Source of the DNA: Haliotis cracherodii
Lineage: Eukaryota
Reading direction: 5' to 3'
Length of the DNA stretch: 64,000 bases
NCBI RefSeq assembly: GCF_022045235.1
Contig: NW_027266286.1
Span: forward strand, 40,858,001-40,922,000
Translations under genes and position numbers: made by a program
Notes under the pieces: model-generated
What the model was told of the DNA's origin: nothing
What the model saw: only the letters and a program-made list of their open reading frames with translations
Databases searched by the model: none
In this document: one piece after another, positions 1-64,000 of the stretch
How the letters are laid out: each line of letters begins with the position of its first letter
How positions within the stretch are numbered: position 1 is the first letter of the stretch

Positions 1-506
1 ATGTATCTACTACAATTAACAATACATGTAGATAATAAAGTAAAAAAATAAACTCTCTGCTGGAATGTATGGTGCCAATTATTCGATAGGGTAAGACTAG
101 TAAATGTATGACTAGACGAATCAACTATTCTTACCTGATGAAAAATAATCTGCAAGTTTTTAGTAACACTGCTATTACATGACAATTGAAATTTCTAACT
201 ATAGATAAATTGTAAAGTGACTGCATGCATGTAATCCCTATAAATCAAAGCTGTCAATAAACTGTCAATCATATTGACAGGAGGCAACCAATTCTAGTAA
301 TCCAGTTGTATTCAATCGTATATAAAATACAATTTGAATTACTCCATAGATACGCGTTTTTGAGGAGCGTACACACAAACTAGTGAATAGTATTGCTCCG
401 TGTGTGAAGGCGATAGTGAGAGATAGTCACAAGTTGTACATACTTTGTATATCAGTGTACATGGTAAAACACTCGTCATGACACATAAAAACAAAATGAA
501 CTCACA

Positions 507-570
507 GGTAAGTTGAGATGAAATGTTGTTTAACGTCGCGTTCAAAATATTGCAGTTCTATATCACGCAC

Positions 571-601
<31 letters not shown>

Positions 602-850
602 TGTGTGTGTGTGGCTGCTTGTACTAGTCCGGATTGATGCCGATATTATAGTGCTAGCCCACTGAGATACCATGCCCTAGGTTAACATGGATACCCCACT
701 CAGAAACAGTATACAAATCAATAAAAAGTCCTTGTGTTAGCCCCTTAATGCCGAACACAAGGCAGGGTAACAACAAGTACCATATTTCAATGTCGTTTGG
801 TATGACGCGGCCAGGTATCGAACCACCGAACCTTTCGCTCTCCCGGCGGA
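507..850 (-). mobile_element. tRNA-derived SINE, Meta/MESC-like family, with internal (GCGT)n/(GT)n tract
   Basis: Reverse complement matches the copy at 51274-51597 (GGTTCGATACC B-box, tggtacttgttgttaccctgcc, tctgagtgggg, ctagcactataa, tttcatctcaacttacct tail). Confidence 0.75.
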
Positions 851-1799
851 CAGAATATTTGATAAATAATGCATACCCAAGAACAAGATAAATGCATACA
901 TACAACCATGATAAATAAACAAATATAGTATCAAATGCAGACATAGATACACTAATACATACATTTTGCACAAACACCATTTTGACTGATAAACTCATGA
1001 ACTGATAATAGATACATGTACATGCATACACCTACACATATACAGCCTCGTGCATGTACCTACATATGCCACATACCCGATATAAACAGATATAATCGTA
1101 TCAAGATACATCTACATGTTGTTGTAATATATCCTATGCCACATCTATTAGGGAATATCAGGCCATTGCCATATGATACTACAATTACTACATTGTCACA
1201 CCTTCTTTGTTTAGACTGATTATATAAACTACTTACAGTTGTTTAAATTTCTGTAGAATAACATGGATCAACAAATAGACTGAAGAGCACATGGAAGGTG
1301 TCTTCTGTTAGACTTGAGTAAGGATCCAACTCTTCTGCAAATATTTACCAGCTCATCAGTCACCCCATGGGCATAGTCCCGATATACAGCTCGATTAGAG
1401 TGGGTTTCAGGGTACACAAGTTTCCGTATGGGATGAGACCTTTTTACAATTAACCAGAACAATGGAACACATGCTTTGAGACTTACAACTTCTATGGGTT
1501 TCCTATCCTCAACGTACATATTTCGACTAGTCCTCGTTTCTGTCATTGCTTATTATTAGTTTTTCGGTTTTTTTTTCTTGTTTACCGTTTTAGCAAATCA
1601 CCTCTCCAAAATCGATACTATTGATTTTTACAATTTCTTAGTTCTGCGTGTCCATACCCTCCCACGACTATCACTTCACATAACGTCGCCACTGCAAGTT
1701 ACAGCCATTTACTATCAGATCGATTCCTGATCTTTCTGTCTCCATGTTCTTTCATTCCATTCACCTATCAATTATTTACAAGATTTGTTGCTATTTGGG

Positions 1800-4100
1800 T
1801 TGAGGTAAAATTAGTTATTTATGTATGTTGCTCTTAAATCAGTACACTGGACATACACATAAAAGTGCGATTCATCTTCAATACAATAAGTTTTTATAAT
1901 CCTACAACGTCTATGTTTTCTTGCAATACCTACATATCTGCCTATTTCAATAAATAGATCATGTAATCTACATGTACAACGAAATCGAGAGAGAGCTGTT
2001 CTAAACTTACTTAAATTAACACGTAATAGATAAGGTTCTGGTGTCATTGTGTCTTAAATGTAGTGTAGCAATTTGCTTTTCTAGATCTGGAAAAGGAACC
2101 ATGCCATTTTGGGATGTACATGTCTTTAAAGGTCTGTCTCAAACGGCTGTAGAAATGCTGTTGCATGTCTTCAAGTTGCTGTAACCAAATATAACCATAT
2201 CCACTTTCGTATTACATGTTTTTTTCTTTTGGCGCGCAATTTAATTTCCCATTGCTGTCATAGAGTATCATAATATAACATTTTGCAGGGTAACTAGAAG
2301 ATGACATATTTGATAACTTGACCCAGTATTTAATACCCTTTAAAAAACTATATATATACATTGGAAAACTTCCACATTCACGATATACCCTTGCGTTTTC
2401 TGTGTTAGGTTTAACAACTTTAGTTTTATCCATATTTACAGTCAGTTTCGACCCGTCCTTTTTTGCAAACATGAGAACATGAATATATCATCAGCGAAAA
2501 TAAGCAGAAATACTTTAACAGTTTCGGGATGTAGTTGTATTCAATCAGTGCAATTATTTTGGATTTAATATGCTAATTCGTTTATGAAAAAGGAAAATAG
2601 AAACGCTCCTAATATACACCTCTGTCGAACACCCATATTACTTATAAAATTATCAGATAAAGCGCCACACCTTCACATTTTTATACAAAGAACACAGTGA
2701 CTTTCCAATTCTGCTACTTAGCCCATGTCTTTGAAAGAGGGACTATAAGTTAACCCTTTTTTCTCGAGTCAAAAGCCTTTGCAAAATCTACAAATACAGC
2801 ATACAACTTCCCTCCTTTGACTGATAGATATATCTGCATTAGAGAATACAGGATAAAGGCATTGTCAGTGTTGGAGTATCGCTTTCTAAAACTTACTTGT
2901 AACTCACTAGATTTTTTATAAGAATCCGTCTAGAAAACAAGTCTGGAAGTATATATTTTACTTAATGTACTGAGGAGAGTTATGCCTCTATAATTATAAA
3001 CGTCGCTGGTTGCGCCCTGTTTGTGGAGAGGAACAATAATGTCAACTGTCAAGTTCTCTGGAAAATATCATCTCTCCAAAAGGGTATTAAAATAGTTTCA
3101 ATTGAATTCCATGTCAAATAAATTATCATTATCATGGCTAAATGGAACTGAAAATAATTTCTTGAAATGTTCAAACCAGTCTTGAATAGCAATATCATTT
3201 TCCAAAGGTTTAATGGCTTTTAACGTAGACAAAAATGTTTTAGATTTATCCAACAGTTTCTGTTTTTGTTCGAGATATTCTGTCTTTTGTTCTTACAAAC
3301 ATCATTGTACTGATTGCTTACTCTAGTATAATCTGTTAATGATCTACTGTCCTTATTCTTTCTAAATTTACGCCTACGTCTACGTTATTCCTTTTTAATT
3401 GACTGGCATTTGCTATCAAACCATTGTTGATCATAGTCATAGCCCTAATTAGTTTTTTTCATATCAGATGCAGCGATAATAACAGCCTTTTCCAGTACGA
3501 GTATCGTAAATCATACGCAGACCCAGAAATTAGGTATATTCTAAACCGTTCATCCATCTCTTCAACCAACACAAATTTAAAGGAATCCCTGACATGTGTA
3601 TTGCGTGGCGTAGGTTCCCTTACTTGTAGCGTTACACCAGCGTCTGACCCGCACCTTCCATTAACAATTTGTATATTCAGTAAACGACATATATCGAGTA
3701 AGATCTAACCAAAATTATTCAAAAATAAATCCACAAAAAAATTATTTAAGGTGTAATTGTCCAACAGAAATCCCCATACACTGTTATCAAGTCCCTAAAG
3801 GTATTCAAGGATATCATCCTGTACAAAATCAGATTCAGTGCTAGTTCTCACATTCAAGTCTCCTCCCCTTATCATATTAAACTTCATCACAATGTTCTAA
3901 TATATCATGTAGGTCATTTTATAATATATGTATGCCTTTTTAGCATTGCCAAGTCGAACATTCAGGGTGGACTTAAACACATGAACATAGTAAATCTTCT
4001 CTTATATCCAAATACGGTTTTACCTATCAACATGAAAGTACAAATGAGTTTAAGTAATCGGTAAAGTCCGGATCAGTTAATTTAGAATTCAGTCGTGACA
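1800..4100 (-). mobile_element. Degenerate non-LTR retrotransposon ORF2 (APE-RT, L2/CR1 group)
   Basis: Minus-strand fragments in the expected order: endonuclease GDLNVRT, RT LYAVFVDFAKAF, GVRQRCILG.FLFSFFINEL, FLLIFADD, then C-terminal SRFRC..HDLFIEIGRY..RRC..IEDESHF. Many stops and frameshifts. Confidence 0.85.
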
Positions 4101-4590
4101 CATTCCAGAAAACAATTATTCTACTTTCATGTTTACAATCATCGACATGGTCTGTCGGATCTACCTGAGGCGTCCCTAGCGGGGTGCTGTCCTGTCCTAG
4201 GCCCCAGAGCGAGAACTAAGAAGTTGTGGTCCTATGTTTGACCCTCCCCGTCTTTGTCCTTGTGAGAGTGATGTTCTGATGTCCTGGCTATTCCTTCTCT
4301 CCCGTCTGTGTGCTGTAGTTCTCTCTAAGGTCTCTTGGCTATCTCAAGTTACAGCCATTTACTATCATTTTCATTCTGGAACTTTCTGTCTCCAAGTTCT
4401 TTTTATTCCATTCGTTTGCCATATCGAACAGAAACGTCGATAGAAATGCTAGAACGTTTTAAGTTTATCTCTTAACCTTCTCGAAGATATTTTCACCTTG
4501 TAAGACTTATATGAGATTGTTAGTACAAAGTTCAACCTTAGGGAGATAAGCCAGGGATCGATTGTGTGTGTCTTGAAGACGGCGGATGAA

Positions 4591-6763
4591 ATGGAGTCAG
4601 TTGTATGGAAATTCATTTGGACTGCCGTTAATGTGGCAGCATTAGCAGTATATTCTGGAAGAGGTAATATATGTTTTCTGGAACATTCTTTGACTTTGTC
4701 TCAAATTTTTCTACTGTTTGATCTTGTTAAATCTATATCATCTGCAACATTCGTCTGCCTCATGTACAAGATATCTGATGAAAGTTGGATTCATTTCAAG
4801 AAGGGTTATTCCCTCGTATTATCAACAAATACAAAATTCAAATGGTTTAATGTATGATTACTGGTAGCTCACAGGAGTGAAACAGTGTATGTGCAGATAT
4901 ATTCGAATATTGTCCTCTTGTTATTAATATCTGGGGAAACAAAAACTATATTTCATTATGTAATACTTGGGTGTCTTGTTGGTTTGGTTCCTAATGGAAA
5001 GAGCTGTATAGGCGCAATCATCTCGAACGCAAATTTAAACCCCATTTCACCCAAACCCCTACCTTCAGATAAGAATTCCTGATTTATCATTCGGATCTTT
5101 TGGACAGTACTGTCTTATACCTCTATAATCAAGACCACATTTTACTTATCTCTTCACTTATCTTGAACATTATTCTATTTTAGGGACCACAGCGCAAAGA
5201 CCATTTGCCTTTGCCAGTTACTATGGAAACCACATGGTTCTTCAACAAGCACCCCAAAGAACGATTATCTGGGGCTATGCTGCAAAACCAGGGGAGACAA
5301 TCACATTGAGCATTAGTGGTAAAGGGGAGGTGAACACAACATCCTTTAATGGACCTATGGCAACAACCCCTGTGTGGTCAGTTCAACTTCCTGCCATCGC
5401 TGCTGGTGGGCCTTACAACATCACAGCGACATCTAGCGAGGGCAGCATTGGCTTAACAGATGTGTTATTTGGGGACGTCTGGATATGTTCGGGTCAGAGC
5501 AACATGCAGTTTACAGTTTCAATGGTAGGTTGTAACATACACAGATATTGAACATGACCAGCAGACAGCATCTGATGACCTCATTGTTGTCTGCTGGTCA
5601 TGGTGATAACGTGTTTTACTGTAGCGGTGCCCTTGTGCCGATGATTTATTATAACTGCTCAGCAAGTGTCTCTTTAGTTGTTGTGAAAACATGAACCAAC
5701 GAGTTTTATTTTGGTTTGGTCTTGTGACACGTTGTTACAGTAATAGGTTCTCTTAACCCTAAGAACCTGGTTGAATAATAACCGATGATTCTAACTGCAG
5801 CTAACTCCTGGTGCCTCAGATTATAAGTCATAGTGTTAATGTGAAACAGTTCTTATGGGTTTTGCCAAAGTGATAAAGGTTTACAACCTAGTGTCATTTG
5901 GGTTTCAATCCCGCTTAAGCACACACACCATCACATACCTGAAGTCCTGTTCTTAGTGACCTGTTATCAAACTAACTCATTCGCTCTCTGAGTGTTCCAA
6001 GTGTTGTATAAATCAGTTATTCATGTTGTCTCCGACAGGGTTTCAATGCCACGGAAGAAGAGTTAGATGCCTTTAACCATCCCAATATCCGGGTATTCAC
6101 AGTTGCCTTGGGAGGGTCTCCTTTTGAAGAATATGATCTGTTGGGTATCAGTGAACCTTGGTCGGTTCCTAGTCCAGGTAAACACTTGCTATAGAGTTTC
6201 CTGGTCATACATTGCAACGTCATAATCCATTCATGAATATTACTTACACGCTCTCTGTGACAACATATCCTTCTATAAAACTTTCATTTTGAAATAAACA
6301 TATTCTCAAGTAATCTCAAAATAATACATGTATCATTTCCTCTCTGTAGTTCCGTAACTAGTGTACGCCTGCCTGACAAGTATGTCCCCTACGTTCCAAC
6401 TAGTTTTAACTCTCTTTATCTTCTTACATCAAGAGACCATTGGTGGTCCAGCTTGGTCGTACTTTTCGGATGTCTGCTGGTTATATGGCAAGTACCTGTC
6501 TTCGCATCTCAAATACCCCATCGGCCTCATTGCGACGTCATACGAAGGAACCCGAGTGGAGGCGTGGTCAGCTCCCAATGTTCTCAAGCAATGTGATGTA
6601 TACGATGTAAGCGCCATAAGCGATGACGCTGGTGATGTTTCTGGTGTAAATCCAAATGCTGATTCTGTTCTGTGGAATGCCATGATGCGACCTTTTCTCA
6701 ACATGACCATATATGGAGTCATATGGTATCAAGGTAAGAACCAAAATATATCAAATCTGATCT

Positions 6764-6819
<56 letters not shown>

Positions 6820-9593
6820 CGAAAATAATTTGCATCAATTTTTTGTTTTAGGCGAGTCTAATGACAAACCACCTTCATCAATGAACCGGTACAACTGTAC
6901 GTTCCCCGCCATGATTGATGACTGGAGAGATAGATTCCACCACGGTTCCGTTGGTCAAACCAACCCGCTTTTTCCCTTTGGATTTGTACAGGTAATCGTG
7001 CTTGTCTAACATGCATTTATTAACATCTTCTACGACTTTGTACAACTTAAAATGAATGTTACAATTGTTTCTGCTAATAATGTATGTAGAACTATTATTC
7101 CGAGCATCGACCCTTACAATACCAAACCAGGAAATAGTTTAGAATGTCAAAATGTGAAAACAATTAAATTATAATCCTTAATTGCCAGCCATAAGCTTTA
7201 GTTTATGAGAAGTTAGGTCACTGCAATGACTTGTCTTCCAATCAATTTACGGATCAGTATTTGGATTTGACTTTTGAGTCGTCATATTCATGCACAATAT
7301 TTGTGTCAAAGGAAGAATTTGTTGTCCATTGTCATTTTTATTCCTTCCATTCATATAATTTCCACAGCGGAATCTGTTTCGGTAGAAAATCCAGGCAAGT
7401 TATTATCTTGCATTGACAATTTTTATTCCTTCTTTCCTCAGCTTGCTCCAAGGCGAGACAATGTCGTCAGTACGACCGGCTTCACAGACATTCGGTGGCA
7501 CCAGACAGCTGACTATGGCTACGTCCCAAACGCCAGGATGAAGAACACCTTCATGGCGGTGGCCATGGACCTGCCGGACTTCTCGTCTCCTTGGCAAAGG
7601 TATCATAAATAATGTAAACCCAGTAAATAAATACTATTAAAAAAAGGTGGAATGTCTAACAATTTGTAATCCGTATTGTTGTACAAATGTTGTTTCATTT
7701 TCAGTAAACCCTCACACCATTTTAAGTAGTCCCTGACTGTGCCTTTCCCTATGTCTGTCATTTTAGACTCGGTCTTCTGGACACTGGCCTTAATATGTAA
7801 CAATCAGATAAGATATTGTGTGTTTTTCGATGTGCTTTCAGTATCCATCCCCGGGACAAGCAGGATGTGTCTATGCGTCTGTGTACAGCTGGACTTGCTG
7901 TGGCTTACAACCAAACTCACTACTCTACACTCAATGGCCCCTACCCATCTCATTTTACAATCTTGGCGCAGGAAGAAACCGTACAGATTACTTATGACAA
8001 AGTTCTGGAAATTAGATCGAAATCAGGCTTTGAGGTCAGTGACCATTGCTACTTCGTGTTTTTTCTTGCTTTTGTCAACCAAACAATTGTTATGTTTTTG
8101 CATATATTTCTCTGAGATGACCATTTTGTTGGTGTGTATTGCCATTAGGTAAATTGCGCACTGTCTGATGACGCGGAATCATTGGCTCTGGGTTCCATTC
8201 GCTTGTGACTTATTACGATATATAGGGAATACTTATATTTTCTTGTCAAATAGCATCTATATCTGATCTAGTGACCTGACAAAGATAAGTGGCGCGTGTA
8301 TCACAATAGTTAATATGTTACAATTATTACGTTACGACATTACAAAAGTTAATTATGCATTATGCACATGTATTTTCTAAATGATCTTCACTATCTTTCC
8401 ATGAAAAATAATTGTATCATTAAGACAGTCTGAAAGTTGTTCCAGATAAAGTGATATTTCATTGGAGTGATATATCGATGTAATATTTTCAGAATAATTC
8501 AATACTTCATGATTAAATAGACAATATCACTCTATCAATACCAAATAGGTATCAAACCAGCTGTTCGCAAAAGGGGAAGCGTATCCTGTCCCACATTTTT
8601 ATATACCCTTGCAAGGTTTTTAACAACTGGCATGTTCAAGTATGAGCGAAAAAGGTCGATTATTCTTCAAAAGAAAAATTAACTACATCTGTCCCCTGAG
8701 AAGATCTTGTTACCATACGTTTGAGTCTTTATCTGTATCTCCAACGAAAATTAGCTTGAGTCAAAGACTGGCTCATGTTCAAATAATAAAACTGAAAACT
8801 GAAAACCTCTAAAATCAGCTTTTTCCCACATTTAGTGTTATGTCCAAAACAAGCATCTGTCAACACTCGAGGTCTCATTCACGTGAACATATCTGATAAC
8901 ATTTTGCTAATTTCGAAACGTATGCGGACCCTTAAAGGGCAAAATATGACCTTTTTTAACCTGAGTGGTTTCGAGGGTGGTCATATTCGTCATATTCGTG
9001 TTCTACTGCGACACATATTGTGCGCGTCAAAAGCATCAACCCGTTTGTTCCTGTAGCAATGCTGGAAATACACCAATACCTTGCTACAGAATTGCTGAAT
9101 ACTTCGTGGGACCAGCAGTCCCTGTTCTGTGCCATCACTAAATGATGGCGTTTGAGAACTATCATCATGGTGTGTCTCCTGATCAAAGTTAATATGACAG
9201 ATGGTTAATGAAAAGTACACTCAGACAAATATTCATAAGTGATGAATCAACTGACGAGTAAACTGTTTGAATCAGAGACCTTTCATTTTTATTGATTAAG
9301 TTGTGATTTCTCTAGTTGTTGTGGTTGTTTTCCTTTAGGTGACATGTGTTAAATCCGACAGTTCATCACGACCAGATGATAATTCAGTATGGTTCCCCAT
9401 GCCTATTACTTCACACGACAACACATCAGTGACCCTCAACTACAGCCAACTATGTCTGCGATCTAGACACATGGTGGTGTCTGCAATACGGTACGCCTGG
9501 AGAGAGTCGCCCTGCCCCTTCAAACAGTGTGCTGTCTACAACAAGGACAGTGGATACCCAGGGCCACCTTTCATTCGACATGTTAAGCAATAA
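4591..9593 (+). CDS. SIAE: Sialate O-acetylesterase-like protein, tandem copy 1 (subfamily A), 8 exons, ~532 aa
   Basis: Exons join(4591-4663,5184-5524,6039-6177,6434-6733,6852-6991,7442-7599,7842-8034,9339-9593); all GT-AG and phase-compatible, 1599 nt in total. Signal-like N-terminus MESVVWKFIWTAVNVAALAVYSG. SIAE motifs: FASYYGNHMVLQ, GDVWICSGQSNM, LWNAM, IWYQGESN, YNCTFPAMIDDWR, IRWHQTADYGYVPN, TFMAVAMDL, SIHPRDKQ, RYAWRESPC. Confidence 0.9.
6769..6816 (+). repeat. (CA)n microsatellite in intron 4 of copy 1
   Basis: Direct reading. Confidence 0.95.
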
Positions 9594-10309
9594 GATGTTA
9601 GATATTGAAATTATGAAATAAATTGCGTGCAAAATAACTAGAATGTTTGGTTTTTAGTTATAATCAATACACATCCGTGAGGCCCTCATTGTAATAGTGA
9701 TGAGCCATACTTTTAAAACCAGCAATAAGATGTCAAATATTAAAATTCCGTGAAAATATCTGAAATGTTTGATTTTGAGTATAATCAATAAACACCCATT
9801 AGGCCATCTAGGTAATGAAGATGAACATCTCTTTAAAAACGGGTAACTACACTATGTTTACCTTGTATTATGTCTAGGGTATATTACTGACAGGCAACAA
9901 TGGCTATGAAAACACCAATAAAAGCTACACAAACATTTCCATCATCATGAGGAATCTGAGAGTTTATTGTACGATTCCGTCTATATCACGAGCATATGTT
10001 TATGAATGAATCACTATCAAACGAGGATGATACCAGGTGTCACGAGGTGATTGTATCCTGCCCCACCGGTGGCACCCGTCACGAGCACAAAGTCAACTGT
10101 TCCCCTGAAAAAAATAGGGTACGAGTCAAAATGGGGAAATTGAAATCGCCATAGAAAGAGCATGCTCCAGCTTACCTCAAAAGTTGTGGAATGTAGACAC
10201 CAAAGACTGGAGTTGCTGGAACTATTGGAAAGTTGAAGTCATTTCTCTTGTCATACAAGACATGTTCAATTAATGATATGGAAACGTCTTACCAAAATGA
10301 TTCTTGATG

Positions 10310-10500
10310 GCGGTGACCGACGATGACGGGCGACTTACTGAATCGTGTGGACAGGTTTGGTGACTTGGTTGATTGCCCAACATACCTGACGGATCGTGGC
10401 TCAGAATTTATTTGTTGGGCTGTCTGACTCGATTATTTATGGACTGCCGTCAAGATCTAACTGGTATATTGCTGAATGCATCATTAAAGAACAAACAGAA
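10310..10500 (+). mobile_element. Degenerate V-domain/RUDI-like SINE fragment
   Basis: ggcgacttactgaatcgtgtggacagg...gacttggttga...ctggtatattgctgaatgcatcattaaagaacaaac resembles the copy at 25720-25988. Confidence 0.55.
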
Positions 10501-11299
10501 ATGAACATAAAGAATATTATAACAATTTGGTATGTAACATAAAAAGTGTGTCTGACGAAACTATTCAGGGTGCGGTGACATCCAGATTCCGTTGATACAT
10601 CACTAAACTTTTGATATCTCAGCTCACAAGAAAATCACTGATAATTCAAAATTCAATTATTAGAAGGTAACACACATATGCCAAACATATTCTTTCCTGT
10701 TTGCCCCATTGTGTACTCATCGAGCATCATACATGAAATGATATATTGTGTCTAACCATCTTGGAAAGGACCACGTATATGTCGGTGTCTACGTACAGCA
10801 AGTGGAATGTAAATGTATTTTATCAAGTAATGCAAGGATATATTATTTTCCTGAGCTATTGGTAATACTGGTTGCAATTCTCACCATCTCAGTGCTACCT
10901 CATTACCTCAAGTTTGCAACTGCATGTTGACTCCCTAAAGTTAGATTTGAATCATATCTACTGAACTGTTGACTAAGAAACAAATTTAGGAAGTCTAATA
11001 CACCGTTGTCCCAAACGTTTGAAAACTAAATCATATTATTTGTGGTCAGGTTTTACCAACAACAAAATTCTTGACGATATGATGGATGTCTGATGGGTTA
11101 TGAGTAAACTTAATTGTTTCACCGCTCCTTTCGGAATTCAAGATATGTAATTTTTTTCTGTCTCAAACAACAAATCCCAAAACCTGGACCAACCAGACCA
11201 AAAATATAAACACTTAAATCTAATATACTCAACCATAAGAAGGAATGTGTTCTACATTAGGTATTGTCTTAAAGAATGCAAGTAGTTTTCCAGATATGG

Positions 11300-11379
11300 T
11301 AGAGATATCATAGAGGTAGATAGTGTCCTAAATATATATACTGTACAATCATTAGTCTTTGCTCAAACATTCCGGCAAA
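11300..11379 (+). promoter_or_regulatory. Putative TATA/GATA core promoter of SIAE copy 2
   Basis: AT-rich box aatatatata at 11331-11340, ~45 nt before the ATG and preceded by aggtagatag. The region aligns with the upstream region of copy 3. Confidence 0.5.
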
Positions 11380-14300
11380 ATGGGACCAACTGCCTGCGCA
11401 GTTCTCCTGATTACCATTGAGGTGGCCTTACTTACTGCAGGAGAAGGTAGGTTTTCTCAAGATCATAAGTTAGTTGTACGGACCACATGATAAATTGACA
11501 CCAAGTATTTGTGCATTCAATGATTGAACAAATTTTAACATTTGGTTGGAACCCCCCGTGATTTACACAAAAGTAGGGTCAGCTCTATTTGACTGTCATT
11601 TCGTGTCATATTTTAGTCCAAGTTGTTAAAACAGGTAAAGTTCTGTCGATATAACTACACAATAATATAGTACATTGTTCCACACTTGTGTTACAGTACG
11701 AAACGTGTTACGTCCGAACTGTGACACTGTCTGATAAACCTCTCTGACCCAAACCAAATCATCGTTATCTCCTTAAAGATATAACTATACAAGACTTCAT
11801 TTCATTGTTCTGAAGCGTCCAAAATCTGCATTACATTTCCTAAGGGTTAATATATTTCAGGGAACATAGATGTTAAAACATTCTCCTTTGCAAGTTTCTA
11901 TGGAAACTATATGCTTCTTCAAAATGCTGCCCAAAAGAAAATAATATGTCTGGTTTTACTGAACAACAAGGGAAAACATTCACATTGATATTTTATTGCA
12001 GAGGCCTTAAAAGCAAAATCATTCGCCTTTGCCAGTTACTATGGAGACCACATGGTTCTTCAACAAGCGCCTAGGAAAGCTGCAATCTGGGGATATGCTG
12101 CAAAACCAGGGGAGACAATCACATTAAGCATTAGTGGTAAAGGGGAGGTGAACACAACATCCTTTAATGGACCTATGGCAACAACCCCTGTGTGGTCAGT
12201 TCAACTTCCTGCCATCGCTGCTGGTGGGCCTTACAACATTACAGCGACATCTAGCGAGGGCAGCATTGGCTTAACAGATGTGTTATTTGGGGACGTCTGG
12301 ATATGTTCCGGTCAGAGCAACATGCAATTTACACTTTCGATGGTAAGTTTTTTAAAAAAATGACAATAAGTTAGTCGATATTTTAGACGCTTCTCCATGC
12401 GTAACTGGTAGTCAAGGTCGATGAAAACTAACTGGTTACATACTCAATTATGATGGTAAAATAAGTGGTTATAGGACTCAAATATGGTAAGGTAGTCAAT
12501 GAACAAAACGCAAATCTGATCTTAAACATGTTACAAAAGATTCTGACTTTAACCACAAGTAAAACAGGATGAGTGTCTCTGCTAACCTAAAACTTCTTTA
12601 TGGAACTGCAGATATGCTTGTTTTGAAAAGGTCATGTATTAATCGATGATTTATAACATTCTTGATCTTTCTTAACAAGGTCCCACAAGGCATCATTTAT
12701 AATTGAGTATAATCCATGCAGGCTTTAAATGCAACGGAAGAGATGGCAGATGTCCCCAACTATCCCAACATCCGGGTGTTTACAGTTGCCCTGGGAGGGT
12801 CTCCAGTCGAAGAATATGATCTGCTGAATATCAGTCAACCTTGGTCTGTTCCAAGTGCAGGTAGAACCAACAACTTCAGTGTTGCCAGGTCATGTGCAGT
12901 CGTTATATGTCAGCACCTTTTGTAAAAACATCAACATTTTGCTTCAAGTCTGTTTCAACAGTTCAACTTTGCTGCTGTCTTACAGATACACCATATGTCA
13001 CGACATCCCTTCTTGCATGATAATACTGAAGATTAATTAAAACAGTGTCAGCCTTCATCGCGTTCATCTTCCTACCATAATCACAATAATCAGGTTGCAA
13101 ACCACATTCAAAATGTAGTTTTATATTGGCATTTGACCATGAAGGTTCCTTTAGCCTTTATACTGCGATAGTGATATAGTCAGGGTGATACAGATATATT
13201 AATCGGCAGATGTCAATTTACGTTATTTTTTAATTTTAGTGGGTTTTTTTCTCCAAAATTCTAAATATTACGGCAACATTTCTTTCCTGACATCCAGCTA
13301 CTATAGGCGGTCCTGATTGGTCGTACTTTTCGGGAGTCTGCTGGTTATATGGCAAGTACCTGTCTTCACATCTCAAATACCCCATCGGCCTCATAGCATC
13401 ATCATACGGAGGAACCCGAGTGGAGGCGTGGTCAGCTCCAAATGTTCTCAAGAAATGTGGTGTAAGCGATGTGTCTGGTGTGAACCCGAACTCTGCTTCT
13501 GTTCTGTGGAATGCCATGATGCGACCCTTCCTCAACATGACCATATACGGAGCCATCTGGTATCAAGGTAAAAACTGTTACACATTAGACCTGTTGCCAT
13601 ATTCATCTATTTTAGTGGAATATTGTCTCACAAAATAGTATACATGTAGTACTTTTTAATATGGCTAAAGGAATATAGGTAAAAAATGCATAGTTCAGTG
13701 CTTACTTACAGAAAAAAGCAATTTCTAAATGGATATGCTCATGCTGACCTCAGCATCCCATGTATCGTGCATTCATGAAAATGTGGAGATTAATTCAAGT
13801 TCAACTAAAATCTGTCTAAATATGGAAAACCATTCACATAAACTCTTTACTTTCCCAGAAAGGGAATAATGCTGTGCTCTGATTTGTAACAGTGTATGAC
13901 TAACAACTTATCCCATTGTTAAACATTGATATCTCTCTCGGAAACGTATTTATTAATACGATTAGGTGCTCTAGGAAAGGTCGTTGTGAGCACGGTTACA
14001 AGAGGAGATACCAAGAGAATCCACGTTTCATTTACGGCAACCGAAATAAAGAAAACTTACCTAGTGTGACCGTCTCACTATCGGTTGCAAATATGCACGT
14101 ATAACAATAGGAACTTACTTCAATAGACATCACAATTATATTTTGATATGAATGAAATGATCTGGACACCCACCAATTTCTAACGTCCGATTTATGTAGT
14201 CAGCACGCTTGGGAAACGTGGAATAATTTCTACATTCTGAACGCCTACGTTGGAATTTAAGAGGGTCAAACTTTTAGGTCAATTAACAGATTACAAGTTG

Positions 14301-17300
14301 AACATTTTTCTGCAACAAGTTAAGGCGAGTACCACACCACCATTACATCAAACACTGAACCAGAACAGCTGTATGTTCTTTGCCATGATAGAGAGAGGTT
14401 CCGTTGAGGGACACTTGTAGACCAAACAATTGAGCAGAGAAACTGTGATGGATGATTCAAAGGAGCAACATACCACCTATAGACCAACAAATGGACCAGT
14501 ATATGATGTACTGTTTGATATGTGTATCAATGTTCTGTGACAAGGTGAAGCCAATGCCGGTTCTTCAACAATGAACCAGTACAACTGTACTTTCCCAGCC
14601 ATGATAGATGACTGGAGAGAGAGGTTCCACGAAGGATCAGAAGGACAAACAGACCCATCCTTTCCTTTCGGATTTGTTCAGGTAATATTCTCTCCTACTA
14701 TTACACATACCAAACTATCCCTCACAGATGCCTGAGGCTCTGTGTTTATATCATGACAAATCGTAGCATGTTGCTGTGTTTATCCGTGTGACAACAGACA
14801 GCTAGTCTATGTGATCTTTAGTATGATTTGATAACTGAATATGTTGCCAGCAATGATCTGATATAATTCAATAATGACTCCCTTCCACTGTCTGACACAT
14901 CTGAAACAGCTTTATCTCTTCATATTTATATCTGTGCAAAAAGACGGGTGGCCCCGTCTAAGTGTCATACCACACTTTCTCAAACGTTAGGTAACAACAT
15001 TCAAGGCGTCAGCAAAGCTATTAAAAAGTTTTATTTTCGCCATGTGTGAAGATCATATCCCAATGTGATGCATCAGTGACAAAAAGTATGTCCGATGCAA
15101 TTCCCTTATTTGACATGTACCTTATGTTCCCGTTGATTTTCATGTGAACAATTGACTTGCCTTGGCATACGTTTGTGACAGGCGCCACAAGTGGGGCAGG
15201 ATACGCTCACCTTTCCGACAGCACCTGGTACATTACGATCTTATTGTGATTCATAACACATGCAAATGATATAGTCGGAATCGTACAATGGGCTCTGCCA
15301 TTGGCAGATATTCCTTTTGATTACAGAGTTTTGGAAATGTTTTTGTTTCTTTTATTTGTATTTGCTTAAAATATAGGTCACACTGTCCCTTACAACACGT
15401 GAGTGGTTGATAAATAAAGTTATCAACACATTATCATTGTATAAGAATAACAGCTTTTCTTCATAAGTACCAATTCAAACAAAATTCAAATAATATTGGT
15501 TATTTAAAAAAAATTCTTTCATAATTTTTGTTTTGAAGATATTAAAATCTGCCCATACAGCTTGTTCGATGGAAAGGCAAACGTAAGCTGTTAGTACACT
15601 TTTCTTATCATTCATTATTTATAAGTTCTGTTAATATGTTTTTTTTGGTCGGTGCCATCCTGTAAATATACAGTTATTTCCATTCACTCGCTTGATTACA
15701 CTGAATAATGGTCGTTATGTTTTGAATGCAGCTTGCCCCATGGAGAAACAATGACACCATTACTACCGGCTTCACAGACATTCGATGGCATCAGACAGCT
15801 GACTATGGCTACGTCCCTAACGGCAGGATGAAGAACACCTTCATGGCGGTGGCCATGGACCTGCCGGACTTTACATCTCCATACACAGGGTATATAACTA
15901 TATCTTTTTATATTCTTGTATTTAAATAATATCTTTTTAAATTTAACTTATTCTTTTGAAAATGTTGTACATTTTATACAGTTGAATGTACTTTCAGTGT
16001 CCACCCCCGAGACAAGCAGGATGTGTCTATGCGTCTGTGTACAGCTGGACTTGCTGTGGCCTACAACCAAACTCAGTTCTCTACATTCGACGGACCCATT
16101 CCTGGTCTGTTCATAATCTACACCAAGCAAAGAACCATGGAGATAAACTTTTATAAAGACCTTGATATCAGATCAACAACCGGCTTTGAGGTCAGTGACC
16201 ATTGCTAATACATTATTGGGTTGGTCAACAGATTTTAGTTTATATTCAATATATATTTAGTCACAGACAATGTCGATAAACGCTATAGTGGGACAACATT
16301 CAAAGGTGTATTAAGTTGAACTCCTTCCACACATTGCTGCAAAGATGCAACATTTGTACTTTGATGCCACATGTACAATAATTCAACGGGTGGAGCTACA
16401 CATAATGCGCCAAGGGGGCGTGTCTGCACATCTCGGAGTGACAGTCCATCACGTGACACAGAAACTTTTGCAGGCACCTCACAGCTGCCAGACTCGGGCA
16501 TTGAACCCATAGCCTGCATGAAAACCTGTAACGACAATAAATCCAGCCCGGGGACCGATTGAGCAACGAAGGCTCTTGATATACAGTGTGTTCGTCTGTT
16601 CCATACTGAAGTTGGTTTCGCGCGGTAAACTTCAAATTCTAAAGATTTGATAGGGGTATTCAGAGTGTCAAGATGGATGTTTGGATATGTTGGCGTACGA
16701 ATAGGATGCGATCTAGGCATGGAGCTGACGCAAAGTAAGCTTCATTTTAAGTAATGATAAACAAAAGAGAACATGGCAGTTATGGAAGATTTTCGTAATG
16801 TCACAATAGATATTGATTAGTTCAAACAGCAAGTTTAAACACTGAAAGAGAAGAAGGTAATGTCTGTTGCATACAGGCTTCACTGCTACCCAAAAATGTG
16901 TCCTAATGTTTCTCTCAAAAATGTGAGTCAGTACAACACAACTTCTTCTGAAAGGTCAATTAAAGGTCAAATATCACAATACTGCAAAATTTGTTACGAA
17001 TGTTTAAGGCCCGATGCCGACTACCAATGATGGCCATGCACAATTATATTCGTGCAATAATTTCAAAAAGGGCTTACTTATAAGTTTTTCCTTGTGGTTG
17101 ACAAGGTGACCATGTTTATAAAATGGGATTCGAACATATCCTCAATTGTGGGCATGGGTGTGAAAAGTTTAAGATCAATTGGTCCAGTATTAGTGGGGAT
17201 ACAATCTGACTTTTTATTAACAGGGCCGTGCTACTCGTAACCACTCCTCGAAATATCTTGTGATACAACAACAAAGACTGTAATGCTGAGAGGTCCAGTG

Positions 17301-17904
17301 AATGATCCGGTCTTCTGTACCGAGATGATTCACTTCGACAAGCCAGCATCAGCTGATGGTGTCGACAATATAAAAAATGTCATACGAGTACAAACAGTTG
17401 CGGTTGAAGGTTGGATTCACAATGTTTTCGAGTTGAATTGAAGTTTCCAGGTTCTTCAAGATCATATGGTTGACAAAAGAAAATTGAGATGTATATTCAT
17501 ATGACGTGAATCAGTAGATGGATCAGCTGTTATGATCAGAGATATTGTGATTTACAACGTATTGCAGTGAGAAGTGATTCTGTTTATCATTAATAACATC
17601 TTTTAATTTTGATACTGACTTCTTCTAGGTGACATGCACCAATAGTTCAGCTCCATCTTCGGATGAGTCAGAGTGGTTCCCCTTGCCTATTGTGTCACAT
17701 GACAACACATCAGTGACCCTCGACTACAGCCAAATATGTCTGCAGACTAAAAATATGGTGGTGTCTGCCGTACGCTATGCCTGGAGAGAGTCACCGTGTC
17801 CCTTTAAAGAGTGTGGTGTCTACAACAAGGATAGTGGCTACCCTGCGCCACCTTTTGTCGAAAGTGTTATCACCAATATGTCAAATGTTAAAATTGTGAA
17901 ATAA
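11380..17904 (+). CDS. SIAE: Sialate O-acetylesterase-like protein, tandem copy 2 (subfamily A), 8 exons, ~526 aa
   Basis: Exons join(11380-11446,12002-12342,12722-12860,13298-13567,14545-14681,15732-15889,15998-16190,17629-17904); 1581 nt, open frame. Signal-like MGPTACAVLLITIEVALLTAGE. Motifs GQSNM, SYGGTRVEAW, WYQGEAN, VHPRDKQ, RYAWRESPC. Confidence 0.92.
11861..11990 (+). pseudogene. Decayed partial duplicate of SIAE exon 2 (pseudo-exon) directly upstream of the functional exon 2 of copy 2
   Basis: The tttcag acceptor is followed by NIDVKTFSFASFYGNYMLLQNAAQKKII and then, after a frameshift, GFTEQQGKTFTL. This aligns to KSFAFASYYGDHMVLQQAPRKAAIWGYAAKPGETITL. Confidence 0.8.
14325..14410 (+). 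pseudogene. Decayed duplicate of SIAE exon 5 in intron 4 of copy 2
   Basis: ag|gcgagt...ctgaaccagaacagctgtatgttctttgccatgatagagagaggttcc aligns to exon 5 (atgaaccagtacaactgtactttcccagccatgatagatgactggagagagaggttcc) with indels. Confidence 0.65.
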
Positions 17905-17961
17905 AATGCGCAAGGAAAGAAATGTTGTCATGTTTTTGTTAATAATACTGTTAATAATAAA

Positions 17962-19107
17962 ACAATGGGTGGCTGAAAATCTCTGAGCCTACTATGAAGG
18001 ATGTATAATACACCCTTAACAGTTTGTATGTATTACGTCAGAGACCATATAATAATCTATTATATGGTCTCTGATTACGTTTAATACTTTCCATGCTTAC
18101 AAGCTGAATTAGAATCAAATACACAACCAGGCAAGATATGTCTGCGGGTATGAAAGTGACTACGTATTCTTGTTTGAAAATTGGCTACCACGCTGCCATC
18201 AAGTATCTTCAACTGAAAGTCATGTTTAGGAGATGATATCATTCGCCTTGCTTTGCCACTATTAATGTGGGAGAGCCTCGAAGGTGATCCACAATCAGGT
18301 AGACCTTCAACTGCCACCACTGAGAATAATGTTGATAAAATAATGATACCATTATGGATGATCAACGACTCACCACACGTTACATAGCCAATACAGTTGA
18401 GGACATTCTAAGGAATCAACTGACAAACGTTTCAACACACAGAGTTCCAAGGCTTCTGATCAGAAACGTTCATCATCTATCGTGAGAACGTATGTCGTTT
18501 TGAAGCAGATCCAGCTGGTTTTGTGGAGCGATTTTGATACCATTGATGAGATTTGGGTTCATCGCTATCAGTCAGAGACCAAAGAAGACTCACAACTATG
18601 GAAACATCAAATTCTTTGAAGAAGGGCAAGTCAATTCTATCAGCTGGAATTTCCTGGTATTCCAAAGAAATCCTACTGGTGAACTACCTCCCGAAAGTTC
18701 AGACCATTTATGGCCAATACCATGCTAATCTGCTTAGGTAACCGCGTGAGAGTAACGTGGAAAATTCACTAAAGGTGTGTTTATCCACAGGACAATGCAC
18801 CGTTGCCATGTCTATTGTCATCATGGCTGCAATACATGACTGTGGCCTTGAACTCCATCATTCATCCTCCACATTCAGCAGATCTGGCACAGTCCCATTT
18901 ACATCCCTTCAAACTTGAAGAAAGTACTGTCTGTCAAGCATTATGCAAAAGCAGCACCAGGAGCTTCTACATCAGTGGGGTCCCGGCCCTCCAGTGTCAT
19001 TGGCAGATGTATGTGGTCCTTGGGGATATCATGCTGAAAAATAACTAGCAACCAAATTTACAGGGACCAGCATTGTAAGGCTCAGACCTTTTCAGCCATA
19101 CCTCGTA
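17962..19107 (+). mobile_element. Decayed mariner (Tc1/mariner) DNA transposon just 3' of copy 2
   Basis: Inverted ends gggtggctgaaaatctctgagcct / aggctcagaccttttcagccatacctcgta. Transposase remnants LEGDPQSGRPST, RVPRLL, DEIWVHRY, QDNAP, HPPHSADLAQS. Confidence 0.85.
18039..18073. mobile_element. 35-bp perfect-hairpin mini-MITE with 7-bp target-site duplication
   Basis: CAGAGACCATATAATA-atc-TATTATATGGTCTCTG, flanked by ATTACGT at 18032-18038 and 18074-18080. Confidence 0.7.
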
Positions 19108-20067
19108 TATGCCCACAGCATATGTGAACAATTCTAAAAGACGGATGGATTTTTTTATTCTTCAGAACTTCGTCAATTCCTTAACATTTAAGAAAGCCAA
19201 ACATGTCAATAATTCCTGATCACATTAATGGAATATTGTAAACGAACCAAAGCTTTGATAAAGTTTAAGTAAGATTGTGTGTTTACTTAATGGGTTTACT
19301 AGTTATAATGCGTAATATTCAAGAGCAGTGTGCCCTAAAATGTGGTGACTATGAATAATAGGTGTCTTCCAATGTCACTAATCGACTACTTCAAATGTGG
19401 TTAACGAGGCTGTCATCTTATACCTTATATACTACATATCGTTACATGAATGTATGTGTACACTGCATTTTGTCACATGTGTATGGTGGGATGGAATAAT
19501 ACATCACATGTTTATTCTTTGCAAAGGATGCTTTTACTGTACAATACCTGCTTTGAAATACAGGTCAATGTTGTGGAAACACGAACAAAAATTTGAAACA
19601 CAAACATTATTCTAAGGTTTCTGACAGGTGACCTTTAATTTCCTTTATGTCGTTATTTCATTATATATACATGGACATTGCTTTCAATAAATGTTGCTCA
19701 GATCTCTTCTTGTCGTTTCTAAGTTAATGAAAGGTTAGACATATGTATCTATCTTGGTAGTGTATGCTGGGTTTAACATTGAACAGTATTTCAGTTATAT
19801 TTTGATATGTCAACATTACAGTTTGGTGACACCCATAAATCGTATTGGTGAATCACTGGGAATTTTGGATTCAACACCATGTGTAGCAGTTTAACACACT
19901 TCTGGCATCATACACCACTAAACCGATGATCCAGTAGTGCCCCAACAATATTTCATTAGACAAATAACGACTTGTTGATACATGTTTAAGATTAGTAGTT
20001 AAGAATAATAGTAAGGGTTCCTTCACTTGAGTAGCTATAGTCTCACAAGTTAAAAGTTTACTAGGTT

Positions 20068-20156
20068 AGAGATAAGATAAAGGTAGATATTGCCTTCTAT
20101 AAATAAACAGTGTCAGTCTTTGTCTTTACTCAAACAGTCCTACAATACCGGCAAAA
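20068..20156 (+). promoter_or_regulatory. Putative TATA/GATA core promoter of SIAE copy 3
   Basis: TATAAAT at 20098-20104, preceded by tandem AGATAAGATAAAGGTAGATA. Shares aggtagata...ctcaaaca...ccggcaaaa(a)tgg with copy 2. Confidence 0.55.
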
Positions 20157-23100
20157 ATGGAACGAACTGTGTGGATTGTTCTCCTGGTTGTCATTAAGGT
20201 ATCAGCACTAACAGCACATACTGCAGGAGAAGGTGGGTTCATCCGTACATTAAAACACGTCTCAGGGAGTGGTCATATTAAAGGGCAAGTTGTATTTTTT
20301 CATCATGGAAAGTATTTACCTAGTAGTTTCAGAGGCCAAACAATAAAAATATCACAAGTATCTAATTTATTTTATTCATAAAATCGGTTCATATTTTTCA
20401 CATTTCCCACGAGTTCTATTTTCATAATAAATACACCATGGCTTATGACCCTTGCAATATGACGTCACTGGTGCCAATTGATAAAGGAATGACGTCATAA
20501 CACTTTATTAGACTCGTTTCACGTGGTGTATGTAGAGGTGTGTGGTGCTATCTTCTCAGATGCGCAGCATATTGTTTTGTACGGTGCCGCGCTGTTCAAG
20601 ATACAGCAGGTGATGTGGGTCTTCTTTTGTTTCCACTTGACTCTCATCGTTTCCATACCGCGAAGCTTGCTCGTTTTGGTTCGAAAGCGTATGGTTTTGC
20701 GATTTCTTGAAGGTGTCAAGGGAACTTCTTCGGACCAGGCAATGTATCGGATGCCATGTTGTCTCACCATAAACTTGTACTTGATATCTTTTGCGTTATG
20801 ACAAGACAGGGACCTAGTTATATTGGCACCAATTACGTCATAATCTAAGGGGGATAACCCAGGCCTGTTTAGCTCGGAAACCGAAGGCCTCATAACGGCA
20901 TGACATTTTAACACTTATTGTGAACTCCCTACTTTCACTGCGAGAAAAGTGAGTGTATATTTTCAAACAATGATACTAACTAATTCTAAAATTGTGTTTT
21001 GTTTAAAATAAGAAAGAAAGTGATTTTTGCCTGTACACTTCCCCTTTAACATTCTTTAGCGCCGCAAGACTCATTATAAGCTGATATCGAACCTTTACAT
21101 ATTCAATGAACGAATAACATTTTAAAAACACAGCTCTCTTTTGGAAAGTGCCGATTTAAATACATGCATTATAGTGCATTAAATACAAATACTGTGGAAA
21201 CCAGAAGGCTGCCCCTGACCTGCCTGAACAATATTTGATAGAGTTTAGGGATGTTTAAGTGATCCATTCATATTAAGATTCACCACCATTTTGCCTTTTA
21301 CACTCACTGAAATCTGAAATCTCAGTGAATAATCGACACCCGTTATTATCTGGCGTTGATTTAAGGTTTTCTCTTCATAACATTTTCGAATAAAAAACAA
21401 TCCTAGTTCTAATATGTGTGGTGAGTCGATGTTAAGCTGTGGAAATGATGAGAAGTCATTTGTGGAATAGTTCCCAGGTAATCACGTCGGCTGTGTATAG
21501 GTTGACATGCTGAGGATTGAGTGGAGGTAGCTTATGCCTTATCTGCCTTATCACCTCACATTTGTATGACGATTCTATTTTAGGGACCTCAGCGGCTAAA
21601 CCTTTCTCCTTTGCTAGTTACTATGGTAACCACATGGTTCTTCAAAAGGCACCCCAAAGGACAACTATATGGGGCTATGCTGCAAAAGAAGGGGAGACAA
21701 TCACATTGAGCATTAGTGGTAAGGGACAGGTGAATACAACATCCTTTAATGGACCTATGGCAACAACCCCTGTGTGGTCAGTTCAACTTCCTGCCATCGA
21801 TGCCGGTGTGCCTTACAGCATCACAGCGACATCTAGCGAGGGCAGCATTGGCTTAACAGATGTGTTATTTGGGGACGTCTGGATATGTTCGGGTCAGAGC
21901 AACATGCAGTTTACACTTTCGATGGTAAGTTTTGTATCAGTGGTGAGATGTTCGTAAATGTTTTACCATGAAGTACTGGTACTCCTCAATGATTGTTTAC
22001 TAAATTTTGTTTGGGTGAAGAAAGTCAAGTATTTCAGAAGAATTTAAAAATTTCAATTGGTCTCTATATTTTTACAGTTTTACTTGATATGTGATAATCT
22101 CTTATTCGTTATCCTGCCATGTAGAAGACATTGTGTTTAATACATATCTTACTGTTGTTGGCTAGACTTCCAACGGACAAAGTTACCAAAATAATCGCGT
22201 CACATTGATAGGGATATGACTGGTTGAAGCTTGACAGTTAGTGTGTATCACCATTGGTGGTGGGCATCATAAAGAAATGGAAAACCCATCTTGAAAATTT
22301 AGCCCATTTAACAACAATCAATTCGGTTTCGAATGCAATGTACGAGTGTTAAATCTACGTTTGAAACATGTAAACGGAAAACACAGTAGTTTATCTCCTA
22401 ATTCCGTATAATGCATGCAGGCTTTTAATGCAACGGAAGAGGAGGCAGATCTCCCTAACTATCCCAACATCCGGGTGTTTACAGTTGCCCTGGGAGGGTC
22501 TCCGGTCGAAGAATATGATCTGCTGAATATCAGTCAACCCTGGTCTGTTCCAAGTACAGGTAGAACAAGCAGCTTCAGTAATGCCAAGACATGTGCATTC
22601 TTCATATGTCAGCACCTTTGTAAACTTATTTCAACATTTTTCTTCAAAAGTATTGTTTCAATAGTTCAGATAGTACAGATGCAACAGGTGTCACGAGATC
22701 CCTTCTTGCATAAATACACTGAAGGTTAATTGAAACAGTGTCAGTCCTCATCGCGTTCATTTGCCTACCTTTAACAAAATAATCACGTTGGTGCCCACAT
22801 TCAAAATGTAGTTTGATACTGACATTTGACAAAAAAGGTTGTTTAACGCCCTTATGTACAGTGATGGTGATATAGTCAGGGTGATACAGATTTCTTAATC
22901 AGTGAATAATGTCATTCTACATCATCTTTTTACAGGTGTATTTTTCTCCGTATTTCTAAATAATATGGCAAAACAGACATAAGGCTGCTATTTGTTCAAC
23001 AGATGTCATAAGATATCTATGCCTCCGTGTGCGATCACACTGGCTAACTGGACCAGGTCATCCTTCATCTTCCTGCCATTAACAGAATAAGCATGTAACA

Positions 23101-26100
23101 CCTACATTCAAAATGTAGTGCGCTATTGGTGTTTAGTTGTTAGGTTCCTTAAACAGTAATAATGACGTGGTCATTGTGATACAGATTTAATCAGTACACA
23201 GAGTATACTGACATCGTCTTTAGGTATATTGTGTCATATATATGCATATGTTTCATGTAATATCATATGATATAAAGTGTTCTTCGTGATACTAAGCTAC
23301 TATTGGCGGTCCGGATTGGTCGTACTTTTCGGGAGTCTGCTGGTTATATGGCAAGTACCTGTCTTCACATCTCAAATACCCCATCGGCCTCATAGCATCA
23401 TCATACGGAGGAACCCGAGTGGAGGCGTGGTCAGCTCCCAATGTTCTCAAGAAATGTGGTGTAAGCGATGTGTCTGGTGTGAACCCGAACTCTGCTTCTG
23501 TTCTGTGGAATGCCATGATGCGACCCTTCCTCAACATGACCATATACGGAGCAATCTGGTATCAAGGTAAAAACTGTTACTCATTAGACCTGGTGCCATA
23601 TACATCTATTTCAGTGGATTAATGTCTCACAAAATAGTATACATGTAGTACTGTTTAATATAGCTAAAGGAATATAGGTGAAAATACAGAAAAGGGTACT
23701 TTCCGTTGTATCTTAAAAGCATGACCATATGGGGATTAGTTCAAGATGATACAGATATGTCTACATCTGGAAAATTCCAGATTACACCTCTCACATTACA
23801 ACTCTTTACAAATGAATCTTGGCACCCGGTGCTCTTGTTGTGTGGAGGAGTTGTTGTAGGGGCAGTGGACGAGAGTATCCCTCCTCAATACAGCTGAAAA
23901 TCCGGTCCTTACTTAGTCAGCACGCTTGGGAAACGTGAAATAATGTCTGCATCCTCAACTCCTATTTTGTGATTTAAGAGGGGCTTCTGTGTAAATAACT
24001 TCATAAACGAGCTTAACAAATTATGAAGAGTTGATGCCAGTGTCATACAACCTATGAATCAAATAATAACCAGAGCCACTGTGGTTGATGACTCAAAGGA
24101 TGAACAGACCACCATTTGACCAAACAATGAATCAGTGCAACTTCTCTGGATGACTCAGTGGCACACAAACCACTTGTAGACCAAGCAATGAACCACTATA
24201 TGGTGCATCAATATTCTGTGTCCAGGTGAAGCCAATGCCCTATCTCCAACTATGAACCAGTACAACTGTACATTCCCAGCCATGATAGAGGACTGGAGAG
24301 ACAAGTTCCATCAAGGATCAGGAGGACAAACTGACCCAGTCTTTCCTTTTGGATTTGTACAGGTAGGATTTCCTATGAGTGAAGATTGAGGCTCAGAGTA
24401 AGTAAGTATGTTGTGCGGTCGGGTAGCCTTGTGGCTAAAGCGTTCGCTCGTCACGCCGAAGACCCGGGTTGGATTCCCGAGGTGGGTACAATGTGTGAAG
24501 CCCATTTCTAGTGTCCCCCGCCTGCTGAAATATTGCTAAAACCGATAAATCGGGGGAATGTTTCAATATTTCTTTGCTGAATGGGTAATGTATTCCACAA
24601 TTTGATCGCGGATGGTATAAACGAGGATTCAGATAACTTAATTCGTAATAGAGGAGTTATATTGTGAGCGGTTCTAAGGTTGTATGTTACGTTTGTCCTG
24701 ACAGATAGAGGTACTAGATCTTTAAGGTATGAAGGTGTCATATTGTTATACATTTTATAGAATAAACACAATTTACGTTTTCTCCTGCGCTCTGATAGGG
24801 GTTCCCAGGAAGTTTCGAAATATAATTTTTTGACGGAAGTATAGGTTGATAAACCAGTTACAATTCTTGCTGCTTCCAGTTGGAGTTTTTCTAATCTGTC
24901 ACTCTTCTCCTTGGTACAACCGTCCCAAACTTCACATGCATATTCAAAATGTGGTCTAATAAACATTACATAAATCTTATTCAACACACTACGACAGAGC
25001 ATATACTTAAGCTTTCTCATGGAATGAATCATCTTTGATGTTGTTTAATAATTGAATCAATATGGCCTGACCACTTGCCCGATGACGACAATATAACACC
25101 CAGGTGTTTGTGTTTTTTAAAATTTTCAAAGTTTTGATTATCCAAAAATAATTTCAAAGTTCTCTGCGGCTCTTTTGTGGAAACGAGAATTGATTTTGTT
25201 TTGCTCGGATTATATAGAATTGAGCCCTTTCATTAATTTTGTTTAAATTGCTATTCATAGTAGTTTCTATATGTTCAATGTTATTAGATGATATCCCCAG
25301 GGATGTGTCATCGGCAAATCTTGTTGCATAGTTCAATCTGTCAGTAATATCATTGATGTACACAAGGAACAAGAAAGGGCCTAGTGCCGATGTACACTAG
25401 GTGTGAGTGTTTGATAGGTGAAGGTATTCACGCATTATTTTTCTGCAACCACCAACAATTTTAGAGAATTGTCATCAGATTCAATCAATGTTCAATATTA
25501 TATTGTTTTCTTGGTTATTTTAAACATTTTCATCAATTTTCTTTTCAAGATAATCAAATCTGCTTATACATCTTTTTCTATGGAAAGACGATTAAACTGT
25601 TAGAAGCATTCATTATAGTACATGCGTTTGACCAAATTCTGGGAAACATATTAGTTTCTACTATTTCATAATGGAACACTTAAATTATTTCCCGTGTTAT
25701 TTGCTTCATTAGCGTTTGAGACCCGTGAAGATCCTGGGTAGACTAGGTCTTCAGCAACCCATGCTTGACGTAAAAGGCGACCATGCTTGTCGTCAGAGGC
25801 GACTAACAGGATCGGGTGGTCAGGCTCGCTGACTTGGTTGATGCATGTCATCGAGTCCAAAATGCGTAGATCGATGCTCGTGGTATCAATCACTGGATTG
25901 TCTGGTCCAGCCTCGACTTTTACAGACCGCCACCATTTTACCTGGAATATTGCTGATTGCGGCGTTAAACAACAAACAAACAAAAAACTAGCGTTTGAAT
26001 TATTTATGGGGATATTCGTCTTTGAGACACATTTCCCCAACAGAAATAATTAGTATATGTTTGTATGCAGCTTGCTCCATGGCGAAACAATGACACCATT

Positions 26101-28588
26101 ACTACCGGCTTCACAGACATTCGGTGGCACCAGACAGCTGACTATGGCTACGTCCCTAACGACAAGATGAACAACACCTTCATGGCGGTGGCCATGGACC
26201 TGCCCGACTTTACCTCTCCATACACAAGGTATATCATTATGCCTACGATATTCTTTTAAAGCGATAACATGAAATCTTAATTTATCTTTGGAAAATGTTG
26301 TGCACTTTATACTGTTGAATGTACTTTCAGTATCCACCCCCGGGACAAGCAGGATGTGTCCATGCGTCTGTGTACAGCTGGACTTGCTGTGGCCTACAAC
26401 CAAATTGAGTACTCTAAATTCAACGGCCCCATTCCTTCTTTGTTCACAATCTGGGTAGCTGACAGCACTATACAGATAGACTATGATAACAAACAAACTG
26501 TTCTGGACATCAGATCAACAACAGGATTTGAGGTGATTTCCAATGAACATTTACTTTAAGACTAGATACCTTTGGTGGGAGAGAAAAGTGGCATATTTCA
26601 ATGGATTTAAGGAAATCGAGACCTCTTTCATTTACAGAAATCATGAATAATTTCAACAAGTACAAATATAAATATGCATCAAAGTATTTAACCTGAACAC
26701 TGAATTGCAGTCAGGTGAGCTTAAAGGCTATTCAACCAGCCACAAGTCAATTTCTTTTACAGACAATCAAATGGTAGCAATGTTTATTTACAGCCCCAGA
26801 CATAGATCAAGTTGTTGGAAGTTGACTTTAAAGAGTTAAAGTTCATTGGTATTTTCCTGTTTTGACACAATATCACAGTCAACATGTTTTAGATATTGAA
26901 ATATGTTAAAATGCCTTGAAATGACTCTGAAACCATCAGACTAGACAGAAGTTGTTATTGACGGAAATGTTCCCACGTAATATGACAATAACCTTGACAA
27001 CAATTCCAAAACCGAAGTGTCTTCAAAATCGTTCACGACTCAGCGTCAGGTGTGACTTTGACAACTTAACACCAATCTCTTGAATTTACTCCATTTACCC
27101 TCTGAGGATGATTGTGTCAGATATTTGGTTTGTTGTTTAACGCCACACTCAGCAATATTCCGGCTATATGACGGCGGTCTGTAAATAATCAAGTCCGAAC
27201 CAGACAAGCCTGTGACTGACATCATGAGCATCGATCTACACATCTAGGATACGATGACATGCATCAACCAAGTCAGCGAGTCTGACCACCCGATCCCGTT
27301 AGTCGCCTCTAACAACAAGCATGGGTTTGTGAAGACGAATTCTGACACGGATCTTCACGGGTCAGATGAGTCAGAGCTGGCAAAGTGGCTGGAGCAGTGG
27401 TCAAAGAACAATGTTCCATCGGATTCCAGCCCGGGGAATACATCGTTATTGTGCTGTATGGTTCCCCTCTCAAAACACTCTGCAAATATTCCGGACCTAT
27501 GTTATCTTTTAAATCGGCCATTAGAACGAAGTCGTCTCCTATGCTATGTTCATATCTCATCATATCTTGCAATTTCCTTTCCTTGGGATGCACAGTCACG
27601 GCTAAATCTATCATGTTCTACCAAATGGCAGTACAGCCAATGATAACTTACTGTCATGACAAACACGACCGTCACCATCGTAAACGAAACAGAAGGCGAC
27701 TCATCTGTGAACAAACTGCAACTGGTTGGCATTCGATCGTCTCCATTAATGAAGATAACGTGCACGATGATGCACTAAACAGCGGTGGCCGCACAGACGG
27801 TTTTTGAGCACTAACATGATAAAGCCTATAACTAGCCCATTGGCTGTCCATAAGGTACCAGCGGTCTCTTCCGGTGTAAGGCGTCTTCCTAATGGCATTT
27901 TAAAGGGCAAGCCATCCTTGCATAAAATGACTAAGAGAGATGTTGCAAATGGCATGTACGTGTCTTGGAAACTACTGCTCAAAAACGTCCATTTTCACAT
28001 ATACATGCATATAACAATGCATGAGAATGGTGTGGATCTCTCCAGCTTTGGTCAGACCAAGTGTATGGACGTGAACATCAGCCGAAATGAATAGTATAAC
28101 ACATGCTTTCCATATTGTTTCATGAAAAATATCAGTCTCTTAAGTAAAATGTATGTATATTTTGGAGGAAAATGTTACCTTTTCTGAACAGCCATTTCTA
28201 GGACGTTTCCAAAATGCGCTTGTCTTCAGCAAGAATGCAACAAACCAATTGATTATTATATTGTTATTGATTTCTCCTTAATTCTTCTGCGATTCAGGTA
28301 TCATGCATTACCTTGGACAAAAGGTCTGCTCTTGTTGAAGTCTCGGAAAACATTACGTGGTTCCCTCTTCCAATGGCGTCACATGACGACACGTCAGTGA
28401 CCTTCAACTACAGCCAAATATGTCTACAGCCTAAAGACATGATGGTGTCTGCACTACGTTACGCCTGGAGAGAGTCGCCCTGTCCTCTTAAACAGTGTGC
28501 AGTCTACAACAAGGAAAGTGGCTACCCGGCGCCACCTTTCGTCAAATATATCATTGAAGATAAATCTAATGTCAAAATAGTAAAATAA
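20157..28588 (+). CDS. SIAE: Sialate O-acetylesterase-like protein, tandem copy 3 (subfamily A), 8 exons, ~537 aa
   Basis: Exons join(20157-20232,21584-21924,22421-22559,23297-23566,24226-24362,26071-26228,26331-26532,28298-28588); 1614 nt, open frame. Signal-like MERTVWIVLLVVIKVSALTA. Same motif set as copy 2, with matching internal exon lengths (341,139,270,137,158). Confidence 0.92.
20282..21045. mobile_element. Non-autonomous TTAA-flanked DNA transposon (Kolobok-like) in intron 1 of copy 3
   Basis: TTAA|AGGGCAAGTTGTA ... TACACTTCCCCT|TTAA: imperfect TIRs with a TTAA duplication. Confidence 0.6.
24414..24543 (+). mobile_element. tRNA-derived SINE (same family as 56139-56306), 3'-truncated at a LINE fragment
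   Basis: gcggtcgggtagccttgtggctaaagcgttcgctcgtcacgccgaagacccgggttggattccc...tgtgaagcccatttc is near-identical to the 56139 copy. Confidence 0.85.
24545..25400 (-). mobile_element. Degenerate CR1-group LINE reverse transcriptase 3' fragment in intron 5 of copy 3
   Basis: Minus-strand GPFLFLVYINDI...RFADDTSL, KHLGVILSSS, and ORF 24508-25032 (IYVMFIRPHFEYACEVWDGC..RLEKLQLEAARIVTG..WEPLSERR..SFIPSAIKLWNTLP). Confidence 0.85.
25720..25988 (+). mobile_element. V-domain (RUDI-like) SINE with perfect 10-bp TSD
   Basis: Starts GACCCGTGAAGATCC, contains cagcaacccatgcttgtcgt..gaggcgactaa and ends in (AAAC)n. TAGCGTTTGA is repeated at 25710-25719 and 25989-25998. Confidence 0.85.
27125..27364 (-). mobile_element. 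V-domain (RUDI-like) SINE in intron 7 of copy 3
   Basis: Reverse complement begins GACCCGTGAAGATCC and matches the 25720 copy through the tail. Confidence 0.85.
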
Positions 28589-28848
28589 ACCGTGTCATAA
28601 CACTTGGTTTGATATGTGTGGGTTTTAAAAAAACAACTAGTAATGACCACTGTGACAGAACAACAGTAGGGGACACACTATACGCACTTAAAAATGCACT
28701 GGGCTCGTAGATAAAAGAACATATTCTTGCAGTTAACGCACTTTATGATATTTGCTGCACGCATACATCTGCATTAAAAAAGCAGGCGTAGTGTTCCACT
28801 TTGAAGATACATGTATTTAAGGCTTGGCAGCGAGACAGATTGTAGGAG

Positions 28849-29473
28849 AACATCTTCCCTAGGCAAGTGAGTTAACTGACTATAAAACTCCAGTTTCCAC
28901 CCTTGCCGAACTAGGCTGGAATTTCCAGGTTCGATCGTAAGGCCACCAGTGGCTATTATGAGTTTTGTCCCTTCTATATCCCTCCAATTGACCAATCAGA
29001 TTCCAACTCTCGTATCACTTGCATTTTCAAACAAAATGGCGGCGCCCTGTCAAGACGATCTGATCGATAATCAAGATTTATATTGTAATAAAACTGGTCT
29101 TACCTCGCGAAGTGCATCAAATCACTTGAGCATCTTCATTAAAAACATGAACGGATTTGCAAAATATCTGTCGACGCCCAGTTAACGGTACATATACTTT
29201 GCAAATCCTGCAGTCGACCGAAATCAGCACGTTGAAGTCCATGTCAGCAAACCGGCGGTGTAGCACCAAACGCAAATGCTTACACTTTGAAATTACAAAA
29301 AAAATAATTCACACAAAAGAACTTTAGTGTGTTCTTCTTTCAGCCGTTTGTTATAGTTACCAGACTCGTTAGTTCAGCCAAAATGTAACTCCGGAATTCA
29401 AGCCTAGTTCGGCAAGGGAGGAAACTGCATGGACTATTAAGGTCAGTTATCGCCCTTGCCCCAGGAAGATGTT
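28849..29473. mobile_element. MITE with ~80-bp imperfect terminal inverted repeats, between copies 3 and 4
   Basis: aacatcttccctaggcaag...cccttgccgaactaggctggaatttcc at the left end; ggaattcaagcctagttcggcaaggg...cttgccccaggaagatgtt at the right end. Confidence 0.8.
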
Positions 29474-30606
29474 TGGCCAATGGCCGGACATATATTATGT
29501 TATCAGGGAATCAAAGAATGCTGAATAACTGAATGACATCGCTCGTGCAGGAGATATACTTGTCACACCTTAAGGAGGGAATAAGTACACTGCCTTTGAT
29601 ATTTAAAAGATCTATTTAGCGTGGTTCAGGTTTGAGGTTCGGTGTCTTATGGTTGTAAGCTGTCGTTCAGCCGAGTAGCTTGCCTATTGTTTTGACCATA
29701 TGAAGTTCAATGCAGTTACCACACATTCATAGTTGCTTTAAACCGAGCTGCCTGGGTAGGTATATAGGTAATATTGACTTAGTGAGTTTGGTTTAACGCA
29801 GCCTTGAACAGTATTTCAGATTTATCAAGGGCTGTCAACTTGTAATACCATAATATCTTCACTGAAAAGTAACATATCTATGGTCCATAGTTTATAAATA
29901 TAATAAATGTAGATATGTTACCTTCATAATATAATCTATAAAATCTTGAGTGAATCTTACACTTACACGGGCGTTTTTAAAAGCAACAAATTTCATTTAT
30001 CTAGTTAACTTTACTCTAGATATTTTTGACATTTTAATATTTTTACGACAAAGATCTACTTACCTGCAATATGACCATAAGAAACTGTACAAGTTTATGG
30101 ATAACAACTTCTGGGTTATTTCATTTTGCGACGTTACGATGTAGATTCTAACACCGCCATCAAGCTATTTACTTACCGACTTCTAGAATGCCAATCAAAC
30201 TGTATAATGATCACACTGCTGAGTCAGGAGCGTGTTATTTTTGTCTGACCTGTGAATAAGTAACCCGTCAACTTGAGAGACCGATAGTGAGAATTGTTCG
30301 TAGATTTTAGTAATGGGAGGTAACTCTAACTTACGAACCCTCACATTGATAACAATAACATTGGTCACGAGGGTTTGTATTTTTAACTTTGCTCAGTTCA
30401 GTCTCTATCTGGATCTATATACAGGAGTGCTAAGTATTTAGGAATACTTTATTCATCTGCTATTGCCAAATGTAGATGTGTCATCGCGGGACTAACTTAA
30501 TTGACCGAGGCTTCCGCGTTCACCTGTTGAGCTGTTGAACTGTTCTCCTGCTGAGCTTGAGTTGAAATACTTTACTACGGTAGCGAAAACAGGTTTAGCA
30601 AGAAAG

Positions 30607-33600
30607 ATGGGGTCGATTGATTTCCTAGTCCTACACTGCGTGTTTCTGTCGCTGCTTTTGTTGACTGCTGCTCAGGCAGTAGAAGAACATTTTGAGCATG
30701 AAGATGAAATCTACGGAATGTTTCAGAACGGATTTCCGAATGACGGTAAGGGACTTGAAATGAAAGTAACTTTTTGAATGCTCTGGTACATTATGATTGA
30801 TAGTGATACAGTAGAGCACATGGGTCATTCAGTGCTAGTGTGTACATTGCATACTATAGTATGACAGAGAGTAGCTACTGTCTGCAACAAATCAACACAA
30901 TAATGAACAATGTTTAAATCACTGTAAATGTGTACAGTATGCAGTCAATCCAGTACCGTATGTACTCAAATGCAATCTTTCTTCAATCATTGTTTTTATT
31001 TTATCAAGAACATTATTAGAATATTCCCCAAGATTTTTTTTTGTTTATCGTTTTTATTATGTGTTACAAATAAAAGTTGTACTATGCGAGCATATATATA
31101 GTAGATCTACATCCTTTATTCATAATATATGATATGTGAAATGTGAAAACACCATCGGCACACCTTAACCATGTTAAGCCTAATTTAAGCATCTTGCTTC
31201 AATAAACGCTCCCCGACCAACTTCTTGACCAATTGATAAGTATAGACTTTATAGGCACCCCCTTCATGGACCAAACATGTACAAGATTGTATATTTCCTC
31301 CTAGTCCTATATATATTAGATATGTTTCAGAAACAGCAGCGAAGAAGGGGTATGTTTCATTGCCCATGAACTTTTATCTAAAATATTTCATTGATGTTTG
31401 AACTAAGTATGTTCACTTCCGTTCGATCTCTCTTTGACAACAAATTTAACTCAGTGTTTAGTTTTATTAAGTCACCAATTTTGGTACACAATGAAGCCAT
31501 GTTTGTTTACAGTTATAGAAGTGCTAATACTTTGAGCAGTGTGTAATTAACGTTTTGGGAACATTATCGAAAGGTTTTTGAGCAAGTCTGCTTCACAAAC
31601 TGAAAGCAGTTCCTGCTGGGTGACTTCATTTGCATATTTAATAGTGGATTGGTTTAATGCATCTTAAACTTGCAGGTTATGTGTTGGATCCTCCAGAATA
31701 GTAGGGTTGTGAACCCCTCATCTTCAGTCAAAAAAGTTGATAACGTGTGTAAACTACGATGTGCAAATATCTAAAAACATAATACCTTTCTGAGTACAAC
31801 CCCGATCCTGCATGATAATTTTGTAGTTACATAAATTCATAACATGATATGATATTCAGTTTAAGCCAGTCACTGGTACCATTCATCAGTTTTGGGAGCT
31901 GGCCTAGTTGCCTAGGCAGTGCTCTTCTATGCAGTAATGTGTCTTAATGATCCATTGGTTTGTGTCCCCGAACTGCCCTGATTATTCAAGCTGACATGAC
32001 CCAGCTGTGTCCCATCGGTCATCCCTCCCACATCTTGCTGACATGACCCAACTTGGTCCCATCGGTCATCCCTCCCACATCTTGCTGACATGACCCAGCT
32101 GTGTCCCATCAGTCATCCCTCCCACATCTTGCTGACATGACCCAGCTGTGTCCCATCGGTCATCCCTCCCACATCTTGCTGACATGACCCAGCTGTGTCC
32201 CATCGGTCATCCCTCCCACATCTTGCTGACATGACCCAGCTGTGTCCCATCGGTCATCCCTCCCACATCTTGCTGACATGACCCAGCTGTGTGCCATCGG
32301 TCATCCCTCCCACATCTTGTTGACATGACCCAGCTGTGTGCCATCGGTCATCCCTCCCACATCTTGCTGACATGACCCAGCTGTGTCCCATCGGTCATCC
32401 CTCCCACATCTTGCTGACATGACCCAGCTGTGTCCCATCGGTCATCCCTCCCACATCTTGCTGACATGACCCAGCTGTGTGCCATCGGTCATCCCTCCCA
32501 CATCTTGCTGACATGACCCAGCTGTGTCCCATCGGTCATCCCTCCCACATCTTGATGACATGACCCAGCTGTGTCCCATCAGTCATCCCTCCCACATCTT
32601 GTTGACATGACCTTACTGTGTCCCATCGGTCATCCCTCCCACATCTTGCTGACATGACCCAGCTGTGTCCCATCGGTCATCCCTCCCACACCAAGCTGAC
32701 ATGACCCAGCTGTGTGCCATCAGTCATCCCTCCCACATCTTGCTGACATGACCCAGCTGTGTCCCATCGGTCATCCCTCCCACATCTTGCTGACATGACC
32801 CAGCTGTGTCCCATCGGTCATCCCTCCCACATCTTGATGACATGACCCAGCTGTGTCCCATCAGTCATCTCTCCCACATCTTGCTGACATGACCCAGCTG
32901 TGTCCCATCGGTCATCCCTCCCACATCTTGTTGACATGACCCAGCTGTGTGCCATCGGTCATCCCTCCCACATCTTGATGACATGACCCAGCTGTGTCCC
33001 ATCAGTCATCCCTCCCACATCTTGCTGACATGACCCAGCTGTGTCCCATCGGTCATCCCTCCCACATCTTGTTGACATGACCCAGCTGTGTGCCATCGGT
33101 CATCCCTCCCACATCTTGATGACATGACCCAGCTGTGTCCCATCAGTCATCCCTCCCACATCTTGCTGACATGACCCAGCTGTGTCCCATCAGTCATCCC
33201 TCCCACATCTTGTTGACATGACCCAGCTGTGTCCCATCAGTCATCCCTCCCACATCTTGCTGACATGACCCAGCTGTGTCCCATCAGTCATCCCTCCCAC
33301 ATCTTGATGACATGACCCAGCTGTGTCCCATCAGTCATCCCTCCCACATCTTGTTGACATGACCCAGCTGTGTGCCATCGGTCATCCCTCCCACATCTTG
33401 ATGACATGACCCAGCTGTGTCCCATCAGTCATCCCTCCCACATCTTGTTGACATGACCCAGCTGTGTCCCATCAGTCATCCCTCCCACATCTTGTTGACA
33501 TGACCCAGCTGTGTCCCATCAGTCATCCCTCCCACATCTTGCTGACATGACCCAGCTGTGTCCCATCGGTCATCCCTCCCACATCTTGCTGACATGACCC

Positions 33601-36600
33601 AGCTGTGTCCCATCAGTCATCCCTCCCACATCTTGTTGACATGACCCAGCTGTGTCCCATTAGTCATCCCTCCCACATCTTGCTGACATGACCCAGCTGT
33701 GTCCCATCAGTCATCCCTCCCACATCTTGATGACATGACCCAGCTGTGTCCCATCAGTCATCCCTCCCACATCTTGATGACATGACCCAGCTGTGTGCCA
33801 TCGGTCATCCCTCCCACATCTTGCTGACATGACCCAGCTCTGTCCCATCGGTCATCCCTCCCACATCTTGCTGACATGACCCAGCTGTGTGCCATCGGTC
33901 ATCCCTCCCACATCTTGCTGACATGACCCAGCTGTGTGCCATCGGTCATCCCTCCCACATCTTGCTGACATGACCCAGCAGTGTCCCATCAGTCATCCCT
34001 CCCACATCTTGATGACATGACCCAGCTGTGTGCCATCGGTCATCCCTCCCACATCTTGCTGACATGACCCAGCTGTGTCCCATCGGTCATCCCTCCCACA
34101 TCTTGTTGACATGACCCAGCTGTGTGCCATCGGTCATCCCTCCCACATCTTGATGACATGACCCAGCTGTGTCCCATCAGTCATCCCTCCCACATCTTGC
34201 TGACATGACCCAGCTGTGTCCCATCAGTCATCCCTCCCACATCTTGCTGACGTGACCCTGCTGTGTCCCATCGGTCATCCCTCCCACATCTTGCTGACAT
34301 GACCCAGCTGTGTGCCATCGGTCATCCCTCCCACATCTTGCTGACATGACCCAGCTGTGTCCCATCGGTCATCCCTCCCACATCTTGTTGACATGACCCA
34401 GCTGTGTCCCATCGGTCATCCCTCCCACACCAAGCTGACATGACCCAGCTGTGTCCCATCGGTCATCCCTCCCACATCTTGCTGACATGACCCAGCTGTG
34501 TGCCATCGGTCATCCCTCCCACATCTTGTTGACATGACCCAGCTGTGTCCCATCGGTCATCCCTCCCACATCTTGTTGACATGACCCAGCTGTGTGCCAT
34601 CGGTCATCCCTCCCACATCTTGCTGACATGACCCAGCTGTGTCCCATCGGTCATCCCTCCCACATCTTGCTGACATGACCCAGCTGTGTGCCATCGGTCA
34701 TCCCTCCCACATCTTGCTGACATGACCTTACTGTGTCCCATCGGTCATCCCTCCCACATCTTGTTGACATGACCCAGCTGTGTGCCATCGGTCATCCCTC
34801 CCACATCTTGCTGACATGACCCAGCTGTGTCCCATCGGTCATCCCTCCCACATCTTGCTGACATGACCCAGCTGTGTCCCATCGGTCATCCTTCCCACAC
34901 CAAGCTGACATGACCTGCACCCAGATGTTTTCATGTCACTCAATTGAAGTAACATAAAATTTATCAAACAATAATGTATTAATTGTATGGTGTCATATGT
35001 TCCAAATAGGAAAGTACACAGCATTAAACACTGTTACTTCAAAAGTACACTGCAGGGTGGTAGCATCACAATTCACTAATGTATCAATAATATTGTTACA
35101 CCTGAGGTTGTGGCACACGATACAAATACATTCATATATCAATTCATGTTTAAGTGCTGTATCGATTTTCAAAGTGCAATATTTACAAAGTTTAGCAATA
35201 GCCCTTCCTGACAACTGTAGGGGCAAGTGTTAACTTACTGCCTGTCATGAAAAAAAGCTAGATCTGATTGCATAATTATATGAGCACGATAACCACGATA
35301 ATAGGGCTGGGATGAGTCCAAATTGACCACCCGGGTACCCAACCCCCTATTACCGGACCCTACCCGGACACCCGGTGAATGTCTCAAGCAACAGGAACAA
35401 AATGTCTGGTTGGGAATTGTTTGATCAGAGCCCTGGAATAACGTATTTAGCACCTACCCGACCTGAGTACCCGAGTTTCCTGTCCTGGCCCAACATGTTA
35501 AGAAGAAGCCTAATCTAACCAATCTACATGCCATGTAGAGACCGTCACTTAAAATCAGCACAAGATAAGTAACAAGATATGTATCTTACCCCGATCTGTA
35601 TCGATACATGAAGTATTTGTATCCTGAATACTGGATGTATGCATGGATGAGTGTAGGGTAGGTGGTTGAGCACAGTCAACGTGCCAGGTGCTTAAATCAC
35701 ATCAGACATGTTTCAGTGCAAAGCATATCTGCTGCCTGTTACCTGTCCATTGTGAGAAGTTTGTCTGACTTGGCAGAAACACAAGTAAAAGTTGTTTTTT
35801 TCTATTGTCACTTTATTTACACGCAGATGGTAAGTATTAAAGAATTAAAACACAATATTGTGGTTATGGGGGTGGTTATTAGGGAAAGTCCAGTAATAAC
35901 ATCATTTTAGGTAATATTAAAATATACCTTTGGTTGGAGGTATCATTTAAGACAAGATTATTTGTATCAATCCAGGATTCGTGTGAGGAATCACAGTTGT
36001 GCATATATGCCTCAGGCCCAGAAAAAGTGTCAACTGATAAAATTGGAAATGAATATTGCCCAATTCAGAGTATTATAATTTAACTCTATCATGTATGAAT
36101 GTCTCATCTTTGTAATGGTGATTGTATTTCACTGATAACATCATACAATAAAGGGAAAATGACTTCATACATAGTTTTTGATCATTGTAATAATCAATTT
36201 GTCAGCCTTGAGCACTTAGTTTTTAATGCCAGATACATTCCTGATTTAAGATGCTAATATCCACTTCAGAATTAAAATTATTTTAGGGGAGACTAGGAAG
36301 TAGAATGCTGGGTACACTTACAAATGCTTTCTGATGATGATGTGTTAGTGGCTGGTGCTGCAAGTAGAGCAGGTCATACTTACCCTTTTCATGAACCGTT
36401 TAACATGAATGCCCCACTCAAACTCCAAGCCGACCAGTCCTTGTTTTAACCCCTTAATGCTGAGTGCCAGGCAGGGTAACAACAACTTAAGTACCATCTA
36501 GAATGTCTTTTGGTATGACACAGGCCAGGGATCAAACACCGGACCTTCCACTCTCCAGGTGGATGCTCTACAACCAGACCACGGAGGCGGTCGTGTCATT

Positions 36601-39600
36601 ACTGAATTTCATTGATCCATTCATACAATGTTCATCATCATTTTGCCTTTTACTCCCAAAGGAATCTCTTTTGGCAGATAATTGAGACAAATTATTTTCT
36701 ACCATAGACATATTATATTTCTTTGTTTTGCAGTTACACCTCAAACTTATCCCTCTAACTTCACATTTGCCTCCTACTATGGGAATCACATGGTTCTACA
36801 AAGGGCACCGAAACAGGCAGTCATCTGGGGGTACTCACCAAACATCGGAGAGGTCATCAAGGTCAAGGTGGAAGGTCAGGAGACAGTGTCAGCCACAGTT
36901 TACAAGGACAACATCTATGGTGTCGGCATCTGGAAGGTGACCTTGCCCCCTGTGTCCCAGCCAGGACCGTTTACAATCACAGCTTCATCAGCCTTGGAGG
37001 CAATCACCCTGACTGATGTCCTGTTTGGGGATGTCTGGATCTGCTCAGGCCAGTCCAATATGCAGTTTACTGTCAACAGGGTATATTGTCAACTTTTTTA
37101 AATAAGTGTGTGTCTGTGCGTATGCTAGTGTGTCTCTGTGTGTGTCTGTGTGCATATGCTGGTATGTCTCTGTGTGTGTGTGTGTGTCTGTGTGCATATG
37201 CTAGAATGTCTCTGTGTGTGTCTNNNNNNNNNNNNNNNNNNNNNNNNNNNNNNNNNNNNNNNNNNNNNNNNNNNNNNNNNNNNNNNNNNNNNNNNNNNNN
37301 NNNNNNNNNNNNNNNNNNNNNNNNNNNNNNNNNNNNNNNNNNNNNNNNNNNNNNNNNNNNNNNNNNNNNNNNNNNNNNGGATATTTTTCAGTGAGTGAGC
37401 GTAAGTAAATGCAAAAAATTGTTGTGTTGCAGTTTTTTAATACACATGAGAATCTAATATTCACTTTATTATCCACTATTAGCTGTTAAAAGAAGCTGTG
37501 TGACCAAAAGACATTAAAAAATGGTACTTGTTGTTACCCAGTCTGGCGCTCGGCATTGAGGGGCTACAACAATGACTGGTCGGCTCGGAGTCAGTACACT
37601 GTGTCTGAGTGGGATATTCATGTTAAACTGCGGCATGGTATCTCAATGGGCTTGCACTATAAAATCAGCATTAGTTCGACAAGTACAAGCAGCCACACAC
37701 ACACACACACACACATATGTATGCACGTCGTTATATAAGTGCAATGAACACGACATTAAACCTCTTTCACCTCACCTGACCAACACTGGTAGCCTGTTTT
37801 GTCATTATTTTTGTGACATATATGTTTGTGCAGACAAGTGTATTTGTACTAACCTTACAACATTTGAGTAAGTAAACTTTGTAAACTATGGATTGTATGA
37901 TTACAGCAAGAACTGACATAAATTAGGGATCAGCCCTGAGTATGTTTCAGCATTCCTCTTTCAGATGTACAACGGAACAGCTGAAATAGCTGCCGCAGCC
38001 AACTTCACCAACATCCGACTGTTTAGTGTCACTCTCAAGTACAACCCCAATGCAACTCTGGACCTTCTTGCTATAAATGAAGGATGGTCCCTGCCCAGCA
38101 AAAGTAAGTAACAGTTGGCCATTCAGTGTTGGAGTCGATTCAGATTAATTTGGATGTAAATAATAAATATTGGGCCAAGTATCAGTTGCCAATATAAGCT
38201 CAGCTTAGCATAAACTTGGTGTGAAGGAAGATGTATCGTTTACAATAGTATTAGTGTCATGTCATAGGTCGCAGTCCATAGGTCAATGTGTGATCTTGTA
38301 ATACGTCATCCTTATTGCTATTTGAATATGATGTCATTCGAGAGATATGTGGCCTCCATGTTGGCTAAAGTGGTGTACCAAAAGAACACAGAATAAACCT
38401 AGTGTTACAAGCAACAAAGATGTCTTGTTTCCATATCAACATTACGTTCTGGCGTTGGGGATACCGGTGAAGTATTTGAAATGTCAACAAATCTCCTATC
38501 TTTCTCAAGTTCTCAAATTTTGATGTGCAGACGGATGCAAACACAGGAACGCTGTGAACAAAATGGCTGTCTCGATTTAAACGTTTGTTGGTGGCTTTGG
38601 ATATTGCCGCTGATTCCCAAAGACATGTGTTGTTCTTGGACCAAATGTGGATGAAATATTTGACACATGAGAAGGCACAGGTAATGATGACGATCATTAA
38701 ACTGCCCAAACCAAACTCACTGAATCTTTCATACTGGTTGTCAATACCGCATTTGAACTGTATTATTTTCGAAATACAAACAGCATGATGGAGAGACATA
38801 TTATACATGTTTGGGGCACCTCCGAAATCTTGTCTTTAATAACATTGATAAGGAAAATGCTGCAAAAATTGTTCTCAGTTTCACATCGCAGAGCTTGAAT
38901 TAAGTGAATTTCAGGCTTCTGATGTGGAAAAGTCGGTAGTCAAAATCTGTAAGTTTTGTGTCCTGTGGAAGAAGTAGAAATAGATACCAGGGACAAGAAG
39001 AAGATTATTTGTATACCGTTGTTGATGCACACTTAATCAATTCAGCTACATCTAAAAATCACCTGTGAAATCTGTAGACATTGCTGGAAAAGAAATTCCT
39101 GTCATTTTTTACTCTGGAGTATCGTGTGAAATTATGGATCAAAATACTTGGGATGTGCTCAAGGGAGATGAATGTGGTTTAGGAACACTAACTGATGCCA
39201 AATACAGATTGTACTTGTGTGGGTCGGACACAACTTTGTCAGTAATTGGTGTTGTTAAACTACCAATGATACATGGGGATTTGAACCCCAGACTTACCCT
39301 GATTATGATGCATGGACTTTGGGCACCATACAATGAGTCTCACTGGGTTTCCTCCATAAGCAAGCTGTGATGTCACTGAAAAGAGGCGTTAATCCCAACT
39401 ATCTCACCCATGCCCATACATGGCCATCTGGTCAGTGTACAAACAGATCAACTATTTGGAACATTGCGGTTTCCATAGCTGTGTCCTTGGGGAAGGTTTC
39501 AGAGATTAGATACATCATGTATACCCATAAACCCACAGTTTCTGACTTGCGAACTGTTGCAAAAGAATTAAGGGAACCTTAAGTTTACAATAATTATCCA

Positions 39601-42600
39601 GTCAGAGAATAATCTATATTATAATGCATACTTCAACACAGAAGCAAGTATGTGAAGTTCCTTGTGTGACTGTTGTGGTGTCTACTTGCAGAGAGCCTGG
39701 TGGACCACACTGGATCTGTGTACTTCTCGGCTGTCTGCTGGTTGTATGGCAGGCTCATGTACCAGGAATTCGGATATCCGATTGGATTGATTGACACATC
39801 ATATGGTGGAACACCCATCGAGGCCTGGTCTTCAAGAGATGCCTTAGCCCAGTGTGGAATCCCTGCCACGGACATTGTGGATTCATACATGTACGTAGCC
39901 CTTAGCTGTGGATTCCAGATTAGAATTGGTCACCTATGAGATGACATGATGGATCAGTTGGTTCAGCTCAGTGATTGTGTGTCATGATACCACCATGGCA
40001 TGGATCATTGCTCATAATATCAATCACTGGTTTGTCCAGAGTTGGTTATTTATGGACGACCATCATATGGCTGGAATATTGCTCAATGTGGTCAACAAAT
40101 GTACCAATTGTCGTTCTTCGAAACAGAATATTAAATGTTGTCTTTGTGTGCATCATTGTTTAAAAAGATACATATTGAAGCAGTGTTCAAAATAGCTGCA
40201 AGACTTAACTGTAATGTCATGTGATTATTTACAATGTGGTACAGCCCTATGAGAATGCTGGGACAAAATTTGTCTGAAGTACGTCATACCTCATCTAAAA
40301 ACATTTCCAGAGCAATTTCAGTGCTCAGAGACTGTAGTAGTTCTCCTACTTTGACCTTCACTTAAAATATTCTCAATATTAGATTGGTTTTGGTAACTGT
40401 GCCAAGATCCTTTGTGTCATCCACTGAAATTCAAAGTGCTATTATAACTTCATAACTGATGAATGTGATCTCTCAGGGTAATGGAAAGAGATGTGTAGAC
40501 TACGTGTGTCTGTCATATCTGTGTCCATCTTCCCAAGGCAAGGGAGTTAACTGACTGTAAAAGTCCAGTTTCCAGCCTTGCCGAACTAGGCTGGAATTTC
40601 TGAATTCAATCCAAGCGCGACCAGTGACTATTATGAGTTATGTCCCTTCTATGTCCCTCCTATTGATGAATTAGATTCCCCCTCTCATATCACTTGCATT
40701 GGCTTCAAACAAATTGGGAGGCACACAGTGAAGACAGTCTGATCGATAATCAATATCAATATTGTAATAAGATGAGTCTTACTTCGCGAAGTGCATCAAA
40801 TTACGTGAGAACCTTGATAAAAAACATGAAAATATTAATAAAATATCTGTTGACTCTAAGTTGATGGTACACATGCTTTGCAAATCTTGCAATCAACCAA
40901 AATATGCATGGCAGTTTACGAACCGGATGTTGATTTCATTATGCGATTTTGATTGGACTATGCATAGACTCGTTAACGACACATGCTCTAAGATCATACA
41001 AAAGATATTCTTAGTAGGCTTCAAATTACTTTTTAAGAAACTCTAAACGTAACGTAAAAATTCACTTTTCTTACCTATTTGCCCACCATATTTGTTACTG
41101 AATGTTTTTGTCTCCATACGGCCTGGTCAGATGTATGTGATGCATGTTGACAGTTATGAGTTTGAGAAGACACTGCCAGGCTACACCAACTCTCACACCC
41201 CCACCCAGCTGTGGAACTGCATGATCCACCCTCTACTCAACATGACCATATATGGAGTCATATGGTATCAAGGTATATAGAGTTAGGCTCCGTGTTCGTG
41301 GAATGTGGATAGATTGTTTGAGTCATCCTCGACTATATTACAATTCCATTCTCTAATGATAAATACTCTGAACCCATTCACCACAGAACCTTAATTTGGG
41401 AAGTCACCAGCTCTATCCCTCTTATCACTACCTAAGACTCATCAACTGGAAATGAACAACCAATAAAAATGCCTCTTCTCAATGCTAGTTCAGCAAAATT
41501 GCAGGCTTGTCATACAAGATCTATGTAATCAAATCAGGAGACTGCAGGCTAGGTAAGATGCTTTCCTGAGGACTAAAAATGGAGCATTGAGATGTTCTGG
41601 TTGCGTTTGAGATGCCTTGTAAGTTGAGTTGAGTACTGATGATGTCTCAACTTGTTTCAGCCAAGAATAGTGTAATTTTATTGGATGTCTATTTTTAGTG
41701 TCGTATTCGGTCAACTCAAAGCAAATATTACCGGGATCCACCTCCGGTCCCCCCAATGCCAGTGATTCCTCACCCTATTCCCAGAGTTTCCCCGTTATCC
41801 CAGTGATTTCCTACACCCTGATGTCAGTGAGCTCCCACCCTCATCCCAGTCACATGTCCCAGTGGGTTCTGTAGTGTATTCCATTGTGATTAGTGCTGTA
41901 GTAAGTAGTACCAGCTGGCTCGCACTATGATGCAGCTGATGACGTCACGACGGACCTCATGTACTGCCGCCATGATAGAAGAATAAACCCATGATCGTAT
42001 TCCAATGTCTTCCTGGTTTATGGAAACAGACATAGTTCCCAATATGAGAACTATACCTATTTTATCACTATGTCTCCCATGCAGGAGAGAACAACGCCCT
42101 GCCCCACGCCAACACCCACAAGTACAACTGCACCTTCCCTGCCATGATCTCAGACTGGAGACTCAAGTTCAACCAGGGCTCACTCGGACAGACTGACAAA
42201 CTTTTCCCTTTTGGATTTGTTCAGGTAACTGAAACTTCTCCGATGTGTCATTATGCACACAGACTGATATCAGGATATACAGCCATATTGAAATACCACT
42301 GTTAGGGCTGGGACAAGTCCTACCCAGGTACCCAACCCCCTATTACCCGACCCTACCCAAATACCTGCTGTTGGTCTCAAGAGTTGGGTACAAAATGTCT
42401 GATTGGGAATTGTTTTACTGTTCCAATGGCAAAAAGTATTTAGATGCATGTATAAATGATCTGGTCATGCATACACAGAAGTTGACTGAAGTTGTATCTT
42501 TACTCAAAACATATAAAAGTCAGAAGGAATGTGCCAATAGTCAGAAAGATATGCAAACATTAACGATTTGTAGGTAACCATGGATTTTTTTTCTCATTAA

Positions 42601-45600
42601 ACAATAAATCACGTGACTAACCTCGGGTCCGGATAGTCCTATGGGTACCCGGGGCCTACTCAGTACCCACCCAATCCGAGTATCCAAGCTACCCGTCCCA
42701 GCCACTGTCATTATTCTGCCCAACGTAACTTCCTGTGGTCGGTCATGTCTCGAATATGGTGCAACATTAAGTCAAGTTCCACTTTGAACAGACAACTATA
42801 ATAAAGGAAACTTTTTTGTTGCCTTTTGTTGTTTCCATTGGCCTGATATTACATTTTCACCTGAATTTTGACATCTGTGTGCACCAGTATTATGAATGTC
42901 ACCCCCTTTGTAAACACAAAACTGCAGGAGGAATTTGATTTTAAGCTTTAGATCTTTATTTTGAATTATTAAGATAAAAACTATTTTGGACAGTGTAAAA
43001 TAATAACTTGAAGTTGAAATGAGCTACATAAATCTCAATTTGTCCTACAATATAGCTGGGACCAAAGAATCCCAACCCTACCTCACGATCTGGGTTCCCG
43101 GAGATCCGGTGGCACCAGACCGCTGACTATGGCTATGTTCCGAATCCTAAGATGGAGAAAACATTCATGGCTGTTGCCATGGATCTGGCTGATTTTGGAT
43201 CTCCGTATGCATCGTGAGTACACTTACATTGATATCAATATGCTTAATGCCTCAGTTCCATTTGCTCTACGGCTAGGACACGGCGACTGTACCTTGCGGC
43301 TACCCTGTGTAACAGTAGCGTCAGTTTTGGCTCACGGTGGACGTATGGTCTCCCTGCAGCTACCTTGCGGCTGCCCTGTGTAGCAGTAGCGTCAGTCTTG
43401 GCTCACGGTGGACGTATGGTCTCCCTGCAGCTACCTTGCGGCTGCCCTGTGTAGCAGTAGCGTCAGTCTTGGCTCACGGTGGACGTATGGTCTCCCTGCA
43501 GCTACCTTGCGGCTGCCCTGTGTAGCAGTAGCGTCAGTCTTGGCTCACGGTGGACGTATGGTCTCCCTGCAGCTACCTTGCGGCTGCCCTGTGTAACAGT
43601 AGCGTCAGTCTGGCCGCACGGTAAACGTATGGTCTCCCTGCAGCTACCTTGCGGGTGCCCTGTGTAGCAGTAGCGTCAGTCTTGGCTCACGGTGGACGTA
43701 TGGTCTCCCTGCAGCTACCTTGCGGCTGCCCTGTGTAGCAGTAGTGTCAGTCTGGCCGCACGGTGGAGGTATGGTCTCCCTGCAGCTACCTTGCGGCTGC
43801 CCTGTGTAACAGTAGCGTCAGTCTTGGCTCACGGTGGATGTATGGTCTCCCTGCAGCTACCTTGCGGCTGCCCTGTGTAGCAGTAGTGTCAGTCTGGCCG
43901 CACGGTGGAGGTATGGTCTCCCTGCAGCTACCTTGCGACTGCCCTGTGTAGCAGTAGCGTCAGTCTTGGCTCACGGTGGACGTATGGTCTCCCTGCAGCT
44001 ACCTTGCGGCTGCCCTGTGTAACAGTAGCGTCAGTCTTGGCTCACGGTGGACGTTTGGTCTCCCTGCAGCTACCTTGCGGCTGCCCTGTGTAACAGTAGC
44101 GTCAGTCTTGGCTCACGGTGGACGTATGGTCTCCCTGCAGCTACCTTGCGGCTGCCCTGTGTAGCAGTAGCGTCAGTCTTGGCTCACGGTGGACGTTTGG
44201 TCTCCCTGCAGCTACCTTGCGGCTGCCCTGTGTAACAGTAGCGTCAGTCTTGGCTCACGGTGGACGTATGGTCTCCCTGCAGCTACCTTGCGGCTGCCCT
44301 GTGTAACAGTAGCGTCAGTTTTGGCTCACGGTGGACGTATGGTCTCCCTGCAGCTACCTTGCGGCTGCCCTGTGTAGCAGTAGCGTCAGTCTTGGCTCAC
44401 GGTGGACGTATGGTCTCCCTGCAGCTACCTTGCGGCTGCCCTGTGTAACAGTAGCGTCAGTCTTGGCTCACGGTGGACGTATGGTCTCCCTGCAGCTACC
44501 TTGCGGCTGCCCTGTGTAACAGTAGCGTCAGTCTTGGCTCACGGTGGACATATGGTCTCCCTGCAGCTACCTTGCGGCTGCCCTGTGTAGCAGTAGTGTC
44601 AGTCTGGCCGCACGGTGGAGGTATGGTCTCCCTGCAGCTACCTTGCGGCTGCCCTGTGTAACAGTAGCGTCAGTCTTGGCTCACGGTGGACGTATGGTCT
44701 CCCTGCAGCTACCTTGCGGCTGCCCTGTGTAGCAGTAGCGTCAGTCTTGGCTCACGGTGGACGTATGGTCTCCCTGCAGCTACCTTGCGGCTGCCCTGTG
44801 TAGCAGTAGCGTCAGTCTTGGCTCACGGTGGACGTATGGTCTCCCTGCAGCTACCTTGCGGCTGCCAAGTGTAACAGTAGCGTCAGTCTTGGCTCACGGT
44901 GGACGTATGGTCTCCCTGCAGCTACCTTGCGGCTGCCCTGTGTAACAGTAGCGTCAGTTTTGGCTCACGGTGAACGTATGGTCTCCCTGCAGCTACCTTG
45001 CGGCTGCCCTGTGTAGCAGTAGCGTCAGTCTTGGCTCACGGTGGACGTATGGTCTCCCTGCAGCTACCTTGCGGCTGCCCTGTGTAACAGTAGCGTCAGT
45101 CTTGGCTCACGGTGGACGTATGGTCTCCCTGCAGCTACCTTGCGGCTGCCCTGTGTAACAGTAGCGTCAGTCTTGGCTCACGGTGGACATATGGTCTCCC
45201 TGCAGCTACCTTGCGGCTGCCCTGTGTAGCAGTAGTGTCAGTCTGGCCGCACGGTGGAGGTATGGTCTCCCTGCAGCTACCTTGCGGCTGCCCTGTGTAA
45301 CAGTAGCGTCAGTCTTGGCTCACGGTGGACGTATGGTCTCCCTGCAGCTACCTTGCGGCTGCCCTGTGTAACAGTAGCGTCAGTCTTGGCTCACGGTGGA
45401 CGTATGGTCTCCCTGCAGCTACCTTGCGGCTGCCCTGTGTAACAGTAGCGTCAGTCTTGGCTCACGGTGGACGTATGGTCTCCCTGCAGCTACCTTGCGG
45501 CTGCCCTGTGTAGCAGTAGCGTCAGTCTTGGCTCACGGTGGACGTTTGGTCTCCCTGCAGCTACCTTGCGGCTGCCCTGTGTAACAGTAGCGTCAGTCTT

Positions 45601-48600
45601 GGCTCACGGTGGACGTATGGTCTCCCTGCAGCTACCTTGCGGCTGCCCTGTGTAACAGTAGCGTCAGTTTTGGCTCACGGTGGACGTATGGTCTCCCTGC
45701 AGCTACCTTGCGGCTGCCCTGTGTAACAGTAGCGTCAGTCTTGGCTCACGGTGGACGTATGGTCTCCCTGCAGCTACCTTGCGGCTGCCCTGTGTAACAG
45801 TAGCGTCAGTCTTGGCTCACGGTGGACGTATGGTCTCCCTGCAGCTACCTTGCGGCTGCCAAGTGTAACAGTAGCGTCAGTCTTGGCTCACGGTGGACAT
45901 ATGGTCTCCCTGCAGCTACCTTGCGGCTGCCCTGTGTAGCAGTAGTGTCAGTCTGGCCGCACGGTGGACGTATGGTCTCCCTGCAGCTACCTTGCGGCTG
46001 CCCTGTGTAGCAGTAGCGTCAGTCTTGGCTCACGGTGGACGTATGGTCTCCCTGCAGCTACCTTGCGGCTGCCCTGTGTAACAGTAGCGTCAGTCTTGGC
46101 TCACGGTGGAGGTATGGTCTCCCTGCAGCTACCTTGCGGCTGCCCTGTGTAGCAGTAGCGTCAGTCTTGGCTCACGGTGGACGTATGGTCTCCCTGCAGC
46201 TACCTTGCGGCTGCCCTGTGTAACAGTAGCGTCAGTCTTGGCTCACGGTGGACGTTTGGTCTCCCTGCAGCTACCTTGCGGCTGCCCTGTGTAACAGTAG
46301 CGTCAGTCTTGGCTCACGGTGGACGTATGGTCTCCCTGCAGCTACCTTGCGGCTGCCCTGTGTAACAGTAGCGTCAGTCTTGGCTCACGGTGGACGTATG
46401 GTCTCCCTGCAGCTACCTTGCGGCTGCCCTGTGTAGCAGTAGCGTCAGTCTTGGCTCACGGTGGACGTATGGTCTCCCTGCAGCTACCTTGCGGCTGCCC
46501 TGTGTAACAGTAGCGTCAGTCTTGGCTCACGGTGGACGTATGGTCTCCCTGCAGCTACCTTGCGGCTGCCCTGTGTAACAGTAGCGTCAGTCTTGGCTCA
46601 CGGTGGACGTATGGTCTCCCTGCAGCTACCTTGCGGCTGCCAAGTGTAACAGTAGCGTCAGTCTTGGCTCACGGTGGACGTATGGTCTCCCTGCAGCTAC
46701 CTTGCGGCTGCCCTGTGTAACAGTAGCGTCAGTCTTGGCTCACGGTGGACGTATGGTCTCCCTGCAGCTACCTTGCGGCTGCCCTGTGTAGCAGTAGCGT
46801 CAGTCTTGGCTCACGGTGGACGTATGGTCTCCCTGCAGCTACCTTGCGGCTGCCCTGTGTAACAGTAGCGTCAGTCTTGGCTCACGGTGGACGTATGGTC
46901 TCCCTGCAGCTACCTTGCGGCTGCCCTGTGTAGCAGTAGTGTCAGTCTGGCCGCACGGTGGAGGTATGGTCTCCCTGCAGCTACCTTGCGGCTGCCCTGT
47001 GTAGCAGTAGCGTCAGTCTTGGCTCACGGTGGACGTATGGTCTCCCTGCAGCTACCTTGCGGCTGCCCTGTGTAACAGTAGCGTCAGTCTTGGCTCACGG
47101 TGGACGTTTGGTCTCCCTGCAGCTACCTTGCGGGTGCCCTGTGTAACAGTAGCGTCAGTCTTGGCTCACGGTGGACGTATGGTCTCCCTGCAGCTACCTT
47201 GCGGCTGCCAAGTGTAACAGTAGCGTCAGTCTTGGCTCACGGTGGACATATGGTCTCCCTGCAGCTACCTTGCGGCTGCCCTGTGTAGCAGTAGTGTCAG
47301 TCTGGCCGCACGGTGGACGTATGGTCTCCCTGCAGCTACCTTGCGGCTGCCCTGTGTAGCAGTAGCGTCAGTCTTGGCTCACGGTGGACGTATGGTCTCC
47401 CTGCAGCTACCTTGCGGCTGCCCTGTGTAACAGTAGCGTCAGTCTTGGCTCACGGTGGAGGTATGGTCTCCCTGCAGCTACCTTGCGGCTGCCCTGTGTA
47501 GCAGTAGCGTCAGTCTTGGCTCACGGTGGACGTATGGTCTCCCTGCAGCTACCTTGCGGCTGCCCTGTGTAACAGTAGCGTCAGTCTTGGCTCACGGTGG
47601 ACGTTTGGTCTCCCTGCAGCTACCTTGCGGCTGCCCTGTGTAACAGTAGCGTCAGTCTTGGCTCACGGTGGACGTATGGTCTCCCTGCAGCTACCTTGCG
47701 GCTGCCCTGTGTAACAGTAGCGTCAGTTTTGGCTCACGGTGGACGTATGGTCTCCCTGCAGCTACCTTGCGGCTGCCCTGTGTAGCAGTAGCGTCAGTCT
47801 TGGCTCACGGTGGACGTATGGTCTCCCTGCAGCTACCTTGCGGCTGCCCTGTGTAACAGTAGCGTCAGTCTTGGCTCACGGTGGACGTATGGTCTCCCTG
47901 CAGCTACCTTGCGGCTGCCCTGTGTAACAGTAGCGTCAGTCTTGGCTCACGGTGGACGTATGGTCTCCCTGCAGCTACCTTGCGGCTGCCAAGTGTAACA
48001 GTAGCGTCAGTCTTGGCTCACGGTGGACGTATGGTCTCCCTGCAGCTACCTTGCGGCTGCCCTGTGTAACAGTAGCGTCAGTCTTGGCTCACGGTGGACG
48101 TATGGTCTCCCTGCAGCTACCTTGCGGCTGCCCTGTGTAGCAGTAGCGTCAGTCTTGGCTCACGGTGGACGTATGGTCTCCCTGCAGCTACCTTGCGGCT
48201 GCCCTGTGTAACAGTAGCGTCAGTCTTGGCTCACGGTGGACGTATGGTCTCCCTGCAGCTACCTTGCGGCTGCCCTGTGTAGCAGTAGTGTCAGTCTGGC
48301 CGCACGGTGGAGGTATGGTCTCCCTGCAGCTACCTTGCGGCTGCCCTGTGTAGCAGTAGCGTCAGTCTTGGCTCACGGTGGACGTATGGTCTCCCTGCAG
48401 CTACCTTGCGGCTGCCCTGTGTAACAGTAGCGTCAGTCTTGGCTCACGGTGGACGTTTGGTCTCCCTGCAGCTACCTTGCGGGTGCCCTGTGTAACAGTA
48501 GCGTCAGTCTTGGCTCACGGTGGACGTATGGTCTCCCTGCAGCTACCTTGCGGCTGCCCTGTGTAACAGTAGCGTCAGTCTTGGCTCACGGTGGACGTAT

Positions 48601-51600
48601 GGTCTCCCTGCAGCTACCTTGCGGCTGCCCTGTGTAACAGTAGCGTCAGTCTTGGCTCACGGTGGACGTATGGTCTCCCTGCAGCTACCTTGCGGCTGCC
48701 CTGTGTAACAGTAGCGTCAGTCTTGGCTCACGGTGGACGTATGGTCTCCCTGCAGCTACCTTGCGGCTGCCCTGTGTAACAGTAGCGTCAGTCTTGGCTC
48801 ACGGTGGACGTATGGTCTCCCTGTGCGTCATCACTTCAAAGGCCGTACAGCAGCCGCAGGTTTTAAAATACGGCATGCGGCTACCCTTACATATGTGACT
48901 GCTACAGTATGTTACCGTGGGAATGCTGCGGTGGCCCTATAATTGCTATTAGCTATAGATATTTTAGACCCAACGGCCGCCGCGGCAAATGTGACTGAGG
49001 CATTATCTGACTCCTATCTTCACTCCAATAATATTTACAACAGTTCACTGTCTATGATATATTTCCTGTCTAAACAAAGTTTTTGAGGGGATTCATGGAT
49101 CAGGTTCTGTCTGTGCATCATGTTTTATTTCTAGAGCTTATAAGCCATTCCATATTACTTAATTTATTAAGTAATATTAATTTATTAAGTAATAAGTAAA
49201 CAACTTGACCAAAGATACTGACTTGACATACATGTTCCCTCCATGATGAATGACACCCCAAATTGTTAAAGAGATCATGGCAACCATACCGAAAATCTGT
49301 TGATTTCCTTTACTCAACCATATTGGTACAAAATGTAATAAATTTTGGTACATGTATATAAGGTAGTAGGGAGCAACATATCTGTTGCGATATTTTACTT
49401 TTTTACCTTGATTTAATCTTTGAACTTACTGAAAGCTGAAACTTCTTATAGACGTTACTCAGACATTCTTGTTTAAAAATTAATGTTTTGTTGGTATTGG
49501 GGCTAACCACATATGTTCCGTTGTTTAAGTTATTTTAAACTTGAGTTTTATTTGACCATTGCACCTTGACCAGGCTCCAAAATTCTCTCAATTTCCTTTC
49601 CTTGTGCTGTAAATATAATCGCACTGGACCAATGAAACTGGGGAGCTGAACGTTGGCATGTATGTTCTTCTGCTGATGACATCATATATTGTTCCAATCA
49701 TCAGATTTTAAGTTCAAAGTATTCATGTACAAGACATCAAATCTAACAGCAACTTTTGTTAGGCTTAAAAAAATTAAAGAAATGGCTCTCAGGCAATGGC
49801 TTTTGAAAAATATAGTGCGGGTGGCCAGCCGGCCCTTTTTTTCGTTGACTGTTTTACCAAATAAACATTTGTGTGCAGTCACCTTGGGAAGGGCTCCCTA
49901 CATAAATGTATTCCTTGATGATTAAAATACTGGAATACAGTATTTGGTGCTGTTGTACAACCAGTGTGTGCATAATACACACATACAATGAGCTTTGATT
50001 TTACTTCACAATGCAAAAACATTATTGTGGGCTCACAACACTGGAAGAAGCATGTCGACAAATCCGTACTGAAGTACGCAAGTTACTCCTATTATTACAC
50101 TCTCTGGCTATAAAAGTGTTTATTGTGTGTCTGGATTTGCGTTTATATCCATTATATTACTTTTCTTCAAGATTTCATTCAAGTTTGTTGACATTACTTT
50201 TGGTGAAATTGTGCATCATCTGATTGGCAAATCACCGTGAACTCGCCTTTAAATGAACATTAAATACAAAGTCTTCGGTCTTCCTATCAATTTTGGTTTC
50301 AATTATGATACTGACCATGACATGGATGAAGTGTTTTTTAAATTGAATCACCCATAGAACTGGGAGAAAATGTGTAAACCGCTGATCGCTATTTCTGGTT
50401 TATTTTACGAGACAACTACACATGTAATCATATTCTCTGCGTTTGAAACAGTGTCCGCCATAGAAGTTCACAAATACCATTGAATTTGTAAATCATCATA
50501 TCTTCATAAAACAATAATCATGTTTTTATTGACCAAATTTGCAAACGGCAAAACAAGCACCAAAATATTGCCACTACGACGATAACATAATATTATAACA
50601 CGATATGTAAAGGGAAGTAACTGCACGCTTATATTGGAGCTTGTTGTTTCTAAGTATTGTAGCATTTCACTGCAAGGGTAATGTGTGTTCAACACCCGGA
50701 ATATTTAAGGATTTCTTTTGGGTAAATGAAAAAAAAAAAAAATGTGCGGTGGACTTATGTGATGATGCTGCAGTGCCTGAGAAGCAAGATTTTTCTTTTT
50801 TTAGTTTTAAGTGGCTTTCTTTGTTGAGATTTTACACTGTTGACTACATATCCAGATGAGCTACAGTGCCTGTAGCAGTATTTTCACATATAATCTTGTT
50901 TCTATTTCCCAGGGTCCATATTCGAGACAAGCCTGATGTTGCTAGGAGACTGTACCTCAGTGGACTGCGGGTGGCCTATGGCAAGGATGTCCTAGCTGAT
51001 GGCCCTCTTCCTAGTACTGTTGTTGATAACTCAACCCAGCTCATCTTGACTTACAAGGAAAAACTCCTGTACCGCAACCTGGAAGGATTCGAGGTGAGGG
51101 TGGGCTCAATGTTTACGGAATGTTCAGTTAATCTCGTAAGATCAGTCTCAGGTTTGTCTGATCCAGACTTGATTATTTAGAGGCCGCTGTCATACAGCTG
51201 GAATATTGCTGAGGTGGCGTCGAACAACAATCAAACAAAGTTAATGGTGTTTTTACAAGCAGCCTGAACTGAGGGACCGACTTCGTGGTCTAGTGGTAGA
51301 GCGTCTGCCTGGAGAGTGGAAGGTCCGGTTCGATCCCCGGCCACACCATCAACAACAATGGTACTTGTTGTTACCCTGCCTGGCGCTCGGCATTAAGGGG
51401 CTAAAACAAGGTCGGCTCAGAGTCAGGAGAATGTGTCTGAGTGGGGTATTCATGTTAAACTGTGGCATGGTATCTCAGTGAGCTAGCGCTATAAAATCGG
51501 CACTAGTCCGGACAGTGCAGCAGCCACACATACACACGTGCATGCACATTGCTATATATCTTGGACGCAACATAAAACCCCATTTCACCTCACCTGACCT

Positions 51601-52310
51601 GCACTGAGTGTCTTGTACTGAAACAAAGAAAAAGTAAACACATCATCCGTCGTTCATATCAATCTACACAAAAGAACATGCACAATATTGCAACAATTAT
51701 AAAACCCATTAAACTACAAAAACTTATCAGTAAAACTTGAGCTTCTCTGGTTGATTAATTCCATGATGTTCTCTTGAAAATGAAATATTACAACTAGTAG
51801 CTATTACACAAGCACCATAATGGCTGGACTGACAGAAAGACATGACTCTGCATTACGGTGTTTTGGCAATTGTCAAAAGACTGAATTTCAAATGGCAGCA
51901 TTCCGATTATGTATGTTAGGTATTTATAGAACCATTTTGAAAGTAAATTGAGAAGAATGCCAAAAATGTTTCTTGTGAACTGAGCTAGTTTTGTTTCACA
52001 TGGTGAGTTTATGTTTCAGGTACTGTGCTCTGAGCAGGGAACTAGCAAGACATTCTGGACCCCCACCCCCATCCTGTCTGCCCTCCCCACCAGCATCACA
52101 TTGTACTCCCTGGTGTGTGGGGAGGGGCAGACTGTCCTGGGGCTCAGATACAGCTGGAGGGAGTCCCCCTGCGCCTTCAAGACCTGCACGGTGTACTCGG
52201 CGGACAACCCTCTCCTCCCTGGACCTCCCTTCCTGGTGTACCGGAAGATGACTGGGGTAGCCGGGACCGTTCACACGATAGACTGGAACACTCCGACTGC
52301 CATTCCTTAA
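30607..52310 (+). CDS. SIAE: Sialate O-acetylesterase-like protein, tandem copy 4 (subfamily B), 9 exons, ~570 aa
   Basis: Exons join(30607-30745,36734-37080,37965-38103,39692-39890,41154-41272,42085-42224,43056-43213,50913-51093,52020-52310); 1713 nt, open frame. Signal peptide MGSIDFLVLHCVFLSLLLLTAAQA. Motifs GQSNM, FSAVCWLYG, SYGGTPIEAWS, WYQGENN, IRWHQTADYG, SVHIRDK, LRYSWRESPC. Confidence 0.9.
31987..34915. repeat. 47-bp minisatellite, ~62 copies, in intron 1 of copy 4
   Basis: Unit CTGACATGACCCAGCTGTGTCCCATCGGTCATCCCTCCCACATCTTG, with a few recurring variant positions. Confidence 0.98.
35302..35493. mobile_element. hAT-like MITE (TAGGGCTGGGA ends), internally deleted copy
   Basis: tagggctgggatgagtcc...gtcctggcccaa. 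The body (ggtacccaacccc, attaccggaccctaccc, aaaatgtctggttgggaattgttt) is shared with 42303-42703. Confidence 0.6.
36398..36592 (-). mobile_element. tRNA-derived Meta/MESC-like SINE, 5' part
   Basis: Reverse complement gaccgcctccgtggtctggttgtagagcatccacctggagagtggaaggtccggtgtttgatccc matches the head of the 51274 copy. Confidence 0.75.
37224..37378. other. Assembly gap (155 N) next to a (TG)-rich compound microsatellite
   Basis: Run of n in intron 2 of copy 4. Confidence 0.99.
37497..37778 (+). mobile_element. Meta/MESC-like SINE, 5'-truncated
   Basis: aaaaatggtacttgttgttaccc..ggcgctcggcatt..tctgagtggg..gcactataaaatc..tttcacctcacct, as in the 51274 copy. Confidence 0.75.
38480..39260 (+). 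mobile_element. Highly decayed Ty3/Gypsy-like gag/protease remnant in intron 3 of copy 4
   Basis: Fragments KWLSRFKRLLVALDIAADSQR, KLTESF..VNTAFELYYFRN and VIFYSGVSCEIMD (resembles a DSGAS protease motif). Family assignment is from pattern recall only. Confidence 0.45.
40527..40970 (+). mobile_element. Truncated second copy of the long-TIR MITE seen at 28849-29473
   Basis: catcttcccaaggcaagggagttaactgact...ccttgccgaactaggctggaatttc...ctgatcgataatcaa...cgcgaagtgcatcaaat. A third internal fragment lies near 63020-63170. Confidence 0.75.
42303..42703. mobile_element. hAT-like MITE (TAGGGCTGGGAC...GTCCCAGCC)
   Basis: Inverted termini, ACCCG-rich subterminal motifs and a body shared with 35302-35493. 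Confidence 0.65.
43245..49005. mobile_element. Non-autonomous TIR transposon whose interior is a 5.5-kb 71-bp tandem array
   Basis: Left end TAATGCCTCAGTTCCATTTGC (43245) and right end GCAAATGTGACTGAGGCATTA (49005) are inverted repeats matching at 19 of 21 positions. Confidence 0.8.
43290..48824. repeat. 71-bp tandem satellite, ~78 copies, intronic in copy 4 (between the exons ending 43213 and starting 50913)
   Basis: Unit GGTGGACGTATGGTCTCCCTGCAGCTACCTTGCGGCTGCCCTGTGTA(A/G)CAGTAGCGTCAGTCTTGGCTCAC. The ORF track repeats every 71 nt. Confidence 0.98.
51274..51597 (+). mobile_element. Full-length tRNA-derived Meta/MESC-like SINE with TSD
   Basis: A-box TGGTCTAGTGG, B-box GGTTCGATCCC, central tggtacttgttgttaccctgcctggcgctcggcattaaggg...tcagtgagctagcgctataaaatc and (CACCT)n tail. 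Flanked by cctg(a/c)actgag. Confidence 0.85.
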
Positions 52311-52500
52311 AAAGACCTCCCTTCCTGGTGTACCGGAAAATGACCGGGGTAGCCGGAACCGTTCACACTATAGACTGGAACACTCTGACTGCCATTCATT
52401 AAAATGACCTCCCTTCCTGGTGTACCGGAAGATGACCGGAATGGATGGAACAGTTCACACCATAGACTAGAACACACCTAATGTCAATCAAAATTATTAC
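52222..52500 (+). repeat. 92-bp triplication of the last codons and stop of copy 4
   Basis: gacctcccttcctggtgtaccggaa(g/a)atgac starts at 52222, 52314 and 52406. Confidence 0.95.
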
Positions 52501-54138
52501 ATTAAACAGGTAGAAACAGCTGGCTGGCTTGAATTTTGTAAAGGGTGATAACTCTTATTAAAAAAATACCAAGAGAAGGTAACTCAAATTGGAAATTTGC
52601 CATAGTTTGAAGACATGAGTCCTGAGGTTGAAGCACAATATTTATCAGATTGCTGCTTGGCACGGATAATACAATAGAACATTTTTGTACATTATGCTAA
52701 GTGTTATTGTGAATCTTTGTTGTTAATATGAGTAAGTAAGAACCTACGGGTTGCTGAAAAATATTTTTGAATTGTATGACATCCTGTCACTGATTATGCC
52801 AGTCGTCATAACTTTGATAGTGTTTTTTTGTTATTTGTGTATGAATGATAAATTTTGACTACCATAAGTGACTCTTATATATATGAATGATCAAGTTTGA
52901 TGTTCATGATTGTTTGAAGCAAAGTATGACAATCATAGGTGTATAAACAATACTGGTTCATGTTCATCATACGTGAATCAGTGATAAAGTTTGATGTTCA
53001 TGTATTTATGGATGCCAGTTTGTATGTTTTCCAGGCAATGACTTCTTTAAAAAACACCGCTTCTACAATAAGGGAAAGAAATTACCGAGATGAAATAAGT
53101 GCAAAAACATCCTTCTGACACCTTAGTCTAAAATTCACTATCTCTTTGTGGTGATTAAAAACAATGATTATGAGTGTTGATGGTGTATGTTCAACATGGT
53201 TCATTCCCCAACTTGCTGATTAACACGGTCGTATCCTTCACCACACCACTATATGACTTAATGGGCCAAGGCTTGCACTTACTCAGGGGACAGCAAATAC
53301 CAGCATTCCAGCAGTGCTTAACTTCCGGTTACCATCTATAGTTGCGCAGTCTACTTCCTGGTGCAGTAAGGGTTAAACCATCTTTCATAATAATAAATCC
53401 ACATATATTATCACAGTCCAGAGAATCTTCATTGTGTAAAAGACAATTTGTGGGATTTTGTGGGATGTCATTGGTATTGACATGGTTAAGTCATGAAAAA
53501 AGATTACTTGTTAAACTATACTAACGAGCGACACATAAAACCCCATGTACCCCGAGTGATCCTGCTACAACGAATTTATCATGCCGACATGTTTTAATGT
53601 GACATTGTAAAAGAATTCAAACAACTTCAAAAGTGATAGAAAACAGCTGTTCTATTGAGCTGAGGTTAGCTTGCTATGTCACCTGACTTCCGTTGACTCG
53701 CAAAAAGCGTGCGGCTTTTGGCTTTCAAGCGGGGTATAAGGGATTTATTCTCTCTCTCAGAAATCTATGTGCACCCTAATTTGCTTGTGGTGGGGTAGAA
53801 GAGATTTATTCCCCCGCTGAGACATTTATTCCCCTCCAAGGCGGGTTACACAGTATTTTATCAAGATCAATCAGACCAATCAGATCTCATCATTCCGACA
53901 TGGAGGTATGATAATGATGTTTTTCACATCTCATATACTGACAAATATGATAAAAGATACTCAAGAATAAAATATGCAACATGTGTATTAACAGCAATGC
54001 GATATGAAATTGATAAGCTCATGTAAACAATATGTTTAATCTCTAACCATTTCAAGATACTCAGCATATCAAATATGAGCAAATGTCTTTTGCAATGTTT
54101 ATATTTAAACACAATATCCCATTTAAGGTAGGTTGGTG

Positions 54139-54554
54139 CACATTTTACAATTTGAGTACAAGCAGGTTTGTTATGGTTTTACGAATGCAAAACACTACCT
54201 CGCGGTGGTTAATGCTATTTAGTTCATAAATATATATGAATATAGATTTGAGAGTAAGGGAAAATCATTTTGTTTCTATTCAAACATGATTTTTTGCAAA
54301 CTTATTTATAGAATGTTAACCCATATATAACACCTTTTAATACTTACACATTTTACAATTTGAGTACAAGCAGGTTTGTTATGGTTTTACGAATGCAAAA
54401 CACTACCTCGCGGTGGTTAATGCTATTTAGTTCATAAATATATATGAATATAGATTTGAGAGTAAGGGAAAATCATTTTGTTTCTATTCAAACATGATTT
54501 TTTGCAAACTTATTTATAGAATGTTAACCCATATATAACACCTTTTAATACTTA
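54139..54554. repeat. 208-bp apparently perfect tandem duplication
   Basis: cacattttacaatttgagtacaagcagg...ccttttaatactta at 54139 and again at 54347. Confidence 0.9.
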
Positions 54555-55089
54555 CATATTTTTTACAAACTGTATTAATTTGCATATATTTGTTGATGTA
54601 TTTTCCTCCACAGACATTGATATTGATACATGTATATTTTTTCACACTATTTTATACCATTTTAAATAAAAAAACCTTTTCTTTGAAAGTGTGTCAAAGA
54701 TGTTTCATTATTTTACAGTGAGCAACAATTTTTGGTTATAAAATACACTGGAGGTATATTCCCTGTAAGGGGGGTGTTTTTGTTGGAGAATATGTCATCT
54801 CTGTTACCAAGGCTAAAGCTCCCCATTATGTTGCATGTCTTGAAGCCTGACTATCACTGGAATCATTACAATGTGTGACCTGCCTGATCTTGTATTTCAA
54901 ACAAGATGGAGTAGATCGTCACTCATACTATTAACTGTTTCTAGTCTTTGTTGACTTCTTTGTCACTGAAGTTGCTCCCAGTTAGATTCTCTGTTGATGG
55001 TTCAAAACTCATCCATTGTCACTGATTTGGGCCAGAAGTTTGAACTAATCACTGAAAGACAATACAACAAAACTTTCTCAAGGAATTAT

Positions 55090-55360
55090 GTCATGTCAGG
55101 CAATGTGTCAGGTGACTAGAAGCAGCAGGAGCTCCATCTCAGGATGTTGACATCCTTACCAACAGCATGCCACATCATTTGGCCGACTCTGTGTTACAAG
55201 GGCTGCTCAAGACTGCTTCATATCGCTGTCATTTGCGACAAGACTGTACAAGAGAGTAAACTATAACAGCAGCAATTCCAGTATTGTGAAGGATATCTGA
55301 CCAGACAGTGCAGAACTGCCTTCATGAGGCAGGTCTCCAAGCAAGATGTCCCTGTCAACA
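55090..55360 (+). mobile_element. Decayed Tc1-like transposase N-terminal fragment
   Basis: Translation fragments GRLCVTRAAQDCFI and ISDQTVQNCLHEAGLQARCP resemble the Tc1 consensus GRPRVTT..QDR.I / IS.QTVRNRL.E.GL.ARRP. Confidence 0.6.
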
Positions 55361-56138
55361 TTGATGTCATGGTCAGTCGCGACGAGTATTGCCTAGGGGA
55401 CCGACCATTTGATATTCTGGGTTTGGGGTGGGGGAACGTTTGCCTCAAACTGTTTACGGGAGGTCGACCGAAGCATTACTGATGTGGGCGGAATTCACCC
55501 ACACTGGCAGAACAAAACTTGTGCAAGGAAACATAACGTTATTTTGATGAAATCCCACAGTTGCCCGTTGTACCCATTATGAACCATGCTAAGAGAATTC
55601 TTTTTACAGCACATTTCAAATTAAACCTATGGAAAGAATGTTAAACTTTTGTCACCGTTGACCAACACATAACTGTACAGATGTAGGTGATTTTGAAACA
55701 GAACAATGAAAATAGCAGTGTAATAAAGCATTTGAAGAGATAATAAATAAAAGACCATTATTTTACAACACCGTGTGTAGCAAAACCCAGTCAACTTGAC
55801 ATGTTTGTACTCACTTCTACGGAAGTAATGTACATTTCAATTACTGAGATGATGTGGATGATGGACATAAGTAGCATAACTTTTTAATGTAAACTGACAA
55901 AAAAAGGAAACATTACCCAACTGAAAGTTCCACACATTGGGTTCAAACCCTGAATAAAGTTACAAAATGTTTGAGCATTAATCGCCCAAATACAGAAACA
56001 AAAGTTTGCTGAGTAATGCATGTGCTACATCACCCAGATCAGTGGAACTTGAGTTTGAAGTGAAACTTTTGCTGCACTTGCAGCATGCCAGCCTACAAAG
56101 ATGTGGATATAAAAGGAACGCGGTACTGTTCATTTACA

Positions 56139-56306
56139 GGGGCGGTCGGGTAGCCTAGTGGTAAAAGCGTTCGCTCGTCACGCCGAAGACCCGGGTTCGA
56201 TTCCCGACGTGGGTACAATGTGTGAAGCCCATTTCCGGTGTCCCCCGCCGTGATATTGCTGGATTATTGCTAAAAGCTGCGTAAAAACATACTCACTCAC
56301 TCACTC
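56139..56306 (+). mobile_element. Full-length tRNA(Asp-like)-derived SINE with 14-bp TSD
   Basis: A-box TAGCCTAGTGG, B-box GGTTCGATTCC, GTC at the anticodon-like position and an (ACTC)n tail. ACTGTTCATT(T/C)ACA at 56125-56138 and 56307-56320. Confidence 0.9.
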
Positions 56307-56559
56307 ACTGTTCATTCACACCCAAACCGTTGAACAGTGACAAATAACATGCTGAGAATAATGGTACTGAAAGAACAAGGTGTTGGTATGATAATCAAGA
56401 AACAACGCCTGACCACGTTGCAAGGAGTTTTTGGCTGAAGCCGAATGACAGTCACAAGGCTGATGGTCCGTTATAGGCATACTGGATGGACAGGAGACAT
56501 TGCTGGTGAGGCTAGACATGCACCCCAAAAATACCCATGAACGTCGTGGAGCTTTTGTC

Positions 56560-57633
56560 CCCAAATACATTTTCCAAGTCCAAGTACACAGTAAACTGCA
56601 TTTCTCCAATCACAAAGATCAGTTTTTGCCTCAGATTGGTCAGAATGTAGGACACATGCACTCACATCATCACAAAATAGATATAGGTGATGTCAGACCC
56701 GTTAGACTCCCTTTGTATAGGCAAAACGCACCCATTAGGAAAGAATGTTCCAGACAGGTGCAAGAAATGTTCTAAACTCTGCACTCTTCCATTGTCATGG
56801 TTAAAAAACGTAATAGCTCTCAACAACTTGGCCGTAGATTATGGACCCCTCAATGCAAACGTATAGTTTTCACTCTTCCACCTCTACCAATAATTTTAGC
56901 GTGCTTGATCGTGCTAGTGGCTTATGACAAATACCACTTCATCCAGATGCAAAACACAAGTCGGCCTAAATTACACCCGATATTGTTTTTGGATGGAATC
57001 GTCTCCCTTTCGTCCTGAAAAATGCTCCTATGGCATTTTTGCTAACCATTTCCGAGGCAAAAGATTTGGCGTTACATACTAATACATGTAAATGACATAA
57101 TATTTTCTAAAAAGTTTCTTGAACATTTCAATTCACCTTATTGTAAACGTCCTTTCGTGCTCACGGTGCACTGACTTCTTTCCTACACATTGTTCTTTTT
57201 TTTATTAAGATAATTGAACAACTGTTGTTGTTTTTCTGTCCGATATGTTCATTTCAGAGACAAGATGTTAGTCTATGGCCGCCCATACACCCACTAAGGG
57301 AATAGCTGCAGCAAAGATGGCATCCATGTCGATCCTTCAAAAATAGATTCAGTCACACAGATCCCCCAAAATGTCCATGACGTGTGTCGTTTCTTAGGTT
57401 TGGCCTGGTATTATCACAAATTTGTAGCAAAATGTTCTGGTTCTGGTCTTCCCTCTATACAGCCTTCTGAAAAAAGACGCATCTATGAATTGTCCAAAAA
57501 TTGCCAACAGGCAGTCGAAAAGCTAAAGCAAGCCATTACAACAGCCCCCATCCTTGCAAATCCAGAACAAAACAAACCCTTCATCCTCACAACTGATGCA
57601 TCTCAAACTACAATAGAGTACATTTTAGGCTAA
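56560..57633 (+). mobile_element. Degenerate Ty3/Gypsy pol (RT-RNase H) fragment ending ~450 bp upstream of copy 5
   Basis: HKIDIGDVRPVRLPLYR, IVMVKK, QIPLHPD, LKNAPMAF, DPSKI, RFLGLAWYYHKFV, KLKQAITTAPILANP..KPFILTTDAS. Confidence 0.85.
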
Positions 57634-57751
57634 CTTGATTCTCATGGCATAACTTGTGTTTTTTGTTTGTTTTTTTTGCTGGGTCGGTTTTCTTCGCGCA
57701 GATGGAGGCTGAGTTTGTTTGTTTGTTTTTTGCGCTGCACTCAGCAATATT

Positions 57752-57785
<34 letters not shown>

Positions 57786-58082
57786 GATATATATATACCC
57801 GGCCGATCAGATATAGGGGGAGTAACTCTAGTTTGTTTACTTATACATGAACATTGTACCGTCACGTACGTGAATGAATATTTTGAATTTGAACCGTGGA
57901 GGCCAGGTACGCATTATTGAATGTATGTAGTTATCTGCAATTATATTCCTGTCTTCAGCAAAATACACAGATCTCGTTGTGCCATGTGTCACGGGTGAGT
58001 GGCCAAATGTTTGTTGTTTGAAGCCATAATTATATTTCAAGGGAACACGAACCACGAACAGCCGATCGACTCATTGAGCGAG

Positions 58083-61000
58083 ATGAATTCACACATCACT
58101 TTCAGCTTGTCAGTGTTAGTCCTGTTGCTATGGGAGGCTTCGACAGCACAAAGTGAACATATTAATCGCATCTTTGAAGAGGAAGTTTCGAGCAAAGGTG
58201 AAAAAGCAAAACCCTTATTTATAGCTCGAAATAAAATTACCGTAATTGACGCAATTAGCGTTCCAGTCTGCGACATTCAGCGGTATAACCAGTCTGCACA
58301 TCTATGCATAACGTCCATCCAATCCAATACCAAAATAAACACTAGGCAGGGGACCTGTGTGTGTGTGTATTGTGTGTGTGTTAATTAGGACTGTATCCTA
58401 GGTATCAAGGTATAAGATTCTATAGAATTGTGTACCTTTATCTGGAAGTTGGCATTGCCACATGATAGTTGTTAGAAGCCCAAGTATATCTTGTACCTTT
58501 TTCAACACATCTAACATCGCTGTAAAATTACAGAGCAAGTTGAACCAATTGTTCAACCAATAATACACTTATATATATTTATCCATAAGTAATGGTAATC
58601 TTTATTGACAAATAAAACATCATGAGTAAAACATGGCAGCACTTCCAGGTTACATCAAAACATGCCTATCATTGTTGGATTAAAGGAATCTGCTCACAAT
58701 AAGCTAAACTAGCTTGAGGTGAGAGTGGCCCTTTGTTGTTTTTGTGAAGTGGACAGACTAAATAGTGACTGCTGCCTAATAAGGTACATGCATCCTGTAC
58801 ATAATTTGTCACAATTGTAATCAATCATTGCTGGTAAAATACATTTCAATTTGTCATCATATGCACATGTTGTGTTCTCAATTCCTCGTGTATGCAATCA
58901 TATTGCTATTTCTCCATAATTCTGTTACTTGATCTGTCTGGATGTGGATGCCTCTCTATCTTGAAGTTACCAAACAGTCCCGCTGTGTTCCAGATAACAC
59001 GGTTCGACTGTATAGTTTTTAATGTATGCACAAACTTTTGATATTATTTTCAGCCAATAAGTCATCAGCTGAAGATCCCAGCATCTTGTTCGCCTCCTAC
59101 TATGGGAATCACATGGTTCTACAAAGGGCACCGAAACAGGCAGTCATCTGGGGGTACTCACCAAACATCGGAGAGGTCATCAAGGTCAAGGTGGAAGGTC
59201 AGGAGACAGTGTCAGCCACAGTTTACAAGGACAACATCTATGGTGTCGGCATCTGGAAGGTGACCTTGCCCCCAGTGTCCCAGCCAGGACCGTTTACAAT
59301 CACAGCTTCATCAGCCTTGGAGGCAATCACCCTGACTGATGTCCTGTTTGGGGATGTCTGGATCTGCTCAGGCCAGTCCAATATGCAGTTCACTGTTGAC
59401 AAGGTGAGTTCCGATTAAAGGGTGCTTGTAAAAAACCTTTTACAGTTCTTCCCAAAATATTAAACAGAGGTTTCCTTGTGTTTCCATTGGCTACCAAACA
59501 AAATACTTTAGCTTTAAGGCCAAAATGACAAATTCTGAGGACTTATTGGCATGCAACTAAGTATGGATTATGTTGTGTAATGCCACATCTTTAGAACAAT
59601 CAGTTCAGAATTCCCATTTGTAAACAGCACTGAAAAATTACTGTCTGGCTATACATTTCCCAGAAACAACCACTGTTCAGTCAAAGCTGCATGGGGACAC
59701 AACATTCCGTGGTTGGCTGGTATTGTTTTGCTACAGGAAAGTACTATAGTAGAGTTATTAGTCTGCCAGACAAGTGATTGAGTAACTGCAACACTGCATG
59801 TGTGTGTGTCCCTTCAGATATTCAATGGCTCTGCTGAACTGGCTGATGCTGCCAACTATCCTCACATTCGTCTGTTTGATGTCTCTCTCAAGTATTCTCC
59901 TGTAGAAACACTGGACCTACTCTCCATCAATGAGGGCTGGACACTACCAAGCAAAAGTAAGAATTCCCACATAGATAAGTACATATGTATATGTGAGAAT
60001 TATTGATTATTTTATTTTATGAAACTATGTTTAAAATAGACATGAAACAATATTTGTCATTAAGAACTTGTTTGTTTCTTTGTTGTTTAATGCCGCACTC
60101 AGCAATATTCCAGCTATATGACGACAGCCTGTAAATAATCGAGTATGGACCAGACAATCCTATGATTGACATCATGAGCATCGATCCATGCAATTGGGAT
60201 ACGATGACATGCATCGACCAAGTCAGCAAGTCTGACCACCCGATCCCGTAAGACTCCTCTTTCAACAAGCATAGTCTCCTGTTATGGCAGTCATGGGTTG
60301 CTGAAGACCTATTCTCTACCCGGACCTTCACAGGTCCAGTAAGAATTTGAGTTCTATATATTACAATATATTGTAATAGGTCAAAACAAACATTGTATTG
60401 GTATAACAATATGTCACTGTTTGTATTCTTATTCATACATGATTGTGATGATTTTTTTAGAGGCATTTAGAAGTTGGAGTACTAAGTAAGGATAAGATTC
60501 ATGGATGAACAACTTCTTTATTACAGTTAGGAGCGACGCTTCAGTCTAGGTTCTGACACTGTTATCGGGCACTTATGATTGTGATGGCTAATTTTTATAA
60601 TGATGACAAAATGGAAGTGAAGTTTAAACAAACATTTGTGCAGGACAAATGGACAGGTCTTGTTCAAATATCTTCGAAAAGCATGGGCGTGAGGACAGCT
60701 GGTGACTGTTGTTACTGCTACGATGTTCAACATGCTACCTTTGACGGTTGTAATGAGGATGCTGGATTTGATTGTGTTGTTGATGATGGTGATGATGATT
60801 CATTAAAGTTACTTGCTCCTAATTCTTGTGTCGTCACATCTCACAATAGTTGAGTCACGATAAGATATGTATCAGTTTCCATAAAAAGTGCCATTTTTGC
60901 ATAACTTTTCCCATGTTCCATGTGGCCAAGGTCACCCAAAGTCTTATATCAGTTTGGTCAGTTTGAGTTTAATACTACTAACGTCTGTCTGTCTCTAGGG

Positions 61001-63471
61001 ACACTAGCTGATGGTACTGGAGTGTATTTCTCCGCGGTGTGCTGGTTGTATGGCAAATATCTCTACCAGGAACTTGGATATCCGATTGGATTGATCGACA
61101 CGTCGTACGGCGGAACCCCCATCGAGGCCTGGTCATCAAGAGATGCCTTAGGCCAGTGTGGACTTTCCTCTACAGAGATTGTGGAATCCTTCATGCACAT
61201 GTATGAGAATATTTATAGAAATATGTCTACTGTTGCTATATTGATATTATTAAGATCAAGGTTGGATTAGGGATCTTTTTTTGACCACTGGTTATGTCAA
61301 ATATTAGAGTTATGTAATACTTTAAAATGTACATATGAAAATCACAAAAGGTTTTCAAACGACTGAGAGCTGTTTGTCTCAATTAGACATGTAACATTTT
61401 GACTTCTGACTTCTGAGGTGAAATGGGGTTTAACGTTGCAACAAAGACTATTGCACTTACATAGCGACATGCGTGCATGCGTGTATGAATTATTGTTTAC
61501 AAAAATGCTTACAATTCATATGTATTTAATATTCAGTTTTTCCATATATTAACTTGCATGATTTGCAAAAGGGATTTCTTTGACAATAATTTTCATTCTC
61601 TTTCGCATATACAAAATTGTAAAAAATCTGTACATCAAAAGAAAATAATAAGAATTTGCCACAAGTCACAAGTGTGTAGTGACTATTGTCAGCATCACTG
61701 TTTCCCCCTCAGTGATGACGGTGAGAGGGACACACCTGGCTACAGGAACCAGCTCACCCCTACCCAGCTGTGGAACTGCATGATCCACCCTCTACTCAAC
61801 ATGACCATATATGGAGCCATCTGGTACCAAGGTACTGTTAGGTTTGTCATACATATCCACATGCTGAGTATGTCGGATCAGCAGATAACAATTTAGCCAT
61901 GGAGTATGGCCTAGTTGGATATATAGAGGTTATCACACAACTTTGTTAGGGGATGATAATATCCTGTGTTAGGAATAAACATTGTATTTAGCAAGCCTTG
62001 GCGCTCTAAATACATAGTGTTTATTCCTAATACAGGATATTTACCAATAATTAAATTTTCGTTGTGTTCATGGAAATTCCTGCATTCTGATTAGCTGAAT
62101 TGGTCACGTGTTATTGCATTCATTTCCCAATGAATGTAAAAAATTAAGCCACGCCCACCGCTGCACACTACTTTTATTACTGCGGAATGTCGGGGAATCC
62201 CAATATTACAGTCGAGGGAATTCCCTTTCTGCTCACGTGTATCGTCATGCAGAGGACATTTAGCGACTTTCATGCATATTCATTGTCCAAACTACCCTTT
62301 GAAACCGAAGGCCGAGAATGAATGAAACATCAAACGTGCAGGCTCGCTCGCCAGTTTTTTTTCCTGCTCGCCTCGGTTGAACTTTCATGTCTTCGCGTTT
62401 CATTTCTAACTAGCATTTCTCCAACTGTTTTACCGTAATCAGAGAAGTAATGTTTGAATCACGCAGTAAATGACCATGTTATTTGAAACAGCCGCCTTCT
62501 CTCGGACATATTTCTTCCGGTTCGTTACAGTCTGACTGTTGCAAGTCTTTTCGCCTCTTGCCTTAATTGACAGGTCCAATGAACATTGTTTTAATCCCAC
62601 TCTCCGTTGATTGGCTACTGACTGTGTAGGCGTGTCAAGTTATGTGCATAAATTAAACGATCACCTGATTCATGTCACGCCACTGTATGTATTCCTACAC
62701 CTGGAATGTTCATCAATGCCGTCATTTTTGTCTGTTTTGAAATATGCAACTGTTTGGGGTTAAACTATTGTAGATAAAACATGTTTTACGTTTAATTATA
62801 AGCATTGACTGTGTATTTTTTTCGGTTCATTGAGGTCGAAAAACCGATGTGCAAACTGTATGAATCCGCGTAGCACAATCAATCCTTAATTGGCTTTATC
62901 CTCCCGAAAAACCTATCCATTATATGAGAAACAGAAATTATTAGCTGAGCGTGTTTCCGTATCATAAATGTCATGTACATGTATGAGGAATAGGACTTGT
63001 ATCATATGTGAGCACTACTTGAGCACCTGAATTGGAAACATGAAAAGATTTGCAAAATATCTGTCAATGCCCAGTTGGTAGTACACATGCTTTGCAAATC
63101 CTTCAACCTGAGATCTGTGTTGTTTGTGAACTGGATTTATGGTTCGTCACACAATTTTGATTGGACTCTGCAGGATGGCCTCGGGAGGATGGGTTATAAG
63201 TTATTTTACACCTGTAGTTCACCAGTGTGGGCAGGGAATGGATGGTTCTTGAGTCATTTTGTATCCAGTGGGTTATAAAGCACAGTTTAATGAATCGGAA
63301 TATTAAGAATTTTCCATACCGTCCCATGCAGGAGAGAACAATGCCATGCCTGGCGCCAACACCCACAAGTACAACTGCACCTTCCCTGCCATGATCTCAG
63401 ACTGGAGACTCAAGTTCAACCAGGGCTCACTCGGACAGACTGACAAACTTTTCCCTTTTGGATTTGTTCAG
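58083..63471 (+). CDS. SIAE: Sialate O-acetylesterase-like protein, tandem copy 5 (subfamily B), 3'-partial (continues past window end)
   Basis: Exons join(58083-58197,59054-59403,59818-59956,60999-61200,61713-61831,63332-63471); frame open. Signal-like MNSHITFSLSVLVLLLWEASTA. Motifs GQSNM, SYGGTPIEAWS, WYQGENN, FPFGFVQ. The last three exons are expected beyond 64000. Confidence 0.9.
60071..60336 (-). mobile_element. V-domain (RUDI-like) SINE with TSD, in intron 3 of copy 5
   Basis: Reverse complement starts GACCTGTGAAGGTCC. Flanked by ca(t/g)taagaa(c/t)ttg at 60058-60070 and 60337-60349. Confidence 0.85.
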
Positions 63472-63812
63472 GTAACTGAAACTGCTGGGCTGTGTATCCT
63501 GCTGTGTATGATCAACAAGGGCTGAGTCAACCTTCAAGGCTTGTCGTATACAATAAGCATTAGTTTCCCAAATCTGTTTTCACCACTTGCTCAGGAAACC
63601 TGGGATAGAAAATAGTTTTGGTCCTCTTCTTTAGCAGAAACACTGTCAAAACAGTGTATACTTTAAGTTACAACGCAATCATTCTTGCACTTTAGTAGCA
63701 CTAAGAAAAACATAATAGAAAGACTGCTTGCTGGGATTTGTTTGATTTCCTCAAAGATACCCGCTATTCCTTTTTCTGGAATAAAATGTTTTATGAGGTA
63801 AATGACTAAGTC

Positions 63813-63886
63813 CAATCTCATTAAAATCAGATCTTAGTTCTCGCTACCTCTAAACAAAGAACTAAGATCTGATTTTAATGAGATTG
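63813..63886. mobile_element. 74-bp mini-MITE with 29-bp perfect TIRs and 9-bp TSD (Mutator-like)
   Basis: CAATCTCATTAAAATCAGATCTTAGTTCT...AGAACTAAGATCTGATTTTAATGAGATTG, flanked by GACTAAGTC at 63804-63812 and 63887-63895. Confidence 0.8.
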
Positions 63887-64000
63887 GACTAAGTCCTACT
63901 GACCAATTTTTAAAAAAAGATGGGGAGCTATGAATTATATTACACAAGATGTTCTTATTGCCTACTACACCAATTTCTCACTATACTACAAAGCCCTCAC

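What the first reader, a model, noticed from the sequence alone, without database searches (positions are those of the whole stretch)
4591..63471. Tandem array of at least five intact, signal-peptide-bearing SIAE-like O-acetylesterases in a probable mollusc
Seen: five co-oriented paralogs. Four are complete with open spliced frames; all have a signal exon, GQSNM and several N-x-S/T sequons. Known: SIAE is a single-copy SGNH esterase in mammals that removes O-acetyl groups from sialic acid, and the same SASA fold includes CE6 carbohydrate acetylesterases. Inference: sialylation is generally sparse in protostomes, so a maintained five-gene expansion suggests a new role. Candidates are a secreted deacetylase battery acting on dietary algal or bacterial O-acetylated polysaccharides, or on microbial nonulosonic acids. 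This is the best candidate for an undescribed system in the window.
Basis: partly seen in the sequence, partly recalled or inferred. Interest (0 to 1): 0.8.

Follow-up and report, generated by a model that had tools for sequence, protein, structure and literature searches.

The report
Abalone tandem SIAE-like acetylesterase genes
The window holds five real, intact genes for secreted sialic-acid-type O-acetylesterases in black abalone. They belong to a family of about 26 copies on one chromosome. The genes are already annotated, but the family's size and its substrate in a mollusc have not been described.

Summary
Five co-oriented, multi-exon SIAE-like genes lie at 4591-63471. Four are complete in the window. 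The fifth runs off the window end, and its last three exons lie just beyond, all open.

All splice sites are GT-AG with conserved phases. RNA contigs from four studies confirm five junctions, in copies 1 and 2. Copies 1 and 3 are 100% identical over their full length to RefSeq proteins named "sialate O-acetylesterase-like [Haliotis cracherodii]". So the organism is black abalone and the genes are already annotated.

The N gap lies in intron 2 of copy 4, and no coding sequence is missing there.

The array is far larger than five. There are 26 loci, about 22 of them apparently intact, all on one 76.8-Mb chromosome. They fall into three old subfamilies that have orthologues in other Haliotis species and other gastropods.

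Pairwise dN/dS is about 0.32-0.37. Uneven per-exon dS points to gene conversion. The catalytic residues are kept, except that copy 1 has YEGT in place of YGGT.

The "new role" is plausible, because the literature reports that molluscs lack sialylation genes, but it is untested. Multi-copy SIAE arrays are common in molluscs. This is a new member of a known kind, of moderate interest. The scan had not noted this family elsewhere.

The parts
4591..9593 (+). Copy 1 (c1). It has 8 exons: 4591-4663, 5184-5524, 6039-6177, 6434-6733, 6852-6991, 7442-7599, 7842-8034 and 9339-9593 (with the stop codon). The protein is 532 aa. Block II reads YEGT instead of YGGT, and there is a 10-aa acidic loop insertion.
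   Evidence: The model was built. It is 100% identical over its full length to RefSeq P0237. Four junctions are confirmed by RNA contigs. Pfam SASA scores 43.4 bits against a cut-off of 24.8.
11380..17904 (+). Copy 2 (c2). It has 8 exons: 11380-11446, 12002-12342, 12722-12860, 13298-13567, 14545-14681, 15732-15889, 15998-16190 and 17629-17904. The protein is 526 aa.
   Evidence: The model was built. The junction of the signal exon with exon 2, at 11446/12002, is seen in an RNA contig. The protein is 83% identical to H. rubra P0248.
11851..11985 (+). A partial duplicate of the start of exon 2 (translation ...FSFASFYGNYMLLQNAAQKK...), lying in intron 1 of c2. It is a pseudo-exon and is not in the model.
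   Evidence: It appeared in the ORF listing. It is separated from the real exon 2 by a stop codon.
20157..28588 (+). Copy 3 (c3). It has 8 exons: 20157-20232, 21584-21924, 22421-22559, 23297-23566, 24226-24362, 26071-26228, 26331-26532 and 28298-28588. The protein is 537 aa.
   Evidence: The model was built. It is 100% identical over its full length to RefSeq P0225. P0225 aligns to the solved vertebrate SIAE 8f9q at E 5.8e-127, residues 33-530 against 13-502.
30607..52310 (+). Copy 4 (c4). It has 9 exons: 30607-30745, 36734-37080, 37965-38103, 39692-39890, 41154-41272, 42085-42224, 43056-43213, 50913-51093 and 52020-52310. The protein is 570 aa. There is an acidic stretch after the signal peptide.
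   Evidence: The model was built. It is 88% identical to its H. asinina orthologue P0227, with only 3 gap columns. Transcription of this copy was not tested.
31990..34915 (.). A 47-bp satellite of 62 copies, G+C-rich, inside intron 1 of c4.
37224..37378. An assembly gap (N) inside intron 2 of c4, next to a TG-rich degenerate repeat.
   Evidence: No coding sequence is missing, judged by comparison with the orthologue. The gap was not filled.
43290..48823 (.). A 71-bp satellite of 78 copies with 96% matches, inside the intron between the exons at 43056-43213 and 50913-51093 of c4.
58083..63471 (+). Copy 5 (c5), exons 1 to 5 by homology: 58083-58197, 59054-59403, 59818-59956, 60999-61200, 61713-61831 and 63332-63471. 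The gene continues beyond the window. Its exons 6-8 lie at about window-equivalent 65205-65354, 65652-65831 and 66840-67145 (G000:C23:40923205-40925145).
   Evidence: The model was built. The outside exons were found in L003 with open frames. The in-window part is 86% identical to H. asinina P0232 from residue 1.

Best explanation
The window is a 59-kb segment of a large, old, tandemly duplicated family of SIAE-type O-acetylesterase genes in the black abalone, Haliotis cracherodii. SIAE-type means the SASA/CE6 branch of the SGNH hydrolases.

Each gene has a separate first exon that encodes a signal peptide. After that comes an end-to-end homologue of vertebrate sialate O-acetylesterase. It has three parts: an N-terminal beta-rich part, the SGNH catalytic domain, and a C-terminal part.

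The catalytic machinery is kept. This covers the nucleophile Ser in GQSNM with its neighbouring Gln, the Thr five residues later, the (Y)QGE block III, and the His in (I/V)H(P/I/F)RDK.

The proteins are therefore expected to enter the secretory pathway as N-glycosylated enzymes and to hydrolyse O-acetyl esters on sugars.

Shown here:
- The genes are intact.
- Copies 1 and 2 are transcribed and correctly spliced.
- The family has 26 loci on one chromosome, in three subfamilies that predate the splits between Haliotis species.
- The paralogues evolve under purifying selection and exchange patches by gene conversion.

Inferred: secretion, esterase activity and substrate.

My best guess for the substrate is O-acetylated glycans that the animal meets from outside, that is, dietary algal or biofilm polysaccharides and microbial surface sugars including nonulosonic acids. 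I rank endogenous sialoglycans lower, because molluscs are reported to lack the sialylation pathway. This last step is not tested.
For: - Motif count: 5 against 0.06 expected.
- Models are open and GT-AG.
- c1 equals P0237 and c3 equals P0225, both RefSeq "sialate O-acetylesterase-like [Haliotis cracherodii]". Both sit on a contig of 76,751,615 bp, which is the length of C23.
- RNA contigs from four studies skip the introns exactly at five predicted junctions. Depth is high on exons and nil between the genes.
- Pfam SASA scores above its cut-off.
- P0225 against the solved SIAE 8f9q gives E 5.8e-127 over the full length. Single exons give 1e-21 to 1e-27.
- GQSNMQFT, WYQGE and the block V His are present in all five copies. 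These match the human essential residues S127, T132 and H377 (PMC8319020) and the SASA-defining Gln and (H)QGE (PMC9487903).
- All 27 exon-2 matches and 28 exon-8 matches in the genome lie on C23. The 26 loci were mapped exon by exon.
- dN/dS is 0.32-0.37.
- Orthologue pairs with H. asinina and H. rubra are well supported.
- PMC5811610 reports loss of the sialylation machinery in molluscs.
- Human and zebrafish SIAE are secreted glycoproteins (PMC8319020).
Against: - No enzyme assay and no tissue data were available.
- Signal peptides were judged by eye only.
- Transcription of c3, c4 and c5 was not tested with reads. c3 does have a RefSeq model.
- About 48% identity to vertebrate SIAE argues for conserved, possibly sialate-specific, chemistry.
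- Sialic-acid-binding lectins stain connective tissue in H. tuberculata (PMC3356765), so endogenous sialic acid is not excluded.
- My own search for GT29, NeuB and CMAS genes in the genome was uninformative. The same kind of search missed every SASA gene.
- c1 carries Glu in block II and may not be a normal enzyme.
Confidence: 0.8

Rival explanations
1. These are ordinary endogenous sialate O-acetylesterases. The paralogues all remove 9-O- or 4-O-acetyl groups from the abalone's own sialoglycans in the Golgi, the lysosome or at the cell surface. They differ only in where and when they are expressed (subfunctionalisation).
For: - Full-length similarity of about 48% identity to vertebrate SIAE.
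- All catalytic residues conserved.
- A signal-exon gene plan like that of mammalian SIAE (PMC8319020).
- SNA and MAA lectin staining in abalone connective tissue (PMC3356765).
- Sialic acid reported on a pearl-oyster glycan (PMC8699351).
Against: - PMC5811610 reports loss of GT29 sialyltransferases and of sialic acid synthesis and uptake in molluscs/Lophotrochozoa.
- Mammals, which are rich in O-acetyl sialic acids, manage with one gene. Abalone keeps about 22 apparently intact ones.
- No sialic acid was detected in abalone foot epithelium (PMC3356765).
Confidence: 0.25
2. The array is an assembly artefact. On this view haplotype copies or collapsed and expanded repeats inflate one or two genes to five, and copy 4 is stitched together across the N gap from unrelated pieces.
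For: - There is a gap directly after exon 2 of c4.
- Exon 2 of c4 and exon 2 of c5 are 98% identical in DNA.
- Two long satellites sit in c4 introns.
Against: - Similarity between copies is limited to exons, and introns do not align.
- Protein identity between copies is 48-82% and dS is 0.29-0.45 or saturated.
- The 98% patch ends at the exon border, 142 bp before the gap.
- c4 and c5 each have their own orthologue in H. asinina.
- c4 aligns to P0227 with no gap at the exon 2/3 junction.
- c1 and c3 match separate RefSeq proteins.
Confidence: 0.02
3. Part of the family has left catalysis. Some members would be pseudoenzymes or glycan-binding proteins, acting like lectins for O-acetylated sugars, rather than esterases. 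Copy 1 is the in-window candidate.
For: - c1 has YEGT in place of the conserved YGGT of block II, plus a 10-aa acidic insertion.
- The Glu is shared with the H. rubra orthologue P0283 but not with the sister paralogue g02. So it is retained rather than a sequencing error.
- c1 is transcribed with that codon unchanged.
- Locus g16 has GQTDM, with Ser replaced by Thr.
- Snails have lectins for 9-O-acetyl sialic acid (PMC8699351, its reference 91).
Against: - 25 of 26 loci keep GQSNM. Most also keep the block V His: it was found at 24 of 26, and missed at g16 and in the HSPs of g02.
- Which of the two Gly residues forms the oxyanion hole was not established here.
- A backbone NH can still serve when the side chain changes.
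Confidence: 0.15

Closest known systems
Vertebrate sialate O-acetylesterase (SIAE; solved structures 8f9o-8f9r)
   Same: - End-to-end homology: E 5.8e-127, about 48% identity, residues 33-530 against 13-502.
- GQSNMQ(F/M)T with the Ser and Thr, the (Y)QGE block and the block V His.
- A separate exon encoding the signal peptide.
- Many N-glycosylation sequons.
   Different: - SIAE is a single gene in mammals. Abalone has 26 loci on one chromosome, in three subfamilies.
- Copies 4 and 5 carry an acidic N-terminal extension and an extra intron.
- Copy 1 has YEGT.
- The host lineage is reported to lack sialyltransferases, so the natural substrate may differ.
SIAE-like genes of other molluscs (Biomphalaria, Bradybaena, Candidula, Physella, Aplysia, Patella, Lottia, Mytilus, Liolophura and others)
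   Same: They belong to the same family and the same subfamilies. Several of these species also have multiple copies, some adjacent on one contig, for example BsWGS_12744-12752 and SNE40_018484-018487.
   Different: Among the named proteins in the two hit lists, no other species had more than about eight. I could not census the other genomes exhaustively.
Bacterial sialate O-acetylesterases of the same fold (E. coli NanS; Bacteroidota enzymes 7kmm, 9ega, 9h4u)
   Same: They have the SASA-type catalytic domain and an N-terminal domain. Matches reach E 1e-28 to 1e-40 over the first ~200 residues.
   Different: They are much more distant. They have other C-terminal parts, and they serve sialic acid foraging.
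Plant and bacterial CE6/SASA acetylxylan esterases (At4g34215, Fibrobacter Axe6A/B)
   Same: They share the SASA block I Gln and the (H)QGE oxyanion arrangement. They are precedents for SASA enzymes acting on non-sialic O-acetyl polysaccharides in organisms without sialic acid (PMC9487903).
   Different: They were not detected as close relatives here. The abalone proteins are clearly of the animal SIAE type.

Membership tests
SASA / CE6 (Pfam PF03629) | Match to the family profile above the curated cut-off | tested here: met
   P0237 (identical to c1) scores 43.4 bits and P0225 (identical to c3) scores 44.5 bits, against a cut-off of 24.8. Single exons fall below the cut-off.
SASA / CE6 (Pfam PF03629) | Block I G-Q-S-N, with the Gln next to the nucleophile Ser (PMC9487903) | tested here: met
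   GQSNM is present in all five window copies and in 25 of 26 loci in the genome.
SASA / CE6 (Pfam PF03629) | Block III (H)QGE motif (PMC9487903) | tested here: met
   WYQGE, split by an intron after the first base of the Gly codon (GT follows directly), is present in c1-c5.
SASA / CE6 (Pfam PF03629) | Block II Gly and block V His | tested here: met
   c2-c5 have YGGT and c1 has YEGT. The His is present in all, within (I/V)H(P/I/F)RDK. Whether c1's Glu replaces the oxyanion-hole Gly itself was not resolved.
Animal sialate O-acetylesterase (SIAE) orthologue group | Full-length colinear similarity to characterised or solved vertebrate SIAE | tested here: met
   P0225 against 8f9q: E 5.8e-127, residues 33-530 against 13-502. 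In the tree the abalone genes sit inside the animal SIAE clade.
Animal sialate O-acetylesterase (SIAE) orthologue group | Equivalents of human S127, T132 and H377 (PMC8319020) | tested here: met
   The equivalents are the S and T of GQSNMQFT and the block V His. All are present in all five copies.
Animal sialate O-acetylesterase (SIAE) orthologue group | Secretory-pathway glycoprotein with a signal peptide on its own exon | tested here: inconclusive
   Exon 1 encodes Met, a hydrophobic core and small residues in all five copies. The exon 1/2 junction is shown by RNA for c2 and by RefSeq identity for c1 and c3. There are 7-11 sequons in the complete proteins. No signal-peptide predictor or localisation data were available.
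Animal sialate O-acetylesterase (SIAE) orthologue group | Hydrolysis of 9-O- or 4-O-acetyl groups of sialic acids | not testable with these tools
   This needs recombinant enzyme assays.
Animal sialate O-acetylesterase (SIAE) orthologue group | Presence of the endogenous substrate pathway (NANS, CMAS, GT29, CASD1) | tested here: inconclusive
   Pfam-profile searches of the genome gave no hit. The same method missed all 26 SASA loci. The literature reports loss in molluscs (PMC5811610).

The most novel reading that the evidence does not exclude
In an animal lineage that has lost sialylation, abalone has kept and multiplied the SIAE scaffold into about 22 apparently intact secreted esterases. 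These would work as a digestive and/or defensive deacetylase battery. Their targets would be foreign O-acetylated glycans: kelp fucoidan and other algal polysaccharides, biofilm exopolysaccharides, O-acetylated bacterial capsules, nonulosonic acids or peptidoglycan. The three subfamilies, and variants such as copy 1 (YEGT), would have diverged in substrate or have become binding proteins.
Probability: 0.3. Interest if true: 0.6.

Novelty: new member of a known kind. Interest (0 to 1): 0.38.

Why it matters
SIAE is studied almost only as the single mammalian enzyme that trims O-acetyl groups from sialic acids and tunes B-cell signalling. A herbivorous mollusc is reported to lack sialyltransferases. 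If it nevertheless maintains about two dozen secreted SIAE paralogues under purifying selection, the ancestral or main job of this enzyme family in animals may not be endogenous sialic acid turnover.

The family then becomes a testable source of carbohydrate esterases for marine polysaccharides, or of anti-microbial glycan-editing enzymes. For abalone biology, black abalone being an endangered kelp grazer, it adds a candidate set of digestive or immune genes.

As it stands, this is an annotated gene-family expansion without functional data.

Tried and rejected
- Pfam scans of single exons gave sub-threshold or no SASA hits. I replaced them with scans of the identical full-length RefSeq proteins.
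- A Pfam-profile search of the whole genome for SASA found none of the 26 loci. The same kind of search for GT29, NeuB and CTP_transf_3 also found nothing, so those negatives are uninformative. I had no tool-given protein of those families to use as a query.
- I considered assembly or haplotype duplication and rejected it.
- For c4 I first considered a phase-2 acceptor at 36708 paired with poor donors. I rejected it in favour of the acceptor at 36733/36734 and the donor at 30746, which keep the phase-1 pattern of the family and match the H. asinina orthologue.
- Ten literature searches found no paper on an SIAE expansion in molluscs. The hits on vent-snail "SIAE" concern gut bacteria. The last search was too loose and gave nothing useful.
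- I built a mixed alignment of full-length proteins and exon pieces (A1) but did not use it for a search, because a profile built from it would be poor.
- I did not run structure prediction, because the sequence match to solved SIAE structures is already decisive.
- The joined spliced models were never typed or sent to any search tool. They were assembled only inside scripts, by coordinates, for translation, local comparison with proteins already fetched, dN/dS and trees. Database searches used single exons or the database proteins P0008 and P0225.
- The N gap was not filled.
Full report
**What is in the window.** A pattern coding for GQSNM occurs five times, all on the + strand, against 0.06 expected by chance. 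Around each site lie conserved open frames that together cover a whole SIAE-type protein.

I placed the splice sites by requiring GT-AG, a continuous frame and the same intron phase in all copies. This gave five models:
- c1: 4591-9593, 8 exons, 532 aa.
- c2: 11380-17904, 8 exons, 526 aa.
- c3: 20157-28588, 8 exons, 537 aa.
- c4: 30607-52310, 9 exons, 570 aa.
- c5: from 58083 to the end of its exon 5 at 63471.

The last three exons of c5 are open and lie 1.2-3.1 kb past the window end (locus L003). The finding's coordinates are exact: 4591 is the ATG of c1, and 63471 is the last base of c5 exon 5.

**Independent support for the models.** A word search with a database homologue returned proteins named "sialate O-acetylesterase-like [Haliotis cracherodii]". 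They sit on a contig of 76,751,615 bp, which is exactly the length of the window's contig C23.
- c1 is 100% identical over all 532 residues to P0237, and c3 over all 537 residues to P0225. This fixes the organism as black abalone and shows that the genes are already annotated in RefSeq. An earlier scan note had also called this genome black abalone, and I confirmed that independently.
- Contigs of four public runs from four studies, laid on 6400-12399, skip the introns with GT..AG ends exactly at 6733/6852, 6991/7442, 7599/7842 and 8034/9339 in c1. They also skip at 11446/12002, the junction of the signal exon of c2 with its exon 2.
- Depth is high on exons, low or nil in introns, and nil between the genes. 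So c1 and c2 are transcribed and spliced as modelled.
- c4 and c5 are supported from their first exons onward by 88% and 86% identity to annotated H. asinina proteins.

**The assembly gap.** The N run at 37224-37378 starts 143 bp after the exon-2 donor of c4 and ends 586 bp before exon 3. It sits inside a TG-rich degenerate repeat.
- Exon 2 of c4 is 98% identical in DNA to exon 2 of c5. That patch stops at the exon border, and the flanks do not align. So the left side of the gap is not a misplaced copy of c5.
- The c4 protein aligns to its orthologue P0227 with gaps only at residues 27-29 and none at the exon 2/3 junction at residue 162. No coding sequence is missing and the frame is continuous.
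- Physical continuity of the DNA cannot be proved here.

**What the proteins are.** Single exons match solved vertebrate SIAE structures (8f9o-r) at E 1e-21 to 1e-27.
- The full-length P0225 (identical to c3) aligns at residues 33-530 to residues 13-502 of 8f9q, with E 5.8e-127.
- Pfam SASA is passed at 43-48 bits against a cut-off of 24.8.
- All five copies keep GQSNMQFT, WYQGE and the His in (I/V)H(P/I/F)RDK.
- These are the counterparts of human S127, T132 and H377, whose mutation inactivates SIAE (PMC8319020). They are also the Gln and (H)QGE features that define SASA/CE6 enzymes (PMC9487903).
- Block II is YGGT in c2-c5 and YEGT in c1.
- Each protein starts with a hydrophobic signal-like segment on its own exon. 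The four complete proteins have 7-11 N-x-S/T sequons; the in-window part of c5 has 4.
- Human and zebrafish SIAE are secreted glycoproteins, and mammalian SIAE also uses a separate signal-peptide exon (PMC8319020). Secretion of the abalone proteins is inferred, not shown.

**The array is much larger than five.** Exon 2 of c1 finds 27 matches in the 1.18-Gb genome and exon 8 finds 28, all on C23. I fetched the other loci and mapped them exon by exon. There are 26 loci:
- 12 between 40.835 and 41.08 Mb. These are the five window genes, three upstream and four downstream.
- 7 at 57.51-57.66 Mb.
- 3 at 69.24-69.27 Mb, plus one at 69.80 Mb.
- 1 at 38.9 Mb.
- 2 at 32.27 Mb.

About 22 loci have all core exons open with GQSNM; the block V His was found at 24 of the 26. 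The exceptions are:
- g10 (32.270 Mb) is a pseudogene with several stops.
- g21 (38.9 Mb) has a stop in exon 6, and its exon 6-7 unit is triplicated.
- g16 (57.577 Mb) has GQTDM, and no exon 5 was found.
- In g06 (69.253 Mb) I found no exon 3.

**Evolution.**
- Within the window there are two subfamilies, c1-c3 and c4-c5. They are about 50% identical in protein, with saturated dS between them. Within a subfamily, identity is 76-82%.
- Pairwise dN/dS is 0.32-0.37 (Nei-Gojobori). That indicates purifying selection, though not strong.
- dS per exon is very uneven. Examples are c2/c3 exon 4 at 0.065 against exon 8 at 0.78, and c4/c5 exon 2 at 0.087 against exon 3 at 1.8. This is the signature of gene conversion between neighbours, and it makes the dS values unreliable as clocks.
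- In trees with other species (quick search, SH-aLRT support only) the abalone loci form three groups inside a lophotrochozoan clade. One holds c4, c5, g03 and g04, together with limpet, caenogastropod and heterobranch genes. One holds c1-c3, g01, g02, g05-07 and g11 and is abalone-only in my sample; g21 lies just outside it, grouped with limpet genes. The third holds the 12 remaining loci, together with a chiton, Gigantopelta and a Mytilus gene.
- c4 pairs with H. asinina P0227 (support 97), c5 with P0232 (99) and c3 with H. rubra P0233 (99). c2 groups with P0248 and P0222. The pair c1+g02 groups with P0231 and P0283. Most duplications therefore predate the splits between Haliotis species, and the copies have been kept since.

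The two hit lists show several distinct SIAE-like proteins in many molluscs, some adjacent on one contig:
- Biomphalaria glabrata, at least 7.
- Bradybaena similaris, BsWGS_12744-12752.
- Candidula and Physella, several each.
- Aplysia, 3 on one contig.
- Patella caerulea, SNE40_018484-018487.
- Liolophura, 4.
- Mytilus, Mya, Mercenaria and Dreissena, more than one each.

Amphioxus also has several. In the representative search, several predicted proteins contained two to four SIAE units, which are fused tandem genes. Among the named proteins in those two lists, no other species had more than about eight, but I could not census other genomes. I found no paper describing this expansion in ten full-text searches, the last of which was too loose to be useful. 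Biomphalaria papers mention SIAE-like genes only as differentially expressed items.

**Function.** The chemistry, an SGNH-type Ser/His esterase removing O-acetyl groups from sugars, follows from the conserved residues and the full-length homology. The substrate is open.
- Petit et al. (PMC5811610) report that GT29 sialyltransferases and the sialic acid synthesis and uptake systems were lost in molluscs/Lophotrochozoa.
- A mollusc glycan review notes the lack of sialic acid in Mytilus digestive cells, but a sialic acid on a pearl-oyster glycan (PMC8699351).
- In H. tuberculata, sialic-acid lectins do not stain foot epithelium but do stain connective tissue (PMC3356765).
- SASA enzymes of plants, which have no sialic acid, are thought to act on acetylxylan (PMC9487903).

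Taken together, I rank foreign O-acetylated glycans (diet, biofilm, microbes) above endogenous sialoglycans as substrates. This is inference, and the high similarity to vertebrate SIAE cuts the other way. My attempt to look for sialylation genes in the genome with Pfam profiles was uninformative, because the same approach misses the SASA genes themselves.

**Handling of sequences.** Spliced models were joined only inside scripts by coordinates. Database searches used single exons or database proteins.

**Verdict.** It is a maintained, transcribed family of secreted SIAE-type esterases in a mollusc, but it is a piece of a 26-locus, already annotated family of a kind that is commonly multi-copy in molluscs. 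The "new role" is an open and testable idea, not a result.

Noticed in passing
window 6544-6546 (c1 exon 4): Block II of c1 reads YEGT instead of YGGT. The Glu is also present in the H. rubra orthologue P0283. It is absent from the closest paralogue g02 and from all other loci. RNA contigs covering the site show no difference there. c1 also has a 10-aa acidic loop insertion.
   Followed up: partly
window 43290-48823 and 31990-34915: Two long, homogeneous satellites sit inside introns of c4: 71 bp x 78 copies with 96% matches, and 47 bp x 62 copies with 95% matches. Variant units of the 71-bp array recur at regular intervals, which suggests a higher-order repeat.
   Followed up: no
window 36766-37082 vs 59089-59405; 13296-13685 vs 23295-23684; 42075-42248 vs 63322-63495: These are patches of 95-98% DNA identity between paralogues whose other exons are 70-88% identical. 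The patches end at or near exon borders, which indicates gene conversion tracts.
   Followed up: partly
window 11851-11985: A partial duplicate of the start of exon 2 lies in intron 1 of c2. It is out of frame with the real exon.
   Followed up: no
window 52222-52383 vs 52314-52475: A short tandem duplication (90% identity) of the 3' end of c4's last exon lies just after the stop codon. The same feature is seen at locus g03.
   Followed up: no
window 24508-25032 (-), 57298-57630 (+), 18217-18900 (+): These are transposon remnants. The first is the tail of a non-LTR reverse transcriptase, in intron 5 of c3. The second is a gypsy-type RT/RNase H fragment upstream of c5. The third is a mariner-like transposase fragment between c2 and c3.
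   Followed up: no
L017 (G000:C23:41070500-41080499) and L025-L027 (G000:C23:38908500-38937700): Locus g13 has its last exon three times at 2,045-bp spacing. Locus g21 has the exon 6-7 unit three times at about 4.5-4.7-kb spacing, each with the same in-frame stop.
   Followed up: no
window 12335-12343 joined to 6432-6453 in RNA contigs (table 5): Contigs in all four runs join a c2-like end of exon 2 to a c1-like start of exon 4, with unknown letters in between. They may come from a paralogue outside the laid stretch, from a converted allele, or from assembler chimeras between paralogues.
   Followed up: no
c2, window 11380-17904: No H. cracherodii protein matching c2 appeared in the two hit lists, although c1, c3 and six other paralogues did. 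c2 may be unannotated or modelled differently in RefSeq, even though its exon 1/2 junction is seen in RNA.
   Followed up: no
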